Shown here: positions 1 to 64,000 of the stretch, piece after piece | How the letters are laid out: the number at the start of each line of letters is the position of its first letter | Position numbering within the stretch: the stretch's first letter is position 1 | DNA from: Blastocatellia bacterium | GTDB taxonomy: Bacteria > Acidobacteriota > Blastocatellia > RBC074 | Reading direction: 5' to 3' | NCBI GenBank assembly: GCA_046331565.1 | Contig: JAXLQP010000007.1 | Span: forward strand, 97,634-161,633 | Length of the DNA stretch: 64,000 nucleotides | The notes under the pieces: generated by a model | The model's database searches: none | The model's input: only the letters and a program-made list of their open reading frames with translations | What the model was told of the DNA's origin: nothing | Position numbers and translations under genes: made by a program

Positions 1-291
1 CCGGGTGCCCGGAGTTCTGTTCTTCCGGTTCGCCTGCCTTTGTCGCTGACCTGAGGCCCGCACTCGCTGATACCGCCTCGCTTCAGGATCGCAGTCCACC
101 ACACGTTTCTTTCTGACCGGCCTGTGCCGCGAGTGATTGTCCGCTGCGGCCTGGCGCACCCGTAACCATCTTTGCAATCCAGCCTGTTGTCGGGCCGGGT
201 CAACACCAGTTGATGACCTCTGACCGGCAACCGCTCCGCCCGCAGGCGGAAAACTCACAACTCACGACTTGAAGGAAAGGATTCACCATCT

Positions 292-1227
292 ATGAAGAAG
301 CCCGTCATCTTTTCGCTGACGATGACCCTGCTGTGTATGCTGGCCGCTTATCACACTGTCCGCACCCAGAGTCCGGGGTCAGAAGCCGCTCAGATCATCA
401 GGCACCGGATCAATATGGCGCTCGGTTTTGCGCCGACTCCCGGCTCAACCGGCTCGGTGACGCCAAAAATTGTCTACCACAACGGGCCGGTGATCGGCAC
501 GCCGGTGATTTATTACATCTGGTACGGCAACTGGAATCAGACGAACGGCACCGACACGGCTTCAGGACAGCAGATTCTGCGCGACCTGGCCAATACCATT
601 GGCGGTTCGCCGCATTTTCAGATCAACACGACTTACAGCATTACCGGCACCTCGATTACCGGCAATGTCACGTTCGGCGGCGAAACGACTGACAGCTATT
701 CGCAGGGCAGTTCGCTCAGCGATGCCGGCGTGCAGACGGTCGTCAACAACGCGATCAATGCCGGTCGCCTGCCCTACAACGCGAACGGAATCTATTTTGT
801 GCTGAGTTCATCAGACGTGGCCGAATCATCCGGCTTCTGTTCGCAGTATTGCGGCTGGCACACCACCGGCACGCTGACCAGGGGCAAGGTGCGCTGGTCG
901 TTTGTCGGCAATGCGGCCCGCTGCATCAACGCCTGCGCGGCGCAGACCGTCGGGCCGAATGGCAACGCGGGTGTGGACGGCATGGCTTCAGTGCTGGTGC
1001 ATGAACTGGAAGAAGCCACGACTGATCCTGATCTGAACGCCTGGTATGACCGCCGGGGGTCTGAAAATGCCGACAAGTGCGCCTGGACTTTCGGACAGAA
1101 CATGAAAACGACCTCGTCCGGCGCTTATTACAATATGACGCTCGGTTCGCGGAACTTCCTGATTCAGCGCAACCTGAAACACACCTCCACGAGCGACACC
1201 TGCAACGTGAATATGACGCAGCAGTAA
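292..1227 (+). CDS. EXORDIUM/phosphate-induced protein 1 (Phi-1)-like secreted protein, paralog 1
   Basis: N-terminal hydrophobic signal. Motifs YHNGPVI..IYYIWYG, NGIYFVLSSSDV..GFC..YCGWH, VGNA..C..AC and PNGNAGVDGM..HELEEATTDP match the plant Phi-1/EXO family as I recall it. RBS GAAAGGA upstream. Confidence 0.8.
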   Translation: MKKPVIFSLTMTLLCMLAAYHTVRTQSPGSEAAQIIRHRINMALGFAPTPGSTGSVTPKIVYHNGPVIGTPVIYYIWYGNWNQTNGTDTASGQQILRDLANTIGGSPHFQINTTYSITGTSITGNVTFGGETTDSYSQGSSLSDAGVQTVVNNAINAGRLPYNANGIYFVLSSSDVAESSGFCSQYCGWHTTGTLTRGKVRWSFVGNAARCINACAAQTVGPNGNAGVDGMASVLVHELEEATTDPDLNAWYDRRGSENADKCAWTFGQNMKTTSSGAYYNMTLGSRNFLIQRNLKHTSTSDTCNVNMTQQ

Positions 1228-1245
1228 ATCCCGATTTGATGAACA

Positions 1246-1275
1246 GCCCTGACCGGCAGGCGCGTCGGTCAGGGC
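1246..1275 (+). terminator. Stem-loop between the two Phi-1-like genes (possible terminator or stabiliser)
   Basis: GCCCTGACCG (1246-1255) pairs with CGGTCAGGGC (1266-1275), followed by ATTTCGTCTGTT. Confidence 0.5.
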
Positions 1276-1392
1276 ATTTCGTCTGTTGAAATCATCTCGA
1301 CCCAGCCGGCACACAAGACGCTGCCTGACTGCTGCTGAAGCTTACAGGCGAACAAAACGAAACCCGACAACTTACAGAAAGGATTCACCAGT

Positions 1393-2358
1393 ATGAAAAA
1401 GTCTCTGCTCTTTTCGCTGGCTCTGACGCTGCTGTGTACTCTGGTTGTTTACCGCACTGCCCGCACCCAGAGTCCGGGATCAGAAGTCGTTGAGATTATC
1501 CAGCATCGCATCAACATGCGACTTGGCTTTGCGCCGACCGCAGGCGGCACCGGAGTCGTCACGCCGCCGATCAATTACGGCGGCGGCAAACTGATCGGCA
1601 CGCCGGTGATCTATTACATCTGGTATGGCAACTGGAACCAGAACAACGGCGCTGACACGACGGGTGGTCAGCAGATTCTGCGCGACTTTGCGCGCACGAT
1701 TGGCGGCTCGGCGCATTTTCAGATCAACACGACTTACAACGCTGGCGGCTACACAATCACCGGCAATGTCAGTTTTGGCGGCGAGACGACTGACAACTAT
1801 TCGCTCGGCAAACGGCTCAATGATTCCGGCGTGCAGACGGTCGTCAAAAATGCAATCAACAACGGCAAGCTGCCGTATGACGCCAACGGCGTTTACTTTG
1901 TGCTGACCTCGTCGGATGTGGCTGAAAGCTCCGGCTTCTGCCGCATCTATTGCGGCTGGCACACCTCAGCGACGGTGACTCTGAGCGGCACGGGCAAACT
2001 CGTGCGCTATTCCTACGTGGGCAATGCGGCCAAATGCCTGAGCGCCTGCGCCGCACAAACGACGGGGCCAAACGGCAATGCCGGAGTGGACGCGATGGTT
2101 TCGATCATCACGCACGAACTCGAAGAAGCCACGACTGATCCTGATCCGCGTTCCGGCTGGACTGACAGCAGCGGTGCAGAGAACGCCGACAAGTGCGCCT
2201 GGACTTTCGGGCAGAATCAGTTGCAGACCTCAACCGGCGCTTATTACAACGTCACGCTTGGCGTCGGCACCAGCATGCAGCGGAATTACCTGATTCAGCG
2301 CAACCTGAAACACTCATCTTCCGGCGACACCTGCAACGTTGACCTGTCGCATCAGTAA
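1393..2358 (+). CDS. EXORDIUM/Phi-1-like secreted protein, paralog 2
   Basis: Clear paralog of 292-1227, with the same motifs (IYYIWYGNW, HELEEATTDPD, ENADKCAWTFG, LIQRN) and the same GAAAGGATTCACCA leader before ATG. Confidence 0.8.
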   Translation: MKKSLLFSLALTLLCTLVVYRTARTQSPGSEVVEIIQHRINMRLGFAPTAGGTGVVTPPINYGGGKLIGTPVIYYIWYGNWNQNNGADTTGGQQILRDFARTIGGSAHFQINTTYNAGGYTITGNVSFGGETTDNYSLGKRLNDSGVQTVVKNAINNGKLPYDANGVYFVLTSSDVAESSGFCRIYCGWHTSATVTLSGTGKLVRYSYVGNAAKCLSACAAQTTGPNGNAGVDAMVSIITHELEEATTDPDPRSGWTDSSGAENADKCAWTFGQNQLQTSTGAYYNVTLGVGTSMQRNYLIQRNLKHSSSGDTCNVDLSHQ

Positions 2359-2393
2359 ACCTGCGGTGAAACCGAAACAGGCTTTCCCGATTC

Positions 2394-2430
2394 AAAGCCG
2401 CTGCCCGGATTCATTTCCGGCAGCGGCTTT
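2394..2430 (+). terminator. Rho-independent terminator
   Basis: AAAGCCGCTGCC...GGCAGCGGCTTT GC-rich stem with T tail, about 35 nt after the stop at 2358. Confidence 0.75.
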
Positions 2431-2537
2431 GTGCTGACGCTGGCAACGCTGCGGCTGATTCGCTATCATCGCGCTCCTGTTTACCGCTGCTCATGAACGC
2501 TTCAGCAAACGACTCAGGCTCCGGGTGATTCACGATC

Positions 2538-4748
2538 ATGAACTGTCGCTTCAGCAGACCATCCCTTCATCTCATTCTGTTGCTGGTGTTCGCGGCTTTG
2601 TGCTGTCTGCCGATTGCGGCTGATGACAGAATGATGAAGCTGCCTGTTTTTACCAGAGCCGCTGAAAAATCTGACTGGCTGCTCGGCAAAGTCACGACGC
2701 GGGCGCAGGTCTGGCGCAATCAGCAGGGCACTGAACTCATTCTGAGCAATGGCCTGACAGCCCGCACGATTCGCCTCGCGCCGAATGCCGCGACGGTGGC
2801 TTTTGACAACCTGGTGACTGGTGAATCGCTCGTGCGCGCCGTCGCACCCGAAGCCGTGCTGGAAATCAACGGTAAGAATTATGCCGTCGGCGGGCTGACC
2901 GGACAGCCGAATCTCGCTTACCTGCTGCCCGAATGGGTTGAAGCGATGAAGGCTGATCCGCGCTCATTTCAGTTTGAGCGCTTCGAGATCGGACAACCTG
3001 ACGCGCGCATGCAGTGGCCGCGCGTCCGACACTCAGCACAGACCGCGTGGCCGCCTGCCGGAGTAAAGCTGACGTTGTGGTTTGCGCCGCCGAAGGAACT
3101 GCCTGCCGGTTTGCGCGTCGCGGTGCATTACGAACTTTATGACGGCCTGCCGCTGCTCGGTAAATGGCTCACCGTTCACAACGGCAGTCAGCAATCAGTC
3201 AGGCTCAACACTTTCAGAGTTGAAGTGCTGCGCCTGGTCGAAACGGAATCGCACGTTGAGTTCAGCCCCGAATGGCTCAGGCCGAATCTGACGGTCGTGA
3301 CCGATTACACTTTCGGCGGCATGTCGCAGACCAATTCAAACCGCACGGTTTACCTGGAGGCCGACCCTGATTACAAAACGCAGGTCAATTACGATCTGAA
3401 AACGCCCTGCCTGCTCGAAGTCAGGCCGCCGCTGGGGCCTGACGCTGACATTGCTGCCGGAACCGTGTTTGCGACGTTTCGCGCCTTTGAGCTGATGCAC
3501 GACGACACCGACCGCGAGCGGCACGGGCTGGCCGAAAGAAAAATGTACCGGACGCTGGCGCCCTGGACGACTGAAAATCCGGTGATGATGCACCTCACTT
3601 CGACTGATCCGCAGGTGGTTTATCCCGCGCTCGATCAGGCTGCGGAATGCGGCTTTGAAATGGTCATCATCAGCTTCGGCAGCGGCTTCAAAATGGAAGA
3701 CACTGCTGACGCGAACATCGCAAAGTTTCGCGCCTTTCGTGAATACGCGGCAAAAAAGGGAATCGAACTCGGCGGTTATTCGCTGCTGGCGAGCCGTCAC
3801 ATCAGCGATGAAGACGATGTCATCAATCCGAAAACAGGGCGGCCCGGCGAGGCGATTTATGGCCATTCGCCGTGTCTGGAAAGCGCGTGGGGCCACCAGT
3901 ATTTCGCGCAGCTCAAAAAATTCATCACTGAAACCGGCTTCAATCTGCTCGAACACGACGGCAGCTATCCGGGCGATGTGTGCGCTTCGACAAAGCATCC
4001 TGGTCATCGCGGGCTGAACGATTCGCAATGGAATCAGTATCAGCGCATCGCTGAATTTTATCGGTGGTGCCGCGAGCGCGGAGTTTATCTGAACGTGCCG
4101 GACAGTTATTTTCTGGCCGGGTCGAACAAGACCGGCATGGGTTACCGCGAAACCAACTGGTCGCTGCCCCGCGAGCAGCAGCACGTGCACACGCGCCAGA
4201 ATTTATTTGACGGCACGTGGCAGAAAACTCCGTCAATGGGCTGGATGTTTGTCCCGCTGGTGCAATATCAGGGCGGCGGCGCGGCAGCGACGATTGAACC
4301 GCTGCGCGAACATCTGACCGATTACGAAATGCACCTCGCCAATAATTTCGGTTATGGCGCGCAGGCGTGCTGGCGCGGCCCGCGACTTTACGACAGCCCC
4401 GAAACAAAGGCGGTGGTCAGCAAATGGGTGCAGTGGTTCAAAAAGCACCGTGACATTCTGGAATCGGATGTGATTCATGTCCGTCGCGCCGATGGCCGCA
4501 ACCTGGACTGCATTCTGCACGTCAATCCGGCGCTGCCGGTCAAAGGCCTGGCGATGGTTTACAATCCGACCGACCGCGAACTGGAACAGGAAATCACGCT
4601 GCCGCTTTATTACACCGGCCTTGATCGTGAGGCTCAGGTGGCCGAACAGGACAGGCCGGCGGCGAGGATGAAGCTGGATCGTGAATATCGCATCACGATT
4701 CGTCCGAAGGTTGCCGCCAGGTCGCAGACGTGGTTTGTCATTCGCTGA
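2538..4748 (+). CDS. Secreted glycoside hydrolase, alpha-galactosidase-like (clan GH-D-like TIM barrel)
   Basis: 736 aa with signal peptide, an N-terminal beta-rich domain, a LLEHDGSYPGD segment resembling the GH27/36 nucleophile region and a C-terminal beta domain. Family assignment is from recall only. Confidence 0.55.
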   Translation: MNCRFSRPSLHLILLLVFAALCCLPIAADDRMMKLPVFTRAAEKSDWLLGKVTTRAQVWRNQQGTELILSNGLTARTIRLAPNAATVAFDNLVTGESLVRAVAPEAVLEINGKNYAVGGLTGQPNLAYLLPEWVEAMKADPRSFQFERFEIGQPDARMQWPRVRHSAQTAWPPAGVKLTLWFAPPKELPAGLRVAVHYELYDGLPLLGKWLTVHNGSQQSVRLNTFRVEVLRLVETESHVEFSPEWLRPNLTVVTDYTFGGMSQTNSNRTVYLEADPDYKTQVNYDLKTPCLLEVRPPLGPDADIAAGTVFATFRAFELMHDDTDRERHGLAERKMYRTLAPWTTENPVMMHLTSTDPQVVYPALDQAAECGFEMVIISFGSGFKMEDTADANIAKFRAFREYAAKKGIELGGYSLLASRHISDEDDVINPKTGRPGEAIYGHSPCLESAWGHQYFAQLKKFITETGFNLLEHDGSYPGDVCASTKHPGHRGLNDSQWNQYQRIAEFYRWCRERGVYLNVPDSYFLAGSNKTGMGYRETNWSLPREQQHVHTRQNLFDGTWQKTPSMGWMFVPLVQYQGGGAAATIEPLREHLTDYEMHLANNFGYGAQACWRGPRLYDSPETKAVVSKWVQWFKKHRDILESDVIHVRRADGRNLDCILHVNPALPVKGLAMVYNPTDRELEQEITLPLYYTGLDREAQVAEQDRPAARMKLDREYRITIRPKVAARSQTWFVIR

Positions 4749-4772
4749 AGGCGGCACGCAACGGAGGAGCAG

Positions 4773-5165
4773 ATGGCTGAAAGACAGCACTATTCATCAG
4801 GCACGAAATGGGAGCCGATAGTTGGTTATTCGCGCGCCATTCGCATCGGCAGCCAGGTCTTTGTGACCGGCACGACCGCGACGAATGAACAGGGCGAAAT
4901 CGTCGGCGTCGGTGACGCTTACGCACAGACGGTGCAGGTGATTCGCAATATTGAAAAGGCCCTGAACGCGCTCGGCGCAACGCTGAATGATGTAGTTCGC
5001 ACGCGCCTGTTCGTCACCGACATTTCGCGCTGGGAAGAATACGGACGGGCGCACGGTGAATTCTTCCGCGACATCAGGCCCTGCGCCACGATGGTCGAAT
5101 GCAGCCGCCTGATTGACGCCCGAATGCTGATTGAAATCGAAGCAGATGCTGTTATCAGTGGTTAG
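4773..5165 (+). CDS. RidA/YjgF/UK114 family protein
   Basis: [14 protein letters not shown]...FVTGTTA...[11 protein letters not shown]...[12 protein letters not shown]...[19 protein letters not shown] upstream. Confidence 0.9.
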
Positions 5166-5255
5166 TGGTTAGTGGTCAGTGGTTAGTGAAGAGTACGAGT
5201 AATCATCGGCCTCTCCACTTTCCACTAACCACTAACCACCAGCCACTAACCACTA
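5157..5255. repeat. Inverted pair of heptamer tandem arrays, (AGTGGTT)n ... (CCACTAA)n
   Basis: Four AGTGGT[T/C] units at 5157-5184, then a spacer, then CCACTAA CCACTAA CCACCAG CCACTAA CCACTA at 5222-5255. Confidence 0.9.
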
Positions 5256-5262
5256 TCCCGCT

Positions 5263-6303
5263 ATGTTACTTTCAGAATTCATTCGCCGGATGCCGAAGGT
5301 TGAACTGCACGTTCACCTGGAGGGTTCGATTCAGCCGGAAACGCTGCTGGAACTGGCGCGGCGCAATCAGGTTGAACTGCCCGCGCAGACGGTTGAGGGC
5401 TTGCGCGAATGGTATCGGTTCCGCGACTTCGCGCACTTTATTGAAGTTTACATTGCCATCAGCCGGTGCATCTGCACGCCGGACGATCTGGAACTGATTG
5501 CGCAGGAATTTCTGCGCGGGCAGGCGGCGCAGAACATTCGTTACAGCGAAGTCACCTTTACGCCTTACACTCATTACGCCTTCAACCGGCACATTGAGTT
5601 TGCCGATCAACTGGCTGCAATCAACCGTGCGCGGGCGTGGGCTGAACGCGAACTCGGTGTGACGATGGGGCTGGTGACCGACATTGCGCGCAACGTGCAG
5701 CCGGTCGCACACGGGCTGCTGGTGGCTGAATGGGCGATCAGCGGAAAGGATCAGGGCATCGTGGCCTTCGGCCTGGGCGGGCCTGAAATCGGTTATCCGC
5801 CGGAATTGTTTGCTGAAGCGTTTGCCCGCGCCCGCGCTGCCGGATTGCCCGGCGTGCCGCACGCAGGCGAAACGGTCGGCCCTGAAAGTATGTGGGGCGC
5901 AATTGATTCACTACAGGCCGTGCGCCTTGGTCACGGCGTGCGTTGTCTTGAAGACGCGAAGCTGGTTGAAACGTTGCGCGAGCGTCAGATTCCGCTCGAA
6001 GTCTGCCCGACGAGTAACATCTGTCTCGGCGTGTTTCCGTCGCTTGAACTGCATCCGCTGCCGCGACTGCTTGAGGCCGGGCTGTATGTGACGATCAATT
6101 CCGATGACCCGCCGATGTTCAATACGACGCTGACCGATGAATACCTGAAGATTGCCGATGCGTTCGGTTTCGACCAGCAGACGATTGAACAACTCGTGAT
6201 GAACGGCGTGCGCGCTGCGCTGCTGCCCGCTGAACGCAAAGCTGAAATGGAACAGCAGTTCCGAACTGAACTGGACAGTTTGCAGCGCGAACTTTTCAGT
6301 TAG
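5263..6303 (+). CDS. add: Adenosine deaminase
   Basis: PKVELHVHLEGS, HAGE, RLGHGV, LEVCPTSN and TINSDDP metal-dependent deaminase motifs. Confidence 0.9.
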   Translation: MLLSEFIRRMPKVELHVHLEGSIQPETLLELARRNQVELPAQTVEGLREWYRFRDFAHFIEVYIAISRCICTPDDLELIAQEFLRGQAAQNIRYSEVTFTPYTHYAFNRHIEFADQLAAINRARAWAERELGVTMGLVTDIARNVQPVAHGLLVAEWAISGKDQGIVAFGLGGPEIGYPPELFAEAFARARAAGLPGVPHAGETVGPESMWGAIDSLQAVRLGHGVRCLEDAKLVETLRERQIPLEVCPTSNICLGVFPSLELHPLPRLLEAGLYVTINSDDPPMFNTTLTDEYLKIADAFGFDQQTIEQLVMNGVRAALLPAERKAEMEQQFRTELDSLQRELFS

Positions 6304-6338
6304 CTCAGATTTCAGATCAGTGCACGCGAGCCGCAAGC

Positions 6339-6451
6339 GTTGCGCGATTTGCCAGAATCGCGCCGCATCCGCTATCAGTTCGTTACGTAAGCCGCGCGAT
6401 ACTGGCAAATCGCGCAACACTTTTTGAAGCGATTCTGGCAAATCGCGCAAC
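6339..6451. repeat. REP-like palindromic element, three copies of GCGAT[T/A]CTGGCAAATCGCGCAAC
   Basis: One inverted copy at 6339-6361 and direct copies at 6396-6418 and 6429-6451. The same element occurs at 17411-17491. Confidence 0.85.
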
Positions 6452-6474
6452 ATTTTTTGAAAGAGAATTACCAC

Positions 6475-8802
6475 TTGAATCAGGCTGTCATTATTCGTTG
6501 TTTTAGCTGTCTTGCCCTGCTGATCGTCTGCCTGGTTGCGCCGCTTCGTGCGCGGGCAGAGGACGGAAAAGGCAGCGATCCGGTTGACCCGAAGCCAAGT
6601 CTGGCGCTGCCGAAGGTTGAGCGCGCGCCGACGCTCGAAGACTTTCTGGAGATGAAACCGGGCGGCGAATTTGAAGGCCGCCTGTCAAAGGCTGAAGGAT
6701 TTATTCAGCAGCGCCCGAAGGACGGCGAACCGGCTTCGCAGCGCACTGAGGCTTATTTCTGTTACGACGACAAAAACCTTTACGTCATATGGCTGTGCTT
6801 CGACACCGAACCCGAAAAGATCAGGGCGCGGATGGAACGGCGCGAGAATGCCTTTGATGATGACTGGGTTGAAATCACACTTGATACTTTTCGTGATCAG
6901 CGGCGCGGTTACGTGTTCTGGTCGAATCCGCTTGGCGTGCAGGCCGAAGCGATCTGGTCTGAAGATGCACAGGGCGGGCGGCAGCAGGGGCCGGACTTTT
7001 CCTTTGATACGGTCTGGTATTCGCGGGGTAAAGTGACCGACAAGGGCTATGTGGTCTGGATGCAGATTCCATTCAAGAGCCTGCGCTTTTCGAGCGCCTC
7101 GCCGCAATCGTGGGGAATGACGCTGCTGCGCGTGATTCCGCACGCAAGCAATGAATGGTCATACTGGCCGCGCGTGTCGAGTCGCGTGCAGGGGCGGCTG
7201 ACGCAGGCCGCCACTGTGACCGATCTCAATAACATTTCGCCGGGCCGCAATATTCAACTCATTCCTTACGGTTCGTTTCGTTCATTTCGCGCACTGGATG
7301 AACGCGACGCTGCCCGCCCGCGCTTTGTCAGCGACCGCGAATTTGATGGCGGCGTGGATGCCAAAATTGCATTGAAGGAAAACCTGGTGCTGGATGTCAC
7401 GGTCAATCCTGATTTCGCGCAGGTCGAATCGGATGAACCGCAGGTGACAGTCAATCAGCGGTTTGAAGTTTTCTTTCCTGAAAAGCGCCCGTTCTTTCTG
7501 GAAAATTCCGATTTCTTTCGCACGCCGATCAATCTGGTCTTTACGCGGCGCATTGCCGACCCGCAGTTCGGGGCGCGACTGACGGGCAAACTCGGTCGTT
7601 ATTCGCTTGGCGTGATGGCGATTGATGATCAGTCGCCGGGGCGCAGCGTGCTGCCGGGCGATGCGCTGTTCGGCAAACGCGCCATGTTCGGCATCGTGCG
7701 CGTCAACCGCGACATTCTGAAACAATCGTCAATCGGATTTATTTACACCGACCGCGAACTGGCGGGCAGTCATAATCGCGTCGGCGGCATTGACGGGCGC
7801 TTCCGGCTCAATTCCAACTGGGTGGCGCGCTTTCAGGCCGTGACGAGCGTGACAACGGAAGCTGATGGCAGCCGCCTCGCAGGCCCGGCCTATGATTTCA
7901 GCCTTGAACGCAGCGGGCGCAAGTTTCAGTACAACTTTCAATACAACGACCGCAGCCCCGGCTTTCGCGCGCTGACCGGATTCATTCCGCGCACCGATAT
8001 TCGTCACCTTCAGTCCACGATCAATTATCGCTTCCGGCCCGAAGGCCGGATTCTGACTTCGTGGGGGCCAAGGTTTAATCAGGAAGTGAACTTCGATCAC
8101 AGCGGTACGCGGCTGGACTGGTTTGTGACGCACGCGCTCAATTTTGAATTTACCGGACGCACGCAGGTCAGCGTCTTTCAGGGCGACAACCGTGAGCGAT
8201 TGCGCCCGCAGGATTTTTCAGGGCTGACGCGCAGCCTGGATTTTTCAAGTCCCTTCAGAGGCCTGGTGCTGAGTTCGTCCTATCTGCCGCAGGCGACGGT
8301 GCAGGCCGAATTATTTATTTATCCGGGCATCAACTTTGCGCCGCCCGCAGGCCGCGAACCGTTTCTGACCAATCGCTCGAATCTGAATCTGACGCTGACG
8401 CTGCGCCCGCTCAGGCCGCTGCGCGTGGACAATACTTACATTCTGTCGCGGGCTGTTGATCGTCCGACCGGAGCGAATATTTTCAATAACCATATCATCC
8501 GCTCGAAATTCAACTGGCAGTTCAGCCGTGAACTCTCGTTGCGCACCATCGTGCAATACAGCGCCGTGCTGGCCAATCCGTCGCTGACTTCCTTACAGAC
8601 GACGAAAAACTTCAATGCTGATTTTCTGGTGGCGTGGCAGCTCAATCCGGGCACGGCGCTCTATGTTGGTTACAACAGCAACCTGCAAAATCTCGATCTG
8701 ATTCAGACGCCGCTCGGCGCTGACATTACGCGTTACCCGAATCGCTTCATCAATGACGGAAAGCAGTTATTCATCAAACTGTCGTGGCTGTTCAGGCTGT
8801 AG
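6475..8802 (+). CDS. Outer-membrane protein with CBM9-like N-domain and DUF5916 beta-barrel
   Basis: Signal peptide, LDVTVNPDFAQVESD...FFPEKRPFFLEN motif and C-terminal FIKLSWLFRL beta signal. The ORF-track start (6424) lies inside a repeat, so TTG at 6475 is preferred. Confidence 0.75.
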   Translation: MNQAVIIRCFSCLALLIVCLVAPLRARAEDGKGSDPVDPKPSLALPKVERAPTLEDFLEMKPGGEFEGRLSKAEGFIQQRPKDGEPASQRTEAYFCYDDKNLYVIWLCFDTEPEKIRARMERRENAFDDDWVEITLDTFRDQRRGYVFWSNPLGVQAEAIWSEDAQGGRQQGPDFSFDTVWYSRGKVTDKGYVVWMQIPFKSLRFSSASPQSWGMTLLRVIPHASNEWSYWPRVSSRVQGRLTQAATVTDLNNISPGRNIQLIPYGSFRSFRALDERDAARPRFVSDREFDGGVDAKIALKENLVLDVTVNPDFAQVESDEPQVTVNQRFEVFFPEKRPFFLENSDFFRTPINLVFTRRIADPQFGARLTGKLGRYSLGVMAIDDQSPGRSVLPGDALFGKRAMFGIVRVNRDILKQSSIGFIYTDRELAGSHNRVGGIDGRFRLNSNWVARFQAVTSVTTEADGSRLAGPAYDFSLERSGRKFQYNFQYNDRSPGFRALTGFIPRTDIRHLQSTINYRFRPEGRILTSWGPRFNQEVNFDHSGTRLDWFVTHALNFEFTGRTQVSVFQGDNRERLRPQDFSGLTRSLDFSSPFRGLVLSSSYLPQATVQAELFIYPGINFAPPAGREPFLTNRSNLNLTLTLRPLRPLRVDNTYILSRAVDRPTGANIFNNHIIRSKFNWQFSRELSLRTIVQYSAVLANPSLTSLQTTKNFNADFLVAWQLNPGTALYVGYNSNLQNLDLIQTPLGADITRYPNRFINDGKQLFIKLSWLFRL

Positions 8803-8814
8803 TGGTAATTCAAA

Positions 8815-8952
8815 ACCAGCCACGAATGAACACAAATTGAAACGCAGCAAACAAGGAACGCAGGCGTCCCGCCTGCATGGTTTCAATCAAAGCGCCTTTT
8901 GCGGAAGTCATGCAGGCGGGACGCCTGCTCTCCTTGTTCACGTTCCTTGTTT
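8815..8952. repeat. Composite intergenic repeat: CACGAATGAACAC half-element plus a REP-like inverted repeat
   Basis: ACCAGCCACGAATGAACAC at 8815 is identical to 58491. A perfect 19-bp inverted repeat CAGGCGTCCCGCCTGCATG (8861-8879 / 8909-8927) has outer arms AAACAAGGAACG / CGTTCCTTGTTT. Confidence 0.8.
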
Positions 8953-8999
8953 TTGTGGCCTGAATAATAGTCGAACATTTTCTGAAGGAGGCTGACTGG

Positions 9000-10172
9000 A
9001 TGAAATCGCAATTGCGTGTGGCCCTGTGTTTACTGGTTGTTTTGCTGATGACGGTGAGTGTGGCGGCACAGACACTCAATGTCGAACGGCTGGCGGCGGA
9101 ACTGGAACCTGAAATCAGGCGGACGATGCAGGAAGGCAACATTCCGTCCTGCACGGTGGCGCTGGTGGCGGGTGATCGCATCATCTGGACGGGAGCTTAT
9201 GGTTACTCGAACGTGCGCGCCCAGGTTCCGGCAAAGACTGACACGGTCTATCTGATCGGCTCGACTTTCAAGGCCATGTCAACCGTCGCGCTGCTGCAAC
9301 TGATGGAGCAGGGCCGCTTCAAGCTTGATGATCCGGTCAGCCGCTATCTGACCGACTTCAAAATTCAGGGCGAAGACCCGCAGCAGCCTGTCACCTTTCG
9401 CCACCTGCTGACGCACACTTCGGGAATGCCTGCTGACTTCGGGCCGTTTCCGTTGTGGGGCGACCAGGCGCCGCCGAAGCTTGAGGATTATCTGAGCAGT
9501 TCGCTCAGAGTCACCGATGCGCCGCTCAAAAAGGTCGTCTATTCAAATATGGCCTATTCGCTCATCGGCTATCTGGTGCAGAAACTTTCCGGCGTGCCGT
9601 ACCGGCAGTACGTGCAGGAACATCTGTTCACGCCGCTGGAAATGAACAGCACTGTCTTTGCGATCACGCCTGAGATGGAAGAGCGGTTGTCAATTCCTTA
9701 TGTCTTTGACGCGGCGACAAAGAAACAGGTGCCGACGCAGCGGCTGCGCGCGGCAGTGTGGCCGGCGGGTCTGGTTTACGGCACTGTGACCGATCAGGCC
9801 AACTGGCTGATTGCGAATCTCAACAGCGGCACTTTCAAGGGACGGCAACTGCTCAGCGCCGAAACGCACAATCAGATGCTGACGAAGCAGTACCCGCAAT
9901 TCAAAGGGCCAATCGAAGAGTTGTGGGGTGGCGAACAGGCGGGCTTCGGGCTGACGTGGTGGGTTGAGGACAGAAACGGCGAACGGTTTTTCGCGCACAG
10001 CGGCAGCGTGCCTGGTTACACGGCCTTTCTGCTCGGCAATCGTGACCAGAAACTCGGCTTTGCCATTCTGACCAATGGCAACCGCGCGCACAAACACCTG
10101 ATTAAACTGGCCGACAAAGCGGTTGAGCTGCTCAGAGCGCATAAACAAAAGGCCGCCGCTTCAGGCCGGTGA
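9000..10172 (+). CDS. Serine hydrolase, beta-lactamase class C/AmpC-like family, secreted
   Basis: Signal peptide, SxxK (IGSTFK), LLTHTSG, YSN and HSG motifs. Confidence 0.9.
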
Positions 10173-10865
10173 CTGAGACCGTGCTTTATCCGGTTCACCC
10201 GGGCGCGTGACTGACTGCCGATCAGCCGCCCGTGCAAGCAGGTCGCGCACTTCGTCATCTGTCGTCTGCGTGAAATCTTCATACCACAATCCGACGGCAT
10301 AAAACGGTTCGGGCGTGAGGGCGCAGATGACCTCGTCCACTTCGTTTCTGAATTCATCGCAGGTCTGGCTCGCGGCGACCGGCACCGCAACAACGATTGC
10401 GGCGGGATGCTGTTCTTTAAGCGCCTGCGCTGCCGCGCGCATTGTTGAGCCGGTGGCCAGACCATCATCAATCAGAATCACCGTGCGGCCTTTGATCTCA
10501 GGCGCGGGGCGATCATCGCGGTAAGCTCGCTCGCGCCGTTCAAGTTCCTGCTGCTGCCGTGCTGCCGCCGCGTCAATTACGTCCGCCGGAATATGCAGGT
10601 ATTGCACGACATCCTGATTCAGCACGCGCACGCCACCTGAAGCTATGGCGCCCATCGCCAGTTCCTCGTGTCCGGGCACGCCCAGCTTGCGCACCAGAAA
10701 AACATCAAGCGGCGCCTGCAATGCCGCAGCGACTTCATACGCCACCGGCACCCCGCCGCGCGGCAACGCGAGTACCAGCACGTCAGGTCGCCTGGCGTAA
10801 GCCGTCAATCGCTGCGCCAGCAGCCGACCCGCTTCCGTTCGATTCCTGAATCTCTCAGCCATCAT
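10161..10865 (-). CDS. Phosphoribosyltransferase family protein (FRNRTEAG / [11 protein letters not shown] type)
   Basis: PRPP-binding loop [14 protein letters not shown], plus [17 protein letters not shown] and [17 protein letters not shown]. Confidence 0.9.
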
Positions 10866-10902
10866 TCTCCTTCTGCGCCTTCAGGGCCGCTGCCTGCGCG
10901 CC

Positions 10903-11859
10903 TCAACACAGATCGCTGAGTGATCCGGCGGTCAGGAAGCGGCGTATTGCGGCAGCCAGCAGCGGCGCGCTGGAAACCACATGAAGTTGCGGCCAGGGTT
11001 GAGCATGGCGCGGCACTGTGTCGGTCACGATAATTTCCTGCACGCCCGTCTCGCTTAGTCTTTCGCGCGCGCCGTCAACGAACAGGCCGTGCGTTGCTGC
11101 GACTTTAATTTCGGGTCGCGCCCCCGCACGTCGCAGGGCCGCCACACTTTCCACTATCGTGCCGCCGGTCGAAATCATGTCATCCACGATCAGGCACGAA
11201 CGGTCGCGCACATTGCCTGCAAGATGCGTCATCTCAAGCTCGGTTCCGCTCGCTCGCCGCTTGTGCAGCACCGCAAAGTCAGTGCCGAGTCGCTCAGCGT
11301 AAGCCATCGCCAGCTTTGCGCGCCCGACATCGGGCGAAACAATTACCGTATCGGGCGAACAACGCTGGCTGATTGCCTGACTCAGCACGGGCAGCGCCGT
11401 CAGGCTGTCCACCGGAATGCGGAAGAAACCTTCGATCTGTGGCGCGTGCAAATCCAGGGTGACCACATGACTGACACTGACGGCCTGAAGCAGTTCGGCC
11501 ACCATACTGGCTGTGATCGGTTCGCGGCGTGCCTGCCGTTTGTCAGAACGCGCGTAACCGAAGTAAGGAATGATCGCAGTCAGATGAGTTGCTGAAGCCC
11601 TGCGGCAGGCGTCGGCAAAGGCCAGCAGTTCAATCAGATGATCGTTGACCGGCGGCGAGGTGGATTGCACGAGAAAGACCTCGCGCCCGCGCACCGGTTC
11701 ATCAAGCCGCACGGAAAGCTCGCCATCCGGGAACCGTTCGACCGCACAGGCACCGAGCGGCGTGCCCAGTTCGGCAGCGATGGCGGCGGCCAGATCGGGG
11801 CTGGCCGTGCCGCCGAAAATGATGAAACGATCAGTCAGCTCGTGCGGGCTGCTGTGCAT
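10903..11859 (-). CDS. prs: Ribose-phosphate pyrophosphokinase
   Basis: RFPDGE..V, PYFGYARSDK, LDLHAPQIEGFF, SPDVG and IVDDMISTGGT. Start placed at ATG 11859; the ORF-track extension overlaps the upstream gene. Confidence 0.9.
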   Translation of the reverse strand: MHSSPHELTDRFIIFGGTASPDLAAAIAAELGTPLGACAVERFPDGELSVRLDEPVRGREVFLVQSTSPPVNDHLIELLAFADACRRASATHLTAIIPYFGYARSDKRQARREPITASMVAELLQAVSVSHVVTLDLHAPQIEGFFRIPVDSLTALPVLSQAISQRCSPDTVIVSPDVGRAKLAMAYAERLGTDFAVLHKRRASGTELEMTHLAGNVRDRSCLIVDDMISTGGTIVESVAALRRAGARPEIKVAATHGLFVDGARERLSETGVQEIIVTDTVPRHAQPWPQLHVVSSAPLLAAAIRRFLTAGSLSDLC

Positions 11860-11902
11860 CGGCTTTACCTTTCCTTCCCGCGCATCATCAATTGCCTTTC
11901 GG

Positions 11903-12220
11903 TCATCTGCTGCCCGCAGAAGATTTCCTGCCGCTCGTCGTTTCGCGGCTGACCAGCTTGCAGAAACGGCTCGGCTTGCCATCGGCTGTCTCATCCTGAT
12001 AAACGAAAGCCAGCCTGCTCTCCTCGAACTTCTCGAAAAATGCGTCCCAGGTGATCGCTTCCAGCGACTGTTCGCCGCTGTAGCCCGGAAAATCAATGCG
12101 CAAAACGCCCGGCTCGTCCTGATCGCCCGTGCGCCTGACCGTTGCCGGATGCCCGCCGCGAGCCTCTGCCCATTTCCTGATCTCGTGATGATTCGTCGTG
12201 GTTTTGCTTTCTCCTGCCAT
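11903..12220 (-). CDS. Conserved small hypothetical protein (TTTNHHEIRKWAEARGGHPA family)
   Basis: ATG 12220 with GGGAGAG RBS. The pattern TT.H.EIR.WAE.RGG.PA...LRIDFPG...I.WD.FF.KF...LAF.YQ is a recurrent bacterial stress-cluster protein (recall). Confidence 0.75.
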   Translation of the reverse strand: MAGESKTTTNHHEIRKWAEARGGHPATVRRTGDQDEPGVLRIDFPGYSGEQSLEAITWDAFFEKFEESRLAFVYQDETADGKPSRFCKLVSRETTSGRKSSAGSR

Positions 12221-12261
12221 GTTCTCTCCCTTCAAATCTCTCTTGTCATTTGCACCAGGCC

Positions 12262-12288
12262 GCCAGACGCGGGCGGGCCGCGTCTGGC
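12262..12288. other. Intra-operonic 11-bp stem-loop
   Basis: GCCAGACGCGG-GCGGG-CCGCGTCTGGC with no U tract. Confidence 0.6.
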
Positions 12289-12294
12289 AACTTG

Positions 12295-12849
12295 TCAGCC
12301 AGATGCGGGCCGCTGTGCAGTTTTTTCCGGCTGCTCCAGCACCTGCATCAGCAGCGGAACTGTGGTCACTGCTCCCACCAGCACGAGCGTCCACCCGACG
12401 GCCCGCCGCGTGTCGTCATCGAGCCTGCCAGCGAGGAGCAATCCCAGCCCGGCGCCGAGCATTCCGCGCGTGCCTGCGATGAGGGCGAGTTGTGGCAGGG
12501 TCAGTTCCCGCTTTTTCATCGTCCAGTTTCTTCCGGCGCTCTTCCAGGATCGGCCTGCCTGTCCGCCGGAACGGGATGCCTGCGCATTGTCAGGGTTCGT
12601 CCACTGCGTGAAGTTGGCGATCCCGGATTCACCGTGATCTTCGTAACCGGCAGCGCCACGCTCGCCCTGTCCCCACGAGGCCATCCCGTGCGTCCGGGCC
12701 TGAGGATCATCAGGCAGCGGGCCGGACATCGGGTAAACGCCCGATCTGCCCACCTCATCCGTGCGGCCCTGCCCGCCGCCCGGCAGCCCGCTCTCGCGCC
12801 TGCTTTCCTGTCCTCTCTGTGGCTCCTGTTGTTTCTGAGTTTTCATCAT
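12295..12849 (-). CDS. Hypothetical protein: hydrophilic N-half plus a two-TM C-half (possible fusion of two small genes)
   Basis: GGAGGAG RBS. The Gly/Gln-rich N-half contains GRTDEVGRSGVYPMSG. An internal Met starts MKKRELTLPQLALIAGTRGMLGAGLGLLLA. Confidence 0.65.
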   Translation of the reverse strand: MMKTQKQQEPQRGQESRRESGLPGGGQGRTDEVGRSGVYPMSGPLPDDPQARTHGMASWGQGERGAAGYEDHGESGIANFTQWTNPDNAQASRSGGQAGRSWKSAGRNWTMKKRELTLPQLALIAGTRGMLGAGLGLLLAGRLDDDTRRAVGWTLVLVGAVTTVPLLMQVLEQPEKTAQRPASG

Positions 12850-12872
12850 CTCCTCCCTTCAGTCGTTGCGGA

Positions 12873-13409
12873 TCAGCTTGTAATCTCGATCCGGCGGCGT
12901 TGTTCTTCGCGTTGCGGTGCGGGCATCGTGATTTCAAGCACACCATCACGGAAAGTGGCTTTTGCCTTCTCAGCATCAGTCCCTTCCGGCAGCGGGATGC
13001 TGCGATAGAAACTGCCGTAGCTGCGTTCGCTGCGATAGAAACCCTCGCGGTTCTCCTCGCGCTGCTGTTTGCGTTCGCCCTGAATGGTGAGCGCATTATC
13101 AGTGACATCTATTTTGACATCGTCTTTGTTCAGCCCCGGCAGATCAGCACGGACGATAAACTGCCCGCCCTGCTCGAAGGCTTCAATCTGCGGCGACCAG
13201 CCGCCGCGTCCGAATTCGCCCCAGCCGCGCGACATCAGCCGTCCTGGCCCGAAGCCGAAGTCTTCAAACACACGCTCCATTTCGTCAGCGAAGCGGCTCA
13301 TTAATGAAAATGGACTTGCCGACCAGTGCGCCATGCCTGGCGTTTCGCGGCGCGCCAGTCCCGCCGATTTTTCATCCGGTTGTTGTGTTGCTTCTCTTGC
13401 TTTAGCCAT
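12873..13409 (-). CDS. Small heat-shock protein Hsp20/alpha-crystallin
   Basis: WSPQIE, ADLPGL.KDDVKI, LTIQGER, ERSYGSFYRSIPLP and A.FRDGVLEI. Start ATG 13409 with AGGAGG RBS. Confidence 0.95.
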   Translation of the reverse strand: MAKAREATQQPDEKSAGLARRETPGMAHWSASPFSLMSRFADEMERVFEDFGFGPGRLMSRGWGEFGRGGWSPQIEAFEQGGQFIVRADLPGLNKDDVKIDVTDNALTIQGERKQQREENREGFYRSERSYGSFYRSIPLPEGTDAEKAKATFRDGVLEITMPAPQREEQRRRIEITS

Positions 13410-13425
13410 TGCTTTTCTCCTCCTT

Positions 13426-14139
13426 TCAAATCGAAGTTTTACTGAACTGATGCGGTTGTAACTGTGCGCGGAACCAGTCCGCCGCCAGGCGCGCCACCGC
13501 TTCAAGCGCGCCCGGTTCTTCAAACAAATGCGTCGCGCCGGGAATGATTTTCAGCTCTTTTTCACACTGAAGCTGCGCAAAGGCCGCTTCATTCAGCTCA
13601 ATCACCGGTTCATCGCGTCCGCCGACAATCAGCAGGGTCGGCGCTGTGACCTGCGGCAGCGCCGCGCCCGCCAGATCAGGCCGCCCGCCGCGCGAGACCA
13701 CTGCCCCGATTTTTTCGCCCAGACGCGCCGCAGCGACGAGCGCCGCCCCGCCGCCCGTACTCGCGCCGAAAAAGCCCGGACGCAGATTCATTCGTCTGCC
13801 CGGGAACGCCTGTTCGCTTTCCAGCCAGCGCACAGCGTCTGCAAGACGATCAGCCAGCAGGCTGATGTCAAAGCGCAGATGGCGCGTATAAATATCCACT
13901 GACTCTTCTTCTGCGGTCAGCAGGTCGAAAAGCAGCGTTCCGATGCCTGCTTCACGAATGACGCGCGCCACGTACTGATTGCGCGGACTGTGACGACTGC
14001 TGCCGCTGCCGTGAGCGAAAAGCACCAGGCCGCTCGCCTGGTGCGGAATACTCAACTCACCCTCAAGCCGCGCGCCGCCTGATGGAATCTGCACACTCTG
14101 CTGCCAGTCACCTGTCGGTTCATTGCTGGTCTGTTGCAT
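13426..14139 (-). CDS. Dienelactone-hydrolase-like alpha/beta hydrolase
   Basis: LFAHGSGSSRHSPRN, GFFGASTGGGAAL, VVSRGGRPDLA and PGATHLFEEPG. GAGGGAGG RBS. Confidence 0.9.
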   Translation of the reverse strand: MQQTSNEPTGDWQQSVQIPSGGARLEGELSIPHQASGLVLFAHGSGSSRHSPRNQYVARVIREAGIGTLLFDLLTAEEESVDIYTRHLRFDISLLADRLADAVRWLESEQAFPGRRMNLRPGFFGASTGGGAALVAAARLGEKIGAVVSRGGRPDLAGAALPQVTAPTLLIVGGRDEPVIELNEAAFAQLQCEKELKIIPGATHLFEEPGALEAVARLAADWFRAQLQPHQFSKTSI

Positions 14140-14243
14140 GGCTTAATCCTCCCTCAGCCTTGTTTCATGATCTGCCTGTGCCCGCAACTGAAAATCACGA
14201 ACAAGCAGGGAATGATGAACGGGAGAACCTGTATCTGAAAGCT

Positions 14244-14259
14244 TGCAAGGAGAGTGCCA
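14244..14259 (-). promoter_or_regulatory. Sigma54 (-24/-12) promoter for the hydrolase-hsp20-prs-PRTase operon
   Basis: Minus strand reads TGGCAC-TCTCC-TTGCA (GG-N10-GC), about 105 nt upstream of ATG 14139. Confidence 0.85.
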
Positions 14260-14414
14260 GTTGCGTGAAGCGCGCGGTCAGGCTGCGGACTGGAGCGGCA
14301 GGAATCGGCCTGCATCTTTCCTGCGCGGCGTTCTTCCGGCGCGGCTGATTGTTGTTTTCGCGCTCATCGTCAGTGCGGGTGATGGTGGCTGTGGCGCGCG
14401 GTGATCGGCGATTG

Positions 14415-14430
14415 TGGCATCGCCTTTGCT
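14415..14430 (+). promoter_or_regulatory. Sigma54 promoter for the YbhB-family gene
   Basis: TGGCAT-CGCCT-TTGCT, divergent from the 14244 site. Confidence 0.75.
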
Positions 14431-14649
14431 GTCAAAAGCAGTACATCATCCTGCCCACTGACAAGAGCTGAGTTGCCCGGCTGACACAGGAAGCGTCAGC
14501 AGAACCGAACAGGGCTTTTCGCTCAGCAGAGATGATGATGAAACCGCGTGGCGTGACCGATGCGTGATGGCAACCGCGCCGCGCTGTCTGACTTCAACGC
14601 CCCGGTTATTCCGACCTGCCGGGCGATGTTTGCTCGGAGGAGGTAAGTT

Positions 14650-15141
14650 ATGGACATTCAAATTCTCAGTAATGCTTTTGCGGAAGGCGCATCCATCCCG
14701 GTGCAATACACCTGCGATGGCGACAACATTTCGCCGCCGCTGCGCTGGGGCAGCCTGCCGAAGGATTCGCAAAGCCTCGCGCTGATCTGCGAAGACCCGG
14801 ATGCGCCTTCCGGCGTCTTCACACACTGGCTGATCTTCAACCTGCCGCCGCTGGTTTCGAGCCTGCCTGAAGCGATGCCTGCGAGCGACACGCTGGAAGA
14901 AACCGGCGCGGTGCAGGGACGCAACGATTTTCATGAAATCGGCTATGGTGGCCCGTGTCCTCCGCCGGGCAGTCCGCATCGCTATTTCTTCCGTCTGTTT
15001 GCGCTCGACACCCGGCTGCAACTGTCGGCAGGCGCGAGCAAACAGGAACTGGAGCGCGCGATGCAGGGGCACGTCCTGGCGACAGGGCATCTGATGGGAA
15101 CTTATCAGCGTCGTGCGGGGCAGGCCGTCCGACACCGCTGA
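14650..15141 (+). CDS. YbhB/YbcL family (PEBP/Raf kinase inhibitor-like) protein
   Basis: YTCDG.NISPPL.W, LICEDPDAP, FTHWL, YGGPCPP and HRYFFRLFALD. GGAGGAGG RBS. Confidence 0.93.
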   Translation: MDIQILSNAFAEGASIPVQYTCDGDNISPPLRWGSLPKDSQSLALICEDPDAPSGVFTHWLIFNLPPLVSSLPEAMPASDTLEETGAVQGRNDFHEIGYGGPCPPPGSPHRYFFRLFALDTRLQLSAGASKQELERAMQGHVLATGHLMGTYQRRAGQAVRHR

Positions 15142-15472
15142 CGCTCTGAAGTATTTCACCGCGACGCAGCTTCAGAATCAGCCGGATCAGGTTGCAGACC
15201 GAAACTACAGCCGCTTGGCGAACAAACATTCCGGCAACAGGCCGGGATGCCGGGGGTGAGGTCTGCGCATCGCCGGTCAGATCAGCCTTCAATCGCACCG
15301 CTCTTCCTGCATTCCGTTCTGCAATCCGGGCCGATCAGTTGACCCGGCTGATGCTGCCCGCGCGATTTCTGCTCAGGTAATCAGCCTTGTGCGCCGATAA
15401 GGATGGAGAGTGATTCCCGCCACACGTCACTCGTGTGTTGTCACGCAGAATTGCCCGTTTTGATTAATTATC

Positions 15473-17392
15473 ATGCTCTTCAATCTGCTCAATCCTCAAA
15501 GGTCAGCTTCGACTGAAACTGAGCTTTCGCCAGGTCTCAGCAGGCGCATTCTGACTGAACAGGTCAGGCAGCTTTACCAGAATGCCCCGATCAGTCTGGC
15601 CGTTCAGATTCCAGGGATGTTTCTGATGGTCTGGATGCTGCGCAACGTCATTCCGCACGCGCGGCTGATCGTCTGGCTGATCTGCATCGAAGCGGTCTTT
15701 CTGCTGCGCGTCGGGCTGGTCGTGGCATATCGCCGCCGTCAGACCGCAGATGACACGGGCCGGTGGAAGAATCGCTATCTGAACAGCCTGCTCCTGTCCG
15801 GCGTGATTATGGGCAGCAGCGGCATTCTGCTTTTTCCGTCACAATCGCTGCCGCATCAGTTGCTGCTGCTGATGGTGCTGAGCGGGATGGGAGCCGCGTC
15901 TTCAGCGACACTGTCGCCCGTGAAATCGGCTTTTCTGCTGTTTTTCATTCCGCTTCAGCTTCCGATCAATCTGTATCTTTTTCTGTCGGGCGATGAATTT
16001 CATATTGTCGCGGGCATCATGGTGCTGCTCTTTAATATGGTGCCGCTCAGCTCCTCGCTGCACTCGCACCGGACGCTGATCGAATCACTGTACCTGCGAT
16101 TTGAAAATGAGGATCTGGTCGCGCACCTCTCAGCCGCGCGCGCATCAGCCGAAGCCCGCACTGAAGAATTGCAGCTTGAAATCGCTGAACGTCGCCGCGT
16201 TGAAGAGGCCCTGCTTGAATCGAGCCGCTTCACTGAACAGGTTATCTTCTGCGCTGGCGAAGGCATCATCGTGCTGGATCGTGACCTGAAATGTGTAGTC
16301 TGGAATCAGCGAATGACTGAAATGACCGGTTACCAGGCGGAACAGGTGACGGGCCGACGCATTGATGAAGTCTTTCCGCATATGGCAGAGCCGGGAGTGC
16401 GTGAGATGTATCAGCGGGCGATCAGCGGCGAAAAAATCATGCTGCCCGATCAGCATCTGACGCTGCCCAACGGCGTGACGCTGTGGCGCGCAGGCAATTA
16501 CTCGCCGCTCAGAAACGCGCGCGGCGAACTGATCGGCGCCATCGGCCTGTTGCAGGACATTACTGAACGCAAACGAGCCGAAAGCGAATTGCGTGATTTT
16601 GCCGCGAAGCTCGAACACAGCAACCTTGAATTGCAGGGCCTGGCTGCCCGGCTGGAACGCAGTAATCAGGAACTGCAGATGTTTGCCTCCGTCGCTTCGC
16701 ACGATTTGCAGGAGCCGCTCAGAAAGGTGCAGACCTTCGGTGACCGTCTGAAGGCCAGGTATGCCGACCTGCTCGACGAAACCGGGCGCGATTACGTTGC
16801 CCGCATGCAGAACGCAACGGCGCGCATGCAGGTGCTGATTGAGGATCTGCTGTCCTATTCGCGCGTGACGACCAGAGCGCAGCCCTTCAAGGCCGTTGAC
16901 CTGAAACTGATTGCACGCGAAGTCACCGGTGATCTTGAAGCGCGCATCGAACGCACCGACGGGCGCGTCGAAATCGGGGAACTGCCGGTCATTGAGGCCG
17001 ACCCGACACAGATGCGACAGTTGCTGCAAAACCTGATCGGCAACGCGCTCAAGTTTCATCGCCCCGAAACGCCGCCCGTCGTCACCGTGCGCGCCGCCAG
17101 GGTCAGCAGCACAGATCAGCAGGATGCCGTGTGGCGGCTGGAAATTGCCGACAACGGCATCGGCTTTGACGAAAAATATCTGGATAAAATCTTCGCCATC
17201 TTTCAGCGCCTGCACGGACGCGATGAATACGAAGGCACCGGCATCGGTCTGGCCGTCTGTCAGAAGATCGTCGAACGCCATCGCGGCACCATTACCGCCA
17301 GCAGCCGACCAGGTCAGGGCGCAACCTTCATCATCACACTGCCCGCCGTGCAACCGTCCGACAAGACCAACTCAGCCGGAACTGTGAACTAG
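15473..17392 (+). CDS. Membrane sensor histidine kinase (about 5-6 TM, PAS/PAC, HisKA, HATPase)
   Basis: Hydrophobic N-terminal helices, a PAS domain ending in QDITERK, ASHDLQEPLRK H-box, NLIGNALKF, DNGIGF and GTGIGL. Confidence 0.92.
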   Translation: MLFNLLNPQRSASTETELSPGLSRRILTEQVRQLYQNAPISLAVQIPGMFLMVWMLRNVIPHARLIVWLICIEAVFLLRVGLVVAYRRRQTADDTGRWKNRYLNSLLLSGVIMGSSGILLFPSQSLPHQLLLLMVLSGMGAASSATLSPVKSAFLLFFIPLQLPINLYLFLSGDEFHIVAGIMVLLFNMVPLSSSLHSHRTLIESLYLRFENEDLVAHLSAARASAEARTEELQLEIAERRRVEEALLESSRFTEQVIFCAGEGIIVLDRDLKCVVWNQRMTEMTGYQAEQVTGRRIDEVFPHMAEPGVREMYQRAISGEKIMLPDQHLTLPNGVTLWRAGNYSPLRNARGELIGAIGLLQDITERKRAESELRDFAAKLEHSNLELQGLAARLERSNQELQMFASVASHDLQEPLRKVQTFGDRLKARYADLLDETGRDYVARMQNATARMQVLIEDLLSYSRVTTRAQPFKAVDLKLIAREVTGDLEARIERTDGRVEIGELPVIEADPTQMRQLLQNLIGNALKFHRPETPPVVTVRAARVSSTDQQDAVWRLEIADNGIGFDEKYLDKIFAIFQRLHGRDEYEGTGIGLAVCQKIVERHRGTITASSRPGQGATFIITLPAVQPSDKTNSAGTVN

Positions 17393-17410
17393 ATCAGATT
17401 GACAACCTGG

Positions 17411-17491
17411 GTTGCGCGATTTGCCAAAATCGCGCGGCTTGCGCCATCGGCCTGCTCGCGTAAGCCGCGCGATTTTGGCAAATCGCGCAAC
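17411..17491. repeat. REP-like element, perfect 30-bp inverted repeat
   Basis: GTTGCGCGATTTGCCAAAATCGCGCGGCTT (17411-17440) and AAGCCGCGCGATTTTGGCAAATCGCGCAAC (17462-17491). Same family as 6339-6451. Confidence 0.9.
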
Positions 17492-17653
17492 ACTTCCCGG
17501 ACACGCAATTGAAATCTGACCTGGCGGCTGAATCTTTCAGATGCGTGAGCAGTATCAATGACGCGGAGCATATGGAGTGCGGCGATCTGACTCACCCTGA
17601 ACAGCCACCGGAAGTTTTTGCGTTCCGGCCTGCGGGCGTGCAACTATGCCGGG

Positions 17654-18274
17654 GTGCTGAAAACAATCACTGACCGCAATCTCATTCGCGCTGCCCGACA
17701 ACTCGCCGCGACTGACACTGACCTGGCGTGGATTCTGCAAAACTTCGGCCCGCCGCCGCTGTGGGCGCGCGACACTGGTTTTGCCACGCTGGTTCACATC
17801 ATTCTCGAACAACAGGTTTCGCTGGCTTCAGCAAGGGCGGCGTTTGATCGTTTGCGCCAGGCCGTCACGCTCAGCCCGACCGGGTTTCTGACGCTCTCGG
17901 ATGCGGAACTCAAAGCGATTGGATTCAGTCGGCAGAAGACGCGCTATTGCCGACTGCTTGCACAGGCATTGCTCGACGGGCAGCTTGATCTTGAGACTGT
18001 GGCCGCGATGAATGATGACGCCGCGCGAATCGTGCTGAAGCAGGTTAAGGGAATTGGTGACTGGACGGTGGATATTTATCTGCTGATGGCGCTCAGGCGG
18101 CCCGATGTCTGGCCGAAAGGCGATCTGGCGCTGGCGGTGGCGATGCAGCGGCTCAAAAAACTGCCAGCCCGTCCGTCACCGGACGAACTGGCGGTAATGG
18201 CTGAAGGATGGAAGCCCTGGCGCGCGGTTGCGGCCAGAATGCTCTGGCATTTTTACCTCAGCGCCAGAGCGTGA
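17654..18274 (+). CDS. alkA: DNA-3-methyladenine glycosylase II (AlkA/HhH-GPD family)
   Basis: ILEQQVSLASA, HhH motif VKGIGDWTVD..L and W.PWRAVAA. Start uncertain (GTG 17654; the ORF track gives 17618). Confidence 0.85.
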   Translation: MLKTITDRNLIRAARQLAATDTDLAWILQNFGPPPLWARDTGFATLVHIILEQQVSLASARAAFDRLRQAVTLSPTGFLTLSDAELKAIGFSRQKTRYCRLLAQALLDGQLDLETVAAMNDDAARIVLKQVKGIGDWTVDIYLLMALRRPDVWPKGDLALAVAMQRLKKLPARPSPDELAVMAEGWKPWRAVAARMLWHFYLSARA

Positions 18275-19432
18275 TTATCCGGTAATGTCGGTGACGCGCT
18301 CGGCAATCTGCGTCGTGGCGGCGGACTGCTCTTCAGTCGCGGCGGCGATGGTGGCGACCATATTGTTGACGGAATCAATTTCCCGCACGATCTGCGCCAG
18401 CGCTTCCTCGGCCTTTTTGAATGAGGTTTCGCCGTTTTCAACTTCGCGGCGGCCATCTTCCATTGTGCTGACAGCCTGGCTCGTGTCTTTCTGCACTTCG
18501 CGGATGATCTCGTCAATTTCGGTCGTGGAAACTCTCGTCCGTTCGGCCAGCTTGCGCACTTCGGCGGCGACGATGGCAAATCCGCGCCCGTGTTCACCGG
18601 CACGGGCCGCTTCGATGGTGGCGTTGAGCGCGAGCAGATTGGTCTGGCTGGAAATTTCACCGATGACTTCAACGATCCGGCCAATCTCGGTTGAGCGGCT
18701 GCCGAGGCGTTCGATGATGCTCGATGAGGAATGAACTGCGGCGGCAACCTTCTGCATTCCGGCGACTGCCTGGCCGACGACTTCCTGCCCGGTCGCGGCG
18801 TTGCGCGTGACATTGATTGAAGCCTGTGACGCCTGGCTCGTGTTTTTGGCGACTTCAGTTACAGCCTGGCGCAGCTCCTGCAGGGCGATGGCGATTTCGC
18901 GGGTCTTTTGTTCGAGCGCGCGGCGGCGATCAAGGTCTGCGGCGGCCTGATCCTCGACTTTCTTTTCTGCCGTGATGTCCTGCCAGCAGGCCATGTAACA
19001 GAGCACCCTGTTCGGATCCTGACTGTCACGAATGGCATAGGTGCTGGTGCGAAAGGTGATGTCACCGATGGGAATGTCGGCGTGGTGCGGCAGGCGTCCG
19101 GGCTGAGCCAGCAACTGCCGGATGCGATCAGGATTTTTGTGAAACTGGTGAATCGAGTTTCCGTAGGCGCTGGAAACATCAGCCCCGCGCAGGCCCTGAT
19201 TGAGCGAGCCGCGATGTTTCATCATCACTTCCCGCGCCGCGCGGTTCATATAAAAAATATTGTTGTCGTGCGTGGTGTCGCACAGCATGACGATGTTTTC
19301 CAGGTTATCCAGCGCCTGTGTCAGCTTGTGAATTTCAGCCTTGCACTGAGTAATGGTTTCTGCGGTCTGGTCGGTTTTGTCTGCAAACAGAAGCCGGAAG
19401 GCATCCCTGGTGCGGGCAAAGAAGCTGTTCAT
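18275..19432 (-). CDS. Soluble methyl-accepting chemotaxis protein with Aer2-type heme-PAS domain
   Basis: No TM segment. PAS with [20 protein letters not shown], then the MCP hairpin [45 protein letters not shown]. Confidence 0.9.
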
Positions 19433-19583
19433 TCAATCCTCCGTTATTAAGCGCCACGTCCGGCAACAACCGGACACGATCAGGCGGGACGATGGCTGGT
19501 ATGACTGCCAGCATCCTTATCGGCGCCGGACAGGCAGGCTTTAACTTTATTTCTGACCGGGAAGGCCAACGGAGGATTGATGA

Positions 19584-20639
19584 TTACTGACTTTGCTGTT
19601 GCTCCTGGGCGAGCAGGGCGCGCTTTCGTTCCAGGCCCCAGCGGTAACCACTGAGGTCGCCGTTTTCGCGCACGACGCGGTGACAGGGCGTGATGATGGC
19701 GACCGGATTGGTCGCGCAGGCGCGAGCTACGGCGCGGGTGGCAGTCGGCTGACCCACACGCCGCGCAATTTCGCTGTATGAAACCGTGCTGCCGGATGGA
19801 ATCAGTCGCAACTCCGCCCAGACCCGCTGCTGAAAGGCTGTCGCCCGCACATCCAGCGGCAGTTCGGGACACGGCTGCTGACCGTCAAGGTGCCTGAGCA
19901 GAGCCTGCACCTGCTGATTCAGCGTAACCTCGTCGCGTTCAAGCTCAGCCTGCGAAAATTCGCGGAATAAATCCTGCTCCAGCTTTTCGGCAGTGTCGCC
20001 CAGCGTGACCGCGCAGATGCCGCGTTCAGTGGCGGCCACCAGCAGGCGACCCAGACGACATTCAGTGATCGTGTAGTTGATTTTCATGCCCTTGCCTCCG
20101 CGACGATAAACAGCCGGGGTCATTCCCAGTTGTGCTGCTGCCTTTTCATAAAGCCTGCTGCTTGAACCGTAACCGGCCTCGTACATGGCTGCCGTGACGG
20201 CCTGGCCCGACTGCACTTCGGCTCTGAACCTGCCGGAGCGCAGGGCTTCGGCGTATTGCCGGGGCGTGATGCCGGTCAGTCGCCTGAAGACGCGCTGAAG
20301 ATGCGATTCGCTACAGGCGTTCTGCGCGCTGAGGTCAGCCAGGCTGAGCCGCGCGTCAGGTTCAGCCGCAATCGCGCAACAGACGCGCTGCACCAGGGCA
20401 GCCTGCGCATTTTCTGCCGCAGCCTCATCAGGACGACACCGCAGACAGGAACGAAAGCCCGCCTGCCGCGCCAGTTCGGTTGACGCAAAGAAAAGCACGT
20501 TTTCACGCTTCGGCTGTTTCGAGCGACACGAAGGGCGGCAGTAAATGCCCGTCGAACTGACGCCGTAAAAAAACAGTCCGTCAAACCGGCCATCGCGCTG
20601 CTGCACAGCCTCCCAGTATTTGTTTTCAGGTGTTTTCAT
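19584..20639 (-). CDS. ada: Bifunctional Ada: methylphosphotriester-repair Zn domain, AraC HTH and O6-methylguanine methyltransferase
   Basis: GIYCRPSC...CLRCRP (four Cys), HLQRVF HTH region and C-terminal PCHRVV active site. Confidence 0.95.
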   Translation of the reverse strand: MKTPENKYWEAVQQRDGRFDGLFFYGVSSTGIYCRPSCRSKQPKRENVLFFASTELARQAGFRSCLRCRPDEAAAENAQAALVQRVCCAIAAEPDARLSLADLSAQNACSESHLQRVFRRLTGITPRQYAEALRSGRFRAEVQSGQAVTAAMYEAGYGSSSRLYEKAAAQLGMTPAVYRRGGKGMKINYTITECRLGRLLVAATERGICAVTLGDTAEKLEQDLFREFSQAELERDEVTLNQQVQALLRHLDGQQPCPELPLDVRATAFQQRVWAELRLIPSGSTVSYSEIARRVGQPTATRAVARACATNPVAIITPCHRVVRENGDLSGYRWGLERKRALLAQEQQQSQ

Positions 20640-20737
20640 ACGCGCATCTTACGATCTCAGCGGCAGGCAATCTATCCGGTTTCTGCACTGCAATTCGGGC
20701 AGTGAGGCAGAAAGGAGCGGGCAGTTGAGAATTGAAA

Positions 20738-21397
20738 TCAGTCAGCAAAGATTTGCGCGGGCGAGATGGTCAGAAATTCCAGTCCGGGCGCTGGCAGTTT
20801 GCGGCGGCCCTTGAATTGCGCAATGCGCGTGTACTTTCCGTCTTTGGGCGCGGCGTGAACCCAGACGCTGCGGTCGCGTCGGTCAATGACCCAGTAAGCC
20901 GCAATTTCAGGCGCGGCATAAATGTCAGGTTTGATGACCAGGTCGCGGTCAATGTGAACGCGATGCGAAACCGAGAGCACTTCGATAACGAGCGGTGCAG
21001 GCGGGCGACGCTGTTTTTTCAGATAGTCGCGGTAATAAATCGAAACATCGGGGCAGACCTCGTGCGGGCCTGTTACGCCTTCCGCCACCCAGCGATCCTG
21101 GAGCGCCTGCGGGACTTCGTAATAACGTGACCCGCTGATCCGGCAGTTCAGCGACCTGATTTCACGATTATGATCGGCCAGCATTTCCAGCAGATGATCG
21201 GTCAACTGCATGTGCATCAGGTCGGGTGGCGGGGCCATAACGATCTCTCCATTGATCAGTTCCAGCCGGTCATCCGGCAGGGCTTCAGCGACGGCCCTGA
21301 ACTCTTCAATCGTGTAACGCCGCACCAGCGATCTGTCGGCAATGATCCTGCCGTGAAGCTGTTGCGCCGGATAAATGTCTTCCGGGACTGCTCCCAT
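20738..21397 (-). CDS. Uma2/DUF820 family PD-(D/E)XK endonuclease-like protein
   Basis: YTIEEF...RLELINGEIV MAPPP..H, PDVS, LVIEVLS and K..Y....I..YWVID. ATG 21397 with GGAGG RBS. Confidence 0.85.
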   Translation of the reverse strand: MGAVPEDIYPAQQLHGRIIADRSLVRRYTIEEFRAVAEALPDDRLELINGEIVMAPPPDLMHMQLTDHLLEMLADHNREIRSLNCRISGSRYYEVPQALQDRWVAEGVTGPHEVCPDVSIYYRDYLKKQRRPPAPLVIEVLSVSHRVHIDRDLVIKPDIYAAPEIAAYWVIDRRDRSVWVHAAPKDGKYTRIAQFKGRRKLPAPGLEFLTISPAQIFAD

Positions 21398-21468
21398 AAC
21401 TGACCTCCTGCCGCGCATTATATCGCTGGCGGACAGGGCGAAGCGACTTTCATGATTCGACGCCGGAA

Positions 21469-22281
21469 TTATCGTTCACGCTGATGTCGCAGCAGCGACA
21501 TGATCACCAGCAGCAGCAGCGGCAGCGTGATGAAGACTCCGGCCCAGCCCATCGTCTTTTCGCCAATCCAGAAAGTAATCAGCAGATTGAAAGCCAGAAT
21601 ACCGAAATAGAGAATGAACGGGCCGAGCGCCTTGAAGGGATATTCCAGCACGCCAACCGGAATGCGGCTGCCGCGCCCGTCGCCAAACAGCGCCAGATCC
21701 ACCCCAATGAACAGCCGCAGAATAACGAAGCAGACAAAGAACCAGCCGATGAAATTGGCGATGGTCACGCCGAAATAACTGCCGCCGTTCGGATAGTGGT
21801 AGAGTTTGCCGAGGAACCACCGCTCGCCCTGCAACGTCACCGGGTCAATGATGATGTCGAGATACATCATCAGAAAGGCCGCCAGCAGCGTGACTGACCA
21901 GCGGCGGCGCGTGCGTTCGCGTTCGAGCGTGAGCGTGTCAATCAGAAAGGTGCTTTTGCCCAGCACCGTCGCCGCCAGTTCCCAACTGACATAGGACAGA
22001 AAGGTGAACGAAAGCGAATCGAAAAACGGCACGCCCGCAATCCACAATTCGCGGTCGCGCGTCGTGTCGTAATAACGATAAAGCCCGAAAGGAAAACCCG
22101 TTCCGGCAACGGCAGAGAGCCATTCGCAAACGAAGGCGATAATAAAAGCGAGAGCGGTGAACACAGCCGTTCGCTTCCAGCCAATGTGCGTCACGGCCAG
22201 AAATAAATAGGCCAGCAGAAAGACGAAGACATACGGGCGCAGAACCAGCGTTCCGGCAAGTAACTGGAGGAAGTGAAGCAT
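21469..22281 (-). CDS. CruF/DUF422-like integral membrane protein (carotenoid biosynthesis protein family)
   Basis: Multi-TM. E.LS..TGFPFG.Y.Y, GVP, D..IDP...W and YFGV..ANF.GWF pattern. Confidence 0.75.
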   Translation of the reverse strand: MLHFLQLLAGTLVLRPYVFVFLLAYLFLAVTHIGWKRTAVFTALAFIIAFVCEWLSAVAGTGFPFGLYRYYDTTRDRELWIAGVPFFDSLSFTFLSYVSWELAATVLGKSTFLIDTLTLERERTRRRWSVTLLAAFLMMYLDIIIDPVTLQGERWFLGKLYHYPNGGSYFGVTIANFIGWFFVCFVILRLFIGVDLALFGDGRGSRIPVGVLEYPFKALGPFILYFGILAFNLLITFWIGEKTMGWAGVFITLPLLLLVIMSLLRHQRER

Positions 22282-22366
22282 GGGGCAAAGAGGTTGATTC
22301 GGGGCGTTTTCTGTTTCAGTTCTCGAACGAAATTGAACCGGGCGCGTCTGCTTTTATTTGTCAGTG

Positions 22367-24355
22367 TCAGGCTTTCCGGGCTTTGGCATAACGGCCCAGC
22401 GCGGTCAGTGGAAACTGATTCCGGTACTGATGATAGTTGATGTAGAAATGTCCGGGGAAGCCCGTGCCGGTAAATTCCGCTTCCGGCCAGCTTCCGTCGT
22501 TGTTCTGATGATCGAGCAGGTACTGAATGCCCGCTGTGACAGCCGCCGATTCATCATCACCAGCGGCCATCAGGCCCAGCAAAGCCCAGGCGGTCTGTGA
22601 CGGCGTACTCGGCCCTTTCCCACGTAACTCAGGCCGTTTATACGATTCACAGGTTTCGCCCCAACCGCCATCAGCATTCTGCACCGAACGCAGCCACGCG
22701 GCGGCGCGCTGCGCTTCACTGCGCTGCATTGTGAAACCAATTGACTGCAACCCGACGAGCGCCAGGTACGTGCCGTAAACATAATTCACGCCCCAGCGTC
22801 CCCACCACGAACCGTCAGGCTCCTGCAAACCAAGCAGAAATTCAATGGCGCGCTGCACCTGCTGATCGGTGTAATGAATTTCGCCGAGCCGGTCGCGCCA
22901 GTGTCCGAGCAGTTCCAGCACGCGCCCGGTCAGATCAGCCGTCGGTGGATCAATCATCGCCTTCAAATCACCATACGGCATCTGATTCCACAAATCCTGC
23001 GTGTTGTTAATGTCGAAGGCGGCCCAGCCTCCCGCCCGGCACTGCATCGTCATCACCCACTCAGTCGCCGCGCGGCAGCATTCCAGCTTGTACTCTTCAT
23101 CACTGGTTTTGAGCGCGAGCAGCGCCATAATCACCGCCGCCGTGTCGTCAACGTCAGGATAGTAATCATTGAAAAACTCGAACGCCCAGCCTGCGGGTTT
23201 GCCCTGACGATTGAAAACAGCCCAGTCGCCGTAACGAAAAATCTGCTTCGTCAGCAGCCATTCGCCTGCGGCCATCACGCGCGGATGCGACGGCGACACG
23301 CCTGAATCGAGCAGCGCCGTCAGCGCAAGCGCCGTGTCCCACGTCGGAGAAATGCACGGTTGCAGGCGCAGGTAAGCAGGCATTTCAGAACCTGCCGAAG
23401 TTCCTTCCTCGATGCAGAACCGATCCAGCGCATCGAGGCCGCGTTTGATGTAAGGATGCACGGCTTTGTAACCAAGCACATGAAACATCAGAATCGAATT
23501 GAGCATCGCCGGAACAATGCCCGCCCAGTCGCCCGGCGTATCCTGCCGTTCAATCACCCAGCGTTCAGCCGCCGCAATACCCTGCTGCCGCAACGGCACA
23601 ATGTCGTGACGATCAAGATGCTTGAGAAATTTGTCCGCCGCCAGAAAGAGCGAACCAGCCAGCGTGCCGTCATTGTTTTTGAGCGATGTGTCAGCCTTGT
23701 CCCTGCCGCCTTCGGCAAAGAGTTCGTCGGCGTAAACCTTCAGGTCATAAACCGGCCTGCGATCAATCACGACGAGCAGCGGCACTGTCGAAGACCGCGC
23801 CCAGCTTGCCATCGTGTAGACATTGAACGGGAACCATTTCGGCAGAAACATAAACCAGGGCGGCAGCGTCGGAATGCCCGCCCAGGGATAAGCGCCAAAG
23901 AGCGCCAGGTGAATCTTCGTGAATACCCGCGCTTTTGTTAAGCCGCCGCGTTCGAGAATGAAGCGCCGCGCCCGCTGCATCCGTTCATCGTCAATCGCCA
24001 CGCCCGCGAGTTTGAGCGCGTAATAAGCTTCAATCGTCGTGCTGATTTCGCCGCCGTCGCCGTAATAAAGCTCCCAGCCGCCGTGCGCGCACTGCTGCCG
24101 CAGCAGGTAACGCGCCATCTGCTGAATCTGTGCTTCGCGGTCTTTGCCGTTGCTGAAGCGGTTGCGCGCATCCGAATGAATCAGGATGCGGTGCAGCATG
24201 ATGTATTCCGCCGTCAGCGTGACATTGGCTTCAAGTTCAGCCCACCAGTAACCATCGAGTTCCTGCTGCGCCAGCAGGTAATCCTGCGCGCGTTCGATGG
24301 CCTCGCTGAGTTGTGAACGAAGATCAGGTTTGATGAGTGATTGTGCTGTACTCAT
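22367..24355 (-). CDS. shc: Squalene-hopene cyclase
   Basis: GYWWAELEAN, YPDVDDTAAV (DXDD), MQCRAGGWAAFD, QW repeats (QEPDGSWWGRWG, QNADGGWGE, QNNDGSW) and TGTGFP..FY..Y..YR..FPL.ALGRY. Confidence 0.97.
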   Translation of the reverse strand: MSTAQSLIKPDLRSQLSEAIERAQDYLLAQQELDGYWWAELEANVTLTAEYIMLHRILIHSDARNRFSNGKDREAQIQQMARYLLRQQCAHGGWELYYGDGGEISTTIEAYYALKLAGVAIDDERMQRARRFILERGGLTKARVFTKIHLALFGAYPWAGIPTLPPWFMFLPKWFPFNVYTMASWARSSTVPLLVVIDRRPVYDLKVYADELFAEGGRDKADTSLKNNDGTLAGSLFLAADKFLKHLDRHDIVPLRQQGIAAAERWVIERQDTPGDWAGIVPAMLNSILMFHVLGYKAVHPYIKRGLDALDRFCIEEGTSAGSEMPAYLRLQPCISPTWDTALALTALLDSGVSPSHPRVMAAGEWLLTKQIFRYGDWAVFNRQGKPAGWAFEFFNDYYPDVDDTAAVIMALLALKTSDEEYKLECCRAATEWVMTMQCRAGGWAAFDINNTQDLWNQMPYGDLKAMIDPPTADLTGRVLELLGHWRDRLGEIHYTDQQVQRAIEFLLGLQEPDGSWWGRWGVNYVYGTYLALVGLQSIGFTMQRSEAQRAAAWLRSVQNADGGWGETCESYKRPELRGKGPSTPSQTAWALLGLMAAGDDESAAVTAGIQYLLDHQNNDGSWPEAEFTGTGFPGHFYINYHQYRNQFPLTALGRYAKARKA

Positions 24356-24419
24356 AATTTTCAATAGCTGACAAGTCACCAGACAAGCAGCTCAATCCGG
24401 ACAGAAGTCTCCGGTCTGT

Positions 24420-24637
24420 CAGCCCTGGCAGTGGCCTGATTCAATGATGACGATGATTGCTTTGTCCTCGTCCCGGCCAGTCTTTCAGCCCCTGCCGGGG
24501 CCGAAAGCACCAGATGTTTTTGAATCGGCCACACGCACATCCGCTGCGGATGGATTAACCAGTCGCCTGCCGGGGCCGAAGGAACCAGACGCTTCTGAAT
24601 CGGGAAGCGTCGCTTCATCCGAAACAGAGCCTGCCGG
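24420..24637. repeat. Cluster of GCCCCTGCCGGGGC-type REP-like units, including two 38-bp direct repeats
   Basis: CCTGCCGGGGCCGAA.G.ACCAGA.G.TT.TGAATCGG at 24491-24528 and 24566-24603 (75-bp period), a partial copy at 24630 and a degenerate inverted copy near 24420. Confidence 0.75.
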
Positions 24638-24641
24638 ATAT

Positions 24642-25841
24642 TCAATGCTGATACTTCAGATAATAACTGATAATCAGCCCGTCAACGCCGCTGTAACTGA
24701 CTGTGCCGTGCGTCACGCGATTGGCTTTGAGATAAGTGTCGTTGACTCTTTCTCCGACAGTCATCAGATGACCCTGGTAGCGTCGCCAGAAAGTTGATGA
24801 CGCGGCCAGATCAGCGCGCGGCCCCTGGCCAAGCTGATCGTAAACAGCCTTGTAACGCAGGATTGGCAGCGATTCGCGCAGCAGCGCACTGCCAAATCGC
24901 CGCAGCACACCGAGCGCGTGCATATATCCCGAATAGCGCACATAAGCGTCTGACGATCTGATGCAGACCAGAAAGGCAATGAAACTCGCTTCGTCTTCCT
25001 GCGCGAAGCCGCGCTGATGCGCCTTTTCGTGCGCGATGGTGTAGGGCAGCTCAAAATCGGGCTGCTCGGTGTTGTAATTCGGCTCGCCCGTGAACGGATT
25101 GTAAACGCCGGTAATGCCAAAGATCGTCATCAGCCGCGAAAACATCACAGGTTTCGGCGGTGCGCCCTGCGTCGGCGCAATTCCTTTGAGCAGCGGTTCC
25201 TGTTGGTAAGCTTCTTCAATCAGTTGCGCCAGTTGCGCCGGATCGTGCGGGATGCGGCTGTGATCCGGCCAGTCGTGGTCACGCGCCGCTTCCAGATAAC
25301 TCTCGTTGACTTTCATGACGATGACGCGGCTGATGGCTTCCAGTTCATCTGCCGAAGCTTTGCGCGAGGTGAATTCAAAATTCTGCGCCAGCGGTTGCCG
25401 CTGATAATTCAAACCCCACAGCAGCAGAAAGGTGAGCGCGCTGACGCTGACCACCATCAGCAGCCTGACCATCGCCGCAAACAGCCACTGCCGCCACACC
25501 ACCTGTTTTTTCAAAACCCGGCGCACCTGCACCGCCAGCCAGCACAACGCACCTCCCGCGAGCAGCATCAGCAGCATTTCAGCGATTGAAAAACTGACGC
25601 GGCGATTGATGAATGCCAGCGCCGCCGCGACGTAAGGATAAAATCCCCGGCTGTAATAATGCTCAACGAGTCGCGGATTATAACCGGCCAGCAGTTGCAG
25701 CGCGACCGTGACGAGCAGCAGCGCAATGGCCGCATAACCGGCGCTCATCTGCCGCAGCGCCTTTCGCTCAGTCACAGCCGATGATGCTGACTGCTGCGCG
25801 GCGCGTCCGGCCTGGATTTTTATGTCGTGATCTATTCGCAA
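24642..25841 (-). CDS. DUF3810 family membrane protein with HExxH motif
   Basis: VEHYYSRGFYP, LLWGLNYQR, G.YNPFTGE.NYN, AHEKAHQRGFA.EDEA.F.A and YSGY. Start may be ATG 25748. Confidence 0.85.
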   Translation of the reverse strand: MRIDHDIKIQAGRAAQQSASSAVTERKALRQMSAGYAAIALLLVTVALQLLAGYNPRLVEHYYSRGFYPYVAAALAFINRRVSFSIAEMLLMLLAGGALCWLAVQVRRVLKKQVVWRQWLFAAMVRLLMVVSVSALTFLLLWGLNYQRQPLAQNFEFTSRKASADELEAISRVIVMKVNESYLEAARDHDWPDHSRIPHDPAQLAQLIEEAYQQEPLLKGIAPTQGAPPKPVMFSRLMTIFGITGVYNPFTGEPNYNTEQPDFELPYTIAHEKAHQRGFAQEDEASFIAFLVCIRSSDAYVRYSGYMHALGVLRRFGSALLRESLPILRYKAVYDQLGQGPRADLAASSTFWRRYQGHLMTVGERVNDTYLKANRVTHGTVSYSGVDGLIISYYLKYQH

Positions 25842-25959
25842 GGCGTTTCAGGGCTGAGTTGTTCTGCAATTGAATATCCGCAAGCAACTTGTGTGCAGTC
25901 CCGGAAGCATCAGCGAACTGCCTTGAAATCGGCAGTCCAGCCGGGAAACAGGCCACACC

Positions 25960-26037
25960 CCCGTAGTCACGAATTCATTCGTTGCTCCTGGAAATCCGCA
26001 GTCACGGCAGCAGAACGAATGAATTCGTGACTACGGG
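25960..26037. repeat. GTAG-type REP-like perfect 24-bp inverted repeat; probable terminator of the OPT genes
   Basis: CCCGTAGTCACGAATTCATTCGTT (25960-25983) and AACGAATGAATTCGTGACTACGGG (26014-26037). Confidence 0.85.
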
Positions 26038-26094
26038 TGATTCGAGTCTCTGTCAGGCTGCCCGGCCTGATGGCTCTGCCGGTACTGCATCATT

Positions 26095-28383
26095 TTACCG
26101 CGCCCGGTGCTTCAGAATAATCTCGCGTCCGGTCAGATAGAGCAGCACGCACAGCACGGCGAACGGAATGAGCGACAGCAGATTGGCATAATCGCCGTTG
26201 TAAAACGGATTGTGCGCTCCGGCCCAGTCTTCAAGGCGTTTGTTGGCATCAACCAGAACGCCGGCCATAAAGGCAATCACGATGCCCGCAATTGCGCCGC
26301 CGGCGATGTAACCCGAAGCCATCAGCACGCCGGGGCTTTTATCGGTTTCGGCATTGAACTGCTCTTCGGTCAGATTGCGGCTCGCCAGTTTCTTCTTCAG
26401 CCACAGATCAACCAGCCAGCGAATCGCACCGCCGATAAAGATCGGCAGCGAAGTTGAAATCGGCAGGTACACACCCACCGCAAACGCCAGCGACGGCACC
26501 GCCGCGCATTCCAGCACAATCGTAATCATCACGCCGAGCAGCACAAGCGCCCAGGGCAGCTTGTGATTGAGAATGCCCTTGATGATATACGACACCAGCA
26601 CCGCTTTCGGCGCATCGAATTTCGGCACGGTCGAACCGTCGGGCCGTTCCTTGTGCGCGCCGTTGATGCCCGGATCAACCAGCCAGACCGGCACGCCCTG
26701 ATCGTTGACCAGATACCTTTTCGTTTCGCCGTTCTGATCGGTGTAATGCCAGACGTAATAACTGTTGCTGTCCTCGCGTGACTGCGGGCCTTTGATCGCT
26801 TCGCGTTCGCGCAGTTGCGAAACGTCAGCGCGGATTTCAGCCGCAGGCTGCTTCACCGGCATATAAACCGTTCCCGTCTGATTGAGCTGAATCAGAATCG
26901 GGCCAAGCAGAATGGCCGAGGCGAGCGAGCCAAAGAGAATCGCAATCTGCTGATACTTCGGCGTGGCTCCGATCAGAAAGCCTGTTTTCAAATCCTGCGA
27001 AGTCGTCCCGCCGTTTGAAGCCGCAATGCAGACAATTGCGCCGACTGACAATGCCGTCACGTAATACGGCGGCGTTGTCCATCCGACGACCAGAAAAATC
27101 AGGCACGTCAGCAGCAGCGTGGCGTAAGTCATGCCTGAAATCGGATTCGATGATGAACCGACTTCGCCCGTCAGCCGCGATGACACGGTGACGAACAGAA
27201 AGCCGAACAGGATAATCATCAGCGCGCCGAGAAAGTTCATGTGCAGCGAGCGAAACGCCATAATCAGCACCACGAGCAGCACGATGCCGCCCACGACCCA
27301 TTTCATCGAAATGTCGCGTTCAGTGCGCGGCGCTGCTTCGCCGCTCGTGGTCTGCGTGCCGCGCAGGTCGCGCAGGCCGCTGCGAATGCTGCCGATGATG
27401 GTTGGCAGTGAACGAAAGACGCTGATGATGCCTGCCGCCGCGACTGAACCCGCGCCGATGTAAAGCACATAAGCGCCGCGCACTTCATCCGGCGACATTT
27501 CGCTGATCAGCTTCGTGCCCGGCGCGAGCGGCGAACTGAGCGCATCACCGAAATACTTGATGGCCGGAATCAGCACCAGATAAGCCAGCACGCCGCCGCC
27601 GACCATTAACCCCGCGATGTACGGCCCGATGATGTAACCCACGCCGAGCAGTTCCGGCGAAATTTCGGCTGACACCGAACCGCCCTTGAACGGCGTGCCA
27701 AAGACACGTTCAGGCACTTCCTTCCACCACCTGAGCGCATCCATCATCACCTTGTAAGCCAGCCCGATGCCGAAGCCGGTGAAGATTGTCTTTGCGCCGA
27801 TCTTCGCTTCGCTGACTTCAGCCGTGCCTGCCCGTTCAGCTTCGCGCAGCGATTCATCATCCGCGCCCGCCTTCAGCACTTCAGCGCAGGCCGTGCCTTC
27901 GGGATATTTCAGGACGCCGTGCTGCTGCACGATCAATGCGCGCCGCAGCGGAATCATCATCAGGATGCCGAGCAGCCCGCCCAGCACGCCGACCAGCATG
28001 ACGTTCAGAATTTCCAGGTTGAAGCCCAGAATCATAATCGCAGGCATCGTCGCGCCGAATCCGAAAGCAATGGATTCGCCCGCCGAGCCAGCCGTCTGCA
28101 CGATGTTGTTTTCCAGAATCGTCGCGTTGCGCAGCCCGATTTTTGAGAGCAGCCGGAAGATCGTGATTGAGATCACCGCGACCGGAATTGACGCGCTCAC
28201 GGTCAGGCCGGTTTTGAGCACGAGATACAGCGACGACGCGCCAAACACAATGCCAAGCAGCGTCCCCAGAATCAGCGGCAGCGGCGAGAATTCACGCAGG
28301 CCTGTGGCGTCAGGAATAAAAGGGCGAAAGGTCGCGGAATCCGGCTTTGAGGTCTGCGGAACGTCAGCAACTTTAAGAGCCAT
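26095..28383 (-). CDS. OPT/YSL family oligopeptide transporter, paralog 2
   Basis: [50 protein letters not shown] and [15 protein letters not shown]. Confidence 0.93.
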
Positions 28384-28569
28384 ATAAGTTGTCTCCAGTC
28401 AGTTTCGTAACGGCAGGAAGGGGATCTGCAATCCGCAGCTAATCTAACTTGCGAAATACCAGCGGAGCAAGCGGGACAGATTGAGACACGCGCAGAATGA
28501 TTTCAGATAAACAAAAACGGGCCAGAGCCGCAAGCGCCCTGACCCGTCTGACTGCAATGACAGTCGTGA

Positions 28570-30957
<2,388 letters not shown>

Positions 30958-31022
30958 GGCAGCGTTCCTCCCTGATTGTTGGTCTGACGGAAAGGTGTGA
31001 AAGGAAGGGGATTAAAAATAAA

Positions 31023-31096
31023 GATTGCAGAATGCAGATTGCAGATTGTGTGATGAAAGAGGCTGGTAAATCTGCAATCTGCACTCAACAACCTGC
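31023..31096. repeat. Inverted pair of heptamer arrays, (GATTGCA)n ... (AATCTGC)n
   Basis: GATTGCA GAATGCA GATTGCA GATTG, then a spacer, then AATCTGC AATCTGC ACTCAAC AACCTGC. Confidence 0.8.
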
Positions 31097-31103
31097 CATA
31101 GTT

Positions 31104-31307
31104 TTACTCTTCTTCCTGATCGAAGCCGCGCCCGTCGCGGACGGCGCGCAGCATTTGCAGCGCATATTCAAAGTCGTTGGTGACACTGTTGAAGGCCCGC
31201 GCCATTTCTTCATGGTCGCGCCGCTCAGAAACTTCGTCGTAATGCTTGAAACGCGCTTCCAGCGTCCCGATGATTTCAGATAATTCCTGTTTTCTCTGGT
31301 CGTCCAT
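31104..31307 (-). CDS. Small acidic helical hypothetical protein
   Basis: 67 aa, AGGAG RBS, co-oriented with its neighbours. Confidence 0.65.
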   Translation of the reverse strand: MDDQRKQELSEIIGTLEARFKHYDEVSERRDHEEMARAFNSVTNDFEYALQMLRAVRDGRGFDQEEE

Positions 31308-31406
31308 TCAGGCTCCTGTCTGGATCGCAGGCTGTCAGACCTGCGGTCGGTTGATGCAGCGGGTGATTGAATAAAAAATGTGGTGAATCACAGGCCCGAA
31401 TGACAT

Positions 31407-31646
31407 TTACTGACCTTCAGTCTGCGCGAGGGCTTGTTCCACCGCTTCCAGCATTGCAAGCTGACGGGCCGGTTCATCACCGCCCGGTTCCACGTTCATA
31501 AACAGTTCCGGGTAATCCAGCACACAGACCGTGCAGCCGGAATGACAACAGGGCGGAAGCAGGCTGTCCGGCGCTTCCTGAGTCCTGTCTGCGGCTGCCG
31601 CATGACCCGAAAACTGGTCTTTAACTTCCTGAAAAAGTTCTGACAT
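31407..31646 (-). CDS. Small protein with oxidoreductase-like N-terminal Cys motif (PF09791-like)
   Basis: PPCCHSGCTVCVLDY resembles the CCxSGCxxCVxDxY motif. ATG 31646 chosen as start. Confidence 0.6.
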   Translation of the reverse strand: MSELFQEVKDQFSGHAAAADRTQEAPDSLLPPCCHSGCTVCVLDYPELFMNVEPGGDEPARQLAMLEAVEQALAQTEGQ

Positions 31647-31966
31647 ACACTTCAGAAAAATACCGCTATGAATCGTTCGCACTATAAGTAAAAGCCGGTG
31701 AGACTGTCAACGCGCGGCCCTGCCCAATTCAACCAATAGCGCGTCATCAGCAAATTGATCGTAAAACGGGCGCTCTCCGCGCGTCGGCCTGAACAATTTC
31801 AGGCCGGGTTGCGCGCGCGACGCGGGATGGCAGTGTGTCAGTTATGCAGCTTTGCTCGCTCGAACTTCATTTTTGCCACGCTGCCGCCGGATGCTGACCA
31901 GGCGGCGCGTGCCGGTAACAGTCTTTCTTTGCTGTCCCGCTGATCACCTGGCGCGGATTAACCTGC

Positions 31967-31982
31967 TGGCACAGTGGTTGCT
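31967..31982 (+). promoter_or_regulatory. Sigma54 promoter of the leader-RND operon
   Basis: TGGCAC-AGTGG-TTGCT, 63 nt upstream of ATG 32045. Confidence 0.85.
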
Positions 31983-32044
31983 CGACTGCGGCAGAGGCAG
32001 AGCTTTCTGCCATTTGTTGAATTGAGTCTGCACAGTACCCACTC

Positions 32045-32719
32045 ATGCGAGCGAGCCGTAACGGCGACAAACGAGGCTGGTGGCTGGTCATCGTCATGAT
32101 GGCGGCGCCGTTGCTGCTGGCCATTTCAGCGAACGGTCTGGTCAGCCCTCGTTTGCGCGCTGAAGCGGCTCGCCCGATTTTGCTGCCCTTCACACCGCTT
32201 TATTCTGACTTCGATGGCGATGCCCGGCCTGACTGCGCCGAGCTTGCAGGCAGAAGTGATGAACAGAGCATTCGCCTGACACTGAGCGGTTCGGCTCCGA
32301 CACAGCTTCACTTTCATAACGACACGCGTGATCGCGGCAGGCTGCTGGCCGGTGACATTGATCACGACAATGATTACGACCTGGTCTGGGTTTCGACGAC
32401 TGAACCGCTCTTGTTCAGAATCTGGACGGGTGATGGCAAAGGCCATTTTCAGGCTATGCCTGATGATCGGCCTTTTCGCAAAGGCATCGGCGCGCTGCTC
32501 GGACTCGACGCCGAAACAGACATCTCAACACCGCCCGTTGCCCGGCACGCTGCTGATGCGGCGGCGCGGTCTGACGGGCCGGTTTTTGAATCTGCCCGTG
32601 TGACACCGGCTCCGCAGTTTTTCGCGGCTGACTGTCATCAGGCCGGATACAGGGATGTTGCCGCTGTCGCACTTCTGCCACTCACCGGGCGCAGCCCGCC
32701 TCTTGCTCTCTCCTGCTGA
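32045..32719 (+). CDS. Exported FG-GAP/VCBS-like protein ending in an RSPP motif (candidate arrest-peptide leader)
   Basis: Signal or TM segment, Ca-binding-type loops DFDGDARPD and DIDHDNDYDLVW, a low-complexity linker and C-terminal LTGRSPPLALSC*. Confidence 0.7.
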   Translation: MRASRNGDKRGWWLVIVMMAAPLLLAISANGLVSPRLRAEAARPILLPFTPLYSDFDGDARPDCAELAGRSDEQSIRLTLSGSAPTQLHFHNDTRDRGRLLAGDIDHDNDYDLVWVSTTEPLLFRIWTGDGKGHFQAMPDDRPFRKGIGALLGLDAETDISTPPVARHAADAAARSDGPVFESARVTPAPQFFAADCHQAGYRDVAAVALLPLTGRSPPLALSC

Positions 32720-32831
32720 TTTTATTTCCCTTGCTGAATCGCACGGTTTTCCGGCGCTGAAGTCGTCAACTGCCGTCAGGCATTGATGGTCAGCGTTCGT
32801 TACCGGCACACCCAGGGCACGGAGCAGAGCA

Positions 32832-34223
32832 ATGACCGAATTGAAGGAAGCCGATGAAATTCTGATCGCTGAGCCACAGACTGAACGACACGACATTACC
32901 CGGCAGGCCGAACAACTGATGACCGGTTCCGCATCGCCTCAGCAGTCGGCCACCGCAAAAGTGCTGACCGATGCTTCAGCAACAACTCACCGGGGGGGAT
33001 TCCGCTTCAGGCCTGCCTTCAGCCTGAATCGTGGGCACGCCAGTCTGATGCTGCTGGCAGTGGCGATGATTGCCGGAGTCTTTGCGTGGCTGCACTTCAG
33101 GCAGGCGCGTGAAGTCAGGAAACCGGATGAAGCTGCCAGTGTCGCGCCACCGTCTGATCTGATCGTGCCTGAAGCCGCACAACTCAGCCAGCTCGTCGTT
33201 GAGCCGGTCGGCACACAGACCGTCATCGAAGATCGCAACACGACCGGGCGGGTCAGCTTCAATGAAGATCGTCAGACGCCCGTGTTTACACCTTATGCCG
33301 GGCGAATTATTGAAGTGCTCTCCAGCCGGGGCGACAGCGTCAGGGCCGGTCAGCCGCTCGTCGTTATCGAATCGCCGGAAGTGATTGCCGCCTTCAATGA
33401 CCTGTCAGCCGCGCGTTCTGATGCCGACAAATCGCGCATCGCGCTGGAGGCCGCGCAGAAAGCCGCCGAACGCGCCCGCCGCCTGCACGAACGCGAAGCG
33501 ATTGCGACGCGCGATCTGCAACAGGCCGAAACCGATCTGGCCCGCGTGCAGGAAGAAGCGCGCCGCGCTGATGCCGCCGTTGCCATTGCTGAAAACCGCC
33601 TGGCGCTGTTTGGCAAAACCGCCAGTGAAATTCAGTCCGGCACGCGCACGTCAGAACTCAGAAGCGTTGACCGCCGCATCACGATTCGCGCGCCGATTGC
33701 AGGCACCATCGTTGACCGCAGAATCGGGCCGGGCCAGTACATCAAACCTGATGCGCCTGATCCGATGTTTCTGATTGCTGATCTGTCAACGCTGTGGGTG
33801 CAGGCCGATGTTTACGAAAGCGACCTGGCCGCCGTCAAAGCCGGTGCGCCCGTCCTGGTCAGCGTTGAGGCTTATCCGAATCGCACCTTTCCGGCGCGCA
33901 TCACCTTTATCAGTCCGACCGTTGATCCGGCCACACGCACGGTGCGCGTGCGCTGCCAGGTCAGCAATCAGCAGCACCTGCTCAAGCCGGATATGTTTGC
34001 GCGCATTCGCATCGCCGCCGCGCAGCGTGATGAACCGGTTGTGCCCGCGAGCGCGGTTGTTTCAGCCGGAAGCGATTCAGTTGTCTTTGTCGAAGCGTCG
34101 CCCGGCCACTTTCGAGAGCGCAGGGTCAGTGCCGGAACCGAACAGAAAGGTCAGGTGGTGATTACTTCAGGGTTGCAGCCCGGCGAGCGCGTGGTGACGA
34201 AAGGAGCGCTGCTGCTGAAATAA
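32832..34223 (+). CDS. RND efflux periplasmic adaptor (CzcB/CusB-like)
   Basis: N-terminal TM, lipoyl motifs (TPYAGRIIEV, RAPIAGTIVDRRIGPGQ), alpha-hairpin, DLSTLWVQADVYE and GLQPGERVVTKGA. Confidence 0.92.
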   Translation: MTELKEADEILIAEPQTERHDITRQAEQLMTGSASPQQSATAKVLTDASATTHRGGFRFRPAFSLNRGHASLMLLAVAMIAGVFAWLHFRQAREVRKPDEAASVAPPSDLIVPEAAQLSQLVVEPVGTQTVIEDRNTTGRVSFNEDRQTPVFTPYAGRIIEVLSSRGDSVRAGQPLVVIESPEVIAAFNDLSAARSDADKSRIALEAAQKAAERARRLHEREAIATRDLQQAETDLARVQEEARRADAAVAIAENRLALFGKTASEIQSGTRTSELRSVDRRITIRAPIAGTIVDRRIGPGQYIKPDAPDPMFLIADLSTLWVQADVYESDLAAVKAGAPVLVSVEAYPNRTFPARITFISPTVDPATRTVRVRCQVSNQQHLLKPDMFARIRIAAAQRDEPVVPASAVVSAGSDSVVFVEASPGHFRERRVSAGTEQKGQVVITSGLQPGERVVTKGALLLK

Positions 34224-34227
34224 CGCG

Positions 34228-37200
34228 ATGAATAAACTGATCGAAATCATTTTGCGTGAACGGCTGCTGGTGGTGTCGCTGGCGGTCGTGCTGCTTGTCG
34301 GCGGGCTGTTCGCTTTCAAAAAGCTCAATATCGAAGCTTACCCCGACCCGTCGCCGCCGACGATTGAAATCATCGCGCAGCAGTCGGGCTGGTCGGCTGA
34401 AGAGATGGAACGGCAGATCACCGTGCCGCTTGAAACGCAGCTCAACGGCATGCCGGGACTCGATCACCTGCGTTCGATTTCGCTGTTCGGTTTGTCAGAC
34501 ATCAAGTGCTATTTCAAATACGAAACCGATTACAACTTCGACCGGCAGGAGGTCTTGAATCGTTTGCAGATGGCCGCGCTGCCTGCGGGCGTGCAGCCGC
34601 AGCTTTCGCCGCAGTCGGCGGTCGGTGAAATCTTTCGTTATCAGCTCACGGGTGACGGCGTCAGCCTGATGGATCTGCGCACGGCTGAAGACTGGATTCT
34701 GGAACGACAGTTCAAGCAGATTCCCGGCGTCATTGATGTCGTTTCATTCGGCGGCCAGGTGAAGGAATTTCACGTTGATCTTGATCCGAACAAACTGATT
34801 GCCTTCGGCATCAGCGTGCCGCAGGTGATGAATGCGCTGGCGGGCAGCAATGCGAATGTCGGCGCAAACTACCTGGAACTTGGCGTGCAGAGTTACAACG
34901 TGCGCGGCATCGGGTTGTTTCGTGACAGTGATGATATTGGCAATGTCGCCGTGACTCAGAAAAACGGCACTCCGGTTTATGTCCGGCAACTGGGCGAAAT
35001 CAGCATCGGCGCGAGAACTCCGATGGGTCGCGTCGGGCGCGACGATCAGCCGGACATTGTGCAGGGCGTGGTGCTGATGCGGCGCGGCGAACAGTCATTG
35101 CCGACGCTCGAACGAGTGCGCGCCAAAGTCGAACAGCTCAATCACGGCGGCCTGCCCAAAGGCATCAGCATTGTGCCGTATTATGACCGCACTGACCTGA
35201 TCAACCTGACAACACGCACCGTGACGCACACGCTGATTGAAGGCATGGCGCTGGTCGCGCTGATTCTGCTCGCGTTTCTCGGCAACCTGCGCGCGTCGCT
35301 CGTCGTGGCGCTTTCGATTCCGCTCTCGCTGCTCTTTACGTTTGTGCTGATGGTGCTGCGCGGCGATTCGGCCAATCTGATTTCGATGGGCGCGATTGAT
35401 TTCGGCATCATCGTTGATGCGTCGGTGGTGATGATTGAAAACATCTGCCGCCATCTTGCCGAGCCGAATTATCCGTATCGCGGCAATGTGAAAATCACGA
35501 CGCTGCACGCGGCGCGCGAAGTCACCGTGCCGATTCTTTTTTCGACCGCGATCATCATCGCGGCTTTCATTCCGCTTTTCACGATGACCGGCGTTGAAGG
35601 CAAAGTGTTCGGGCCGATGGCGCTGACCTATGGTTTTGCGCTGACGGGCGCGCTGCTGCTGGCGCTGACGTTTTCGCCGGTGATGGCCTCGCTCATCCTC
35701 AAATCTGCCGCTGAAGAGAAAGAGACTTTTATCGTGCGCGGCATTCGTCGCGTCTATTCACGGGTGCTGCGGATTGCGCTGGCGCATCCGGCGCTGGCTG
35801 TGGGGACAGCCGTGCTGGTGCTGGCGGCAACCCTCGCCATCGTGCCGCTGCTCGGCGGCGAATTTATGCCGAAGCTGGAAGAGGGCAATCTGTACGTGCG
35901 CGCTTCGATGCCTAATACGATTTCATTCAGCTATGCCAGTCAGCTTGCCGATCAGATGCGGGCGATTTTCAAAAAGCACCCGGAAGTTACGACCGTCATC
36001 AGCCAGCTTGGGCGGCCCGAAGACGGCACTGACCCGACCAGTTATTTCAACTGTGAATTCGTGGTCGAACTCAAACCACTTGATGAATGGCGGCGCGGCT
36101 TTACGAAAGCCGATCTGGTCAGGCAGCTTGATGCCGAACTGCGCGCGATTCCCGGCATTGATTACAACTTTTCGCAGGCGATTCAGGACAACGTTGAAGA
36201 GGCCATGTCGGGCGTGAAGGGCGAAAATTCAATCAAGCTCTTTGGTGACGATCTCGAAAAGCTGGAAAGCGCGGCGCAGCAGATTGCCGCCGTGATGAGT
36301 CACATTTCAGGCGTTGCGGATCTCGGCGTGTTTGGCGAACTGGGACAGCCCAACCTGCTGATTCGCGTTGACCGGCAGCAGGCTGCGCGTTACGGCCTGC
36401 TGCCGAGTGATGTGAACGGCACGGTGCAGGCGGCGATTGGCGGCCAGGCCGTGACGCAGGTGCTCGATGGTGAACGTCGCTTTGATGTGGTCGTGCGCTT
36501 TCAGCCGCAGTACCGCGAAAACATCGAAGCCATTGCGGCCATCCCCGTCAGCACGCCCGACGGTCAGCGCATTCCGCTGCGGCAGGTGGCTGAGATTACA
36601 AAACAGACCGGCGCTTCGTTTGTCTATCGCGAAGACAATGCGCGCTACATTCCGATCAAATTCAGCGTGCGGGGCCGCGACCTGCAAAGCACGATTGCCG
36701 AAGCTGAAGCGCGGATCAGCGAGCAGGTGCAGTTGCCTGCTGGTTATCATTACGAATGGGCCGGTGAGTTTCAGGAATTGCAGGAAGCCGTGCAGCGATT
36801 GCTGATCGTCATTCCGGTCAGCATCGTGATTATTTTCTTTCTGCTTTACAGCGCCTTCAAAAGCGTCAGCGATTCGCTGCTGCTGCTGTGTTCGATGCCT
36901 CCGGCGCTCACGGGCGGCATTCTGGTGCTGTTTGTGACCGGGACAAATTTCAGCATTTCGGCGGCGGTCGGATTCATTTCATTGTTTGGCGTTTCGGTAC
37001 TCGGCGGCGTGATTCTGCTGGCGCGCATCAGGCAGTTGCGCGACGAAGGCGTGCCGCTCGGTGAAGCTGTGCGGCGCGGGTCAGAGTTACAGATGCGTCC
37101 CGTGCTGATGGCGGCGCTCGCAGCAGCCATCGGATTGCTGCCCGCGTCGGTGGCAACAGGGGTTGGCTCGGAAACACAGCGCCCGCTGGCCCGCGTGGTG

Positions 37201-37335
37201 GTCGGCGGCATGATCAGTTCAGCCGTAGTGCTTCTGCTGGTGCTGCCGGCGGTTTACCTGCTGGCCCATCGTTTGCTCGAAGAGCGAAAGGAAACCGGAA
37301 AACTGCTGACCGAAGAAGCCGGAGTTCGCGCCTGA
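34228..37335 (+). CDS. Heavy-metal efflux RND permease (CzcA/CusA family)
   Basis: 1035 aa. IEAYPD, SISLFGLS, GAIDFGIIVDASVVMIEN (HME proton-relay acids), GGEFMPKLEEG and RPVLMAAL...GSETQRPLA. Confidence 0.95.
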   Translation: MNKLIEIILRERLLVVSLAVVLLVGGLFAFKKLNIEAYPDPSPPTIEIIAQQSGWSAEEMERQITVPLETQLNGMPGLDHLRSISLFGLSDIKCYFKYETDYNFDRQEVLNRLQMAALPAGVQPQLSPQSAVGEIFRYQLTGDGVSLMDLRTAEDWILERQFKQIPGVIDVVSFGGQVKEFHVDLDPNKLIAFGISVPQVMNALAGSNANVGANYLELGVQSYNVRGIGLFRDSDDIGNVAVTQKNGTPVYVRQLGEISIGARTPMGRVGRDDQPDIVQGVVLMRRGEQSLPTLERVRAKVEQLNHGGLPKGISIVPYYDRTDLINLTTRTVTHTLIEGMALVALILLAFLGNLRASLVVALSIPLSLLFTFVLMVLRGDSANLISMGAIDFGIIVDASVVMIENICRHLAEPNYPYRGNVKITTLHAAREVTVPILFSTAIIIAAFIPLFTMTGVEGKVFGPMALTYGFALTGALLLALTFSPVMASLILKSAAEEKETFIVRGIRRVYSRVLRIALAHPALAVGTAVLVLAATLAIVPLLGGEFMPKLEEGNLYVRASMPNTISFSYASQLADQMRAIFKKHPEVTTVISQLGRPEDGTDPTSYFNCEFVVELKPLDEWRRGFTKADLVRQLDAELRAIPGIDYNFSQAIQDNVEEAMSGVKGENSIKLFGDDLEKLESAAQQIAAVMSHISGVADLGVFGELGQPNLLIRVDRQQAARYGLLPSDVNGTVQAAIGGQAVTQVLDGERRFDVVVRFQPQYRENIEAIAAIPVSTPDGQRIPLRQVAEITKQTGASFVYREDNARYIPIKFSVRGRDLQSTIAEAEARISEQVQLPAGYHYEWAGEFQELQEAVQRLLIVIPVSIVIIFFLLYSAFKSVSDSLLLLCSMPPALTGGILVLFVTGTNFSISAAVGFISLFGVSVLGGVILLARIRQLRDEGVPLGEAVRRGSELQMRPVLMAALAAAIGLLPASVATGVGSETQRPLARVVVGGMISSAVVLLLVLPAVYLLAHRLLEERKETGKLLTEEAGVRA

Positions 37336-37379
37336 ACGGCGTTCCGGGAAATTCTTCTGCCGCGTGTGAAAGGGAGTAT

Positions 37380-38522
37380 ATGGCAAGCCGGTATTTTCTG
37401 CGCAGGTCTGACCTGTGGTGGATTCAGTATGGGGTGGCCGTGCTGATCAGCGCGCTCGCCCTGAGCGTGACGCTGTTGATTGACGACCCGACAACTGAGC
37501 CGAACACGCTGCTGCTTCTTACCTTTGGCGTCATGCTCAGTTCCTGGTACGGCGGGACAGGGCCGGGACTGGTGACGCTGCTGCTGAGCGCACTGACTGG
37601 CGCTCACTTCATCTTCCAGCCAATTGGCTCGCTGACTGTTGGAAACGGCAGCGGGGCGTTGCGGATGATTGAGTTTGTGGCCGTTTCGTCCGTCATCATC
37701 TGGCTCAACGCCGTGCGACGGAACGCGCAGGCCAGGGCTGAAGCAGCACAGGCTGCCGCCGAGGAGGCGAGCCGCGCCAGAGATGAATTTCTGACAGTGG
37801 TCTCTCATGAACTGCGTTCGCCGCTCAATTCAATTCTCGGCTGGGCGCAGGTGCTGCGCAACAGGACGCCTGATCCGGCCACCCTGAGTCGCGGGCTGGA
37901 AGTGATTGAGCGCAACACACGGGCGCAGTCTGCACTGATTGAAGATTTGCTGGACGTTTCGCGCATCATCAGAGGAAAGTTGCGGCTGAATATCAGGGTC
38001 GTAGCACTTCCCACTATGATCAGGGACGCGCTTGACACGATCAGGCCAGCGGCTGAAGCCCGGCGGATTCAGCTTCAGTTACAGACTGACCAGGCGGTGT
38101 GTGAAGTGCCGGGTGATCCTGACCGTTTGCAGCAGATCATCTGGAACCTGCTTTCCAATGCCGTGAAATTCACGCCTCCGGACGGGCGCATCGAAGTCAG
38201 TCTGGAACAGATGACAGGTGAAGCCTGCATTCGGGTCAGCGACACCGGCTGCGGGATTGCGCCGGAATTTCTGCCGCACGTGTTTGAGCGTTTCACGCAG
38301 GCTGAGCGGGCGGCTCAGGTGACAGGCGGCGGTCTGGGGCTGGGCCTGGCGATTGTGCGCCACCTGGTCGAACTGCACGGCGGCACGATCAGGGCCGAAA
38401 GCAAAGGCGAAGGACTTGGCGCAGTCTTCACTGTCAGGCTGCCGCTGCTGAATCAGGCTCATCCGCAGCACAGCCGCGCCGAAGAGCAATCAGCGCTGCT
38501 GGCAAAAGGCATGCAACTCTGA
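37380..38522 (+). CDS. Sensor histidine kinase with DUF4118 (KdpD-like) four-TM input
   Basis: Four TM helices, [28 protein letters not shown] and [10 protein letters not shown]. No receiver domain. Confidence 0.9.
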
Positions 38523-38643
38523 AGGCACTCGCCTGACAGCGCCACGATCTTTTTTTTCATCCGCCCGGCGGATCAACCATCATCACGCTGCGCGCCCGCA
38601 CGAATCATTACGGACTCGCAGCCACAACATAAAGGAATCATCA

Positions 38644-38829
38644 ATGTTTGAGGGTCTTTTTCAACCACTTCACTTACTGGTCGTGCTGGGCATCGTGCTG
38701 ATTGTCTTCGGCCCGAAAAAGCTGCCGGAACTGGGCAAAGGCCTGGGCGAGGCGATTCGCGGCTTCAAGAGCGGCATCAGTGAAGATCATTCATCGGCAG
38801 ACGCCGACAAATCAGCAAAGCAAAAATAA
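38644..38829 (+). CDS. tatA: Twin-arginine translocase TatA/E subunit
   Basis: [32 protein letters not shown]. Confidence 0.95.
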
Positions 38830-38877
38830 CGCGGCAATGGCGTCGTCCGGCCACTTGCTCTACACTTTGCCGGAACA

Positions 38878-39669
38878 ATGAACGCACACCGAAAACATTC
38901 AACCGAGCGCGGCAGAATCAGCCCGGTCGCGGTCATCATTGTCCTGGCCGTGCTGGCTTTCGGGCTGTTTGTCTGGCTGCGCCTGCGCGGATCGCGTGCG
39001 CCTGTGTCTGAACCGGGCAGCGTGGTAACGACGACGGCGGGCGGTCTGCCTGAAATGCGCAACAAGCCGCGCCCGCGCTCGGTTGATTTTCAGGGCTGCC
39101 CGCCCGAAGGCGACGGCGGCGACGCGGAACTGAATGTGCTGAAAAATCGCACGGATGAGGCCGCGTGGATTCCGGTGCAGTTTGACGCCATTCTCAATCT
39201 GACCTGGCCGCCTGGCGTCGAACGCAAAAACCGCAAAAACTGGTCAGTGGCTGACCGGGCAACGGTCGCGCGCTACGAAGGCATTCCGGTGTCAGTCGAA
39301 GGTTATCTGGCGAGCGCGAAACAGGAAGGGCCGGAATCACCGAACTGTCACGGCGCTGATGCGGAATGGCGCGATTATCACATCTGGCTGACCGCCGGGC
39401 CGGGCGAAGAACGCAGCCGTTCGATTGTGGTCGAGACGACGCCGCGCGTGCGTGTGAATCACCCGAACTGGCGGCTGGCCCTGTTGCAGCAGATTGCCCG
39501 CAACCATCAGCGCGTGCGCATCAGCGGCTGGCTGATGCTCGATCCTGAACATCCCGATCAGGTCGGCAAAACACGCGGCACGATCTGGGAAATCCATCCG
39601 ATTATGCAGATCGAAGTCGAGCAGCGTGGCCGGTGGATTCCGCTCGACAAACTGACCGAACTGAGCTGA
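38878..39669 (+). CDS. Membrane-anchored hypothetical protein, probable OB-fold
   Basis: N-terminal TM, then VEGYL..AK.EGPES.NC, DYHIWL, VVETTPR, VRISGWLMLD.EH and WEIHPI. Confidence 0.7.
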   Translation: MNAHRKHSTERGRISPVAVIIVLAVLAFGLFVWLRLRGSRAPVSEPGSVVTTTAGGLPEMRNKPRPRSVDFQGCPPEGDGGDAELNVLKNRTDEAAWIPVQFDAILNLTWPPGVERKNRKNWSVADRATVARYEGIPVSVEGYLASAKQEGPESPNCHGADAEWRDYHIWLTAGPGEERSRSIVVETTPRVRVNHPNWRLALLQQIARNHQRVRISGWLMLDPEHPDQVGKTRGTIWEIHPIMQIEVEQRGRWIPLDKLTELS

Positions 39670-39681
39670 GAAGGAGCCGCC

Positions 39682-39900
39682 ATGCGTAAAGCCGTTCAGT
39701 TGAAAGTCAATCTGTGGGTCGAAGGCGAAGCCGCGCCGAAAGATGATTTCGCCGCGCTCGCCATGCTGGCCGTGCATGAAATCATCGCTGCCGGACAGTC
39801 ACTGCATCCTGAACTGAAAATTTCAATCAGGCGCGTGACCGAACATTCATCTGATGATGAAGAGTCTGACCAGGCAGAAGAGAGCGCCGACAGGTTCTGA
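39682..39900 (+). CDS. Small hypothetical protein
   Basis: AGGAG RBS, 12 nt after the upstream stop, acidic tail. Confidence 0.65.
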   Translation: MRKAVQLKVNLWVEGEAAPKDDFAALAMLAVHEIIAAGQSLHPELKISIRRVTEHSSDDEESDQAEESADRF

Positions 39901-39916
39901 CCGCCACGCCCATGGC

Positions 39917-40498
39917 TCAGATGGCGGTCGGCTGTGTCGGGCGACAATTACGCCAGACCAGGCACCAGAGCCAGATGGCCGTCCCGCCAGTCAGCAGCGC
40001 CAGCACAATCCATAATTCATACCGCCGCAAATTTGTCAGGATCAGTTCCAGCGCGTGACCGAACGCATATCCGGCCAGGCCGACAGTGAGCGTCCAGACC
40101 GCGCCGCTCATCAGATTCAGCAGCAGAAAGCGGCGCGCGGAAAAACCGCTCGCGCCAATGACGAACGGTGTCGCAATTCGCAATCCCCAGGCGAAGCGAA
40201 AGCCCAGGATCAGCCGCAGCCCGTATTTGTCGAGCAGCTTTTGCACTCGTTGCAGGCGCAACTGCCACTTCGGGTGGCGGGCCGCCAGGGCGCTGCCCCG
40301 GTTACGGCCCAGCAGAAACCAGCCCTGATCGGTGAAAAACGTGGCCAGAAAGCAGGTCAGCATCACGCCCGGCAGACTCAGGTAACCGCGATGCGCCAGA
40401 AACGCGCCAATCAGCAGAAAGGTTTCGCCCTCGAAGATCGTGCCCGCAAACAGAATCGGGTAGCCGTAATGAATAATGAGCGATTCAAATGACATCAC
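39917..40498 (-). CDS. DedA family membrane protein
   Basis: YGYPILFAGTIFEGE, L..G.LA, D..WF.LGR and RF..GLR....F..G. Overlaps the upstream stop by 4 bp. Confidence 0.9.
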   Translation of the reverse strand: MMSFESLIIHYGYPILFAGTIFEGETFLLIGAFLAHRGYLSLPGVMLTCFLATFFTDQGWFLLGRNRGSALAARHPKWQLRLQRVQKLLDKYGLRLILGFRFAWGLRIATPFVIGASGFSARRFLLLNLMSGAVWTLTVGLAGYAFGHALELILTNLRRYELWIVLALLTGGTAIWLWCLVWRNCRPTQPTAI

Positions 40499-41091
40499 TG
40501 CTCTCTCCGTTTCAGTTCTGCGAGCTGCTGGCTGAGTTCCTGCAACCGGGCCATGATTTCGGCGTGCTGTCGTTCGATGACCGGCGGGGTGCGGCCCTGA
40601 ATGTAAAACGTGCCGCCCGGTTCCAGCACGCAGCGTTCGATTTCGCTGAGTCGCGTAAACCCCTGCCGGTGCGCCACCGTCAGCAGTTCTGATTCGGTCA
40701 GCAGTTCGCTCGCCAGCGCCTTGTGCCTGACCTTGCCCTCTTCAATCAGCGCGGTCGGTTCGCCTTCGATCAACTGATCGAGCCGCCGGTGTCTGAACAG
40801 AAAGCGCACCACCAGATAATTGGCCGCGAGCAGCGTGAATGCGCCAATCAGCCCGCCCGTCACCGAATTGTCTTCGCCAATGATCGCGTTCTGAACGGTG
40901 TTCGAGAGCGACAGCAGCACAACCAGGTCGAACGGATTAAGCTGCGCCAGTTCGCGCTTGCCGAACACGCGCAGCGCGACGACCAGAAAAATATAAACGA
41001 TCACCGGGCGCAGCATCTTTTCAGCGACCGGCAGCGAGAGCCGGAACATGTCGTGAGTCAGGGGATTGATCCATTCAAACAGATGAATCAT
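40495..41091 (-). CDS. DUF421/YetF family membrane protein
   Basis: LRVFGKRELAQLNPFDLVVLL.LSNTVQNAI, EGEPTALI..G and LEPGG.F. ATG 41091 with AAGGAGG RBS. Confidence 0.9.
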   Translation of the reverse strand: MIHLFEWINPLTHDMFRLSLPVAEKMLRPVIVYIFLVVALRVFGKRELAQLNPFDLVVLLSLSNTVQNAIIGEDNSVTGGLIGAFTLLAANYLVVRFLFRHRRLDQLIEGEPTALIEEGKVRHKALASELLTESELLTVAHRQGFTRLSEIERCVLEPGGTFYIQGRTPPVIERQHAEIMARLQELSQQLAELKRREQ

Positions 41092-41212
41092 GGTGTTGTT
41101 CCTCCTTGCAGGTTTGTGAGGCAATTCGCTGACCAGACCGCCGGGAACGGCCACTGTGATTGAAAACCGATCCGCGTCAGGATGAGCAAAGTCATAACCG
41201 GAGGGTGATGCT

Positions 41213-41803
41213 ATGCGCGTGATGAAAGTCAGCCGGGTCAACCGGCGCGAAACGGCCCGCAAACTGCTGCATGTCGAACTGGAAAAACTGCCGCTCGAAG
41301 AACGCCTCATCGTTGAGCGCTTCATCAGTCGCGGGCGCATCGCGCGCGACGTTGTGCGTGAGTTTGACGAACAACTGACCTTTGGCGAACGCCTGGCTGA
41401 TCGCATTGCCTCGTTTGGCGGAAGCTGGACTTTTATTCTGATCTTCATCGCGGTGCTGGTGGTCTGGATGATCTTCAATGCGCTGGCCCGTCACGCCTTT
41501 GATCCGTATCCTTACATTCTGCTCAATCTGGTGCTGTCGTGTCTGGCTGCGTTGCAGGCGCCGGTGATTATGATGAGCCAGAATCGCGCGGCTGAAAAAG
41601 ACCGGATGCAGGCGCAGAACGATTATGAAGTGAATGTCAAAGCCGAGCTGGAAATTATGCAACTGCACGAAAAGATCAATGAACTGCGCGAACACGACTG
41701 GGTGGCGCTGGTCGAAATGCAGCGGCAGCAGCTTGAACTGCTCGAACGCATGCTGATTGACGGGCGCTGTCGTTCGGGCCTGCCTGACCCCGCTGAGGAC
41801 TGA
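41213..41803 (+). CDS. DUF1003 domain membrane protein
   Basis: TFGERLADRIASFGGSW.F, FDPYPYILLNL.LS.LAA.QAP.IMMSQNR and DYEVN.KAE.EI. Confidence 0.92.
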   Translation: MRVMKVSRVNRRETARKLLHVELEKLPLEERLIVERFISRGRIARDVVREFDEQLTFGERLADRIASFGGSWTFILIFIAVLVVWMIFNALARHAFDPYPYILLNLVLSCLAALQAPVIMMSQNRAAEKDRMQAQNDYEVNVKAELEIMQLHEKINELREHDWVALVEMQRQQLELLERMLIDGRCRSGLPDPAED

Positions 41804-41916
41804 ACTGTTGCCCAGGCCGCCGGTCAGGGCCGATTGCATTCGCGGTTCGTCCTGGCTAAGTTCAGGCCTGCCGTGGCGGCGATTGCCTGGCCGGTAGTCA
41901 GATCAAACGGATTGTC

Positions 41917-42348
41917 ATGAACGAATACTTTCGCAAGTTTGCTGAGAAAATCTCGGAAATCACCGGTTCATCGTGGACGTTTGTGGTGTTTCTGCTGGTT
42001 CTGGTGGTCTGGTTCGCGGCGGGTTATGCGCTGCATTTTCCTGAGCGGTGGCAGACCATCTTTGACAACACCAGCAGCATTCTCTTTCTGCTGCTGCTCC
42101 TGCTGATGCAGAGCACGCAGAACCGCGACAGCCGGGTGCTGCATCTCAAGCTTGATGAACTGCTGCGCGCCGTCGAAGGCGCGCGCAAAGGCATGGTGCA
42201 GCTTGAAAACCTGGCCGACGAAGACCTCGAAAAACTCGCGGTCGAGTTCGAGCGCCTGCAACGCGAACACATCAAAGCTGACGGCATCAGCAGCAGCGAC
42301 GAATCGGCCAGTGCCGCTGATGAAGCGCAAACACCGCAAAGCAACTAA
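41917..42348 (+). CDS. Low-affinity iron permease family (Fet4-like, PF04120)
   Basis: F.KFA...GS...F, WQ...NT.., Q.TQNRD...LHLKLDELLRA.EGAR. Confidence 0.85.
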   Translation: MNEYFRKFAEKISEITGSSWTFVVFLLVLVVWFAAGYALHFPERWQTIFDNTSSILFLLLLLLMQSTQNRDSRVLHLKLDELLRAVEGARKGMVQLENLADEDLEKLAVEFERLQREHIKADGISSSDESASAADEAQTPQSN

Positions 42349-42448
42349 GCAAAGACGAAGGGACGCAGAAAAAATCCTGCCACAGACCGCCGCGCCGTCC
42401 CTGACAAATCCTTCCCGCGTCCCCTGGTTGTGAAATCAGATCGTCCGG

Positions 42449-42772
42449 TTACTTCTGTTTAGCGATGATCTTGTCGGCGATCTTTTTGTAGGTGGCTTCG
42501 GGAATGATCTTTTTCGAGACGAGTTCATTCTTGGCCTTGTAGGGGCGGCCCTTGATGATCTTGTCTGCATAAGCATCACCAATGCCGGTCAGCGTCATCA
42601 GTTGTTCTTTGGTGGCCGAGTTCAGATCAATCAGGTTTTGCTGGCTGGTGGCTTCAGGCGCTTTTTTCTGCGGAGCTTTGGAATCGGCTTTCTTCTGTGC
42701 CGGGGCCATGACGGCCAGGCACAGCGCCAGCGCCATCAGCAGCGCGAGATTGATCAGGGTAGTTTTTTTCAT
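42449..42772 (-). CDS. Secreted helix-hairpin-helix protein (ComEA-like)
   Basis: Signal peptide, IDLNSAT.EQL..L.GIG.AYA.KII.GRPY..K.ELV.K.I. Confidence 0.9.
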   Translation of the reverse strand: MKKTTLINLALLMALALCLAVMAPAQKKADSKAPQKKAPEATSQQNLIDLNSATKEQLMTLTGIGDAYADKIIKGRPYKAKNELVSKKIIPEATYKKIADKIIAKQK

Positions 42773-42876
42773 GGTCTTTTCCTTTCGGTCAAAGGGGGTG
42801 GTTGATGTTGGTACTGCGGTAGTGAATGCGACAGCAATGTACGACAGAAAGAGTGCAGGGGACAGCCGCGCCTGAC

Positions 42877-44319
42877 TTATCGCAGCGATCTGCCAACGGC
42901 CTGTTCAAGCTGCCACAGGCTGTTCTGGTAATCGGCGCGAGCCTGATTGTAAGCCGTGATCGCCTGATTATAAGAACGCTGCGCGTCGAGCAGTTCGAGC
43001 AGGCTCGACGCGCCTTCCCTGAAACTGAAGGCGGCGATGCTGCGCAGCTTGTCCATCTGCGTCAGGTTTTGCGAATTATAAAGTTCCAGCGTGCGCCGCG
43101 CCGTCAGATATGACTGATAAGCTTTTTCGACATCGGTGACGGTCTGCGTTTCGGCCTGACGCAACTGCGCTTCGGCGGATTTTTGCAGGGCTTCGGCCTG
43201 CGTGATTTCAGCCAGATGATTGTTGTGCACAAACAGCGGAACCGAGACGACCGCGCCCACGCTGCTGTCTGAACCGACGTGCTGATATTCGACGCCGACC
43301 GAAAGATCGCGGGTGCGCTGCGCGCGGGCGAGCGAAACGGCATATCCGGCGGCATCAAGCAGGTGACGCGCGGCCTGCACATCGGGCCGCTCACTGAGCG
43401 CAGTCTGACGCAGTTCAGCCAGCGACAGACTGACCGGCTGAGTATTGAAAGTGCTGATGATTTCGAGCGGCGCAAGCCGCAGCGAATCGGGCCACTGCTG
43501 ATCCGGACTGTTGCCGCGACTGAGCGCGGCCTTCTCGAATTTCACTTCACTCTCTGCGCTGACGGCTGCGACTTCTGCGGCGACCTGATCGGGTTTTGCG
43601 CCGAGCAGGTTCAGCACATCGCGCGCGGCCTGTTCATAACTGGTGCGCGCCTGCAACACGGCCTGCTGGTATTGCAGCAGCCCGGCCCTGATGCGAAAGA
43701 TTTCAACGCCTGCCAGATCGCCGTTCTCAACTCTGACTTCGGTCAGCTTTGCTGTCTGTTCGTACTGCTGTTCGGTGGCTTCAGCGAGCAGCAGATTTTC
43801 GCGGGCGAGCGTGGCTGCCGTGAACGCCTGGCGCAACTGAAAAAGCTGTGTGCGCACGGCGTCGAGCATCTGCGCTTCAGCGGCTTTGAGTTGCGCGTCG
43901 GCCTGTTCGGTGCGCAGTTCGCGTTTGCCGCCGCGTTCGATGGTCTTGTCCACGCGCACGGTGTAAGTCGAAGCCGCCGCCTGATTCGGATCGGTGTGCG
44001 CGAGGTTGTGCAGGAAGTTGCCGTTGAGCGCAAGCTGTTCAGCGCCGATGGTCAGCACCGGATTGGGTTTGTACCCGGCAATGAGTCGCGCCGCGCGACT
44101 GGCGTCAATCTGATAGCGCGCCGCCAGCAGCGTCAGGTTGCGTTGCAGCAGCAGTTGTTCGGCGGCTTCAAGCGTCAGGCGGCGCGGAATCGCCTGCGCC
44201 TTAACCGGCGGCGTCACCGTCTGTGCTGAAACATTGGGCGCAGACAGCCACAGCAAAATCAGCAGCGAAAATGTTCCGGTGTGATTTCTGAATTCGCGCA
44301 TTACTTCTCTGGCGCGCAT
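42877..44319 (-). CDS. TolC/CzcC family outer-membrane channel
   Basis: Signal peptide, LTLEAA....L..N..L.AAR, E.GGKR..R, RPD..AA, G.VVSVPLF..N and Y..G..SLLELLDAQR. ATG 44319 follows the GGAG RBS. Confidence 0.9.
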   Translation of the reverse strand: MRAREVMREFRNHTGTFSLLILLWLSAPNVSAQTVTPPVKAQAIPRRLTLEAAEQLLLQRNLTLLAARYQIDASRAARLIAGYKPNPVLTIGAEQLALNGNFLHNLAHTDPNQAAASTYTVRVDKTIERGGKRELRTEQADAQLKAAEAQMLDAVRTQLFQLRQAFTAATLARENLLLAEATEQQYEQTAKLTEVRVENGDLAGVEIFRIRAGLLQYQQAVLQARTSYEQAARDVLNLLGAKPDQVAAEVAAVSAESEVKFEKAALSRGNSPDQQWPDSLRLAPLEIISTFNTQPVSLSLAELRQTALSERPDVQAARHLLDAAGYAVSLARAQRTRDLSVGVEYQHVGSDSSVGAVVSVPLFVHNNHLAEITQAEALQKSAEAQLRQAETQTVTDVEKAYQSYLTARRTLELYNSQNLTQMDKLRSIAAFSFREGASSLLELLDAQRSYNQAITAYNQARADYQNSLWQLEQAVGRSLR

Positions 44320-44350
44320 GCTCAACTCTCCTGAACTCTGAAAGAAAAAT

Positions 44351-45442
44351 TCATCGCGTCATCGCGGCGCTGATCTCCTGTCTGATCGAATGCAGCGTCA
44401 TCCCGCTGCGCGCCAGCGCGACAAATCCGGCCAGCAGCAGCGGCACTGTCAGCAGCACAAAGACAACCAGCGAAAAACCCGTCGCCAGTGCCTTGTCCAC
44501 GCCAAACAGCGTCAGCCCGATGACCGTGAAAAACTGATACGAACCGGCATTGCCCGGCGCGCTCGGAATCGCCGTACTCAGATGCACGATCAGAAACACA
44601 ATCACTCCGACCTGAAACGGCACGCGCAGCCCGTACCCGATCATCACCATCCAGAACGCCAGCATTTGCAGGCCGAGGAACGCGAGCGAAAGCAGAAATG
44701 ACCAGTAAAAACCGGGCGTGCGCCTCATCCGGCCCAGGTGATGGCTGATGCGTTCGAGCATCAGCATCAGTGAACGCCAGGGCCGCCATTGCATCAGCCG
44801 CGAAGACTGCGGCGCTGAGGTTGATTTTCTGAAAGCCAGCACGATGAACAGTACTGTCGTCATCAGCATCAGCAGCCCGAACGTCTGCGCCGTTGCGCGC
44901 AGGCTGCCAGGCAGCGGAATGAAGCAGGCTGCCGCAGCAATGCCGATGGTCATCCACAAGCCGTCAAAGAGCCGTTCGATAATCATCGAAGGCACAATGG
45001 TCATCATCGTCGCGCCCATTCGTCGCGCAGCCAGGTAAGCGCGCACCAGTTCGCCCGCGCGCATCGGCAGCACTTCGTTGACGAACAGGCCGGTATAGAC
45101 GACCTGCGTTGATTGCAGCGTGGAAATTTCACCGGCAGGTTTGAGCAGCAGCTTCCAGCGCCAGCCCTGGCAGGTATAGCTCAGCACGTCGCACAACATC
45201 CCGGCCACGATCCACCACCAGTTGACGTGCCGCAACTGCGCGGCGAGTTGTGCCGGATGAACATCGTGCAGCACCCAGATCAGCCCGGCCAGCGCAAACA
45301 GATAACCGATGAGCGAATGCGAAGCGCGCAGCGGCGGTTGCGAGCCGATCTCAGCCGCGCCGCTCTGAGCCGTGTCAGGCGCGCCGAAGCTGCCCGCGTG
45401 CGTCAGGCTCCATTCGCTTTCAGCATTCATCCGCTGATCCAT
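44351..45442 (-). CDS. Lysylphosphatidylglycerol synthase TM / flippase-like protein (UPF0104)
   Basis: RWKLLL, G.F.N.VLP.RAGE..R.Y, ERLFD and IPSAPG..G.Y. Confidence 0.85.
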   Translation of the reverse strand: MDQRMNAESEWSLTHAGSFGAPDTAQSGAAEIGSQPPLRASHSLIGYLFALAGLIWVLHDVHPAQLAAQLRHVNWWWIVAGMLCDVLSYTCQGWRWKLLLKPAGEISTLQSTQVVYTGLFVNEVLPMRAGELVRAYLAARRMGATMMTIVPSMIIERLFDGLWMTIGIAAAACFIPLPGSLRATAQTFGLLMLMTTVLFIVLAFRKSTSAPQSSRLMQWRPWRSLMLMLERISHHLGRMRRTPGFYWSFLLSLAFLGLQMLAFWMVMIGYGLRVPFQVGVIVFLIVHLSTAIPSAPGNAGSYQFFTVIGLTLFGVDKALATGFSLVVFVLLTVPLLLAGFVALARSGMTLHSIRQEISAAMTR

Positions 45443-45450
45443 CGTTTGTA

Positions 45451-45482
45451 TTCATTCGTGAAAATTCGTGTTCATTCGTGGC
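45451..45482. repeat. CACGAAT-family half element
   Basis: TTCATTCGTGAAAATTCGTGTTCATTCGTGGC, near-identical to the right arms at 54388-54418 and 58538-58571. Confidence 0.8.
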
Positions 45483-45490
45483 CGCTTTTC

Positions 45491-47275
45491 TCACCGCCCT
45501 GATCTGCCGCGTATTTCTGAAATGCGGCTCAGCGCAAGGCCGAGCTTTGGCAGATCAGTCACGTGACGGTAAAGCACGTAACGCGGTTCCCAGATGTCAG
45601 CGAATTTTGCCTTGTAAGAGCGCAGCCCGCCAAAGCTGAACAGAAAAGTCAGCCGCTGAAAAAACAGGTGCAGCGCCTTTTCGGCAGAAGTCGCCGCTTC
45701 GTGATCCTGAAAGCCGCCGAGCGGGGCCATCCCCAGATTGAGCCGCGTGAAGCCCTGTTCTCTGAGCAGCGCAATCAGCTTCAGCAGCAGAAAGTCCATC
45801 ACTGCGTTCGGCGCATCCACGCGATGACGCATCAGGTCAAAGGTCGCTTCACCGGCGCGGTATGACGGAATGATATTGACGAAAGCGAGCAGGCATCCGG
45901 TGGCGTCTTCGACCGTGACGATGGGCGTTGCGCGCAGGTAATGCGGATCGAAACTGCCCAGCGTGAAGGTGCGTTCGCGGCGACCCGGCAGCGTCAGCCA
46001 GTCATCTGAAATTTCGCGCAACTGCCTGAGCAGTTCATCGCTGACCGGCGCCTGGTGAAAGCGCTGGCGAAAGCCTGCTTTCTCGAAATGATTCAGACAA
46101 TGGCGCAGCTTCTTGTTCGCCCTGCCGTCAAGATTGAACTTCGTCAGATCCACAATCGCTTCGTCACCGACCTTCAGCTTTTTGAAACCGAGTTGCTGAT
46201 AAACGGGCAGGAAGTCAGGCAGCGTCTGATGAAACGCCACGCCCCAGCCGTTGTCTTCGCACCAGGAGCGAAACTGCTCAATTGTTGCGGCGAGTTCTTC
46301 AGGCGGCCCGACCGGATCGGCCAGCACAATCGCAAAGTGCGCGGCCACGCGATAGGCCACAAAGCTGCGGCCCGATTCGCTGAAAAAATACGATTTGTCC
46401 GGCCACAGCTTGAAATAATCGAGCGCCGCGCGCCCGTACTGGCTGGTGAGCGCCTGCGCCCTGACGCGTTCGTGCGGCAGCGTGTGAAAGCGATAAATGA
46501 TGGGGCGAAAGAGCGCAAACCCGGCATAGAGCAGCGTCGCCGTGCTGATGACATACAGCGAATCGAGAAACCAGGCCGCATACCGCGTGTGCGGCGTGAG
46601 ATGCGCGTCACCGATGAAAGTCAGAAACAGCAGCGTGCGATGAATCGAATCAGCCCAGTTGAAATTGATGCCGAACTGCCGCCGGTCAAGCAGCCAGAAT
46701 CCGCCGACGCCATAACCAAAAGCGGCCAGCGTGGCAATGCTCATTCTGAGCAGTACGCCGCGCCAGTCGGGCGGGCTGCTGCGCACCGTGAAACTGCGAT
46801 GCGTGGCAATCAGCACCACGCCGAGCAGCAGCGCAAGCAGCGCCTGGCCTGTGTCCTGGCGCGGCCCCAGGTGCAGCACGAATGACAGCGCCGACAGCGC
46901 CAGCACCAGTTGATAAGCGCGCTGCTTGCGTTTGTGAATGTTGATGGCTGAAACGATCAGCGCAAAACCGATGAGCAGTTGAAAAGAGCGGGGGAACTGA
47001 AAGAATTCAAGCGGAACGAAGTGATGCAGCCGCCCGCGATGCGCGTGTGGCGGCGGCGTGATGACCAGCCAGAGATTGATGATGCCGCTGCCGAGCGTGA
47101 CGAGCGTCACCAGCCGGATCAGCGTCCGGCGTTTGAAAAGAAGCCGCAACCATCGTTTGTGCGGCGCAATTCCGGTCTGTTCGCTGAGGCCGGATTCAGT
47201 GGCTGCTTCTGCCGCAATGAGATTTTCTGCCGTTTCATCTTCCGGCAGTTTGATGTCGGGGGCAGTGTGAAACAT
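45491..47275 (-). CDS. Phosphatidylglycerol aminoacyl(lysyl)transferase, MprF C-terminal/DUF2156 type with short TM region
   Basis: TM block, then DKSYFFS, DPVGP, G.EAI.DL..F.L.G, DLMR, NLGMAPL and GLRSYKAKF...WEPRY. Confidence 0.88.
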   Translation of the reverse strand: MFHTAPDIKLPEDETAENLIAAEAATESGLSEQTGIAPHKRWLRLLFKRRTLIRLVTLVTLGSGIINLWLVITPPPHAHRGRLHHFVPLEFFQFPRSFQLLIGFALIVSAINIHKRKQRAYQLVLALSALSFVLHLGPRQDTGQALLALLLGVVLIATHRSFTVRSSPPDWRGVLLRMSIATLAAFGYGVGGFWLLDRRQFGINFNWADSIHRTLLFLTFIGDAHLTPHTRYAAWFLDSLYVISTATLLYAGFALFRPIIYRFHTLPHERVRAQALTSQYGRAALDYFKLWPDKSYFFSESGRSFVAYRVAAHFAIVLADPVGPPEELAATIEQFRSWCEDNGWGVAFHQTLPDFLPVYQQLGFKKLKVGDEAIVDLTKFNLDGRANKKLRHCLNHFEKAGFRQRFHQAPVSDELLRQLREISDDWLTLPGRRERTFTLGSFDPHYLRATPIVTVEDATGCLLAFVNIIPSYRAGEATFDLMRHRVDAPNAVMDFLLLKLIALLREQGFTRLNLGMAPLGGFQDHEAATSAEKALHLFFQRLTFLFSFGGLRSYKAKFADIWEPRYVLYRHVTDLPKLGLALSRISEIRGRSGR

Positions 47276-47295
47276 CGGTGGTCAAAAAATGAAAA

Positions 47296-47395
47296 CCACG
47301 AAGTTCACGAAGATCACGGGGCGAAAGCAACAGAGTGGTCGCTACCGTTTCCCCTCACGCCATTACCTGCCCCGTGATCTTCGTGAACTTCGTGG
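47296..47395. repeat. CACGAA-family perfect 27-bp inverted repeat
   Basis: CCACGAAGTTCACGAAGATCACGGGGC (47296-47322) and GCCCCGTGATCTTCGTGAACTTCGTGG (47369-47395). Confidence 0.85.
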
Positions 47396-47572
47396 AAGTC
47401 GTGACTGCTGAATTTTGCGCCGACAAAAGCCCGCTGATGCTCAGCCCTGGCGCGGCGCTGTGGCCAGGCTGTTTTGTGGTCAGCAGCCGAACCCGAATGA
47501 TCAGTTCAGCATTTACCGGGGGTCTGAAACTGACCGCCGTTATTCAATGTCCGGCCACTGATCACAAACCCG

Positions 47573-47935
47573 CTATTTCTTCTTCGCGGCGGCCTGCACG
47601 GTGATGTTGTTGGTCACCTGTTTCGCGCCGCAGCTTTTGGCAATGCCGTTGACGGCACCCTTGCTGCCGCCGTTTTTGGCCGTTCCGGTAAAGGTGGCGA
47701 CTCCGCCGCTGACGCTGACCTGAAAGCCCTGATCCTTGAGCTTCGGCGCGGCAGCGAGCTTCTGCTGAATGCAGGACTGAATATCGGCATCGCTTTTCGG
47801 TGCCTGTGTTTTGGCCGATTTGGCCGGTTTGGCCGGTTTGGACTGAGCAGTGGACTGCGCAAAGGCGCTCAGCGACAACACCACTGCCAGCATCAAAGCT
47901 CCCGTCAGACTGGTTATCAATGACTTGCGATTCAT
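47573..47935 (-). CDS. Secreted BON-domain protein
   Basis: Signal peptide, Ala/Lys/Pro linker, SDADI...I..KL...P.L....QVSVSGGVATFTG...G...V.NNI.V. AAGGAG RBS. Confidence 0.88.
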   Translation of the reverse strand: MNRKSLITSLTGALMLAVVLSLSAFAQSTAQSKPAKPAKSAKTQAPKSDADIQSCIQQKLAAAPKLKDQGFQVSVSGGVATFTGTAKNGGSKGAVNGIAKSCGAKQVTNNITVQAAAKKK

Positions 47936-48038
47936 GCTGAATGTTGTCTCCTTCTTCCTCTTTGTTGATCAGTCGGTCTGTGCGACGACAGCAGGCCTGC
48001 CAGAGGCGGCTCATTAACCTGCTGCTGCCTGTGCTGCT

Positions 48039-48054
48039 CGCAATGGCAGTGCCA
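48039..48054 (-). promoter_or_regulatory. Sigma54 promoter for the BON gene and the downstream MprF-TolC block
   Basis: Minus strand reads TGGCAC-TGCCA-TTGCG. Confidence 0.85.
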
Positions 48055-48362
48055 GAGTTCTGAAGGCGTGGTCAGGCAGCGCGCCCGGCTGACGAAAACT
48101 GCTGTCAAATCAGGACGAAAACCTTTTTGGAATGGCCGTTGATGAGAACCCTCAACGGGATGAAGGACGTCGCGTGATCCTGACGTTTTCGCCACACCTG
48201 GCGCAGCTTTGTACATATTTGACACTTGCTCCGGCAGATGAAATCAGCCCGGCTGATCAGGCCACCGGCAGGAAATGGAAAAACCAAATGCAATGCCTGG
48301 GCATCTTTCTGTCCGTTCATCTGTCGGCTCTTACCTGCGCTGCCGACAGATACTTTCGCGCC

Positions 48363-48378
48363 TGGCACCGCGCTTGCA
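48363..48378 (+). promoter_or_regulatory. Sigma54 promoter for the kinase/NtrC operon
   Basis: TGGCAC-CGCGC-TTGCA, about 45 nt upstream of TTG 48424. Confidence 0.85.
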
Positions 48379-48423
48379 CTAAAACGTGGCGGATCAGTCT
48401 GGTACGATAGGAGCGTGCATCCA

Positions 48424-49992
48424 TTGAAGCTTCATACCAAAACCACGCTGCTGGCTTCGACCATCACGGTCGCGGTGCTGATTGCTGCGCTGGTGACGAT
48501 CAGCGCCCGTGTCGTGGACGTGGTGCACGAAGATCAGAAGGAACGGGCGCGGCTGTGGGCCGTCAATCTGGCCGGGCATCTGACCGACCTGTCTTCGTTG
48601 CAGGCGAGCCATGACTTTCTGCGCTCAGCGAAACTGATTCGCGGCGGGCGGCCCGGTGTGGTCGGGGTGCGAGTCTGGAAGAATGTCGGCAGTGACTTTA
48701 TCGAAGACGAAGCCGCAGAAGGCAGCACTCCGGCTGAAACGATTCCGGCTGGAATCCAGGCGGCGCTGCGCGCCGGGCAGGTGGCTGAAACCGTGAGTGA
48801 AAGTTATTCCGGGCCGAACGATTCGCACTATCACGTTTATGCGCCCATCCTCGATAAAGGCCAGGTCAGCGGAGCCGTCGAAATCATCGAACGTCTGGAC
48901 GATCTGCCGTCGGTCGTGCTGAGTTATGCGCGCCAGGCGCTGTGGCTGGCGCTGACCGCCGTGGTGCTGATTACGCTTTCGATTTACCTGCTCTTTCGTC
49001 ATCTGATTTATCGCCCGATTGAAGGTTTGCTGGAGGTGATGTCGCGCGCGCGGGCAGGCGAACTTGACGTGCAGGCGCCGGAGCGACGGATGGACGAGAT
49101 CGGACGACTGTCACAGAAATTCAACAGCCTGCTCGGTCAGATCAATGAGATGACCAGCGAACGCGAACGCCAGCAGCTCAGGCTGCGTGAGCGCGTGCGT
49201 GAAGCGACCGCACAGCTTCAGCAGCGCAACGAACAGCTTGAAGCCACCAACCTGGAATTGTGGCAGACCTCGCGCCGCCTGACGCAGCTTGAACGCCTCG
49301 CTGCCGCCGGACAAACCGCCGCCAAATTCGCCCACGAAGTCGGCACTCCGCTCAACCTGATCAGTTGTCACGTGCAGTTGCTGCGCGATGAACTTTATCA
49401 GGATCCTGAAGCGGCTGACGCGCGCACTGAAATCATCAGCGAACAGATTGACCGCATCGAACGCATCGTGCGCCTGATGCTTGACCGCACGCGCATGGAA
49501 TCAGCCGAACTGTCGCCGCTCAATCTGAATGCGCTGATCGAACGCATCTGCACCGCCACGCGGCCCACGCTTGAAGCGCGCAATGTGCAATGCGAACGCT
49601 CGCTTGACCCCGCGCTGCCGCCGCTCGCCGGTGATGCTGATCGTTTGCAGCAGGTCTTTATCAACCTCATCAACAATGCGCTTGACGCGATGCCTGACGG
49701 TGGCCGTTTGCAGATCGGCACCCGTCTTGTCGGCCCGGTCGAAGGTAACGGGCACGGCCCGCACATTCTGGTTGAAGTGGCTGACACGGGTTGCGGGATG
49801 AATGCTGAAACGCGCGCGCACATCTTCGACCCGCTCTACACGACCAAGGAGCGGGGCCGGGGAACGGGCCTCGGCCTCGTCGTCGTCAGCCAGGTCATGC
49901 ACGAACACAAAGGCGAAATCGAGGTCGAAAGCGAACCGGGACAGGGCACGCGGTTCAGATTGCGCTTCCCGGCAGCCACCGCAAGCCCCTGA
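48424..49992 (+). CDS. Two-component sensor histidine kinase (TM, periplasmic domain, TM, HAMP, HisKA, HATPase)
   Basis: HAMP (RPI..L...M, DEIG.L...FN), FAHEVGTPLN, QVFINLINNALDAM and GTGLGL. Start moved to TTG 48424 (AGGAG RBS, downstream of the promoter). Confidence 0.9.
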   Translation: MKLHTKTTLLASTITVAVLIAALVTISARVVDVVHEDQKERARLWAVNLAGHLTDLSSLQASHDFLRSAKLIRGGRPGVVGVRVWKNVGSDFIEDEAAEGSTPAETIPAGIQAALRAGQVAETVSESYSGPNDSHYHVYAPILDKGQVSGAVEIIERLDDLPSVVLSYARQALWLALTAVVLITLSIYLLFRHLIYRPIEGLLEVMSRARAGELDVQAPERRMDEIGRLSQKFNSLLGQINEMTSERERQQLRLRERVREATAQLQQRNEQLEATNLELWQTSRRLTQLERLAAAGQTAAKFAHEVGTPLNLISCHVQLLRDELYQDPEAADARTEIISEQIDRIERIVRLMLDRTRMESAELSPLNLNALIERICTATRPTLEARNVQCERSLDPALPPLAGDADRLQQVFINLINNALDAMPDGGRLQIGTRLVGPVEGNGHGPHILVEVADTGCGMNAETRAHIFDPLYTTKERGRGTGLGLVVVSQVMHEHKGEIEVESEPGQGTRFRLRFPAATASP

Positions 49993-50108
49993 AAGGCAAA
50001 AATCAAAAGTTAAAAGGTCGGCACTTTTTCTTTTCAGATGGAAGCCTTTTTCCGAATCCCGCTTTTGCCTTTTCCTTTTGATTTTCAGCTTTCAGCCTTT
50101 TGATTTTT
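49991..50108. repeat. Inverted A-rich / T-rich heptamer-like arrays
   Basis: GAAAGGCAAAAATCAAAAGTTAAAAGG ... CTTTTGCCTTTTCCTTTTGATTTTCAGCTTTCAGCCTTTTGATTTT between the kinase and regulator genes. Confidence 0.65.
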
Positions 50109-51482
50109 ATGAAACGGATTCTGGTCATTGATGATGATCGCGCTTCGTGCAATCTGTTGCGCGAACTGTTCACGGCGCAGGGCTGGAGCACTGAAACGGC
50201 GCAGACGCCGCAACAGGCGCTCGAACTGGCCGACTGCGAAAAATTCGATCTCCTCGTCAGTGACATCAATCTTGAAGCCGGGCTTTCCGGCATTGATCTG
50301 CTGCGGCAGTTGCGCGATCAGTGCCCGGTGATTCTGATTACCGGCTTCGGCACGCTCGACACCACCGTGACCGCTTCACGCGAAGGCGCGTGGGACATCA
50401 TCTCAAAACCCTTCAAGGTTCAGGAAATCATCGCCACCGTCAAACGCGCGCTCGAACACAGCGACGAAAAAAACCGCGAGGCCGTGCCCGATTCGCTTTC
50501 GGCGCAGTACGAACACACGGGCCTCGTCGGGCGTTCACCGGCGATGCTTGAGCTTTACAAGGAGATCGCCCGTGTCGCGCCGTCGCGTTCGACCGTGCTG
50601 CTGATTGGCGAATCAGGCACCGGCAAGGAACTGATTGCCCGCGCCATTCATCAGCACAGCGCCCGCGCTTCGGGGCCGTTTGTGCCGGTTAATTGCGGCG
50701 CGCTGACTGAATCGCTGCTTGAGGCCGAACTCTTTGGTCACGTCAAAGGTTCATTCACCGGCGCAGCGGCTGACCGCAAGGGCCTGTGGGAAGAGGCCGA
50801 AGGCGGCACCCTCTTTCTGGATGAAATCGGCGAAACGTCGCAGGCCATGCAGGTCAAGCTGCTGCGCGCGCTTCAGGAAAAAGAGATTCGCCGCGTCGGC
50901 GCGGCAAAGACCACCAGAGTTGATGCCCGCGTCGTCGCCGCTACCAACCGCGAACTGGAACAGGAAGTCGCCGCTAAAAACTTCCGCGAGGATTTGTTCT
51001 ATCGCCTGAGTGTTGTCACGCTGCGGGTGCCGCCGTTGCGCGACCGCCGCAGCGACATTCCGCTGCTCGCCGAACGCTTTCTGCATCACGCCTCAGAAAA
51101 TGCCGGGCGCGGCCCGCTGCACTTTCTCGAAGACACGGTCAAAGTCCTGACGGCTTATGACTGGCCCGGCAACGTGCGCGAACTGGAATCAGCCGTTGAA
51201 TACGCGGCCCTGCGCGCACGCGGTTCAGAAATCGCACCTGAAGATTTGCCGCCCAAACTGCAGTCTGACGAAGTTCGCGCAAAGGCGGCCCGCTCGCCGC
51301 TCGCTGCGCTTTACGATGACCTGCCCACGCTCGAAGAACTCGAAAGCCGTTACCTGCGCCACGTCCTCGAAGTCGTCGGCGGCAACCGCTCACGCGCCGC
51401 CGAAGTCATGCGTATTGACCGCCGCACGCTTTACCGCATGGCTGAACGCTTTGGCCTCAGAAGCGATGACGACAGGGAATGA
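50109..51482 (+). CDS. Sigma54-dependent response regulator (NtrC/AtoC family: receiver, AAA+, Fis HTH)
   Basis: [58 protein letters not shown] and [20 protein letters not shown]. Confidence 0.96.
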
Positions 51483-51638
51483 AGCGAGTCAGACGACGTT
51501 GATTTTTCTGCCTGTTGCAGAGCCTGTCTGATTCGGTTGTTTTGTCCGCAGCGCGGACGGGAAAACCTCTTTATTCCGCTCAGGCGCATTCTCGACGAGG
51601 TGGTGTTCGATCAGGATTCTTTACAGAGTCTGTCCGGC

Positions 51639-51667
51639 TTGACACACATCAGTCCCGTTCATATTCT
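51639..51667 (+). promoter_or_regulatory. Sigma70-type promoter
   Basis: TTGACA (51639-51644), 17-bp spacer, TATTCT (51662-51667), 38 nt before ATG 51706. Confidence 0.65.
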
Positions 51668-51705
51668 CGCTGCCCGGAATCAACGGCCACGAACCACCGA
51701 AAAGT

Positions 51706-52326
51706 ATGGGACTTTACGCCAATTATCTTTTCCCGCGCCTGATGGAACACGCGCTCGGAACCGGGCAGGTGCACAAGCTGCGCCATCGCACGCTGGCCCC
51801 GGTCAGCGGCGAAGTGCTTGAAATCGGCTTCGGCACGGGCCTCAACCTGTCGCATTACCCGGCAACCGTCACGCGACTGACGACGATTGAACCCGTTGCG
51901 ATGCTGCCCGGAGTCGTCGGTCAGCGCATTGCCGCCGCGCCGTTCCCGGTCAGGCAACTGCAACTCGATGCTGCCGGAAAGCTGCCGCTTGAAGATGCGA
52001 GCTTTGATTTTGTCGTTTCAACTTTCACGCTCTGCTCGATTCCTGATCTGACGGCTGCGCTCGGTGAAATTCGCCGCACGCTCAAACCTGGCGGGCAGTT
52101 CATCTTTCTCGAACACGGGCGCAGCGATGATGCGAAAGTGGCGCGCTGGCAGGATCGGCTCAATCCGATTCAGAAAGTGATCGGGTGCGGGTGCAACCTC
52201 AACCGGCAGATTGACCGGCTGATTGCGGAAGGCGGTTTGAAGGTGACAGAACTGGAACGGTTTCTGATGAAGGATGCGCCGCGCATCACTGGTGAATTGT
52301 ACAAAGGCGCAGCCGTGATTGCCTGA
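51706..52326 (+). CDS. Class I SAM-dependent methyltransferase
   Basis: VLEIGFGTGLNL, LPLEDASFD.VVSTFTLCSI and LKPGG.F.FLEHG. Confidence 0.92.
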   Translation: MGLYANYLFPRLMEHALGTGQVHKLRHRTLAPVSGEVLEIGFGTGLNLSHYPATVTRLTTIEPVAMLPGVVGQRIAAAPFPVRQLQLDAAGKLPLEDASFDFVVSTFTLCSIPDLTAALGEIRRTLKPGGQFIFLEHGRSDDAKVARWQDRLNPIQKVIGCGCNLNRQIDRLIAEGGLKVTELERFLMKDAPRITGELYKGAAVIA

Positions 52327-52333
52327 GCGGCAA

Positions 52334-53422
52334 TCAGCGTTTTTCGCCGGAAGAAGTAACGGGCGGCGGAGTCTCGCTGCCTGCGGCGGGCAGCGATGGC
52401 GGTGCAATTTTCGGCCTTTCACCCGTCAGCGTTTTCAGAAAGGCTTCGATGTCCTCAACCTCGCGCTCCTTCAGCCTGATGCCAAGCTGCGTGGTCATCA
52501 TCACGTTGATGGCCTGCTTCAAATCAGCGACCCGGCCTGAATGAAAGTATGGCGCTGTGATTTCGACATTACGCAATGACGGCGCTCTGAAGACATATTC
52601 ATCGGTCGGATCGCCCGTGATCGCAAAGCGGCCCTTGTCAGCAGGCGGCCTGATTTCAGGCACAGGTTTTTGTGCGACGCCGAAGCGATGATAACTCGCC
52701 CCGCCCAGGTTCACTCCCTTGTGACACGACGCGCAGTCCTTTGCGATAAAGAGCGCCAGCCCGCGCCGCTCCTGTTCATTCAACGCCTGCTCACTGCCGC
52801 TTAAAAACTGATCGAAACGCGAGTTCGGCGTGAGCAGCGTGGCCTCGAAGGCTTCAATGGCTCTGGTCACGTGGTCGAACGTGACCGGGTCAGTTTCATT
52901 CGGAAATGAAGCTTTGAAGAGCGCCACGTAAGCGGGCATGCTTTTGAGCGTCTGCACCACGCGCGCCGGAGTGTTGTTCATTTCCACCGCCGCCTGAATC
53001 GGGCCTTTCGCCTGCTCCCGCAGATTCCTGGCGCGCCCATCCCAGAACTGCGCAAAGTTGAAGACGGCATTGAAAACCGTCGGACTGTTGCGCGTGCCTT
53101 TCTGCCCGTTGTGACCAACCGAAGTGTCAAGCGCATCAGCGCCGTTCACGCTCAGGTTGTGACAACTGTTGCAACTGACCGTCCAGGCTGATGACAGGCG
53201 CTGGTCAAAAAAAAGCAGTTTGCCCAGTTCGATTTTTGACGGAGTCAGCGGATTGTCCTTCAGTTCGGGCGGCTGTAAGGGAATGGGCGTAAAAAGGTGG
53301 CGGGCCTTGCGCAGCAGTGAATCTTCAGCGCTGCCGCTTGCGGTCAGCAGTGCAGCAAACAGCACAATCAGCAGCCTGGCTGTGTGCCGGTTGCTGACAG
53401 CGGTGATTCTGTGGTTACGCAA
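52334..53422 (-). CDS. Di-heme cytochrome c peroxidase (CcpA/MauG family)
   Basis: Two CXXCH motifs (CNSCH, CASCH), LG..LFFD.RLS, RNSPTV.NA, QFWDGRA and PSLRNV..TAPYFHSG. TTG 53422 is 8 nt after GGAGG. Confidence 0.92.
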   Translation of the reverse strand: MRNHRITAVSNRHTARLLIVLFAALLTASGSAEDSLLRKARHLFTPIPLQPPELKDNPLTPSKIELGKLLFFDQRLSSAWTVSCNSCHNLSVNGADALDTSVGHNGQKGTRNSPTVFNAVFNFAQFWDGRARNLREQAKGPIQAAVEMNNTPARVVQTLKSMPAYVALFKASFPNETDPVTFDHVTRAIEAFEATLLTPNSRFDQFLSGSEQALNEQERRGLALFIAKDCASCHKGVNLGGASYHRFGVAQKPVPEIRPPADKGRFAITGDPTDEYVFRAPSLRNVEITAPYFHSGRVADLKQAINVMMTTQLGIRLKEREVEDIEAFLKTLTGERPKIAPPSLPAAGSETPPPVTSSGEKR

Positions 53423-53599
53423 AACCGTCACCTCCTTCCTTCAGGAAACCTTGCCGGAACAGACCATTCAACGCAAAGAGGCATAGCGCGCAAAGCGGCG
53501 TCTGCGCGCTCCCTGCTTCTTTGCGTTGAGAATAATCCTTTCCGGCTGCTGTGTGACCGGGTTGCGAATGGCGATTGAGCCAGTGACGCGACGGTGACG

Positions 53600-54019
53600 T
53601 TACTGTTCCTGGATTGATTCCAGGTATTTGGTCAGGTTGTAAATTTCCAGCGTGGCAAAGCCCGGCCCTGACTTGCGCCGCAGCACAGTGCCCCAGACCG
53701 GCATATCTCTCGATCCGTGCGATTCAAGCATATCATCACCGGAAATCACCCGCTGAATGCGAGCCGCCGGAAACTTGCCATCCTGCTTTTCAATCCGGGT
53801 CAGGTCTGCCGGAGCTTTCTTCAGCGTTTTGGCCGTCGGGCCGTTCCCTTTGGCATCAGCGCCATGACAGGTGGCGCAATACTGCATAAAGGTCTTCCGG
53901 CCTTCGAGGGCCTTTTTCGCAGGCTGTTCGGCCTGTACATTCTGAATAACCGGAAAGGTGTAAGGAAGCAGCAGAACTCCGGCGCTCACCACCACAGCAG
54001 CGATCATTTTACGTAACAT
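53600..54019 (-). CDS. Mono-heme c-type cytochrome, exported
   Basis: Signal peptide, YCATCHG.D.KG.GP.A and HGSRDMPVWG. ATG 54019 with AAGGAG RBS. Confidence 0.9.
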   Translation of the reverse strand: MLRKMIAAVVVSAGVLLLPYTFPVIQNVQAEQPAKKALEGRKTFMQYCATCHGADAKGNGPTAKTLKKAPADLTRIEKQDGKFPAARIQRVISGDDMLESHGSRDMPVWGTVLRRKSGPGFATLEIYNLTKYLESIQEQ

Positions 54020-54123
54020 AAGCTTTCTCCTTCTGGCCGGACGAACACAACCTCCGGCGATGACGACTTCAGGTGCGGATAACGAATACATGTCAGTGAA
54101 CACAGCACACTGGCCCTCAGCAG

Positions 54124-54139
54124 AGCAACAGATGTGCCA
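54124..54139 (-). promoter_or_regulatory. Sigma54 promoter for the cytochrome c gene
   Basis: Minus strand reads TGGCAC-ATCTG-TTGCT. Confidence 0.85.
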
Positions 54140-54332
54140 GCCTGAATGGCGGGGCTGAAAGTCAGGAAGAATAGCTGATGACAACAGCGCGGTGCGGAAT
54201 TTTGCACAGCGAAAAAGTCGCCTGCGCGATTTTTTACGCAACTGCAAAAACGATCTGAAAAGGCGGGGAATTTTCCGCTGTGATAGTCAGACTACCCTGA
54301 ACACTCAGTGCGGGCAGCAGGTGGAAAGCGGT

Positions 54333-54418
<86 letters not shown>

Positions 54419-54430
54419 TTTGTGGTTTCG

Positions 54431-56662
54431 TCAGACAAGCTTCTGTTTTTTGAGCGGCAGTTCGCGGATGCGTTTGCCGGTCGCGGCGAAAATGGCGTTG
54501 CAGATGGCCGGAGGAATCGGCGGCACGCCGGGTTCACCGACCCCGGCAGGCGGCGCATCGCTTGCGACCAGGTGCACCTGAGTTACCAGCGGCGCTTCAT
54601 TGATTCGCGCCACCTGGTAATCGTGAAAGTTCGATTGCACGATCTCGCCGTTTGCCGCCGTGATTTCGCTCAGCAGCGCGATGCTTGCGCCAAAAACAGC
54701 CGCGCCCTCAAACTGATTTTTCACGCGATCAGGGTTGATGATCCTGCCCGCGTCAACTGCCGTGACGACGCGCGGAATGCGAACCCTGCCATTGTCGTCA
54801 ACAACGACTTCAACGACTGACGCAACGTAGCTGTAAAAGCTCCAGTGCGCAGCGATGCCGAGCGCGTGGCCTTTCGTCGGCTTGAATTTCGCCCAGCCGG
54901 ATTTTTCGGCGGCGAGTTCGATGACGTTGCGCAAACGTCCCGTTTCAAGCGGAAACCTGTTCGCCATTGCGCCGCGTTCGCCCAGATCAACCCGGCGCGG
55001 CTGTCCGAGCAGGTCGAGCAGGTATTCGACGCGATCACGACCGGCCAGCGCCGCCAGTTCATCCGCAAACGAATGCACGCCGAAAGCGTGATAGATATTC
55101 GACACCGAACGCAGCCAGCCGATGCGGACGTGCGCCTGCGCCGGGCCGTTTTCGACGCGATGATTCGGAATGTCAAACGGCACGTTCGTCCAGCCCATGC
55201 TCAGTTCAAAGCCCTGGCCCGTGCGCGCAGCGGGATTGAACATTGCGCCGATTGACGGAAACGCCGACCGTTGCAGCCACGCCGTCGGGCGACCTTTGTC
55301 ATCCACAGCGGCTTTCAGATACATCGCAGCAACGGCGTGGTAATAGTCAAAGCGAATGTCGTCCTCGCGGCTCCAGGTGACTTTGACAGGCTTGCCGACG
55401 GCTTTTGAGAGCAGCGCGGCTTCGGCGCAGTAATCGGGTTTCGATTTGCGACCGAATCCGCCGCCAAGCAGCGTGACGTGACATTCGACATTCTTTTTAT
55501 CAATGCCGAGCGCGGCGGCGACTGTGTCCTGCACGGCCTGCGGGTTCTGCGTCGCGGCGTGAATCAGGACTTTGCCATCGCGGAAGTCAGCCACGGCGGC
55601 GGGCGGTTCCATCGGCGCGTGTGCGAGGTGCGGGACGTAATATTCGGCTTCGTGCGTCCTGCCGCCTTTGGCAAAAACAGCGTCAACGTCACCGATGTTG
55701 CGCGCCGCCTTCTGCGGCTGGCGCACGGTTTCGAGCAGCGCCTGTTTGTATTTCGCTGAATCGTAACCGGCGTTTTCGCCCGCTTCCCATTCGATTTTCA
55801 GTTTCTCGCGGCCCTTCATCGCGGCCCAGGTGTTATCGGCAATCACCGCGACACCGCCGAGCGGTTTGAACTGATACGGCGGCACGAGCGCCGGAATCAC
55901 GACTGTCTGGCGCACGCCGCGCACTTTCTTCGTTTCGGCATCGTCATAAGTTTTCAGCTTGCCACCAAAGACCGGCGCGTGTTCGACGGAAGCGTAAAGC
56001 ATTCCCGGCATGCTCGCGTCCACGCCGAACGTGCCTTTGCCTGCGCAGATGTCATCGCGGTCAATGGTTGGAATGTCCTTGCCGATGTAACGATACTCAG
56101 CCGGTGATTTGAATTTCAGTTCATCCTTTTTCGGCACGGCCTGCTTTGCCGCGAGCGCGGCAAGTTCGCCGTAACCGAGTCTGCGTTTGCTCTTTGCGTG
56201 AACGACCTGATGATTCTGCGCTTTGCACTCAGTTGCAGGCACGCCCCATTTTTCAGCGGCGGCGCGTTCGAGCATCATTCGGGCGCTGGCTCCGGCCTCG
56301 CGCATCGCATCGTAAAAATCGCGGATCGAACACGAACCATCAGTGTTCTGATTGCCGTATTTCGCATCACCGATGGCCTGCTCGATTCTGACGCGCGACC
56401 AGTCGGCATCGAGTTCGTCGGCCAGCACCGTCGGCAGCACGCTGCGAATGCCCGTCCCCATTTCGGAACGATGCGCGACGATAATCACCGTGCCATCGGT
56501 TTCAATGCCCAGATAAACGCCCGGATGCCAGGCGGCGCTGTCGGCTTTGCTGCCAGCGGCCAGAGCCTCCAGCGGCAACAGGCGCGCGCCGAGCACGAGC
56601 GCCCCGGCTGAAAAGAGATTGCCCAGAAAAGTGCGACGAGTGACCAGTTCGATTCGGTTCAT
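54431..56662 (-). CDS. Xanthine-dehydrogenase-family molybdopterin subunit (IorB-like), Tat-exported
   Basis: VTRRTFL Tat signal, RSEMGTG, HAPMEP, GGGFGRK, G.W.RSV, Q.EG....G and [25 protein letters not shown]. Confidence 0.93.
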
Positions 56663-56674
56663 TGCTTCGCCTCC

Positions 56675-57130
56675 TTATGCCTTCTGATTGGACGCCTGTT
56701 TGATTGCCTGCCGGATGCGCTGATAGGTTCCGCAGCGGCAGATGTTGCCTTTCATCGCAGCATCAATGTCGGCATCGGTGGGTGCTGGTTTCTGTTTGAG
56801 CAGCGCGGCGGCCTGCATGATCTGACCGCTCTGGCAGTAACCGCATTGCGGCACGTTGTTCTGTTTCCAGGCCCGCTGCACCGGATGGTCGGCTTTGGCG
56901 CTGAGGCCTTCGATGGTGACGACCTCTTTGCCATCCACGTTTTTCATCGGCGTCTGGCAACTGCGCACCGCTGCGCCGTTGAGGTGAACCGTGCAGGCTC
57001 CGCACAGCCCCGCGCCGCAGCCATATTTGGTTCCGGTCAGTTGCAGTTCATCGCGCAGAAACCACAACAAAGGCATCTCAGGCTCGCCGTCGAACTGACG
57101 GCTGACGCCATTCACTTTCAGCTTGATCAT
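56675..57130 (-). CDS. (2Fe-2S)-binding small subunit (IorA/CoxS-like)
   Basis: [28 protein letters not shown] and [11 protein letters not shown] 57130. Confidence 0.95.
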
Positions 57131-57227
57131 TGGTTTGCTCCCGGAGAAATCGGTTGAGTGAAGAAATCCTGTCCAGTCACAAAGACGCACGAATGATATG
57201 CCCGACCCAGGCACAGGCGCAAGAAAC

Positions 57228-57342
57228 GGGGAAGAGGAGAAGAGGAGAAAAGGCGATGGGATTGCATCGCCGCACTGAAATCGAAATTCTCCTTTTCTCC
57301 TTTTCTCCTTTTCTCCCTTTCCCCTCTTCCCCTCTTCCCCGT
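57228..57342. repeat. Inverted pair of octamer arrays, (GGAGAARA)n ... (TTCTCCTT/TTCCCCTC)n
   Basis: GGGGAAGA GGAGAAGA GGAGAAAA, then a spacer, then TTCTCCTT x3, TTCTCCCT, TTCCCCTC x2 and TTCCCCGT. Confidence 0.8.
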
Positions 57343-57380
57343 GTGCCCTGTGTCACTCGTGGCGAATTTATGATCAGGCC

Positions 57381-58472
57381 TCACGGCTGCGATTCGGCTA
57401 GCAGTTCAGCGAGGTGTTGTTTCCACAGTTCGGGCAGCGAATGAGTGCCGTGACCGCGTGTGCGGTCGCTGATCGGAATCAGAATGTAACGCCCGCGCTT
57501 CACGCGTTTGATCTCTTTATCGAGGATGCCCAGTTCGGGCGGGTTCACCTGATCGTCGGCGGAGTTGATGGCGACGAGCGGCGCTTTGATGGTTTCAAGT
57601 TGCGGCGCGGGGTCGTAATCACGCGAAGCATCGAACTGATAAAGCATGTCGTTGGCATCCTGGCGCTGCAGTTGCGCGCGCACCAGGTTATCGAACATCC
57701 GGTCAGCGGCTTCGCGGGTCGGAGCCTGCTTGTACCACTGCAGCGGCACGCTCGTCATAAACAGCAGCGTGTAGATGGCCGAAGTCAGGCCGCGCACCGG
57801 CTGCGTGGTGTATTCGCCGTTCTTCCAGTCCGGATCGTTTCTGATCGAATCAATGACCATGCGCCGCGTCATCCGGTTGCGCCCCGAAATCTGCACCGGC
57901 AGGCTGGCGAGCGGCATCAGCGCGTCCATAAAATCAGGATACTTTTCACCCCACACCCACGTCTGCATCCCGCCCATCGAAGTTCCCGTCACCAGCCGCA
58001 GGTGATTGACGCCGAGGTGTTCAGTCAGCAGCCGGTAATGCCCCGTCACCATGTCGTTGTAGTTGTAATGCGGAAAGCGCGCCCGCAGCCCGTTGCTCGG
58101 TTTTGATGAATCGCCGTGTCCGATGCCGTCGGGCAGCACAATGAAATATTTCGTCGCGTCGAGCAACTGTCCCGGCCCGAACAGAACTCCGGCAAACTGC
58201 GCCGACAGAAAGCCCGCGCCCGAACCGCCCGTCCCGTGCAGAATCAGCACGGCATTGCGCGTCCGGCCCGACGCATCGCGCTGCGGCGTGCCCAGCGTGC
58301 GGTAATGCAGCTTCAGTTCCGGCAGCGTTTCGCCGCTCTCGAATTTGAAATCGCGGATCGTGAAATCGCCCTGCGCCGGTTCAGGATAGTTGCGCGCTGG
58401 CGGCGTTGTCTGAGCCAGCGCGGTGATTGCAGAGAAAGCAAGGATCAGCAGCAGAAAATTTATGCGCGTCAT
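57381..58472 (-). CDS. Homoserine-acetyltransferase-like alpha/beta hydrolase with signal peptide
   Basis: F.F.SGE.L..L.LHY.TLG, LILHGTGG, GTSMGGMQ nucleophile elbow, INSADD and GHGTH. ATG 58472 gives a Sec signal. Confidence 0.85.
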   Translation of the reverse strand: MTRINFLLLILAFSAITALAQTTPPARNYPEPAQGDFTIRDFKFESGETLPELKLHYRTLGTPQRDASGRTRNAVLILHGTGGSGAGFLSAQFAGVLFGPGQLLDATKYFIVLPDGIGHGDSSKPSNGLRARFPHYNYNDMVTGHYRLLTEHLGVNHLRLVTGTSMGGMQTWVWGEKYPDFMDALMPLASLPVQISGRNRMTRRMVIDSIRNDPDWKNGEYTTQPVRGLTSAIYTLLFMTSVPLQWYKQAPTREAADRMFDNLVRAQLQRQDANDMLYQFDASRDYDPAPQLETIKAPLVAINSADDQVNPPELGILDKEIKRVKRGRYILIPISDRTRGHGTHSLPELWKQHLAELLAESQP

Positions 58473-58492
58473 GGGAATCAAAGAGAAAAGAC

Positions 58493-58572
<80 letters not shown>

Positions 58573-58642
58573 TTTTTTACCCGACAGCACGCGGTCGAAA
58601 GGGAATCAGTGCTTTCGGCCCGCGTGCTGTTGCTGGTTGTGT

Positions 58643-61600
58643 TTACTGATTTTTCCAGGTGTCGGCTTCGATGACGACTCTGGTGGTCATCTCTTTGCCG
58701 TCAACTGAAAGTTTCACCAGGTAAGTGCCGGGTTCGAGCGCCGGGCCGGCAAAGGCGAAGCGCCCGCCACCGCCGCCGCGACCCTGACCGGCAGGCTGCT
58801 GACCGGCAGGCTGCTGGCCGGGTTGTGCGCCTGGCGGCTGATTGCTGCCCGGCGGGTTTTCAGTTGCCTGCGGGCCGCCGGGGAATCCGGCGGGACGTGG
58901 CGGCGGGTCGCCACGCAGGTTCCATTGCACGCGGTTCAGACCTGCTTCCTTTGTGCCGGTGATGTTGCGAACGACTTTGCCGGTAATGTCAGTGACCGTC
59001 ACTTTGACTTCGCCTGACGGAGCCGATTTCAGGAAGTAACTGATCGCGGTTCCGGGCGGCAGGTTCTGGCCTCTGAAAACTTTGGCGCCGCCGACTGAGC
59101 GGCTCAGCGTCGCGTCGTTGAGCCATTGCACGCCGGGCCGCACGTCAAACAGGTGCGCGTCAGCGAGCATGACTTTTTCGCTGAGCTGCTCGAGTGGCGT
59201 GATGTCGTCGCAGATGTAAATGCCGCGTCCGTGCGTGCCTGCAATCAGATCGTTGTCACGCGGGTGAATCAGAATGTCATCCACTCTGACCATCGGCATT
59301 CCGGTCATAAACTTCTTCCAGTCCTTGCCGCCATCGAGCGAAACGAACAGGCCGAACTCAGCGCCGACAAAGAGCAGGTTCTTGTTTTTCAGGTCTTCAC
59401 GAATGACGTTGATGCTGCCGTTCGGCAGATTGCCCGTCACCGATGACCACGTTGCGCCGTAATCGCGCGTGACGTAAGCATACGGCTTCAGGTCGTCGTT
59501 GCGGTGATTGTCAAGCGTGACGTAGCAGGTTCCGGCTTCGAAATGTGAAGGCTCGACGCGCGAAATCTGCACGTAACCTTCAGGCGCGCCGCTGATGTTT
59601 TTGCTGACGTTCGTCCATGTCGTGCCGCCATCACGGCTGAGTTGCAGGTTGCCGTCATCAGTGCCGACCCACAGCACACCGGGCAGCACCGGCGATTCGG
59701 CAATGGTCGTGATGACGCTGTTGTTGGCGTAACCGTCGTGCTTGCTGGCCATCGGCGCTTTGCCGTCCACGCCCATAATCGGCAGCGTCGAGCGGTCAAT
59801 CTGTTTTGTCAGATCGGGGCTGGCAAACGTCCACGTATCGCCGCGATCCAGCGACTTGAAGAGCCTGTTGGCGCCGACATAAAGCGTGCGCGGATTGTGC
59901 GGTGAAATGATGACCGGCGTGTTCCAGTAAAAGCGATACTGCTCGCCCACCGGAGGCGCAGGCACGATGTTGCTTTGCATCGGATTGCCGCCGCCAAAAC
60001 CGCCGCCCTGCATCATCATCATCATCTGCATCTGATCGGCCTGTCCGCCCTGGGCCTGCTGATTCTGCTGCATCGGGCGCACGGTCGGCATCGTGATCTG
60101 CGCTGATGACTGCGCTGAGACATTCGGCTGAGTGGCCGGAGTCTGTTCAGGATTCGGTTCTGACTGCCGCGCTGCGGGGCCGCGCGGGCGTTGCGCCGCA
60201 CGCGGGCGAATCGAACGGCTTTGTCCGGTGCGCAGGTCGAGCCGCTGAATGGCTCCGTTCTGCGATTCGGCATAAATGATGTTGTAATCGGTCGGGTCGT
60301 TCAGCGTATAAAAGCCATCGCCGCCGCCCACGCGGAACCAGTCGGCATTGGTGATGCCTGCTGCGCCACCGCCGCCACCGAAGCCGCCGCCGCCCATGCG
60401 CACGGCGCTCGGCCCGCACCAGCTTCCGTTGTCCTGCAACCCGCCGCAGACGAAGTAAGGCTTTCGCATATCGGCTGAAACGGCATAAAACTGCGCTGCC
60501 GGAATCGTGTTGACGAATTCCCAGGTCTCGCCCTGGTCATAGCTGATGTCGAGGCCGCCATCATTGCCGATGATCACGTTGCTGCCATTTTTCGGATTGA
60601 TCCAGATGGCGTGATGATCGCTGTGCGCGATGCCCTGCACGTTCTTGAAGGTCTTGCCGCCATCGGTTGATTTCGTGAAGTTCAGCCCGCCGGTGTAAAC
60701 GATTTCAGGATTCGACGGGTCAACGCGAATCTGACTGTAATACATCGGGCGATTGTTGTTGTTGCTCACCACACGCCACGTTTTGCCCTTGTCGTCCGAG
60801 CGCCAGATGCCGCTCTTTTTCGGATCGGGCGGCTTGTTTGAGGGCTGCCCGAAACCCATTGCTTCGGCGCGTTCCTGCATCGCCTGCTGCATTGATTGCG
60901 GCGTCGGCTGTCCGCCGGGCGTCTCTTCGGGGACGCCCGTGCCGTTGCTCGCGCCGACTTCCATCTGCGCGTAAATCACGTTCGGATTCGAGCGCGCCAG
61001 GTCAATGCCGATGCGGCCCAGCAGTCCTTCGGGCAGGCCGCCGCCTTCCATCTTCGTCCACGTTTTGCCCGCATCAACGGTCTTCCAGAGCGCGCTGCCG
61101 GGGCCGCCGCCATTGAAGCCCGCCGCCGTGCGCCGCCGCTGATAGGACGCGGCGTAAAGAGTTTTCGTGTCCACCGGGTCAATCACCAGATCGGTGAAAC
61201 CGGTGTTTTCATCAATGAATTTGACGAGGTTCCAGCTTTTGCCGCCGTCGGTGGTTTTGTAAATGCCGCGCTCTTTGTTCGGCCCGAACAGGTGGCCGAG
61301 CGCGGCGACATAGACGGTGTTGGCGTCCTTCGGATCAATAACGACGCGGGCGATGGTCTGCGTTTCCTTCAGCCCCATGTTCGCCCACGTTTTGCCGCCG
61401 TCGGTTGATTTGTAAATGCCGTCGCCGAAACTCGAACTCTGGCGGTTGTTCGGCTCGCCCGTGCCAACCCACAGGATATTCGGATCGGACTGGCAAACTG
61501 CGACATCGCCGATGGAGTGCGTCGAATAAGTATCAAAGACCGGCTCGAACGTGGTGCCGTTGTTGATGGTCTTCCACAATCCGCCGGTCGCAAAGGCGAC

Positions 61601-61849
61601 ATAAAAAACGTAAGGGTTGCTGTCAACGCCCGCGATGTCATCAATGCGTCCGCCCATACTGGCCGGGCCAATGCCGCGCCAGACGAATTTTTTCAGCAGC
61701 GGGTCATCCGACTGATTGACCGGAGGCTTTGCGGGCTGCTGTTCCTGCTGAAACGGCGACTGCGCCAGCCCTGACAGCGGGGAACACAGCAGGCACAGCG
61801 CCAGCGTAAAAATGGTCGTCCGACGCAGAAAGCGTACTTTCCCTTGCAT
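58643..61849 (-). CDS. Secreted VPS10/BNR-repeat (Asp-box) beta-propeller glycosyl hydrolase-like protein
   Basis: WRGIGPASMGGRI.DI, many S/T.DGG.TW Asp boxes, GGLQDNGSW.GPS and GTHGRGIYI.DD. ATG 61849. Confidence 0.88.
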   Translation of the reverse strand: MQGKVRFLRRTTIFTLALCLLCSPLSGLAQSPFQQEQQPAKPPVNQSDDPLLKKFVWRGIGPASMGGRIDDIAGVDSNPYVFYVAFATGGLWKTINNGTTFEPVFDTYSTHSIGDVAVCQSDPNILWVGTGEPNNRQSSSFGDGIYKSTDGGKTWANMGLKETQTIARVVIDPKDANTVYVAALGHLFGPNKERGIYKTTDGGKSWNLVKFIDENTGFTDLVIDPVDTKTLYAASYQRRRTAAGFNGGGPGSALWKTVDAGKTWTKMEGGGLPEGLLGRIGIDLARSNPNVIYAQMEVGASNGTGVPEETPGGQPTPQSMQQAMQERAEAMGFGQPSNKPPDPKKSGIWRSDDKGKTWRVVSNNNNRPMYYSQIRVDPSNPEIVYTGGLNFTKSTDGGKTFKNVQGIAHSDHHAIWINPKNGSNVIIGNDGGLDISYDQGETWEFVNTIPAAQFYAVSADMRKPYFVCGGLQDNGSWCGPSAVRMGGGGFGGGGGAAGITNADWFRVGGGDGFYTLNDPTDYNIIYAESQNGAIQRLDLRTGQSRSIRPRAAQRPRGPAARQSEPNPEQTPATQPNVSAQSSAQITMPTVRPMQQNQQAQGGQADQMQMMMMMQGGGFGGGNPMQSNIVPAPPVGEQYRFYWNTPVIISPHNPRTLYVGANRLFKSLDRGDTWTFASPDLTKQIDRSTLPIMGVDGKAPMASKHDGYANNSVITTIAESPVLPGVLWVGTDDGNLQLSRDGGTTWTNVSKNISGAPEGYVQISRVEPSHFEAGTCYVTLDNHRNDDLKPYAYVTRDYGATWSSVTGNLPNGSINVIREDLKNKNLLFVGAEFGLFVSLDGGKDWKKFMTGMPMVRVDDILIHPRDNDLIAGTHGRGIYICDDITPLEQLSEKVMLADAHLFDVRPGVQWLNDATLSRSVGGAKVFRGQNLPPGTAISYFLKSAPSGEVKVTVTDITGKVVRNITGTKEAGLNRVQWNLRGDPPPRPAGFPGGPQATENPPGSNQPPGAQPGQQPAGQQPAGQGRGGGGGRFAFAGPALEPGTYLVKLSVDGKEMTTRVVIEADTWKNQ

Positions 61850-62119
61850 GGCAACTATCCTTTCCAGAGTTGAGGAGTGAAACTGCACGAATGAATGGAA
61901 TCCCAGCGGCAATTATCAAAGCACAGCCCGCGCCAACGCGCCAGTCTTTAAGGAAAGAATTCAGTGAAGCCGCTGCCTGTCAGACGGGAGGAGTGCTGGT
62001 TTAATGAATGCTCGCGGCATTTCTGCGCAGGCGGCAATGTTCTTTGCCGCCGGGTTATGGTAAGAGAACAGGCGAAGTATCCAGGCCACCACTGACTGCA
62101 ACCACACAGGCGAAAAACT

Positions 62120-64000
62120 ATGATGAACCGCAATCGCATTCTGCCCTTACTGCTGCTGACATTGCTGACCCTTGTCCCGCTGCGGGCACAGGAGCGTGAC
62201 CCAAGGCTGCTGACGCTCGAACGCATCTTCAGTGCACGCGATTTTGCCACGCAGCCCTTTGGCCCGGCGCGCTGGATTGACGGCGGCGCGGGTTACACCA
62301 CCGTCGAACCGTCAGCGTCCACGAAGGACGGTTCCGACATCGTGCGTTACGACACTGCCAGCGGGCAGCGGCGGGTGCTGGTGGCGGCCTCGCAACTGAT
62401 CGCGCCGGGCGCGACAAAACCGCTCGACATTGATGATTATTCGTGGTCGGCGGATGGCAAACGGCTGCTGATTTTTACGAGTTCGCAGCGCGTCTGGCGA
62501 CAGAATACACGCGGCGATTATTACGTCCTTGATCTGAGCAGCGGCAGGCTCAGCAAAATCGGCAAAGACGCCAGACCATCAACGCTGATGTTCGCGCAAT
62601 TTTCGCCGGACGGGCGGCGCGTGGCTTATGTGCGCGAAAACAACATCTATGTCGAAGGCATTGATGACCACCGCCTCACGGCGCTGACGCGCGATGGTTC
62701 AGCCACGCTGATCAACGGCACTTTTGACTGGGTGTATGAAGAAGAATTCAGCCTGCGCAACGGCTTTCGCTGGAGTCCCGACGGCAGGCGCATCGCTTAC
62801 TGGCAGCTCGATTCCACCGGAGTTCCGCTCTTTCACCTCATCAACAACACCGATGCGCTCTATCCGAAACTGATTCCGATTCCGTATCCCAAAACGGGGC
62901 AGACCAATTCCGCCGCCCGCATCGGCGTCGTCAGCGCCGACGGCGGCAGGACGCAGTGGATGAATGTGCCGGGCGATCCGCGCAACCAGTACATTGCCGC
63001 GATGGAGTGGGCAGGCAATTCAGATGAACTGCTGATTCAGCAGCTCAATCGTTTGCAGAATGAAAATCAGGTGCGGTTGTGCGATGCCCGAACCGGGCAG
63101 ACCCGCCTCATTCTGACTGAGCGTGACCCGGCGTGGGTTGATGTGCGGATGGAAGATATTTATCGCCTGAACGGCGGGCGATCATTTACCTGGTCGAGCG
63201 AGCGTGACGGCTGGCGGCACGTTTATGTCGTGTCCCAGGCTGATCAGCAGGCCAGGCTGATTACGCCGGGCGATTTCGATGTGATTCAGGTCGAAGGCGT
63301 GGATGAAAAGAACGGCTGGTTGTATTTCGCCGCTTCGCCCGACAACGCGACGCAAAGATATTTGTACCGTGCGCGGCTCGATGGCAGCGGGCGACCTGAA
63401 CGGATCACGCCCGCCGTGCAATCAGGCACGCACACTTATGACATTTCGCCTGACGGGTTGTGGGCTTTTCATACTTATTCATCGTTTGAGACTCCGCCCC
63501 GCATTGATCTGATCAGGCTGCCGCAACACACCGCCATCAGGGCGCTCAGTGAAAACACCGAATTGCAGGCGCGCGTCAGACAGCTTCAGCGCAGCCCGGC
63601 TGAATTCTTTCGCGTCAATATCGGTGACAACGTGCAGCTTGACGGGTGGATGATCAAACCGCCCGGTTTTGACGCAACGAAGCGTTACCCGGTGCTGTTT
63701 CACGTTTACGGCGAACCGGCGGGGCAGACGGTGCTTGATCGCTGGGGCGGGCGAAATTATCTGTGGCATCTGATGCTGGCGCAGCAGGGTTACGTCATCA
63801 TCAGCGTGGACAATCGCGGCACGCCTGCGCCACGCGGGCGCGAATGGCGCAAGATGGTTTATCGCAAAATCGGCGTGCTGGCCTCGCAGGATCAGGCCGC
63901 TGCCGCGCGCGAAATCATCCGGTGGCCATTCGTTGATTCATCGCGCATCGGCATCTGGGGCTGGAGCGGCGGCGGTTCGATGAGTCTGAATATGATCTTT
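62120..64000 (+). CDS. Dipeptidyl peptidase IV (S9B) family, truncated by the window end and absent from the ORF track
   Basis: My translation from ATG 62120 gives MMNRNRILPLLLL signal, LTLERIFS, NGTFDWVYEEEF, WSPDG, YPKTG, YPVLFHVYGEP, DNRGT and RIGIWGWSGGG, in frame to 64000 (627 codons). Confidence 0.93.
   Translation, partial: MMNRNRILPLLLLTLLTLVPLRAQERDPRLLTLERIFSARDFATQPFGPARWIDGGAGYTTVEPSASTKDGSDIVRYDTASGQRRVLVAASQLIAPGATKPLDIDDYSWSADGKRLLIFTSSQRVWRQNTRGDYYVLDLSSGRLSKIGKDARPSTLMFAQFSPDGRRVAYVRENNIYVEGIDDHRLTALTRDGSATLINGTFDWVYEEEFSLRNGFRWSPDGRRIAYWQLDSTGVPLFHLINNTDALYPKLIPIPYPKTGQTNSAARIGVVSADGGRTQWMNVPGDPRNQYIAAMEWAGNSDELLIQQLNRLQNENQVRLCDARTGQTRLILTERDPAWVDVRMEDIYRLNGGRSFTWSSERDGWRHVYVVSQADQQARLITPGDFDVIQVEGVDEKNGWLYFAASPDNATQRYLYRARLDGSGRPERITPAVQSGTHTYDISPDGLWAFHTYSSFETPPRIDLIRLPQHTAIRALSENTELQARVRQLQRSPAEFFRVNIGDNVQLDGWMIKPPGFDATKRYPVLFHVYGEPAGQTVLDRWGGRNYLWHLMLAQQGYVIISVDNRGTPAPRGREWRKMVYRKIGVLASQDQAAAAREIIRWPFVDSSRIGIWGWSGGGSMSLNMIF

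Follow-up and report, generated by a model that had tools for sequence, protein, structure and literature searches.

[quoted passage not shown] More than 20 years on, their role was still termed an "unknown biochemical function" in 2026 (PMC13103426). Schroder et al. 2009 (PMC2661892) pointed out a homologue in the bacterium Solibacter usitatus, and bacterial entries now carry the NCBI name "EXORDIUM family protein". The two genes described here are an ordinary example of this already annotated family, the bacterial members of which are not new. We found neither a paper tying EXORDIUM to a fold, a metal or an enzyme nor any work on a bacterial member in the literature. The hypothesis of a metal-dependent hydrolase developed below is apparently unpublished, as well as testable.

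The locus belongs to a soil-type acidobacterium, probably a member of the class Blastocatellia. It lies in a window of 64,000 nucleotides (the whole stretch of DNA analysed) and comprises two genes with the following coding features.

292 to 1227, plus strand: ORF A, 311 aa, PF04674 (Phi_1/EXORDIUM), HExxE type.
292 to 369, plus strand: predicted Sec signal peptide of ORF A, residues 1-26, with MKK, a hydrophobic core and a predicted cleavage site VRT/QS.
1000 to 1032, plus strand: HELEEATTDPD codons of ORF A, residues 237-247, at the C-terminal end of helix 226-244; putative metal and catalytic motif.
1393 to 2358, plus strand: ORF B, 321 aa, PF04674, paralogue of ORF A.
1393 to 1470, plus strand: predicted Sec signal peptide of ORF B, residues 1-26, ending in the predicted cleavage site ART/QS.
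2113 to 2145, plus strand: HELEEATTDPD codons of ORF B, residues 241-251; the model helix ends at the position-8 Thr.

The initial annotation had read these two frames as tandem homologues of EXORDIUM/Phi-1, and the Pfam HMM search bore this out, with ORF A and ORF B scoring 91.7 and 85.6 bits against PF04674 (profile positions 2-251 and 3-239 of 276), well above the curated gathering score of 25 bits. Compared from end to end, the two proteins share 70% identity (BLASTP, E 2e-162), and the GFC..CG.H, VGN...C...C and PN..G.DGM motifs of plant EXO/PHI-1 are present in the family alignment of both. By profile match and alignment, ORF A and ORF B are genuine members of PF04674. A genome search, in which the family match was confirmed, returned only these two copies in the 8.18-Mb genome, while NCBIfam and PHROGs searches with the proteins gave no match. 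Close homologues (54-98% identical) came mostly from metagenome-assembled Blastocatellia and other Acidobacteriota, plus one Anaeromyxobacteraceae. The family as a whole is large and abundant in soil metagenomes, with at least 6,467 matches at 90% clustering and some 4,350 clusters when the threshold is 50% identity. Across genomes its distribution is patchy, with carriers in 5 of 201 from the phylum.

Profile comparison established that the bacterial and plant proteins are homologous (hhalign 100%, E 3e-42). Plant EXORDIUM, EXORDIUM-LIKE and PHOSPHATE-INDUCED 1 proteins (PF04674, IPR006766) share with the two ORFs a length of about 300 aa, a six-cysteine framework and the GFCxxxCGxH, VGNxxxC, PNxxxGxDGM and E..(x)C motifs, together with a signal peptide and an extracellular location, both of which are predicted for the ORFs. 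Against eight plant proteins, the residues C187, G188, H190, C215, P222, N223, D229, E258, C263 and C304 (ORF A numbering) were invariant. Overall identity to plant EXO is only 23-27%, however, and where the ORFs have H-E-x-x-E-x-x-T-D-P-D the land plants have S/G-L-x-x-G/A-T-x-T-N-P-F. The plant proteins also lack D253, D261, K262, W265 and Q292 of the ORFs and, unlike them, carry a WPFHxPxYGPQ insertion. In the tree, the branch leading to land plants was very long, at about 2.6 changes per site.

Both N-termini begin with MKK and continue with a hydrophobic core of 12 residues (Kyte-Doolittle means of 2.25 and 2.46), and homologues mostly show AxA/Q at the same cleavage position. The export signals noticed in the initial annotation were thus recovered as predicted Sec-type leaders by a hydropathy heuristic combined with homologue alignment, and in the AF2 model of ORF A the signal region stands as an isolated N-terminal helix, with a linker of low confidence after it. 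The six mature cysteines (183, 187, 211, 215, 263 and 304 in ORF A) are invariant among close homologues, and the framework is also conserved in plants. Of 150 cluster representatives, 22 lacked both Cys183 and Cys211, whereas single losses numbered only one or two, and this correlated loss supports a C183-C211 disulfide. By elimination, C187-C215 and C263-C304 would be the remaining pairs, with less certainty. The conserved cysteines had been taken to suggest disulfides from the outset, and for one pair that suggestion is now strengthened.

We then considered the HELEE (HExxE) motif, which the initial annotation had pointed out in both copies. It occupies residues 237-241 of ORF A (nt 1000-1014) and 241-245 of ORF B (nt 2113-2127), and it is conserved across bacterial-type members. 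Among 150 diverse representatives of 50%-identity clusters, almost all apparently bacterial, H237, E238, E241 and D245 were kept in 143, 146, 142 and 145, respectively, giving the consensus HE[LI]xExx[TS]DP; D247, at motif position 11, was kept in only 67 of the 150, and a few bacterial-type clusters persist without the motif (e.g. P0212, P0177 and P0250). The residue tally covered 120 land-plant and 270 other sequences. None of the 120 sampled land-plant sequences had any of H237, E238, E241 and D245, and all 120 had S/G-L-x-x-G/A at the motif positions. The expected conservation of the His and Glu residues therefore held for bacterial-type members, in about 95% of the 150 clusters, and failed for the plant proteins. 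Conserved in both kingdoms instead were H190, N223, D229, E258 and five of the six cysteines (at least 146 of 150 and 119 of 120), with C304 kept in 136 of 150 and the remainder being gaps; these four residues could, judging from conservation, be the real functional site instead of HExxE.

A Phi_1 expansion in the streptophyte alga Closterium (Zygnematophyceae) resembled the bacterial members, with a median of 227 bits against the bacterial profile versus 82 bits against the plant profile. The motif HE[ILV]xEAA[TS][DN]P was present in 44 of 47 of these homologues, which have signal-peptide-like N-termini, as do the ORFs. They differ in being eukaryotic, at about 40% identity to bacterial members, and some carry plant-like WW..YY and KYLLPAL segments. 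The tree gave no firm placement of Closterium relative to bacteria and plants, with long branches and poor gene models. On the aligned sequences the family has two types, an HExxE type found in bacteria and Closterium and a land-plant type without the motif. Because the His and Glu residues are absent in plants, a metal-dependent activity would not carry over to plant EXO/PHI-1. This limits the initial annotation's idea that bacterial members offer a tractable route to the family's function; the bacterial proteins would be a route to the ancestral function and not directly to the plant one.

Two independent AF2 models were obtained, for ORF A (pLDDT 84, pTM 0.82) and for residues 40-321 of ORF B (pLDDT 93.4, pTM 0.92). 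In a Foldseek search of the PDB with the ORF B model, about 44 of the best 50 matches were adamalysin, ADAM, ADAMTS or fragilysin domains, with probabilities up to 0.92 and a target-normalised TM of about 0.40 over roughly 180 columns; the ORF A model gave a similar match list, and in an independent viral library the top two matches were a mimivirus metalloprotease and a Tupanvirus ulilysin. These matches were borderline, however: the best E for an adamalysin/ADAM-type domain was 3.5e-3 to 4.7e-3 at TM 0.3-0.4, neither model gave a match with E < 1e-3, and gephyrin E and MoaB, which have a different alpha/beta fold, scored about equally. The fold search for a zincin-like site proposed at the outset thus pointed mostly to adamalysin/ADAM domains, and did so weakly.

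Profile searches gave no comparable signal. With the bacterial Phi_1 profile, hhalign assigned probabilities of 1.1% to Peptidase_M43 and 0.9% to Reprolysin_4, versus 94.8% for M43 against Reprolysin_4 as a positive control, both profiles having been built from acidobacterial genes. No peptidase family appeared among sub-threshold Pfam matches of 21 diverse members, and a PDB sequence search with the proteins gave no match. A forced long hhalign alignment placed the HE of HELEE on the HE of HExxH and was not counted as evidence.

Metzincins carry HExxHxxGxxH, with a helix-ending Gly at position 8. Here the motif is HExxE, and 142 of 150 clusters have Glu in place of the second His. The long helix of both models stops at motif position 8 (Thr), and Asp residues occupy positions 9 and 11 of the motif. 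Neither the second nor the third of the canonical His ligands is present, the alignments contain no conserved Met after the motif that would mark a Met-turn, and the models have no C-terminal helix, the region after residue 247 being beta-rich. No true HExxE zincin family was found in the literature. The "HEXXE" of a CLCA1 preprint was set aside as a precedent, since the site is described there with His156 and His160, i.e. HExxH, and the "HEXXE" of an M35 paper stands for the HExxH site of that family.

The history of the duplication was read from the flanking sequences, which hold the following features.

275 to 288, plus strand: 14-nt leader GAAAGGATTCACCA with a Shine-Dalgarno-like AAGGA, 3 nt 5' of the ORF A ATG.
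1246 to 1285, plus strand: terminator-like hairpin after ORF A, with a 12-bp stem, 9 GC pairs and a T-rich tail.
1377 to 1390, plus strand: second copy of the 14-nt leader, about 2-4 nt 5' of the ORF B ATG.
2397 to 2436, plus strand: GC-rich hairpin after ORF B, GCCGCTGCCCGG / CCGGCAGCGGC, then TTTGTGCTG, read from the sequence.

The leader occurs exactly twice in the 64-kb window, versus 0.02 matches expected by chance, and had been interpreted as the trace of a local duplication that included the ribosome-binding site. It is indeed present at both copies, but the identical 14-mer also lies 5' of a single-copy orthologue in another genome (L007, L008), and the tree groups ORF A with that orthologue and not with ORF B (support 100/94). 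Together, these observations show that the duplication is old and that the leader has been conserved. The nearest syntenic relative has a single gene copy at the locus. The hairpin 3' of ORF B may be a terminator; the terminator consensus scan did not list it, which makes the case weaker than that for the ORF A hairpin. Genes A and B are monocistronic, tandem duplicates. A reading of the upstream sequence brought out no Pho-box-like element and no other regulatory repeat, and the family's name is the sole support for a link to phosphate.

Domain partners gave a hint of the target. In 48 long relatives, Phi_1 was accompanied by TIG, FG-GAP, CBM_4_9, Ricin-B, malectin, Laminin_G_3, FN3 and Big domains and by no second catalytic domain. 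Fusion to modules of the glycan-binding and Ig-like kinds suggests as target an extracellular polymer that bears glycans. A comparison of three homologues on long contigs showed no conserved neighbour or operon partner, and the 736-aa gene downstream of ORF B was dropped as a candidate partner, since the closest relative lacks it at the syntenic locus.

The explanation we favour, at a probability of roughly 45%, is that ORF A and ORF B encode secreted, disulfide-stabilised, metal-dependent hydrolases and that land-plant EXO proteins are derived forms without the site. After export, the mature domain of about 285 residues would fold as an alpha/beta domain with the element order b1-aA-b2-aB-b3-b4/b5 hairpin-short helix-long helix, parallel to the catalytic domain of adamalysin/ADAM. 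A divalent metal would be held by His237 and Glu241, which are separated by one turn of the helix, and by either Asp245 or Asp247 placed after the helix-ending Thr-Asp-Pro turn; Glu238 would act as the general base activating water, as it does in zincins. Both proteins would then be hydrolases that work outside the cell and depend on a metal, with peptidase as a first guess, and their target, from the partner domains of longer relatives, would be an extracellular, glycan-bearing polymer; land-plant EXO proteins would be non-catalytic descendants. The suggestion that such proteins are secreted metallo-hydrolases had already been made in the initial annotation, and PF04674 membership, export, conservation of HExxE and the zincin-like fold matches speak for it, whereas the lack of a profile signal and the weak Foldseek scores speak against it. 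A wider claim, which we hold only tentatively, is that Phi_1/EXORDIUM is a very large, so far unrecognised family of secreted zincin-like metallohydrolases of bacteria and streptophyte algae, with an adamalysin-type fold and an unusual set of His-Glu-Asp ligands (HExxExx[T/S]DP), and that the land-plant growth regulators EXO/EXL/PHI-1 are pseudoenzymes whose site was lost on the embryophyte branch, after the split from algae such as Closterium that retain it.

The proteins might instead be secreted binding or structural proteins that catalyse nothing, with a glycan of the cell envelope or the environment, or else a small ligand, as examples of what they might serve, through a surface shared with plant EXO (H190, N223, D229, E258 and the disulfides), with HExxE..D..D holding a structural cation such as Ca2+. 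We consider this somewhat unlikely. Plant members work without HExxE, the four residues and five cysteines are kept in both kingdoms, no enzyme family showed significant similarity at the sequence or profile level, and the P0212, P0177 and P0250 clusters persist after loss of the motif. Yet H-E-x-x-E in about 95% of diverse clusters exceeds what a structural cation site normally requires, Glu238 is kept although it is not a would-be metal ligand, Phi_1 is the sole non-binding domain beside lectin and CBM modules, which is the usual layout of an enzyme and not that of a lectin, and the long land-plant branch suggests that function changed there.

Less probable still is an enzyme of a different, non-zincin kind (glycan-active, an esterase or deacetylase, a phosphatase or transglutaminase-like), its site built from other conserved residues and the adamalysin likeness reflecting a generic alpha/beta fold. 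The equally weak scores of gephyrin E and MoaB and the mostly carbohydrate-binding partner domains are in keeping with it, as is a faint repeated match of ENADKCAWTFG...NG to microbial transglutaminase (E 0.49 in a PDB profile search; Pfam Transglut_prok E 0.014 in 1 of 21 members). That match is not significant after multiple testing, however, and the six cysteines are best explained as disulfides; microbial transglutaminase (PF09017) itself was rejected, the match being local, over only 39 residues, with the catalytic His274 aligned to Phe267. No CAZy-like, phosphatase or esterase family appeared in any search, and "phosphate-induced" in the family name refers to the expression of the tobacco gene only. 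That one or both genes are decaying, functionless duplicates is very improbable: the arrangement as tandem paralogues, single-copy in the closest relative, would fit, but the reading frames are intact with all family-invariant residues retained, purifying selection acts on both copies (dN/dS 0.28 for A vs B, 0.14-0.18 in comparison with the orthologue), a conserved leader precedes each gene, ORF A is followed by a terminator of its own, and the duplication is old.

If the bacterial proteins are metal-dependent hydrolases, as we favour, plant EXO would be a pseudoenzyme recruited for cell-wall signalling, and the ancestral substrate would hint at what plant EXO proteins bind. The bacterial proteins may be enzymes, and the plant EXORDIUM proteins probably are not. 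The models and alignments offer a testable picture, in which a near-invariant H-E-x-x-E...D sits on a predicted fold whose closest solved relatives appear to be metalloproteases, and in which the land-plant type has none of these residues.

Compared with known systems, the link to zincins and adamalysins is a weak one, a working analogy and not a membership. The ORFs have Glu instead of His at position 5 and Thr/Ser instead of Gly at position 8, and, unlike metzincins, they have no third His, Met-turn or C-terminal helix and give no profile-profile signal. Like adamalysin/ADAM (MEROPS M12B) and snapalysin-type Asp-zincins (HExxHxxGxxD), they are predicted to be secreted and disulfide-rich; the models would share with adamalysin/ADAM the order of secondary-structure elements as far as the long helix, and with metzincins and Asp-zincins the H-E at positions 1-2, a metal-capable residue at 5, a helix end at 8 and Asp at 11. 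Other bacterial "EXORDIUM family protein" entries are of the same family and type, and the present locus differs from its nearest syntenic relative in carrying the gene as a tandem duplicate.

We identified two tandem Phi_1/EXORDIUM genes in the window, each followed by a hairpin:

292-1227, same strand as ORF B: ORF A, 311 aa
1246-1275, 3' of ORF A: strong terminator-like hairpin
1393-2358, same strand as ORF A: ORF B, 321 aa
about 2397-2427, 3' of ORF B: GC-rich hairpin, read off the sequence

Both are stand-alone genes, 70% identical over their full length, and the genome (8.18 Mb, 12 contigs) has no further PF04674 gene. Their products scored 91.7 (ORF A) and 85.6 bits (ORF B) against PF04674 (Phi_1, "phosphate-induced protein 1 conserved region"; cut-off 25), confirming the family membership proposed in the initial annotation; NCBIfam held no model for either. 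The 14-mer GAAAGGATTCACCA, which includes a Shine-Dalgarno-like AAGGA core, was found 3-4 nt 5' of both ATGs and nowhere else in the window (2 copies vs 0.02 expected), and upstream of it the likeness between the two loci dwindled. The identical 14-mer also precedes the gene for P0002, the closest named relative (74% identical, from a metagenome-assembled "Blastocatellia bacterium"), and it is a conserved translation-start leader, more than a recent duplication scar. After the single Phi_1 copy of the P0002 locus come RidA-like and adenosine-deaminase genes, an order matched in the window once an extra 736-aa ORF is disregarded. Maximum-likelihood analysis including a further homologue, P0001, gave (B,(P0002,(A,P0001))) with support of 100/99 and 100/94, which dates the duplication to roughly the time at which these genomes split, or earlier.

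The extra ORF (2538-4748, + strand), directly 3' of ORF B, has a signal-peptide-like N-terminus and no counterpart in L007, the syntenic locus in the closest relative; searches of Pfam, NCBIfam, PHROGs and PDB sequences gave no match. At 6424-8802 (+ strand) the window encodes a protein of 792 aa that combines DUF5916 with a CBM9-like domain, and a serine beta-lactamase-family gene (9000-10172) comes after it. Just upstream of the window in the same genome, locus L003 contains an HpnC/HpnD/HpnE-like squalene set (7584-11358) made up of a flavin amine-oxidase-family gene and a pair of squalene/phytoene-synthase-family genes with a Uma2-family endonuclease gene between them, as well as three successive HlyD-family membrane-fusion protein genes (1010-5179, - strand). 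The Phi_1 gene of L007 has a squalene-hopene cyclase on its other side. Phi_1 neighbourhoods varied from genome to genome.

At 90% clustering, ORF A matched at least 6,467 proteins, and 4,353 clusters at 50% identity matched at E ≤ 1e-3. Acidobacteriota supplied most of the named matches and Anaeromyxobacteraceae one; the NCBI name "EXORDIUM family protein" is attached to one match. Across the phylum, to which the genome was assigned by the names of its best hits, the spread was patchy, the gene being present in 5 of 201 species genomes. Of the 150 best representatives, about 40% exceed 420 aa, and these long members join Phi_1 to TIG, FG-GAP, Big, FN3, CBM_4_9, Ricin-B, malectin, Laminin_G_3 or CHB_HEX_C modules and to no recognised catalytic domain. 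One bacterial homologue, from Solibacter usitatus, was already known (Schroder et al. 2009, PMC2661892), and the biochemical function of the plant proteins was still termed unknown in a 2026 paper (PMC13103426).

Alignments of close homologues and a tally over 150 diverse representatives, each standing for a cluster at 50% identity, agreed on an HExxE motif, which is HELEE in both ORFs (numbering of ORF A). H237, E238, L239, E240, E241 and D245 were invariant in 36 close homologues, and among the 150 representatives H237 was kept in 143, E238 in 146, E241 in 142 and D245 in 145, with D247 in just 67, giving a bacterial-type consensus of HE[LI]xExx[TS]DP. In a few bacterial-type clusters (P0212, P0177, P0250, P0254, P0258 and P0265) the motif H, E or E was gone (e.g. 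ALLDK, KELLS, RELNK) with the remaining domain kept; these may be pseudo-variants arisen independently of plants. For comparison, an Arabidopsis EXL-type sequence (98% identical to a database Arabidopsis protein) served as the query, and only the plant proteins retrieved from the database entered the analysis, an angiosperm-biased sample of 120 EXO, EXL1 or PHI-1-like sequences. All 120 carried S/G-L-x-x-G/A-T-x-T-N-P-F in place of the HExxE segment; the motif marks the bacterial type and is absent from these land-plant proteins. D253, D261, K262, W265 and Q292 were likewise specific to the bacterial type, whereas C187, H190, C215, P222, N223, D229, E258, C263 and C304 were common to both, and profile comparison by hhalign (100%, E 3e-42) placed the homology of the two types beyond doubt. 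The His and Glu residues, expected to be conserved family-wide, are thus not, and for this reason the idea that bacterial proteins offer a route to plant function was only partly right.

Three of the 150 "bacterial" representatives, those with the top plant-profile scores, proved to be proteins of Closterium spp., streptophyte algae of the Zygnematophyceae, the class closest to land plants. A search with one Closterium domain returned about 47 clusters from eight strains, a large Phi_1 expansion (Closterium proteins P0136, P0145, P0163 and P0391-P0439); some entries are tandem multi-domain gene models. HE[ILV]xEAA[TS][DN]P was kept in 44 of these clusters, and therefore the motif-bearing type extends beyond bacteria. 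All clusters strongly favoured the bacterial profile (median 227 bits vs 82 bits with the plant profile), and some proteins had plant-like WW..YY and KYLLPAL segments. In the tree, the land-plant branch was very long (about 2.6 changes per site) and the motif-less type looks derived; both inheritance and acquisition are possible for the Closterium genes.

The export signals and conserved cysteines noted in the initial annotation were upheld, the former by heuristic prediction: both N-termini run from MKK through a hydrophobic core to a putative small-residue cleavage site (VRT|QS in A, ART|QS in B), with AxA|Q at the corresponding site in most homologues. Each mature protein has exactly six cysteines. 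Four were nearly invariant among the 150 representatives, and Cys183 and Cys211 were jointly missing in 22, with single losses rare; this correlated loss argues for a C183-C211 bridge and supports a predicted disulfide framework.

We built AF2 models of ORF A (36 sequences; pLDDT 84, pTM 0.82) and of ORF B residues 40-321 (65 sequences including plants; pLDDT 93.4, pTM 0.92). Both predicted the order b1, aA (in two parts), b2, aB, b3, a b4-b5 hairpin, a short helix holding two of the cysteines, and a long helix, followed by a beta-rich part. HELEE forms the last turns of the long helix, which stops at the Thr of motif position 8, ahead of Asp-Pro-Asp. Separately, residues 250-288 of ORF A (window about 1039-1155; AWYD..ENADKCAWTFG...NGA) showed a faint, repeated local likeness to microbial transglutaminase (PDB 1iu4, E 0.49; Pfam Transglut_prok, E 0.014, one member), which we rejected as not significant and lacking conservation of the catalytic His.

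Our tentative reading, at a probability of about 0.45, is that each protein is secreted and acts as a metal-dependent hydrolase, with H237, E241 and an Asp as the putative metal ligands and E238 as the residue that would activate water. A less probable but serious alternative is a binding protein without catalytic activity whose cation site is structural. An enzyme of a different class is unlikely, and decay is highly improbable; dN/dS was 0.28 for the A-B pair and 0.14-0.18 in comparisons with P0002, both copies are maintained and the tandem duplication is old.

The hydrolase reading touches on the zincin-like character suggested in the initial annotation, which reappeared in weak form. Foldseek found no PDB match with E < 1e-3 for either model, and its lists consisted mostly of catalytic domains of the adamalysin, snake-venom, ADAM, ADAMTS and fragilysin kinds. 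For the better model, such domains took about 44 of the first 50 places (about 180 aligned columns, TM by target about 0.40, probability up to 0.92). Gephyrin E and MoaB represented the chief other fold. Among viral models, the first two places went to a mimivirus metalloprotease and a Tupanvirus ulilysin. Counting against an adamalysin assignment, family members have no Met-turn, and hhalign comparison with acidobacterial alignments of Peptidase_M43 and Reprolysin_4 showed no signal (about 1%; control 94.8%). The modelled resemblance to adamalysin-type domains is weak but repeated. The predicted element order and helix-end position are the same as in the adamalysin layout, HExxHxxGxxH; the Phi_1 motif itself reads H-E-x-x-E-x-x-T-D-P-D.

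What the first reader, a model, noticed from the sequence alone, without database searches (positions are those of the whole stretch)
10161..14259. Sigma54 operon resembling the mycobacterial dormancy gene set (hydrolase, Hsp20, two unknowns, Prs, PRTase)
Seen: six co-oriented genes with gaps of 16-75 nt behind a perfect sigma54 site. Known from recall: the M. tuberculosis DosR regulon pairs hspX (Hsp20) with Rv2030c and includes Rv0571c, both of which carry this FRNR..AG/LPRGG PRTase-like domain, and Rv0571c fuses it to a similar alpha/beta hydrolase. Here the two domains are separate genes bracketing a Prs that makes the PRTase substrate PRPP. Inference: an uncharacterised PRPP-dependent stress or dormancy pathway under sigma54 control.
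Basis: partly seen in the sequence, partly recalled or inferred. Interest (0 to 1): 0.62.

Follow-up and report, generated by a model that had tools for sequence, protein, structure and literature searches.

The report
Sigma-54 stress operon with orphan PRTase-hydrolase pair
An acidobacterium carries a six-gene, sigma-54-driven stress operon built around a widespread enzyme pair of unknown function (a phosphoribosyltransferase and a serine hydrolase), the same pair that occurs fused in dormancy gene islands of a Rhodococcus (Mycobacteriales), and here it sits next to its own extra PRPP synthase, which suggests the orphan enzyme really uses PRPP.

Summary
On the minus strand, a perfect sigma-54 site (14259-14244) lies 104 nt before six co-oriented genes with 16-74 nt gaps. 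The genes are a Ser-type alpha/beta hydrolase, Hsp20, two unknowns, a class I Prs and a TT1426-type PRTase.

The core is the PRTase-hydrolase pair. The two are linked in 46 of 80 loci from many phyla and co-occur in Acidobacteriota (odds ratio 47, p 8e-20). In Rhodococcus sp. DK17 (Mycobacteriales) they are fused in a 450-aa protein next to Hsp20, CBS and USP genes. The same PRTase domain is also fused to erythromycin-esterase-like domains, which is the composition published for Rv2030c.

The Prs is a rare second copy, found in 5 of 401 phylum genomes; the housekeeping prs lies elsewhere. Nearly every member of this Prs clade sits beside PRTase, hydrolase, Hsp20 or the small membrane module.

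Sigma-54 control is lineage-specific but real. The site is conserved in a sister species, and the genome's second PRTase copy also has a perfect site.

The chemistry is still unknown. I could not compare directly with the M. tuberculosis sequences, and the tool for finding sequencing runs was closed. Verdict: a new variant of a known but uncharacterised dormancy-type module, of moderate interest.

The parts
14244..14259 (-). Sigma-54 (-24/-12) promoter element TGGCACTCTCCTTGCA
   Evidence: Perfect match to TGGCAC-N5-TTGCW. It lies 104 nt upstream of the first ATG. It is conserved in sister genome G002 as TGGCACTCGCCTTGCA. It is one of 24 perfect sites genome-wide, against about 8 expected.
14140..14480 (-). 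Conserved leader and upstream region of the operon (possible activator-binding region, not defined)
   Evidence: 83% identical to G002 across 360 nt. No inverted repeat was detected, so no UAS could be assigned.
13426..14139 (-). Alpha/beta hydrolase of the 'dienelactone hydrolase-like' 2o2g family (237 aa)
   Evidence: Motifs: HGSGSS 43-48, nucleophile elbow GASTG 125-129 (Ser127), RGGRPD 150-155, GATHLFEE 201-208. Pfam DLH 29.4 bits. PDB 2o2g E 6e-79. The motifs are at least 95% conserved in 42 homologs. It is linked to the PRTase in 46 of 80 loci.
12873..13409 (-). Small heat-shock protein (Hsp20/alpha-crystallin, 178 aa)
   Evidence: PF00011 at 92.6 bits. 90% identical in G002. 40% identical over the crystallin domain to the Hsp20 that follows the Rhodococcus fusion.
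12295..12849 (-). Unknown 1 (184 aa): a fusion of two small modules that also occur separately, a soluble N-module (aa ~5-80) and a 2-TM C-module (aa ~110-175)
   Evidence: No Pfam, NCBIfam or PDB match. 1248 representative proteins match, mostly one module only. Hydrophobic segments at 121-141 and 150-172. The C-module lies just upstream of the PRTase in L008, L009, L012, L032 and L046, and upstream of prs in G227.
11903..12220 (-). Unknown 2 (105 aa): a highly conserved small cytoplasmic protein with no assigned family or solved relative
   Evidence: 1403 homolog clusters; aligned homologs are 61-80% identical; no Pfam. AlphaFold2 model pLDDT 80, pTM 0.71. No Foldseek hit in the PDB (best E 0.79). 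A homolog sits among BON, PRC, MscS and Cu-SOD genes.
10903..11859 (-). Accessory class I ribose-phosphate diphosphokinase (PRPP synthase, 318 aa)
   Evidence: TIGR01251 at 348 bits, NF002320 at 351 bits. Thermus Prs 7pn0 E 1e-77, aligned end to end, with the YARSDKR loop (102-108) and the DDMISTGGT PRPP loop (226-234) present in the window protein. Only 42% identical to the genome's housekeeping prs, which sits beside L25/pth/ispE. The clade is present in 5 of 61 relatives and 5 of 401 phylum genomes.
10161..10865 (-). TT1426-type (predicted) type I phosphoribosyltransferase (234 aa)
   Evidence: PF00156 at 76 bits. PDB 1wd5 E 5.7e-42 over the full length. Motifs: LPRGG 34-38, GHEELAMGA 65-73, PRPP loop [13 protein letters not shown] 129-141, WYEDF 194-198; largely conserved at 95% or more in 81 homologs. 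Homologs at 62-77% identity occur in many phyla.

Best explanation
This is a sigma-54-dependent stress (dormancy-type) operon. An unidentified enhancer-binding activator opens the -24/-12 promoter at 14259-14244, and one transcript encodes six proteins. The functional core is a conserved two-enzyme module. One enzyme is a TT1426-type type I phosphoribosyltransferase. The other is a Ser-His-Asp alpha/beta hydrolase. Elsewhere these two are adjacent genes or a single fused protein, and an erythromycin-esterase-like hydrolase can replace the alpha/beta hydrolase. In this lineage the module has recruited a second, dedicated PRPP synthase. Inferred mechanism: the accessory Prs makes PRPP from ribose-5-phosphate and ATP when the operon is induced. 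The PRTase transfers the phosphoribosyl group to an unidentified, probably heterocyclic, acceptor. The hydrolase cleaves an ester or amide bond, either to liberate that acceptor or to process the product. Hsp20 acts as a holdase expressed with them, and the two small proteins (one membrane-anchored) are accessory stress proteins. Shown: gene identities, the promoter match and its conservation, the co-occurrence, adjacency and fusion of PRTase and hydrolase, the paralogous status and specific neighbourhood of the Prs, and the stress-gene context in other bacteria. Inferred: co-transcription, the inducing signal, PRPP use, the acceptor and the order of the two reactions.
For: Anatomy and promoter. 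Promoter conservation in G002. A second PRTase paralog lies behind its own perfect sigma-54 site (chance about 2e-4 for a given gene). Further sites lie upstream of the PRTase in G020 (perfect), and, with one mismatch, upstream of a PRTase in G041 and of hsp20 in G289. RpoN and 37 activator candidates. Pair coupling: 46 of 80 loci. In the phylum, 28 genomes have both, 5 the hydrolase only, 39 the PRTase only and 329 neither, giving OR 47 and p 8e-20. Fusions. In sister species G002 the hydrolase is reduced to a remnant and the PRTase and unknown 2 are absent, while hsp20, unknown 1 and prs remain. Prs: it is a second copy, rare, and lies next to PRTase, hydrolase, Hsp20 or the unknown-1 C-module in 11 of 12 loci. 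Four of the 5 phylum genomes that carry it also carry the PRTase, against 17% background. Stress context elsewhere: BON, Hsp20, Crp/Fnr and USP neighbours; the Rhodococcus USP/Hsp20/CBS/tgs island; P. putida PP_3230 in a putatively FnrB-regulated cluster with Hsp20 and USP (PMC7801951); Rv2030c and Rv0571c in the DosR regulon (PMC4410610, PMC7753917). The catalytic-type motifs of all three enzymes are intact and conserved.
Against: No activator or UAS was identified. Prs (4/80) and Hsp20 (9/80) are linked to the PRTase in only a minority of loci, so the six-gene set is lineage-specific. One accessory-Prs genome (G227) has no PRTase, and in G199 and G318 the Prs is not next to the PRTase. G002 keeps the Prs without the PRTase in the operon, so the Prs may serve something besides this PRTase. 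No member of the PRTase family has a demonstrated activity. PRTase folds can also act as regulators (PyrR, PurR).
Confidence: 0.6

Rival explanations
1. The PRTase-fold protein is not an enzyme. It is a PRPP- or nucleotide-sensing regulatory subunit, like PyrR or PurR, that controls the partner hydrolase (alpha/beta or EreA-like). The accessory Prs would then set the level of the PRPP signal.
For: PRTase folds are known to be reused as regulators (NCBIfam hits to PyrR and GfcR models). The partner varies (DLH-like or EreA-like) while the PRTase stays 60-77% identical, as expected for a conserved sensor attached to different effectors. No activity is known for TT1426 (no functional paper found).
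Against: The PRPP loop with its acidic pair and the PPi loop LPRGG are nearly invariant in 81 homologs, which is typical of catalysis. There is no nucleic-acid-binding domain. The hits to regulator models are weak (29-33 bits) and below their cut-offs.
Confidence: 0.13
2. The module modifies or detoxifies a xenobiotic or antibiotic. The esterase (alpha/beta or erythromycin-esterase-like) and the PRTase inactivate an incoming small molecule, and an efflux pump may remove it.
For: The alternative partner is an erythromycin-esterase-family domain. The genome's second PRTase copy is followed after 9 nt by genes that look, on reading their sequences, like a MacB-type ABC ATPase, a permease and an HlyD-like protein (not run against any family library), all behind a sigma-54 site. 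A beta-lactamase-family gene abuts the operon.
Against: MacB/FtsX-type pumps are very common in Acidobacteria (my knowledge), so adjacency may be chance. The neighbourhoods elsewhere are stress, hypoxia and dormancy genes (BON, USP, Hsp20, CBS, Fnr), not resistance genes. No PRPP-dependent resistance enzyme of this fold is known.
Confidence: 0.1
3. This is ordinary nucleobase salvage. The PRTase is simply another purine or pyrimidine salvage enzyme, Prs supplies PRPP, and the Hsp20 and hydrolase genes are neighbours without a functional link.
For: The PPi loop RGG and the PRPP loop resemble those of purine PRTases (weak NCBIfam hits to Hpt and Upp models). An adenosine deaminase gene lies 4 kb away.
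Against: The genome has at least 9 other PF00156 loci, including separate salvage-type PRTases. The distribution is patchy (17% of phylum genomes). Co-occurrence and fusion with a hydrolase are very strong. The hits to known salvage families are far below their cut-offs.
Confidence: 0.1
4. This is an anti-phage defence or toxin module of the Shosta (ShosT PRTase) type.
For: A PADLOC hit to ShosT (E 9.5e-8) and a weak hit to PsyrT.
Against: The hits cover only about 50 residues around the PRPP loop. No ShosA/DprA-like partner is present. None of the other five proteins hits any defence model. The context is stress genes in many phyla.
Confidence: 0.02

Closest known systems
M. tuberculosis DosR-regulon proteins Rv0571c and Rv2030c, the latter in the Rv2028c-Rv2031c (hspX) operon
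   Same: The literature describes Rv2030c as a PRT domain plus an erythromycin-esterase superfamily domain, encoded in the same operon as hspX (Hsp20), and annotates Rv0571c as a phosphoribosyl transferase (PMC4410610, PMC7753917). Their domains are 50-56% identical to the window proteins, and the second is followed by Hsp20.
   Different: Here the two domains are separate genes. A dedicated Prs and two small unknown proteins are added. Control is by sigma-54, not by a DosR-type response regulator. The M. tuberculosis sequences themselves were not available for direct comparison.
TT1426 of Thermus thermophilus (PDB 1wd5), 'hypothetical protein / predicted phosphoribosyltransferase'
   Same: Full-length sequence homolog (E 5.7e-42, residues 5-211). 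It is a type I PRTase fold with a PRPP loop. Its function is also unknown.
   Different: This is a structural-genomics entry and no acceptor is known. The window protein adds a C-terminal tail of about 20 aa.
PDB 2o2g, annotated 'dienelactone hydrolase' (structural genomics)
   Same: E 6e-79 over residues 14-226 of the window hydrolase; it is the same family.
   Different: True dienelactone hydrolases use a Cys nucleophile (established knowledge for Pseudomonas ClcD). This family has Ser in GASTG, so the name is probably not the function.
Low-oxygen stress islands: the P. putida PP_3230-PP_3238 cluster (putatively FnrB-regulated) and the B. cenocepacia lxa locus
   Same: They share a gene repertoire. 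In P. putida a PRTase-domain protein, Hsp20 and USP sit together (PMC7801951). The lxa locus has alpha-crystallin, BON-type 'phospholipid-binding' proteins and USPs (PMC3721108). The same neighbours turn up around this PRTase in 81 loci.
   Different: Those islands are Fnr/Anr- or lxa-motif-regulated and have no dedicated Prs. I did not verify that PP_3230 belongs to the same PRTase subfamily.
Class I ribose-phosphate diphosphokinase (Prs) of Thermus, E. coli and B. subtilis
   Same: About 50% identity and alignment end to end with the Thermus enzyme, with the recognised loop motifs present in the window protein; it passes the NCBIfam Prs cut-offs.
   Different: It is a second, sporadically distributed paralog clade. 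Members are 57-90% identical to one another across phyla and 41-47% identical to housekeeping Prs (one truncated hit 50%). It sits in stress modules rather than beside L25/pth/ispE.

Membership tests
Sigma-54-dependent promoter | -24 GG and -12 GC elements with TGGCAC-N5-TTGCW spacing, upstream of the gene and in the correct orientation | tested here: met
   Perfect match at 14259-14244 (-), 104 nt before the ATG. Conserved in G002.
Sigma-54-dependent promoter | The host encodes RpoN and bacterial enhancer-binding proteins | tested here: met
   One RpoN box (RRTVAKYR) on contig C10 and 37 GAFTGA-motif ORFs. One REC-Sigma54_activat-HTH_8 protein in the window at 50100-51479.
Sigma-54-dependent promoter | An upstream activator site and dependence of transcription on rpoN | not testable with these tools
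   No inverted repeat found.
Type I phosphoribosyltransferase (PF00156) | PRPP-binding loop: hydrophobic strand, two acidic residues, then a small-residue/Thr motif | tested here: met
   [13 protein letters not shown] at 129-141. Pfam 76.3 bits against a cut-off of 26.3. DDGLATG is at least 95% conserved in 81 homologs.
Type I phosphoribosyltransferase (PF00156) | Catalytic transfer of phosphoribosyl from PRPP to an acceptor | not testable with these tools
   No activity has been reported for any member (literature search).
TT1426-type 'predicted PRTase' subfamily | Full-length homology to TT1426 (PDB 1wd5) | tested here: met
   E 5.7e-42, query 5-211 against chain 2-204.
Rv0571c / Rv2030c (DosR-regulon PRTase-domain proteins) | PRTase domain homologous to that of the mycobacterial proteins | tested here: inconclusive
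   Tested only by proxy. Rhodococcus sp. DK17 fusions of 450 aa and 682 aa give 50% and 56% identity. Domain composition of the Mtb proteins comes from PMC4410610 and PMC7753917. The Mtb sequences could not be obtained.
Rv0571c / Rv2030c (DosR-regulon PRTase-domain proteins) | Single-chain fusion of the PRTase with a hydrolase or esterase domain | tested here: not met
   Here the PRTase (10865-10161) and the hydrolase (14139-13426) are separate genes 2.5 kb apart.
Rv0571c / Rv2030c (DosR-regulon PRTase-domain proteins) | Control by a DosR/DevR-type response regulator | not tested
   A sigma-54 promoter is present instead. No search for a Dev box was made.
Dienelactone hydrolase (PF01738) | Profile match above the Pfam cut-off | tested here: met
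   29.4 bits against a cut-off of 21. PDB 2o2g E 6e-79.
Dienelactone hydrolase (PF01738) | Cys nucleophile in a Cys-His-Asp triad, as in ClcD (established knowledge) | tested here: not met
   The nucleophile elbow is G-A-S-T-G with Ser127, conserved in at least 95% of 42 homologs. It is therefore a serine hydrolase of the DLH-like fold, not a bona fide dienelactone hydrolase.
Class I ribose-phosphate diphosphokinase | Pribosyltran_N domain plus C-terminal PRTase domain, PRPP loop and flexible catalytic loop; score above the curated cut-offs | tested here: met
   PF13793 at 160 bits. TIGR01251 at 348.5 against 113. NF002320 at 351 against 297. YARSDKR and DDMISTGGT are present and the protein aligns end to end with Thermus Prs.
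Hsp20 / alpha-crystallin | Alpha-crystallin domain | tested here: met
   PF00011 at 92.6 bits against a cut-off of 20.8, residues 79-177.
Shosta anti-phage system (ShosT PRTase toxin + ShosA) | Full-length ShosT match and an adjacent ShosA (DprA-like) gene | tested here: not met
   The PADLOC hit covers only residues 120-169 (30 bits). None of the other five proteins hits any PADLOC model.

The most novel reading that the evidence does not exclude
The accessory Prs, the orphan TT1426-type PRTase and its esterase partner together form a dedicated pathway. It would make or destroy a so far unknown phosphoribosylated small molecule during growth arrest, such as a dormancy metabolite, a signal or a storage nucleotide. 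The same chemistry would then be what the M. tuberculosis DosR-regulon proteins Rv0571c and Rv2030c do. The Prs linkage found here would be the first genomic evidence that these proteins are true PRPP-consuming enzymes.
Probability: 0.2. Interest if true: 0.8.

Novelty: new variant of a known kind. Interest (0 to 1): 0.5.

Why it matters
The PRTase-hydrolase pair is among the most conserved protein pairs of unknown function I have handled. Identity stays at 60-77% across Acidobacteriota, Planctomycetota, Chloroflexota, Proteobacteria, Cyanobacteria and Actinomycetota, and there is even a hit in a contig binned to a Methanolobus MAG. The published domain descriptions suggest that its fused forms include two members of the M. 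tuberculosis dormancy (DosR) regulon whose biochemistry has been open for more than twenty years.

This locus adds two usable facts. First, a distinct and rare Prs paralog clade lives almost only next to these genes, which argues that the PRTase really consumes PRPP and gives a reason to run PRPP-based acceptor screens. Second, the same module sits behind a different regulatory input in at least three lineages: sigma-54 here, putatively Fnr in Pseudomonas and DosR in mycobacteria. That marks it as a general growth-arrest function rather than a lineage-specific one. Named, cultivable and harmless hosts carry homologs, which makes the question directly testable: Thermus thermophilus (TT1426), Paracoccus denitrificans and Rhodococcus sp. 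DK17, and possibly P. putida (subfamily not checked).

Tried and rejected
1. Direct comparison with Rv0571c and Rv2030c was not possible. The 14 control genomes of the genome search do not include M. tuberculosis. The length-window trick (a 1151-aa concatenated query scored on residues 1-222) returned EreA-PRTase fusions from environmental bacteria but no mycobacterial entry in the top 120. Rhodococcus plasmid proteins served as a Mycobacteriales proxy instead.
2. The anti-phage defence reading was rejected because only the PRPP loop hits ShosT and PsyrT.
3. A search for an activator binding site (inverted repeats, 14230-14660) found nothing. No enhancer-binding protein lies next to the operon. 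The nearest is 36 kb away at 50100-51479, and I do not assign it to this promoter.
4. A scan for sigma-70 promoters and terminators found no promoter-like site, and terminator-like sites were not above chance.
5. Sigma-54 sites upstream of the module in other phyla: only 8 of 80 loci have a site with at most 1 mismatch anywhere within -5 to +3 kb, and most are probably chance. Sigma-54 control is therefore not a general property of the module.
6. The fold of unknown 2 gave a confident model but no PDB neighbour.
7. Literature searches for TT1426, COG1926 and functional work on this family found no characterisation.

Full report
**1. What is in the sequence**

The finding lies on the minus strand. 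ORF listing and family searches give six genes in transcription order:
- a 237-aa alpha/beta hydrolase at 14139-13426 (Pfam DLH, 29 bits)
- a 178-aa Hsp20 at 13409-12873 (PF00011, 93 bits)
- a 184-aa protein with no family at 12849-12295
- a 105-aa protein with no family at 12220-11903
- a 318-aa ribose-phosphate diphosphokinase at 11859-10903 (TIGR01251, 348 bits)
- a 234-aa type I PRTase at 10865-10161 (PF00156, 76 bits)

The gaps are 16, 23, 74, 43 and 37 nt. The PRTase stop overlaps, convergently, the end of a beta-lactamase-family gene (9000-10172).

The sequence TGGCACTCTCCTTGCA lies at 14259-14244 (-), 104 nt upstream of the first ATG. It matches the sigma-54 consensus perfectly. No sigma-70-like promoter was found anywhere in 9900-14700.

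**2. Is the sigma-54 site real?**

The assembly is 8.18 Mb in 12 contigs. From the taxa of the closest homologs it looks like an acidobacterium near Pyrinomonadaceae/Blastocatellia. It has one RpoN box and 37 GAFTGA-motif activator candidates.

Perfect TGGCAC-N5-TTGCW sites number only 24 genome-wide, against about 8 expected from composition. Three independent observations support function.
- In a same-genus genome (G002) the site and the whole leader are conserved. Identity is 83% over 360 nt and both hexamers are identical.
- The genome's second PRTase paralog (C1:2780402-2781064, 67% identical) has its own perfect site 55 nt upstream of its ATG. The chance of that for a given gene is about 2e-4.
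- A same-family genome (G020) has a perfect site about 90 nt upstream of its PRTase. Two same-class genomes have sites with one mismatch, G041 upstream of a PRTase and G289 upstream of an hsp20 that precedes its PRTase.

Outside this lineage such sites are rare around the module (8 of 80 loci, mostly in implausible positions). Sigma-54 control is therefore a lineage-specific wiring. I found no activator binding site and no adjacent activator gene. The nearest is an HK-NtrC pair at 48415-51479, which sits behind its own sigma-54 site.

**3. The core is a PRTase-hydrolase pair**

The PRTase has thousands of homologs. The closest solved structure is the functionally unassigned TT1426 of Thermus (1wd5, E 5.7e-42). 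The hydrolase matches the structural-genomics entry 2o2g at E 6e-79.

Eighty loci were fetched from GTDB species genomes with the PRTase as query. They include Acidobacteriota, Planctomycetota, Chloroflexota, Proteobacteria, Cyanobacteria, Verrucomicrobiota and Actinomycetota, plus a contig binned to a Methanolobus MAG. The hydrolase is present in 46 of them, usually directly adjacent and in either order. This is a lower bound, because many contigs are short.

In an even sample of 401 Acidobacteriota genomes, the PRTase occurs in 67 and the hydrolase in 33. Of those, 28 genomes have both, 5 have only the hydrolase and 39 have only the PRTase. This gives an odds ratio of 47 and a Fisher p of 8e-20.

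The pair also occurs as a single chain. The 450-aa 'alpha/beta family hydrolase' on pDK1 of Rhodococcus sp. DK17 matches the window PRTase at 50% identity (E 4e-59) and the window hydrolase at 53% (E 5e-67).

A natural experiment points the same way. In sister species G002 the flanks, promoter, hsp20, unknown 1 and prs are retained, at 84-90% protein identity for the three genes. The hydrolase is reduced to its last 44 codons, and unknown 2 and the PRTase are absent.

The catalytic-type motifs are nearly invariant in both families:
- Hydrolase: HGSGSS, GASTG (Ser127), RGGRPD and HLFEEPG.
- PRTase: [14 protein letters not shown] and DDGLATG, plus a less strictly conserved aromatic WY.DF segment.

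Because the nucleophile is Ser, the protein is not a true Cys-type dienelactone hydrolase.

**4. The resemblance to the mycobacterial dormancy genes**

I could not obtain the M. tuberculosis sequences (see Tried and rejected). The family-level claim nevertheless holds.

I used a concatenated query so that only proteins of 633 aa or more were candidates. This gave 2597 proteins carrying this PRTase domain. The best 120 are all erythromycin-esterase (PF05139) fusions of 636-724 aa (most about 669) at 68-76% identity. Rhodococcus sp. DK17 pDK2 encodes such a protein (682 aa, PRTase domain 56% identical) among USP and general-stress genes.

The literature describes Rv2030c as a PRT domain plus an erythromycin-esterase superfamily domain, in the hspX operon (PMC4410610). 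It lists Rv0571c as a phosphoribosyl transferase of the DosR regulon (PMC7753917). The Rhodococcus PRTase-hydrolase fusion is followed directly by Hsp20, then by CBS and USP genes and a wax-ester synthase, which is a dormancy-type island.

In acidobacterial genome G009 the unfused version reads PRTase, PGA_cap, EreA-like, CBS, Hsp20, Prs, all on one strand. Clustering the neighbours across 81 loci gave, on reading the cluster representatives (not all checked against family libraries), BON-like proteins (12 loci), Hsp20 (10), DUF5335-like proteins (6), Crp/Fnr regulators (5), Prs (5) and USP (3). In P. putida a PRTase-domain gene sits in a putatively FnrB-regulated cluster with Hsp20 and USP (PMC7801951). 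I did not verify that it belongs to this subfamily.

**5. The Prs**

The genome's housekeeping prs is on contig C1, beside genes that look like L25, pth and ispE. The operon copy is only 42% identical to it.

Among 61 relatives, all have a housekeeping-type Prs (41-47% identical, one truncated hit 50%). Only five carry the accessory type (62-100% identical). In the 401-genome phylum sample the figure is five again.

Seen from the PRTase, Prs linkage is rare (4 of 80). Seen from the Prs, it is specific. Of 12 accessory-Prs loci, 11 have a PRTase, the hydrolase, Hsp20 or the 2-TM module of unknown 1 within a few kb. The twelfth is cut by a contig end. The arrangements include:
- hsp20-prs-PRTase in a Solirubrobacterales MAG (L037)
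- hydrolase-prs-PRTase (L010)
- prs-PRTase (G041)
- hydrolase-prs (G199)

Four of the five phylum genomes with the accessory Prs also carry the PRTase, against a background of 17%. The Prs aligns end to end with Thermus Prs and passes the curated Prs cut-offs, and the recognised loop motifs are present in it, so it should make PRPP.

This is the best available genomic argument that the orphan PRTase uses PRPP. There are counter-examples: G227 has no PRTase, G002 keeps the Prs without the operon PRTase, and in G199 and G318 the genes are unlinked.

**6. The two unknowns**

Unknown 2 belongs to a very conserved family of proteins of about 93-105 aa. There are 1403 clusters, the aligned members are 61-80% identical, and 28 columns are invariant. 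There is no Pfam family. A confident AlphaFold2 model (pLDDT 80, pTM 0.71) has no PDB neighbour. One homolog sits among BON, PRC-barrel, MscS and Cu-SOD genes.

Unknown 1 is a fusion of two small modules that mostly occur separately. One is an N-terminal soluble motif. The other is a 2-TM mini-protein of about 65 aa. The mini-protein lies immediately upstream of the PRTase in five Pyrinomonadaceae loci.

**7. Interpretation**

The best-supported reading is a sigma-54-activated growth-arrest or stress operon. Its conserved core is a two-enzyme module of unknown chemistry, supplemented in this lineage by a dedicated PRPP supply, a holdase and small stress proteins.

I commit to PRPP-dependent phosphoribosylation of an unidentified heterocyclic acceptor, with the Ser hydrolase (or, in other genomes, the EreA-like esterase) acting just before or after it. 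My confidence is about 0.6 for the general statement and about 0.25 for that specific chemistry.

The rivals are a PRPP-sensing regulatory role for the PRTase fold, xenobiotic modification (suggested by the EreA partner and by the MacB-like pump behind the second paralog), ordinary salvage, and phage defence (rejected).

**8. Novelty and limits**

The pair and its dormancy association are known only as annotations, and no function has been published. What is new here is the split arrangement together with a dedicated Prs paralog clade and sigma-54 control. I class it as a new variant of a known, uncharacterised kind.

Several things are missing: expression data (the tool for finding sequencing runs was closed), the activator, the inducing signal, the acceptor and the direct comparison with M. 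tuberculosis.

Earlier notes from this scan had independently recorded PRTase-hydrolase pairs and fusions, and PRTase genes beside USP or EreA genes, in other genomes. They agree with what I measured here, but they rested on recollection and I do not count them as evidence.

Noticed in passing
G000 contig C1:2775790-2781135 (outside the window): The genome's second PRTase paralog (67% identical) has its own perfect sigma-54 site, TGGCACTTGTCTTGCT, 55 nt upstream. After a 9-nt gap it is followed by genes that read like a MacB-type ABC ATPase, a 787-aa FtsX-type permease and an HlyD-like protein. There is no hydrolase nearby.
   Followed up: partly
L088 (G002:C66) 1734-4207: The sister species keeps the sigma-54 promoter, hsp20, unknown 1 and prs in the same flanks. 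The hydrolase is cut down to its last 44 codons, and unknown 2 and the PRTase are missing. This is a natural deletion variant of the operon.
   Followed up: yes
window 31967-31982 (+), 48363-48378 (+), 54139-54124 (-), plus 14259-14244 (-): Four of the genome's 24 perfect sigma-54 sites fall in this one 64-kb window, where about 0.2 would be expected. The site at 48363 precedes a HAMP histidine kinase (48415-49989) and an NtrC-type activator (50100-51479), so that two-component system may be autoregulated.
   Followed up: partly
window 14650-15141 (+): A PEBP/YbhB-family gene lies divergently upstream of the operon. A PEBP gene also lies next to hsp20 near the accessory prs in G023 (L090 6814-7344), so the association may recur.
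   Followed up: partly
window 11903-12220 (-): Unknown 2 belongs to a very conserved family of small proteins (1403 clusters). It has no Pfam model, and a confident predicted fold has no PDB neighbour, so it is a candidate new domain family.
   Followed up: partly
L089 (G009:C112) 3969-9571: An alternative co-directional version of the module: PRTase, PGA_cap (CapA-like), erythromycin-esterase-like, CBS, Hsp20, accessory Prs. A PGA_cap-like gene also lies near prs in G023 (L090 7517-8539).
   Followed up: partly
window 10161-10172: The stop-proximal ends of the PRTase gene (-) and a beta-lactamase-family gene (9000-10172, +) overlap convergently by 12 nt. That leaves no room for a terminator between them.
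   Followed up: no
window 5263-6303 (+): An adenosine deaminase gene (purine salvage) lies about 4 kb from the operon and is syntenic in G002. The link to the PRTase is unclear.
   Followed up: no
window 19584-25841 (-): Unrelated neighbours: an Ada-type methyltransferase/AraC regulator, a carotenoid-synthesis-family protein, squalene-hopene cyclase and a DUF3810 protein.
   Followed up: no
L082 (NZ_JAUXNK010000075.1, labelled Methanolobus sp. MAG) 10001-11307: An adjacent PRTase-hydrolase pair (64% and 57% identical to the window proteins) on a contig binned to an archaeal methanogen MAG. This is either inter-domain transfer or a binning error.
   Followed up: no

Follow-up and report, generated by a model that had tools for sequence, protein, structure and literature searches.

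The six intergenic matches to TGGCAYNNNNNTTGC (TGGCAY-N5-TTGC) found within 40 kb of a Blastocatellia/Pyrinomonadales-type genome are, judging from their sequence, almost certainly all genuine sigma-54 promoters. In the reading that we favour, with moderate confidence, two of them (P4 and P5), which lie back to back between a set of envelope-related genes and a kinase/NtrC-type regulator pair, form a Zra-like self-activating module; P3, at the head of a metal-efflux operon, may belong to the same circuit, and P1, P2 and P6 may answer to this regulator or to another activator.

Six predicted sigma-54 promoters within 40 kb

A motif scan of both strands of the window (the whole 64,000-nucleotide stretch of DNA that was analysed) returned six exact matches [Table 1]; 100 dinucleotide-shuffled versions of it contained 0.76 matches on average and 3 at most, none reaching six. 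The preliminary description had located the same six sites, with three minus-strand starts one base too low, and had put the number of chance matches at 0.25, a figure that is correct for uniform base composition and about threefold too low for the DNA of this window. Its further claims that every site lies outside coding sequence and points at a gene, and that two pairs are divergent, were borne out by gene calls made independently in this analysis: all six sites are non-coding and face a downstream gene at a distance of 47-221 nt, and P1/P2 and P4/P5 are both back to back, with 155 bp and 308 bp between motifs, respectively. Allowing up to one mismatch added no intergenic site in the window. 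No similarity was found among the sequences flanking the six sites, which are thus not copies of a repeat element.

The preliminary description had made its proposal contingent on the presence of rpoN and had suggested a genome-wide motif scan. The genome (8.18 Mb) encodes an intact sigma-54 factor of 535 amino acids with complete AID, CBD and DBD domains, together with 38 strong PF00158 proteins (candidate activators), and a scan with the exact motif yielded 83 sites. Of these, 72 fall in intergenic DNA, which makes up 17% of the genome, and 66 point at the adjacent gene. When the boxes were set at wrong spacings (N3, N4, N6 and N7), they gave 1-9 non-genic matches versus 72 at N5, and 11-26 genic matches versus 11; selective purging of the motif from genes was considered and rejected, the genic count being the same as in these controls. 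By this measure, false positives would number ~5 among the genome's 72 exact intergenic sites and ~0.4 among the six in the window. An exact intergenic match is about 93% specific in this genome, so that roughly 66 promoters can be annotated directly. Position -1, which was not part of the search pattern, is a C in 64% of the genome's exact sites and in five of the six in the window, P2 being the exception; G is rare directly after TTGC. For each of the six sites a counterpart with a changed spacer exists in one or more other species, and P3, P4, P5 and P6 are all exact in a single relative (G003) with a different N5. At each site, sigma-54 RNA polymerase would wait in a closed complex, and transcription would begin ~12 nt past the GC only upon ATP hydrolysis by an AAA+ activator.

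Scans of the window for Rfam families and tRNAs gave no match, including no riboswitch in the 221-nt P2 leader, and searches for TGTCAAA and ATGCC-N2-GGCAT returned chance levels only. Terminator and sigma-70 scans did not rise above shuffled controls, so that the operon ends in Table 1 are those we infer.

Table 1. Predicted sigma-54 promoters, their putative target units and candidate control sequences (window coordinates).
Feature	Position	Strand	Basis or remark
P1 promoter TGGCACTCTCCTTGC	14245..14259	-	motif; 106 nt upstream of alpha/beta-hydrolase gene
P1 targets, whole unit	12295..14139	-	Pfam/gene calls
Alpha/beta (dienelactone-type) hydrolase	13426-14139	-	P1 unit; Pfam
Hsp20	12873-13409	-	P1 unit; Pfam
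Membrane protein, no family assigned	12295-12846	-	P1 unit
Prs and PRTase genes, co-oriented beyond P1 unit	down to 10161	-	gene calls
P2 promoter TGGCATCGCCTTTGC	14415..14429	+	motif; 221 nt upstream of PEBP gene
P2 targets, span	14650..17392	+	Pfam/gene calls
PEBP/YbhB-type protein	14650-15141	+	P2 unit; Pfam
PAS histidine kinase	15617-17392	+	after PEBP gene; Pfam
P3 promoter TGGCACAGTGGTTGC	31967..31981	+	motif; 63 nt upstream of 224-aa ORF heading operon
P3 targets, whole unit	32045..38522	+	Pfam/gene calls
Exported 224-aa protein	32045-32719	+	P3 unit
CzcB-like adaptor	32832-34223	+	P3 unit; Pfam
CusA/CzcA-family RND pump	34228-37335	+	P3 unit; Pfam, TIGR00914
DUF4118 histidine kinase	37380-38522	+	P3 unit; Pfam
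P4 promoter TGGCACTGCCATTGC	48040..48054	-	motif; 105 nt upstream of BON-domain gene
P4 targets, whole unit	42877..47935	-	Pfam/gene calls
Secreted BON-domain protein, first gene behind P4	47573-47935	-	signal peptide; Pfam
MprF-like aminoacyl-phosphatidylglycerol synthase	45491-47275	-	P4 unit
Flippase-like membrane protein	44351-45430	-	P4 unit
TolC-like outer-membrane factor	42877-44319	-	P4 unit
Block GACGAAAAC in P4/P5 spacer	48091 and 48114		ortholog alignments; candidate enhancer/bending site
Block TGTCAAAT in P4/P5 spacer	48103		ortholog alignments; candidate enhancer/bending site
Block GACGTTTTCGCCACACC in P4/P5 spacer	48182-48198		ortholog alignments; candidate enhancer/bending site
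Block TGTACATATTTGACAC in P4/P5 spacer	48210-48225		ortholog alignments; candidate enhancer/bending site
Dyad ATGCCTGGGCAT in P4/P5 spacer	48293-48304		ortholog alignments; candidate enhancer/bending site
P5 promoter TGGCACCGCGCTTGC	48363..48377	+	motif; 47 nt upstream of HAMP kinase TTG start
P5 targets, whole unit	48424..51482	+	kinase and regulator
HAMP histidine kinase	48424-49992	+	P5 unit
NtrC-family response regulator/activator	50109-51482	+	P5 unit; only PF00158 protein in window
P6 promoter TGGCACATCTGTTGC	54125..54139	-	motif; 106 nt upstream of cytochrome c gene
P6 targets, whole unit	52334..54019	-	Pfam
Mono-haem cytochrome c	53600-54019	-	P6 unit; Pfam
Di-haem cytochrome c peroxidase	52334-53422	-	P6 unit; Pfam
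P6 direct repeat, span	54196..54276	+	GGAATTTTGC at 54196, GGAATTTTCC at 54267

The divergent P4/P5 promoters and the adjacent regulator

As proposed earlier, one of the six sites serves the operon of the window's only sigma-54 activator: P5 leads into the HAMP kinase gene and that of the sole PF00158 protein. The latter combines REC, AAA+ (PF00158), AAA_lid_14 and HTH_8 domains with Asp52, the Walker A sequence GESGTGKE and the loop GSFTGA, and is thereby predicted to be an NtrC-family activator with a variant loop. On the opposite side, the only Pfam match of the first protein behind P4 is BON (PF04972, E = 2.5e-11); a 150-aa ORF at 47562-48014 was rejected as lying in the wrong frame.

P4 stands opposite P5 in G002-G005, G014, G018, L027 and L031 and, in the form TGGCGC, in G009. 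The pair is kept in nine other genomes, with regulator identities as low as 72%; G013 has retained P4 alone, without P5. Among relatives the P5 boxes are invariant and the leader is conserved, with a variable N5 (CGCGC, CACGC, TGCGG, CCTTT, CGGCA and others). The gene adjoining P4 may be a BON, an mprF-like (directly behind P4 in G003 and G013) or a pump gene, and the P4/P5 layout persists over several genera, a constancy next to a changing target that is the pattern predicted by control from the adjacent regulator. The conserved blocks of the spacer between the two promoters span 48091..48304, and the words CGCCACA and CGGAAAYG are present in 9/9 orthologous spacers, suggestive of a role of these blocks in enhancer binding or DNA bending.

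The preliminary description of the kinase and regulator as an autoregulated pair stands insofar as the pair has a sigma-54 promoter of its own that is conserved in relatives; this conservation, with a variable N5, makes positive autoregulation plausible. No sigma-54 site lies upstream of the more distant orthologous kinase/regulator pairs, so that the feedback would be clade-specific, nor is there one upstream of a paralogous pair on contig C6 (63% identity). In the proposed mechanism, the HAMP kinase would sense a periplasmic or envelope signal and phosphorylate the NtrC-type regulator, which would bind conserved sequences of the 308-bp spacer and fire both promoters: P5 would raise the regulator's own level, and P4 would switch on the BON protein, the MprF-like lipid aminoacylation genes and the TolC-like channel.

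The P3 metal-efflux operon

The RND protein of the P3 operon scores 968 bits against TIGR00914 (cut-off 701) and is encoded next to its adaptor, as in CusA/CzcA heavy-metal pumps. Orthologs of the 224-aa ORF at the head of the operon occur in four other genomes at 36-48% identity, and the one in G003 is preceded by TGGCATAATGGTTGC; in G005, G009 and G025 the pump operon likewise has a sigma-54 site in front of it. The outer-membrane factor gene, which in the window lies apart behind P4, adjoins the pump genes without interruption in G005, G009, G010, G019 and G025. Gene neighbourhood links the P3 operon to the P4/P5 module: G005 has the contiguous order RND<-MFP<-OEP<-224-aa ORF<-P3' / BON<-P4 / P5->HK->RR, and the DUF4118 kinase of the P3 operon adjoins the regulator in G009. 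Of 11 relatives whose regulator homologue reaches 59% identity, 7 have a Czc-type adaptor; of 9 relatives without such a homologue, none does (hand-computed Fisher p = 0.004, a value that ignores phylogeny and is inflated by shared ancestry). From gene neighbourhood and co-occurrence, we tentatively place the P3 operon in the same circuit as P4/P5, a placement that we hold to be somewhat short of an even bet.

A resemblance of P3 to P4/P5 in TTTYYGCCACRC is circular as evidence, since that sequence was taken from the two sites themselves. Comparing P3 with P4/P5 for common words in three genomes revealed weak similarity and nothing significant; in one weak case, that of a GCCAC-containing word, the window and G003 have different versions at P3 as well as at P4/P5. 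Enumeration of dyads yielded some at P3 and at P4/P5, which were dismissed as not conserved.

The P1, P2 and P6 units

P1 is kept in G002 as TGGCACTCGCCTTGC, and in G005 a same-strand site is located some 2.3 kb upstream of the hydrolase homologue. P2 has an exact equivalent before the PEBP gene of G005. The PAS kinase gene follows after a gap of ~330-475 nt, making its membership of the P2 operon uncertain, and the PEBP/PAS kinase adjacency is retained only in G002. GTTTTCGY, expected 0.03 times per 250 bp, has three copies between P4 and P5 and one between P1 and P2; it was rejected as a shared element, the single P1/P2 copy being marginal and not kept in G002. At P6, TGGCATATCTGTTGC precedes the cytochrome c ortholog of G003, where the cytochrome c/peroxidase adjacency is also kept. 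The two copies of the P6 direct repeat, which lie upstream of the -24 box at distances of ~57 and ~128 bp, are partly conserved in G003, and none of the genome's other exact sigma-54 sites has a copy nearby.

Shared or separate control

It seems unlikely that the six promoters, P4 included, are independent of one another, each answering to a different distant activator, with no more than its own operon left to the local regulator and with the clustering reflecting a neighbourhood of stress genes. Such an arrangement would accord with the ~66 exact promoters that face genes, with the clusters of 4-5 exact sites present elsewhere in the genome, and with the scarcity of exact sites near activator genes (12 of the 38 have one within 10 kb), from which activators distant from their promoters appear to be common. 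It would also fit the outcome of our searches for a common enhancer: no exact 7-9-mer is common to the four independent control regions, the top match of degenerate TYGMCAS words is an unrelated TGGCAA-N5-TTGCCA dyad array at C7:218122, and no upstream element common to P4/P5 and P3, P1/P2 or P6 rises above background. Against it stand the P4/P5 layout and spacer blocks, which persist over several genera despite the varying P4 gene, and the co-occurrence of the pump operon with the regulator.

The converse proposal, made in the preliminary description, of one compact regulon we regard as improbable. In such a regulon the local regulator would act on all six promoters, and it might integrate the kinases behind P2, P3 and P5. 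The six sites are the densest cluster of the motif in the genome, and random placement of the 72 intergenic sites gave at least six in 40 kb in 50 of 5000 trials, although the cluster is less striking when each divergent pair is counted as one unit. The regulator gene has P4, P5 and P6 within 10 kb, the highest count for any of the 38 activators; the window encodes three kinases and a single receiver domain; and the downstream genes do have, by their profile matches, the envelope or stress flavour ascribed to them earlier. The recurrence of GTTTTCGY at P1/P2 would point the same way, were that copy not absent from G002. Elsewhere, however, P3, P4 and P5 are the only ones that accompany the kinase/regulator pair. 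In G005 and G009 the PEBP unit and the regulator are on different contigs, G022 has the PEBP unit but no regulator ortholog (best match 47%), and the closest relative of the cytochrome c outside the genus is in G008, which likewise lacks one. Together with the repeat private to P6 and the lack of a common upstream element (CGCCACA and CGGAAAYG, present in all nine spacers, are not enriched at other promoters either), this leaves the single-regulon reading only partly supported, and the activator of P1/P2 and P6 may be the local regulator or any of the ~37 others. We hold as likewise improbable a broader version in which the HAMP, DUF4118 and PAS kinases, each behind a sigma-54 promoter, converge on one regulator of all units, with positive feedback, as a general envelope-stress controller in Blastocatellia. 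Its joint output would be MprF-like lipid aminoacylation, the BON protein, a split CzcCBA pump, a small heat-shock protein operon and a periplasmic peroxidase, and it would, if true, be a sigma-54 counterpart of Cpx/Rcs-type envelope responses. Finally, some or all of the six could have arisen by chance or could bind sigma-54 silently, with no transcript resulting, as reportedly happens in E. coli. This reading finds some support at P2 (no C at -1, a long leader, a one-mismatch TGGCCT variant in G002) and is very improbable given the intergenic location, correct orientation, start-codon distances, conservation and low false-positive expectation of the six.

Significance

To our knowledge, little work has been devoted to sigma-54 regulation in Acidobacteria, of which soil members carry dozens of sigma-54 activators, and we are aware of no study that places MprF-like genes under sigma-54. 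With six high-confidence promoters and one activator in a conserved, putatively self-activating Zra-like layout, the locus is a clean starting point, and it offers a testable link from this activator to membrane-lipid aminoacylation and metal efflux. The system is of an ordinary kind and leaves the understanding of sigma-54 systems unchanged.

Comparison with known systems

The six sites share with canonical sigma-54 promoters (consensus YTGGCACGR-N3-TTGCW) the GG and GC boxes at exact spacing and, in five of the six, the C before TGG, in a genome with a complete rpoN and an activator built of REC, AAA+ and HTH_8. Unlike canonical NtrC-family activators, the regulator has GSFTGA rather than GAFTGA as its sigma-54-contacting loop, and no dyad-type enhancer is assignable at the six sites, whereas tandem TGGCAA-N5-TTGCCA dyads are clear at another promoter of the genome. 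The P3 operon resembles CzcCBA/CusCBA in its RND protein above the CusA/CzcA cut-off, its adjacent CzcB/CusB-like adaptor and the sensor kinase at its end. It differs in its predicted sigma-54 promoter, classical Czc/Cus systems relying on the OmpR-type CzcRS/CusRS with sigma-70 promoters, in the separation of the outer-membrane factor gene from the pump and in the conserved exported protein at its head.

In E. coli and Salmonella, ZraR acts on the divergent zraP and zraSR promoters (PMC4987338). As in ZraP/ZraSR (HydHG), P4 and P5 are back-to-back sigma-54 promoters sharing one spacer (PMC4987338), one leading into a membrane sensor kinase and an NtrC-family regulator, with self-activation that here would follow from P5, and the other into a small secreted accessory protein, with a common theme of envelope or metal stress. 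The accessory protein is, however, a BON-domain (OsmY-like) protein rather than a member of the ZraP/CpxP/Spy family, MprF-like lipid-modification genes and the gene of a TolC-like channel also follow behind P4, and the host is an acidobacterium. The regulator scores 391 bits against a ZraR equivalog cut-off of 760, and the kinase 148 against a ZraS cut-off of 479; AtoC and AtoS profiles score above those of ZraR and ZraS, yet below their own cut-offs, and the regulator also falls under the NtrC equivalog cut-off. By analogy, P4/P5 resembles a self-activating sensor/activator switch of a known, Zra-like kind.

Exact sigma-54 sites in the window and the genome

A pattern search of the window for TGGCAY-N5-TTGC returned exactly six matches (P1 to P6, in window order; see table), bearing out the number given in the preliminary description, whose coordinates hold for the three plus-strand sites and are one base too low for each of the three on the minus strand. 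Dinucleotide shuffles gave 0.76 chance matches per window on average and three at most. Loosening the -24 box to TGGC brought the count near chance (10 observed, 5.7 expected), indicating that the signal resides in the full motif, and no further intergenic one-mismatch site was found in the window.

The assembly containing the window (C7:97634-161633, C7 being contig JAXLQP010000007.1) comprises 8.18 Mb in 12 contigs at 58% G+C, in which our own rough gene caller, based on in-frame hexamer statistics, predicts some 5,700 genes, with 83% of the sequence coding. Its single rpoN gene encodes a 535-aa product with activator-interacting, core-binding and DNA-binding domains. The genome holds 83 exact sites, of which 72 are intergenic and 66 face the next gene. 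At the N5 spacing, 72 matches were non-genic and 11 genic, versus 1-9 non-genic and 11-26 genic matches at the wrong spacings N3, N4, N6 and N7; from this control, about 93% of the intergenic exact sites are real, and some 0.4 false positives are expected among P1-P6. Positions left free by the search agree with the sigma-54 family as well: a C precedes TGG in 64% of the genome sites and in five of the six, and the base after TTGC is rarely G in the genome sites. Each of P1-P6 is, in our view, very probably a real sigma-54 promoter.

The six sites, spread over 40 kb, form the densest exact-site cluster in the genome; random placement gave at least six in 50 of 5000 trials, a figure tempered by the two divergent pairs, which cannot be counted as independent. 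Clusters of 4-5 sites also occur elsewhere. A second cluster (C1:2749897-2782747) combines four exact sites with two paralogs (46-49% identity) of the P6 cytochrome c gene.

Promoters, associated genes and conserved spacer blocks
Feature	Position	Strand	Remark	Downstream genes
P1	14245-14259	-	exact match	alpha/beta hydrolase, Hsp20, membrane protein; followed by Prs and PRTase genes in the same orientation
P2	14415-14429	+	exact match	PEBP/YbhB-type protein; PAS kinase after a gap
P3	31967-31981	+	exact match	exported 224-aa protein, CzcB-like adaptor, CusA/CzcA-family RND pump, DUF4118 kinase
P4	48040-48054	-	exact match	secreted BON-domain protein (47573-47935), MprF-like synthase, flippase-like protein, TolC-like channel
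P5	48363-48377	+	exact match	HAMP kinase (TTG start 48424), NtrC-type regulator
P6	54125-54139	-	exact match	cytochrome c, di-haem cytochrome c peroxidase
PAS kinase	15617-17392
224-aa ORF	32045-32719
Adaptor and RND genes	32832-37335
DUF4118 kinase	37380-38522
TolC-like factor	42877-44319
HAMP kinase	48424-49992
NtrC-type regulator	50109-51482		receiver domain 50109-50462
Sigma-70-like promoter	51639-51667		TTGACA-17-TATTCT
Methyltransferase	51706-52326
P4/P5 spacer block			GACGAAAAC, two copies
P4/P5 spacer block			TGTCAAAT
P4/P5 spacer block			GACGTTTTCGCCACACC
P4/P5 spacer block			TGTACATATTTGACAC
P4/P5 spacer block			ATGCCTGGGCAT

Genes behind the promoters

Domains were assigned with Pfam and NCBIfam. 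The P3 RND pump scores 968 bits on TIGR00914 against a cut-off of 701. The 224-aa ORF was not accepted by our gene caller and its product matched no Pfam family; its conservation in four other genomes (36-48% identity in G003, G005, G010 and G019), where it invariably heads the pump genes, shows that it is a real gene. A 150-aa ORF overlapping the BON gene was rejected as lying in the wrong frame. The tripartite metal pump is split, its TolC-like factor lying behind P4 with MprF-like genes and its adaptor and RND genes 10 kb off behind P3; the three genes are contiguous in G005, G009, G010, G019 and G025 (records L015 and L115-L118).

All three histidine kinases of the window lie downstream of sigma-54 promoters, and the only receiver domain found in it (tblastn) belongs to the regulator. 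This protein, the window's single representative of 38 strong genomic matches to the sigma-54 interaction domain, displays Asp52, Walker A and B boxes, a GSFTGA loop and an HTH_8 domain. The methyltransferase gene has a good sigma-70-like promoter just 5' of it, which probably sets it outside the kinase/regulator operon. Between the promoter groups, 17654-25748 holds HhH-GPD base-excision glycosylase, MCP-type chemoreceptor, ada and Uma2-family nuclease genes, and a squalene-hopene cyclase gene adjoining that of a carotenoid-synthesis-like membrane protein.

Conservation in related genomes

On contig C8 of G003, from the same genus, P3, P4, P5 and P6 are all exact before orthologous genes, with spacer bases changed and gene order rearranged. 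The back-to-back P4/P5 pair is exact in G002, G003, G004, G005, G014, G018 and metagenome bins L027 and L031, and is retained down to 72% regulator identity; G009 carries a TGGCGC variant on both strands and G013 retains P4 only. At more distant orthologous kinase/regulator pairs (62-71% regulator identity), no sigma-54 site was found. P1 is retained in G002 and G005, P2 being exact in the latter and one mismatch away in the former. Such a pattern would be expected of functional promoters. In G002 (L110:1833-1964), just a 44-aa stretch matches the P1 alpha/beta-hydrolase, and the promoter lies almost directly 5' of Hsp20.

One regulon or several

The single local regulon proposed earlier finds support only in part. 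In G005, the 224-aa ORF, outer-membrane factor, adaptor and RND genes lie behind a sigma-54 site and adjoin the BON gene and the kinase and regulator genes diverging from P4/P5; in G009, a DUF4118 kinase gene lies near that of the regulator; and a Czc-type adaptor is found in 7 of 11 relatives whose regulator homologue reaches 59% identity or more, versus none of nine without such a homologue (Fisher p = 0.004, phylogeny ignored). These observations argue for including P3, whose membership of the P4/P5 circuit we hold to be a tentative, nearly even proposition. The TTTYYGCCACRC resemblance between P3 and P4/P5 was rejected as a test since it was read off those same two sites.

The PEBP unit lies on contigs other than the regulator's in G005 and G009 and also occurs in G022, which is without a regulator ortholog, as is G008, home of the closest cytochrome c relative beyond the genus; a direct repeat private to P6, GGAATTTTSC, has its two copies some 57 and 128 bp 5' of the -24 box. 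This evidence argues against including P1, P2 and P6. No upstream word common to the four control regions was found, words common to all P4/P5 spacers were not enriched at the other promoters, and one extra copy of GTTTTCGY at P1/P2 is marginal and lost in G002. Control of all six promoters by one activator is unlikely.

Genome-wide, an exact site lies within 10 kb of only 12 of the 38 activators and about 66 exact promoters face genes, so that most promoter-activator pairs are not readable from adjacency. Tandem dyads TGGCAAGCTCATTGCCA and TGGCAACATTATTGCCA (C7:218160-218215, outside the window), just past the stop codon of the gene for a 992-aa activator and some 45-95 bp upstream of the exact site C7:218122, form a textbook-looking putative enhancer.

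The proposed P4/P5 module and ZraPSR

The 308-bp P4/P5 spacer holds blocks conserved genus-wide and partly beyond, none of which could be identified as a binding site for an activator or a bending protein. We note that TGTCAAAAGCAGTACA (14430-14445), which overlaps the predicted P2 start site, resembles the TGTCAAAT and TGTACA blocks of this spacer, one match being within chance (0.33 expected). Among the 38 activators, the P5-driven regulator alone has an exact sigma-54 promoter before its own operon; with one mismatch allowed, eight do. P4/P5 is likely to be a self-activating Zra-like module.

In the envelope-stress system ZraPSR of E. coli and Salmonella, ZraR activates both divergent promoters between zraP and zraSR (PMC4987338). 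Here too, a small secreted protein stands opposite a kinase and an NtrC-type regulator, both units behind sigma-54 promoters. Membership of the Zra family was rejected because the accessory protein, unlike that of ZraPSR, is of the BON type, and because neither the regulator nor the kinase reaches the equivalog cut-offs. The system is of a known kind and not surprising, and the locus may offer a useful way into the sigma-54 biology of Acidobacteria. By analogy, it would work like ZraPSR, yet it is not ZraPSR.

Follow-up and report, generated by a model that had tools for sequence, protein, structure and literature searches.

The region at positions 32045-51482 of the window (the whole 64,000-nt stretch analysed, positions 97,634-161,633 of the forward strand of Blastocatellia bacterium contig JAXLQP010000007.1) is indicated by comparative sequence analysis to be a patchwork rather than one co-conserved unit. 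It probably represents a mosaic envelope-stress and metal-resistance locus of a soil acidobacterium, in which a sigma54 two-component system (TCS), forming a core with a BON protein, would co-control two cargos: a split MprF-type lipid module and a rearranged efflux pump. All parts of the locus are of known kinds, and what is unusual is their wiring alone. Pfam and NCBIfam scans confirmed every gene that a first-pass annotation had named in this span, which also encloses orf224, orf263 and orf72 on the plus strand, a HAMP histidine kinase and an NtrC-type sigma54 activator, unnamed there. The idea that the genes form one system co-conserved across relatives did not hold up, as relatives can have either the aminoacyl-PG (aaPG) module or the pump without the other, and the two are linked only in this genus.

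An adaptor-RND pump and its distant outer-membrane channel

The plus-strand operon at 32-39 kb starts with orf224 (32045-32719), encoding an exported protein, followed by a CzcB/CusB-like periplasmic adaptor or membrane fusion protein (MFP; 32832-34223; HlyD_D23; TIGR01730, 189.9 bits against a cut-off of 94.9) and a heavy-metal (HME) RND permease (34228-37335), a full-length match to the CusA/CzcA family model TIGR00914 (968.2 bits vs a curated cut-off of 701.45). The closest solved relative of the permease is ZneA (760 bits vs 562 for CusA), and its TM4 motif, DFGIIVDASVVMIEN, aligns to DFGIIVDGAIVVMEN of ZneA, with the DFG-X3-D-X5-EN pattern present. In TM4, this pattern marks HME-RND proteins of the divalent-cation type. 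By this motif and by its being closer to ZneA than to CusA, the permease is predicted to be of that type, and the pump to be one for zinc/cobalt-type efflux. Downstream lie an orphan DUF4118-HisKA-HATPase histidine kinase (37380-38522, from profile scans), an extra TatA/E paralogue (38644-38829; the genome has three TatA-like genes in all) and, at the end of the operon, orf263 and orf72 (38878-39900), which have orthologues of 88-90% identity in the same-genus relative G003. Neither orf72 nor the signal-anchored orf263 had a family match in the Pfam and NCBIfam scans. The pairing of DUF4118 kinase and TatA recurs in G003, G005 and G009.

As the first-pass annotation had pointed out, no outer-membrane factor (OMF) gene adjoins this adaptor-RND pair, and a TolC-type gene (42877-44325, minus strand) lies ~5.5 kb from the end of the RND gene on the opposite strand. 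Its product contains two OEP repeats (PF02321, 157.4 bits over two stretches, above the gathering score) and stays below the NCBIfam cut-offs for the NodT and TolC subfamilies. In every genome with readable context, OMF orthologues (58-81% identical) adjoin pumps of this type. The contiguous order orf224-OMF-MFP-RND was found in G037, G043, G021 and G009 (OMF 58-62% and RND 71-79% identical) and again in G010, where the OMF gene is broken; in G005, G015 and G022 the orthologue stands beside a second pump type. Nine orthologous OMFs form a clade (support 100/99) apart from their own-genome paralogues, and the other OMFs of the present genome mostly lie beside their own pumps. This comparative evidence identifies the OMF as the cognate channel of the pump at 32832-37335. 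The contiguity of all three orthologues in five genomes argues that adaptor, RND and OMF constitute one tripartite pump, in agreement with the earlier suggestion that the distant TolC is the pump's partner.

A split MprF-type lipid module and the origin of the pump's separation

The OMF gene belongs to a minus-strand run whose annotated order (BON, aaPG synthase, flippase, OMF, HhH) was borne out, all domains being found at 42-48 kb. The predicted aaPG synthase (45491-47275) combines the C-terminal MprF transmembrane segments with an LPG_synthase_C domain (PF09924, 262 bits, above the cut-off), and among solved structures it matches the Lys-PG synthase domain 4v36 best (E = 8e-62). Next to it, a stand-alone PplT protein (LPG_synthase_TM; 44351-45442; 164.7 bits for PF03706 and 71.8 bits for TIGR00374, above cut-off) is equivalent to the MprF flippase domain. 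Against NF033480, the model of bifunctional MprF (>600 bits), the synthase scored 435.5 bits and covered only model positions 319-837, while PplT matched positions 14-304 (E = 8e-4). Split into two genes, the system would thus work like MprF without being a bifunctional MprF protein. PplT is very divergent and gave no match to MprF chains in the PDB. A PplT gene lies beside or near the aaPG synthase gene (aaPGS) in nearly all retrieved relatives that have one; none was found in G009, although aaPGS is present. In family relatives the lipid module consists of aaPG synthase, VirJ/AcvB-type hydrolase and PplT flippase, the hydrolase gene lying between the other two; it is missing in this genus.

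Upstream of the synthase gene, a conserved minus-strand hairpin (47283-47395), its stem perfect over 27 bp, its 46-nt loop invariant and a U-tract following, ends ~7 nt before the ATG and looks like a terminator or attenuator placed after the gene for an exported single-domain BON protein (47573-47935, minus strand, from a profile scan). With so strong a hairpin between BON and its promoter on one side and the synthase on the other, expression of the lipid genes and the OMF may differ greatly from that of BON. The reading frame of BON differs from the longest ORF at 47573-47935. At the far end of the run, profile scans placed an exported HhH_3 (ComEA-like) protein (42449-42772, minus strand), whose gene in G003 and G015 separates the adaptor gene of the second pump type from its RND gene.

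Between the two operons, profile scans recovered each of the annotated intervening genes: besides the DUF4118 kinase and TatA, these are DedA (39917-40498, minus), DUF421/YetF (40495-41094, minus), DUF1003 (41213-41803, plus) and a Fet4-like Iron_permease (41917-42348, plus). The stop and start codons of DUF421 and the downstream DedA overlap. A DUF421 start at 41478 was rejected, since an AGGAGG precedes the ATG at 41094, which is the real start. Recurrent neighbours, DedA-DUF421 would have a promoter of their own. DUF1003-Fet4 are absent from all other retrieved loci, save for a DUF1003 remnant in G002, and by this distribution are lineage-specific passengers.

The separation of channel and pump is best understood against G003, which carries, on one strand, aaPGS-PplT-OMF-MFP2-HhH-RND2-orf220-MFP-RND-HK4118-TatA-orf263-orf72. 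Relative to this order, the present locus shows an inversion and lacks the second pump; RND2 of G003 has no orthologue in this genome, and in a congener the second adaptor-RND pair still adjoins the OMF. In G002, the OMF, the pump block, Fet4 and part of DUF1003 were lost, with remnants remaining. We conclude from these comparisons that the split arose by inversion of a 10-kb pump block and loss of the second adaptor-RND pair. The "split tripartite pump" of the first-pass annotation thus stands as a separation, though as a by-product of this inversion and loss and not as a designed architecture.

Conceivably, the OMF no longer serves the pump and has been recruited by the lipid operon, e.g., to give aminoacylated lipids or the HhH protein an exit route or an outer-membrane partner. 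Its gene lies tight against the lipid genes, at a distance of 25 nt from PplT here and with an overlap of 4 nt in G003, and no adaptor or RND gene adjoins it in this genome. This would suit such a role, which is nevertheless extremely unlikely given that the orthologue resides in a canonical adaptor-RND operon in every other genome with readable context, that family relatives with aaPGS-VirJ-PplT have no OMF at that place, and that G002 retained the lipid genes and lost OMF and pump alike. The five deletions with remnants in G002, and the apparent absence of the whole locus from G001, could also mean that the locus is decaying and that OMF and pump, once separated, are relics on their way out and contribute little. 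Here, however, no reading frame is broken, the RND shares 94% identity with its G003 counterpart, and the promoter in front of the pump operon is perfect and conserved, making decay a very unlikely account.

Sigma54 promoters and possible shared control

Perfect matches to the sigma54 promoter pattern TGGCAC-N5-TTGCW number four in the window, as against 0.12 expected from shuffles. As annotated at first pass, sigma54 promoters bracket the region, and three of them were assigned to its operons. P1, TGGCACAGTGGTTGCT (31967-31982, plus strand), is a perfect match 63 nt before orf224, identical in G002 and present in a weaker version, TGGCATAATGGTTGCG, in G003. P2, TGGCACTGCCATTGCG (48039-48054, minus strand), has one mismatch, would serve BON and the genes downstream and is kept in position in seven lineages, whereas P3, TGGCACCGCGCTTGCA (48363-48378, plus strand), matches perfectly and precedes the kinase-activator operon. 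The spacing of their GG and GC elements, upstream placement and conservation characterize P1-P3 as predicted sigma54 promoters.

The operon behind P3 encodes a sensor histidine kinase (48415-49992, plus strand; two TM segments, a ~150-aa periplasmic domain, HAMP, HisKA and HATPase) and a response regulator (50109-51482, plus strand) that is an NtrC-type sigma54 activator by its receiver, its AAA+ domain with Walker A and GSFTGA, and HTH_8; the genome also encodes rpoN. The periplasmic domain of the kinase shows no conserved His or Cys motif, so nothing in it points to metal as the signal. HAMP kinase and activator, divergent from the periplasmic BON, make up a conserved core in six genomes, the orthologous TCS having this orientation in G005, G014, G018, G020 and G028. 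An HtrA-type protease and DedA follow BON in G018, and in G013 the genes for aaPG synthase and VirJ flank such a protease; in gene content, this cargo near the core fits an envelope-stress role.

Two pairs of putative activator sites (UAS) suggest a link between the operons. One, GTGGCGAAAACGTCAG and GTGTCAAATATGTACA (48180-48225, 30 bp apart), lies midway between P2 and P3. The other, GTGTCAGTTATGCAGC and GTGGCAAAAATGAAGT (reverse strand; 31835-31879, 29 bp apart), lies ~95-125 bp upstream of P1, and in G003 both sites and their 29-bp spacing are kept amid diverged surrounding sequence. With a position weight matrix assembled by eye from the P2-region sites only, P1 ranked first against the upstream regions of 81 other sigma54-like promoters in the genome, with a top site of 14.1 and a two-site sum of 25.1 (best elsewhere, 11.6 and 21.0). 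Within the window, no such sites were seen at other sigma54 promoters or in other intergenic regions. A matrix rebuilt without this genus's own sites recovered neither pair, and the intergenic regions orthologous to these in G028, G020, G013 and L003 yielded no match.

The locus of the congener G005 provides a second line of evidence. There, the orthologous TCS (activator 88% identical) is followed divergently by BON, a hairpin and a sigma54 promoter, after which comes a pump operon of the order orf224-OMF-MFP2-RND2-TatA-HK4118-DUF421; G005 has no MprF, and the same regulator stands beside the pump. Taken with the paired sites, this context makes it plausible that both flanking operons of the present locus are under one sigma54 two-component regulator. 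To that extent the earlier idea of one co-regulated system survives; it does not extend to DedA-DUF421 and DUF1003-Fet4, at neither of which a sigma54 promoter or upstream sites were found.

One may instead regard the locus as two unrelated modules that are neighbours only through regional plasticity, with the adjacent TCS controlling only BON and MprF and the pump answering another sigma54 activator, which the orphan DUF4118 kinase may feed, and responding to metal independently. Each module does occur alone, the pump without aaPGS in G037, G043, G021, G010, G005, G015 and G022, and aaPGS without a pump nearby in G013, G016, G023, G036, G002 and G009. The orthologous pump of G009 has a different activator paralogue nearby (46% identical), and the many sigma54 activators encoded in the present genome (142 first-look candidates) mean that another one could serve P1. 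The matrix itself is weak genome-wide, with ~190 matches scoring at least 14 and 71 chance pairs; yet P1 still heads the comparison with the 81 other promoters for P2-type sites, and the site types and spacing of P1 and P2 match and are kept in G003. Since the orthologous TCS of G005 directly adjoins the pump operon in a genome that has no MprF, independent control of the two modules strikes us as rather unlikely, and shared control by the one regulator is the reading we pursue below.

Proposed working and kinship with known systems

At the core, the TCS would be transcribed divergently from BON, with sigma54 acting in both directions and the activator-site pair in between. Behind BON and the terminator-like hairpin, the first cargo would comprise the aaPG synthase, PplT flippase, OMF and periplasmic HhH protein. 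The second, sixteen kb off and in opposite orientation, would have its own sigma54 promoter with the same kind of paired upstream sites and consist of the leader-like orf224 with its RAPP-like motif, the CzcB-like adaptor, the ZneA/CzcA-like divalent-cation RND, the DUF4118 kinase, TatA and two proteins without a family match. The kinase would sense an envelope signal and phosphorylate the activator, which in turn may switch on BON and the pump operon together with the OMF and the synthesis and flipping of aaPG, so that the membrane surface would become less anionic and divalent metal cations would be exported.

In composition, the pump resembles CzcCBA/ZneCAB of Cupriavidus metallidurans, likewise made up of OMF, adaptor and HME-RND permease, and relatives of the locus have the canonical contiguous operon. 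Instead of a CzcRS-type sigma70 arrangement, the pump operon here has a predicted sigma54 promoter and an exported leader-like first gene, and the OMF gene lies in another operon, on the other strand and behind lipid-modification genes. The synthase aligns with the C-terminal TM part and synthase domain of solved MprF/LpiA structures. Synthase and flippase are able to work as separate proteins (PMC2774229, PMC4324311), and the lpiA-acvB operon of Rhizobium and Agrobacterium (AcvB = AtvA) joins hydrolase with synthase (PMC13197417), as in family relatives here. The present module differs in being naturally two genes, synthase first, with a very divergent PplT, no hydrolase in the genus, apparent sigma54 and TCS control and an appended OMF gene.

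The core recalls ZraSR-ZraP of E. coli and Salmonella, an autoregulated NtrC-type TCS with a sigma54 promoter, divergent from the sigma54 promoter of a small periplasmic protein (PMC4987338). It matches the zraP-zraSR layout, but its partner is a BON-domain protein instead of ZraP and its kinase has HAMP and an unrelated sensor domain. Membership in ZraSR was rejected despite this layout, both proteins scoring far below the equivalog cut-offs (NF007689 and NF007688; 391 vs 760 for the ZraR model, 148 vs 479 for the ZraS model).

CutF and CruR are metal-responsive nascent-peptide leaders (PMC9973294, PMC9426467), and stalling is well established for the motifs RAPP and RGPP (PMC10951233, PMC12992588). 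Like these leaders, orf224 is exported, with a signal anchor present, and heads a metal-efflux operon; near its C-terminus, R-x-P-P, in the form R-[AGS]-P-P, is invariant in 6/6 homologues. It is, however, much larger (~200-270 aa), has a conserved domain of FG-GAP-like Asp-rich motifs and no Cys/His motif, and in this genome reads RSPP rather than RAPP or RGPP. The intergenic RNA folded no better than shuffles did (z = -1.58).

More tentatively, an acidobacterial sigma54 envelope-stress platform, a kinase-activator pair divergent from BON, may have captured the split MprF and a CzcCBA-type pump, with pump assembly gated by lipid-operon read-through and the RAPP-like leader orf224 as a second, translational gate on adaptor-RND. 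With the one OMF gene of the pump lying downstream of the lipid genes and of the conserved attenuator-like hairpin, assembly of the metal pump would depend on such read-through.

Since no part is new in kind, the value of the locus is regulatory and evolutionary rather than mechanistic. It illustrates how an outer-membrane channel that looks like an "orphan" can be matched to its pump by comparative synteny, and how rearrangement of operons can bring one component of a pump under an unrelated operon's control. If the proposed wiring is true, the locus would offer a first way into a sigma54 kinase/activator-BON module that is widespread in Acidobacteria but unstudied. One regulator would then couple a lower membrane surface charge, through aminoacyl-PG, with the export of divalent metals, a sensible combined defence for soil bacteria against acid, metals and cationic peptides.

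Gene content and the outer-membrane partner of the pump

Pfam and NCBIfam searches recovered in the window every gene that the first-pass annotation had named. On the forward strand, orf224 (32045-32719) is followed by genes for a CzcB/CusB-like adaptor (32832-34223), an RND permease of the CusA/CzcA family (34228-37335), a DUF4118-HisKA-HATPase kinase (37380-38522), TatA (38644-38829) and orf263 plus orf72 (38878-39900). DUF421/YetF and DedA genes run on the reverse strand (41094 down to 39917, with 41094 taken as the true DUF421 start), and DUF1003 and Fet4-like permease genes on the forward strand (41213-42348). The reverse strand further carries BON (47573-47935), an aminoacyl-PG (aaPG) synthase (45491-47275), a stand-alone LPG_synthase_TM flippase termed PplT (44351-45442), a TolC-type outer-membrane factor (OMF; 42877-44325) and an exported HhH protein (42449-42772). 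The originally delimited interval (32045-51482) also contains the two-component system (TCS), made up of a HAMP histidine kinase (48415-49992) and an NtrC-type sigma54 activator (50109-51482).

The permease scored 968 bits against a CusA/CzcA family cut-off of 701, its nearest solved structure is the zinc exporter ZneA (760 bits; CusA, 562), and its TM4 carries a DFG...D...EN motif, which together indicate a predicted pump of the divalent-cation type. The permease is 94% identical to that of the congener G003 (window 34228-37335 versus 12162-15269 of G003 locus L007), whereas its operon neighbours are far less conserved between the two genomes (adaptor 66-67%, orf224 48%, kinase 78%, OMF 80%); this contrast suggests either that the RND gene has been exchanged recently or that the genes are under very unequal constraint.

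The genome encodes ~18 OMFs, most of them adjoining their own pumps. Orthologues of the OMF discussed here occur in ten relatives (58-81% identical) and, wherever their context was readable, lie in a pump operon. Five genomes (G037, G043, G021, G009 and G010) combine the OMF orthologue with an orthologue of this RND (71-79% identical) in the order orf224-OMF-adaptor-RND, with orf224 itself detected only in G037, G021 and G010; in G005, G015 and G022 it accompanies RND2, the permease of a second pump type, which is 44-46% identical to this RND. A tree placed nine orthologous OMFs in one clade (support 100/99), separate from the paralogues of the window's own genome. A sequence search of the OMF against solved structures returned no match. 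The earlier proposal that the distant TolC-type gene provides the channel of this pump is thus borne out by its orthologues' settings, and the OMF as the pump's own partner is well supported by genomic context. In G003 and G015, a gene for a small exported ComEA-like HhH_3 protein stands between adaptor and RND of the second pump type (L007 6103-6447; L019 7934-8323); the HhH_3 gene of the window still adjoins the OMF.

Rearrangement of the locus and the split lipid module

G003 presents on a single strand the order aaPGS-PplT-OMF-MFP2-HhH-RND2-orf220-MFP-RND-HK4118-TatA-orf263-orf72 (aaPGS, aaPG synthase; MFP, adaptor; MFP2, adaptor of the second pump type; HK4118, DUF4118 kinase), followed by DedA on the opposite strand. 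Two differences separate the window from this arrangement: an inversion of the segment spanning orf224-DUF421, and the absence of MFP2 and RND2, with no RND2 orthologue found anywhere in the genome. G002, of the same genus, shares the order of the window minus five deletions, affecting the OMF, Fet4, the 5′ part of DUF1003, most of orf263, and orf224 through TatA; retained remnants of orf224, orf263 and DUF1003 mark these deletions as losses. Pump and OMF are gone together in G002, and the lipid genes are kept. A search for inverted repeats flanking the inverted block yielded no convincing pair (best, 29 nt, 79%). Judged by gene order, the split pump is a product of rearrangement.

The 594-aa synthase aligns with MprF over its C-terminal membrane segments and catalytic domain, and the 363-aa PplT aligns weakly with the N-terminal flippase part; PplT had no match among solved structures in a sequence search. 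By sequence, they are a naturally split MprF; for MprF it has been demonstrated experimentally that the flippase and synthase parts can function as individual proteins (PMC2774229, PMC4324311). The synthase is scattered among relatives, with 10 of 61 encoding it. Family members that have it usually place a sigma54 promoter divergently to the TCS, in front of aaPGS, a VirJ/AcvB-type hydrolase gene and PplT, without an OMF; the locus of G013 also contains an HtrA protease. The aaPGS-VirJ/AcvB-PplT arrangement resembles the lpiA-acvB operon (PMC13197417). Unlike both this operon and the family relatives, the genus of the window lacks the hydrolase. A few genes 3′ of aaPGS, family relatives encode a second, shorter LPG_synthase_C protein (~497 aa; L008 10425-11921; L010 of G013, 12413-13903), then a giant GH18-deacetylase-GT2 fusion of ~1140 aa; the locus in the window has neither.

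Candidate regulatory elements

The window contains four perfect sigma54 promoter matches against 0.12 expected, and rpoN is encoded in the genome. P1 (31967, +; perfect) precedes the orf224/pump operon, P2 (48039, -; one mismatch) precedes BON, and P3 (48363, +; perfect) precedes the kinase-activator operon. A sigma54-like site at 37262, 5′ of the DUF4118 kinase, carries one mismatch in its GGCAC part and has no counterpart in G003 at ≤1 mismatch; it was treated as a chance match. Terminator and sigma70 scans gave results no better than shuffles.

Two blocks of the P2-P3 interval, GTGGCGAAAACGTCAG and GTGTCAAATATGTACA, lie 30 bp apart and are conserved between the window and G003, and five other lineages have similar sites 5′ of their aaPGS promoter. 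With a putative activator-site matrix built from P2-P3-type sites only, we scanned the 300 bp upstream of 83 sigma54-like promoters across the whole genome, and P1 ranked first after P2 and P3 themselves. Both types recur there, in putative sites at 31835-31850 and 31864-31879 separated by 29 bp; conservation in the corresponding intergenic region of G003 is confined to these blocks, and their spacing is retained. Elsewhere in the window, promoters and intergenic regions lack such sites. This includes a perfect sigma54 promoter (54124-54139, -) heading a cytochrome c and di-haem cytochrome c peroxidase pair (52334-54247) just past the activator gene. In G005, which has no MprF, the orthologous TCS is followed divergently by BON, the hairpin described below, a sigma54 promoter and orf224-OMF-MFP2-RND2-TatA-HK4118-DUF421. 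The matrix, assembled by eye, is unspecific genome-wide; rebuilt without the genus's own sites it recovered neither site pair. The BON-TatA promoters of G013 and of the relative's locus L003 gave no hits with it, and neither did G028 or G020. The genome encodes many sigma54 activators, and in G009 a different activator paralogue lies near the pump.

A hairpin (47283-47395, -) with a 27-bp perfect stem, an invariant 46-nt loop and a subsequent U-tract ends a few bases 5′ of the aaPGS start codon. It is located 3′ of BON in the window and in G005, is kept in G003 despite the absence of BON, with two compensatory pair changes in the stem, and is present in G002 too. No genuine match emerged when 31-52 kb was scanned against Rfam, and the hairpin is neither a known family nor a T-box. 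Given its terminator-like form before aaPGS, the lipid genes and the OMF would depend on its read-through or processing; it may act as a terminator or attenuator, or form a small RNA's 3′ end. A second, related hairpin with the same CACGAAG-repeat stem lies between two genes elsewhere in the genome (C1:959045-959212).

The pump operon begins with orf224, which, like its homologues (loci L007, L018, L014, L016 and L021), encodes an exported protein of ~200-270 aa with conserved FG-GAP-like motifs (DFDGD...PD and DIDxDxDxDLVW) and an invariant R-[AGS]-P-P 3-9 residues from the stop (RSPP in the window, RAPP in G003, RGPP in four others). In sequence, this is reminiscent of a large variant of RAPP or CutF/CruR-type stalling leaders; folding of the region 3′ of orf224 gave no significant RBS-sequestering structure.

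A conserved core and a genus-specific mosaic

The activator possesses a receiver domain, Walker A, GSFTGA and HTH_8, and orthologues (≥70% identity) occur in 16 relatives, many without aaPGS. TCS and BON are divergent in G005, G014, G018, G020 and G028, mostly with sigma54 promoters, and an HtrA-type protease and DedA lie 3′ of BON in G018. The frequent absence of aaPGS from relatives with an activator orthologue, together with this divergent layout, marks TCS plus BON as the core. The layout is like that of zraP-zraSR (PMC4987338), but the TCS proteins are not ZraS/ZraR equivalogs; no metal-binding motif is conserved in the periplasmic sensor domain of the kinase. G003, G005 and G009 also have TatA, the DUF4118 kinase and DUF421 in the neighbourhood of the TCS-BON module; G013 shares TatA, and L003 shares both TatA and DUF421. 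BON and TatA are divergent neighbours in two relatives (L010 14082-14958; L003 18055-19267), within a few kb of the aaPG genes, with sigma54 promoter-like sites on both sides in G013 and on the TatA side only in L003. DUF1003 and Fet4 do not recur near the module in relatives and are passengers.

As to the single co-regulated envelope and metal-efflux system initially proposed, it is plausible that the two flanking operons form one co-regulated unit, given their shared P1/P2-type sites and the layout of G005. A single co-conserved system is not supported; gene content across relatives points instead to a mosaic specific to the genus, assembled around a conserved sigma54 TCS-BON module. Its components are all of known kinds, and what is new is their combination and its proposed regulatory logic.
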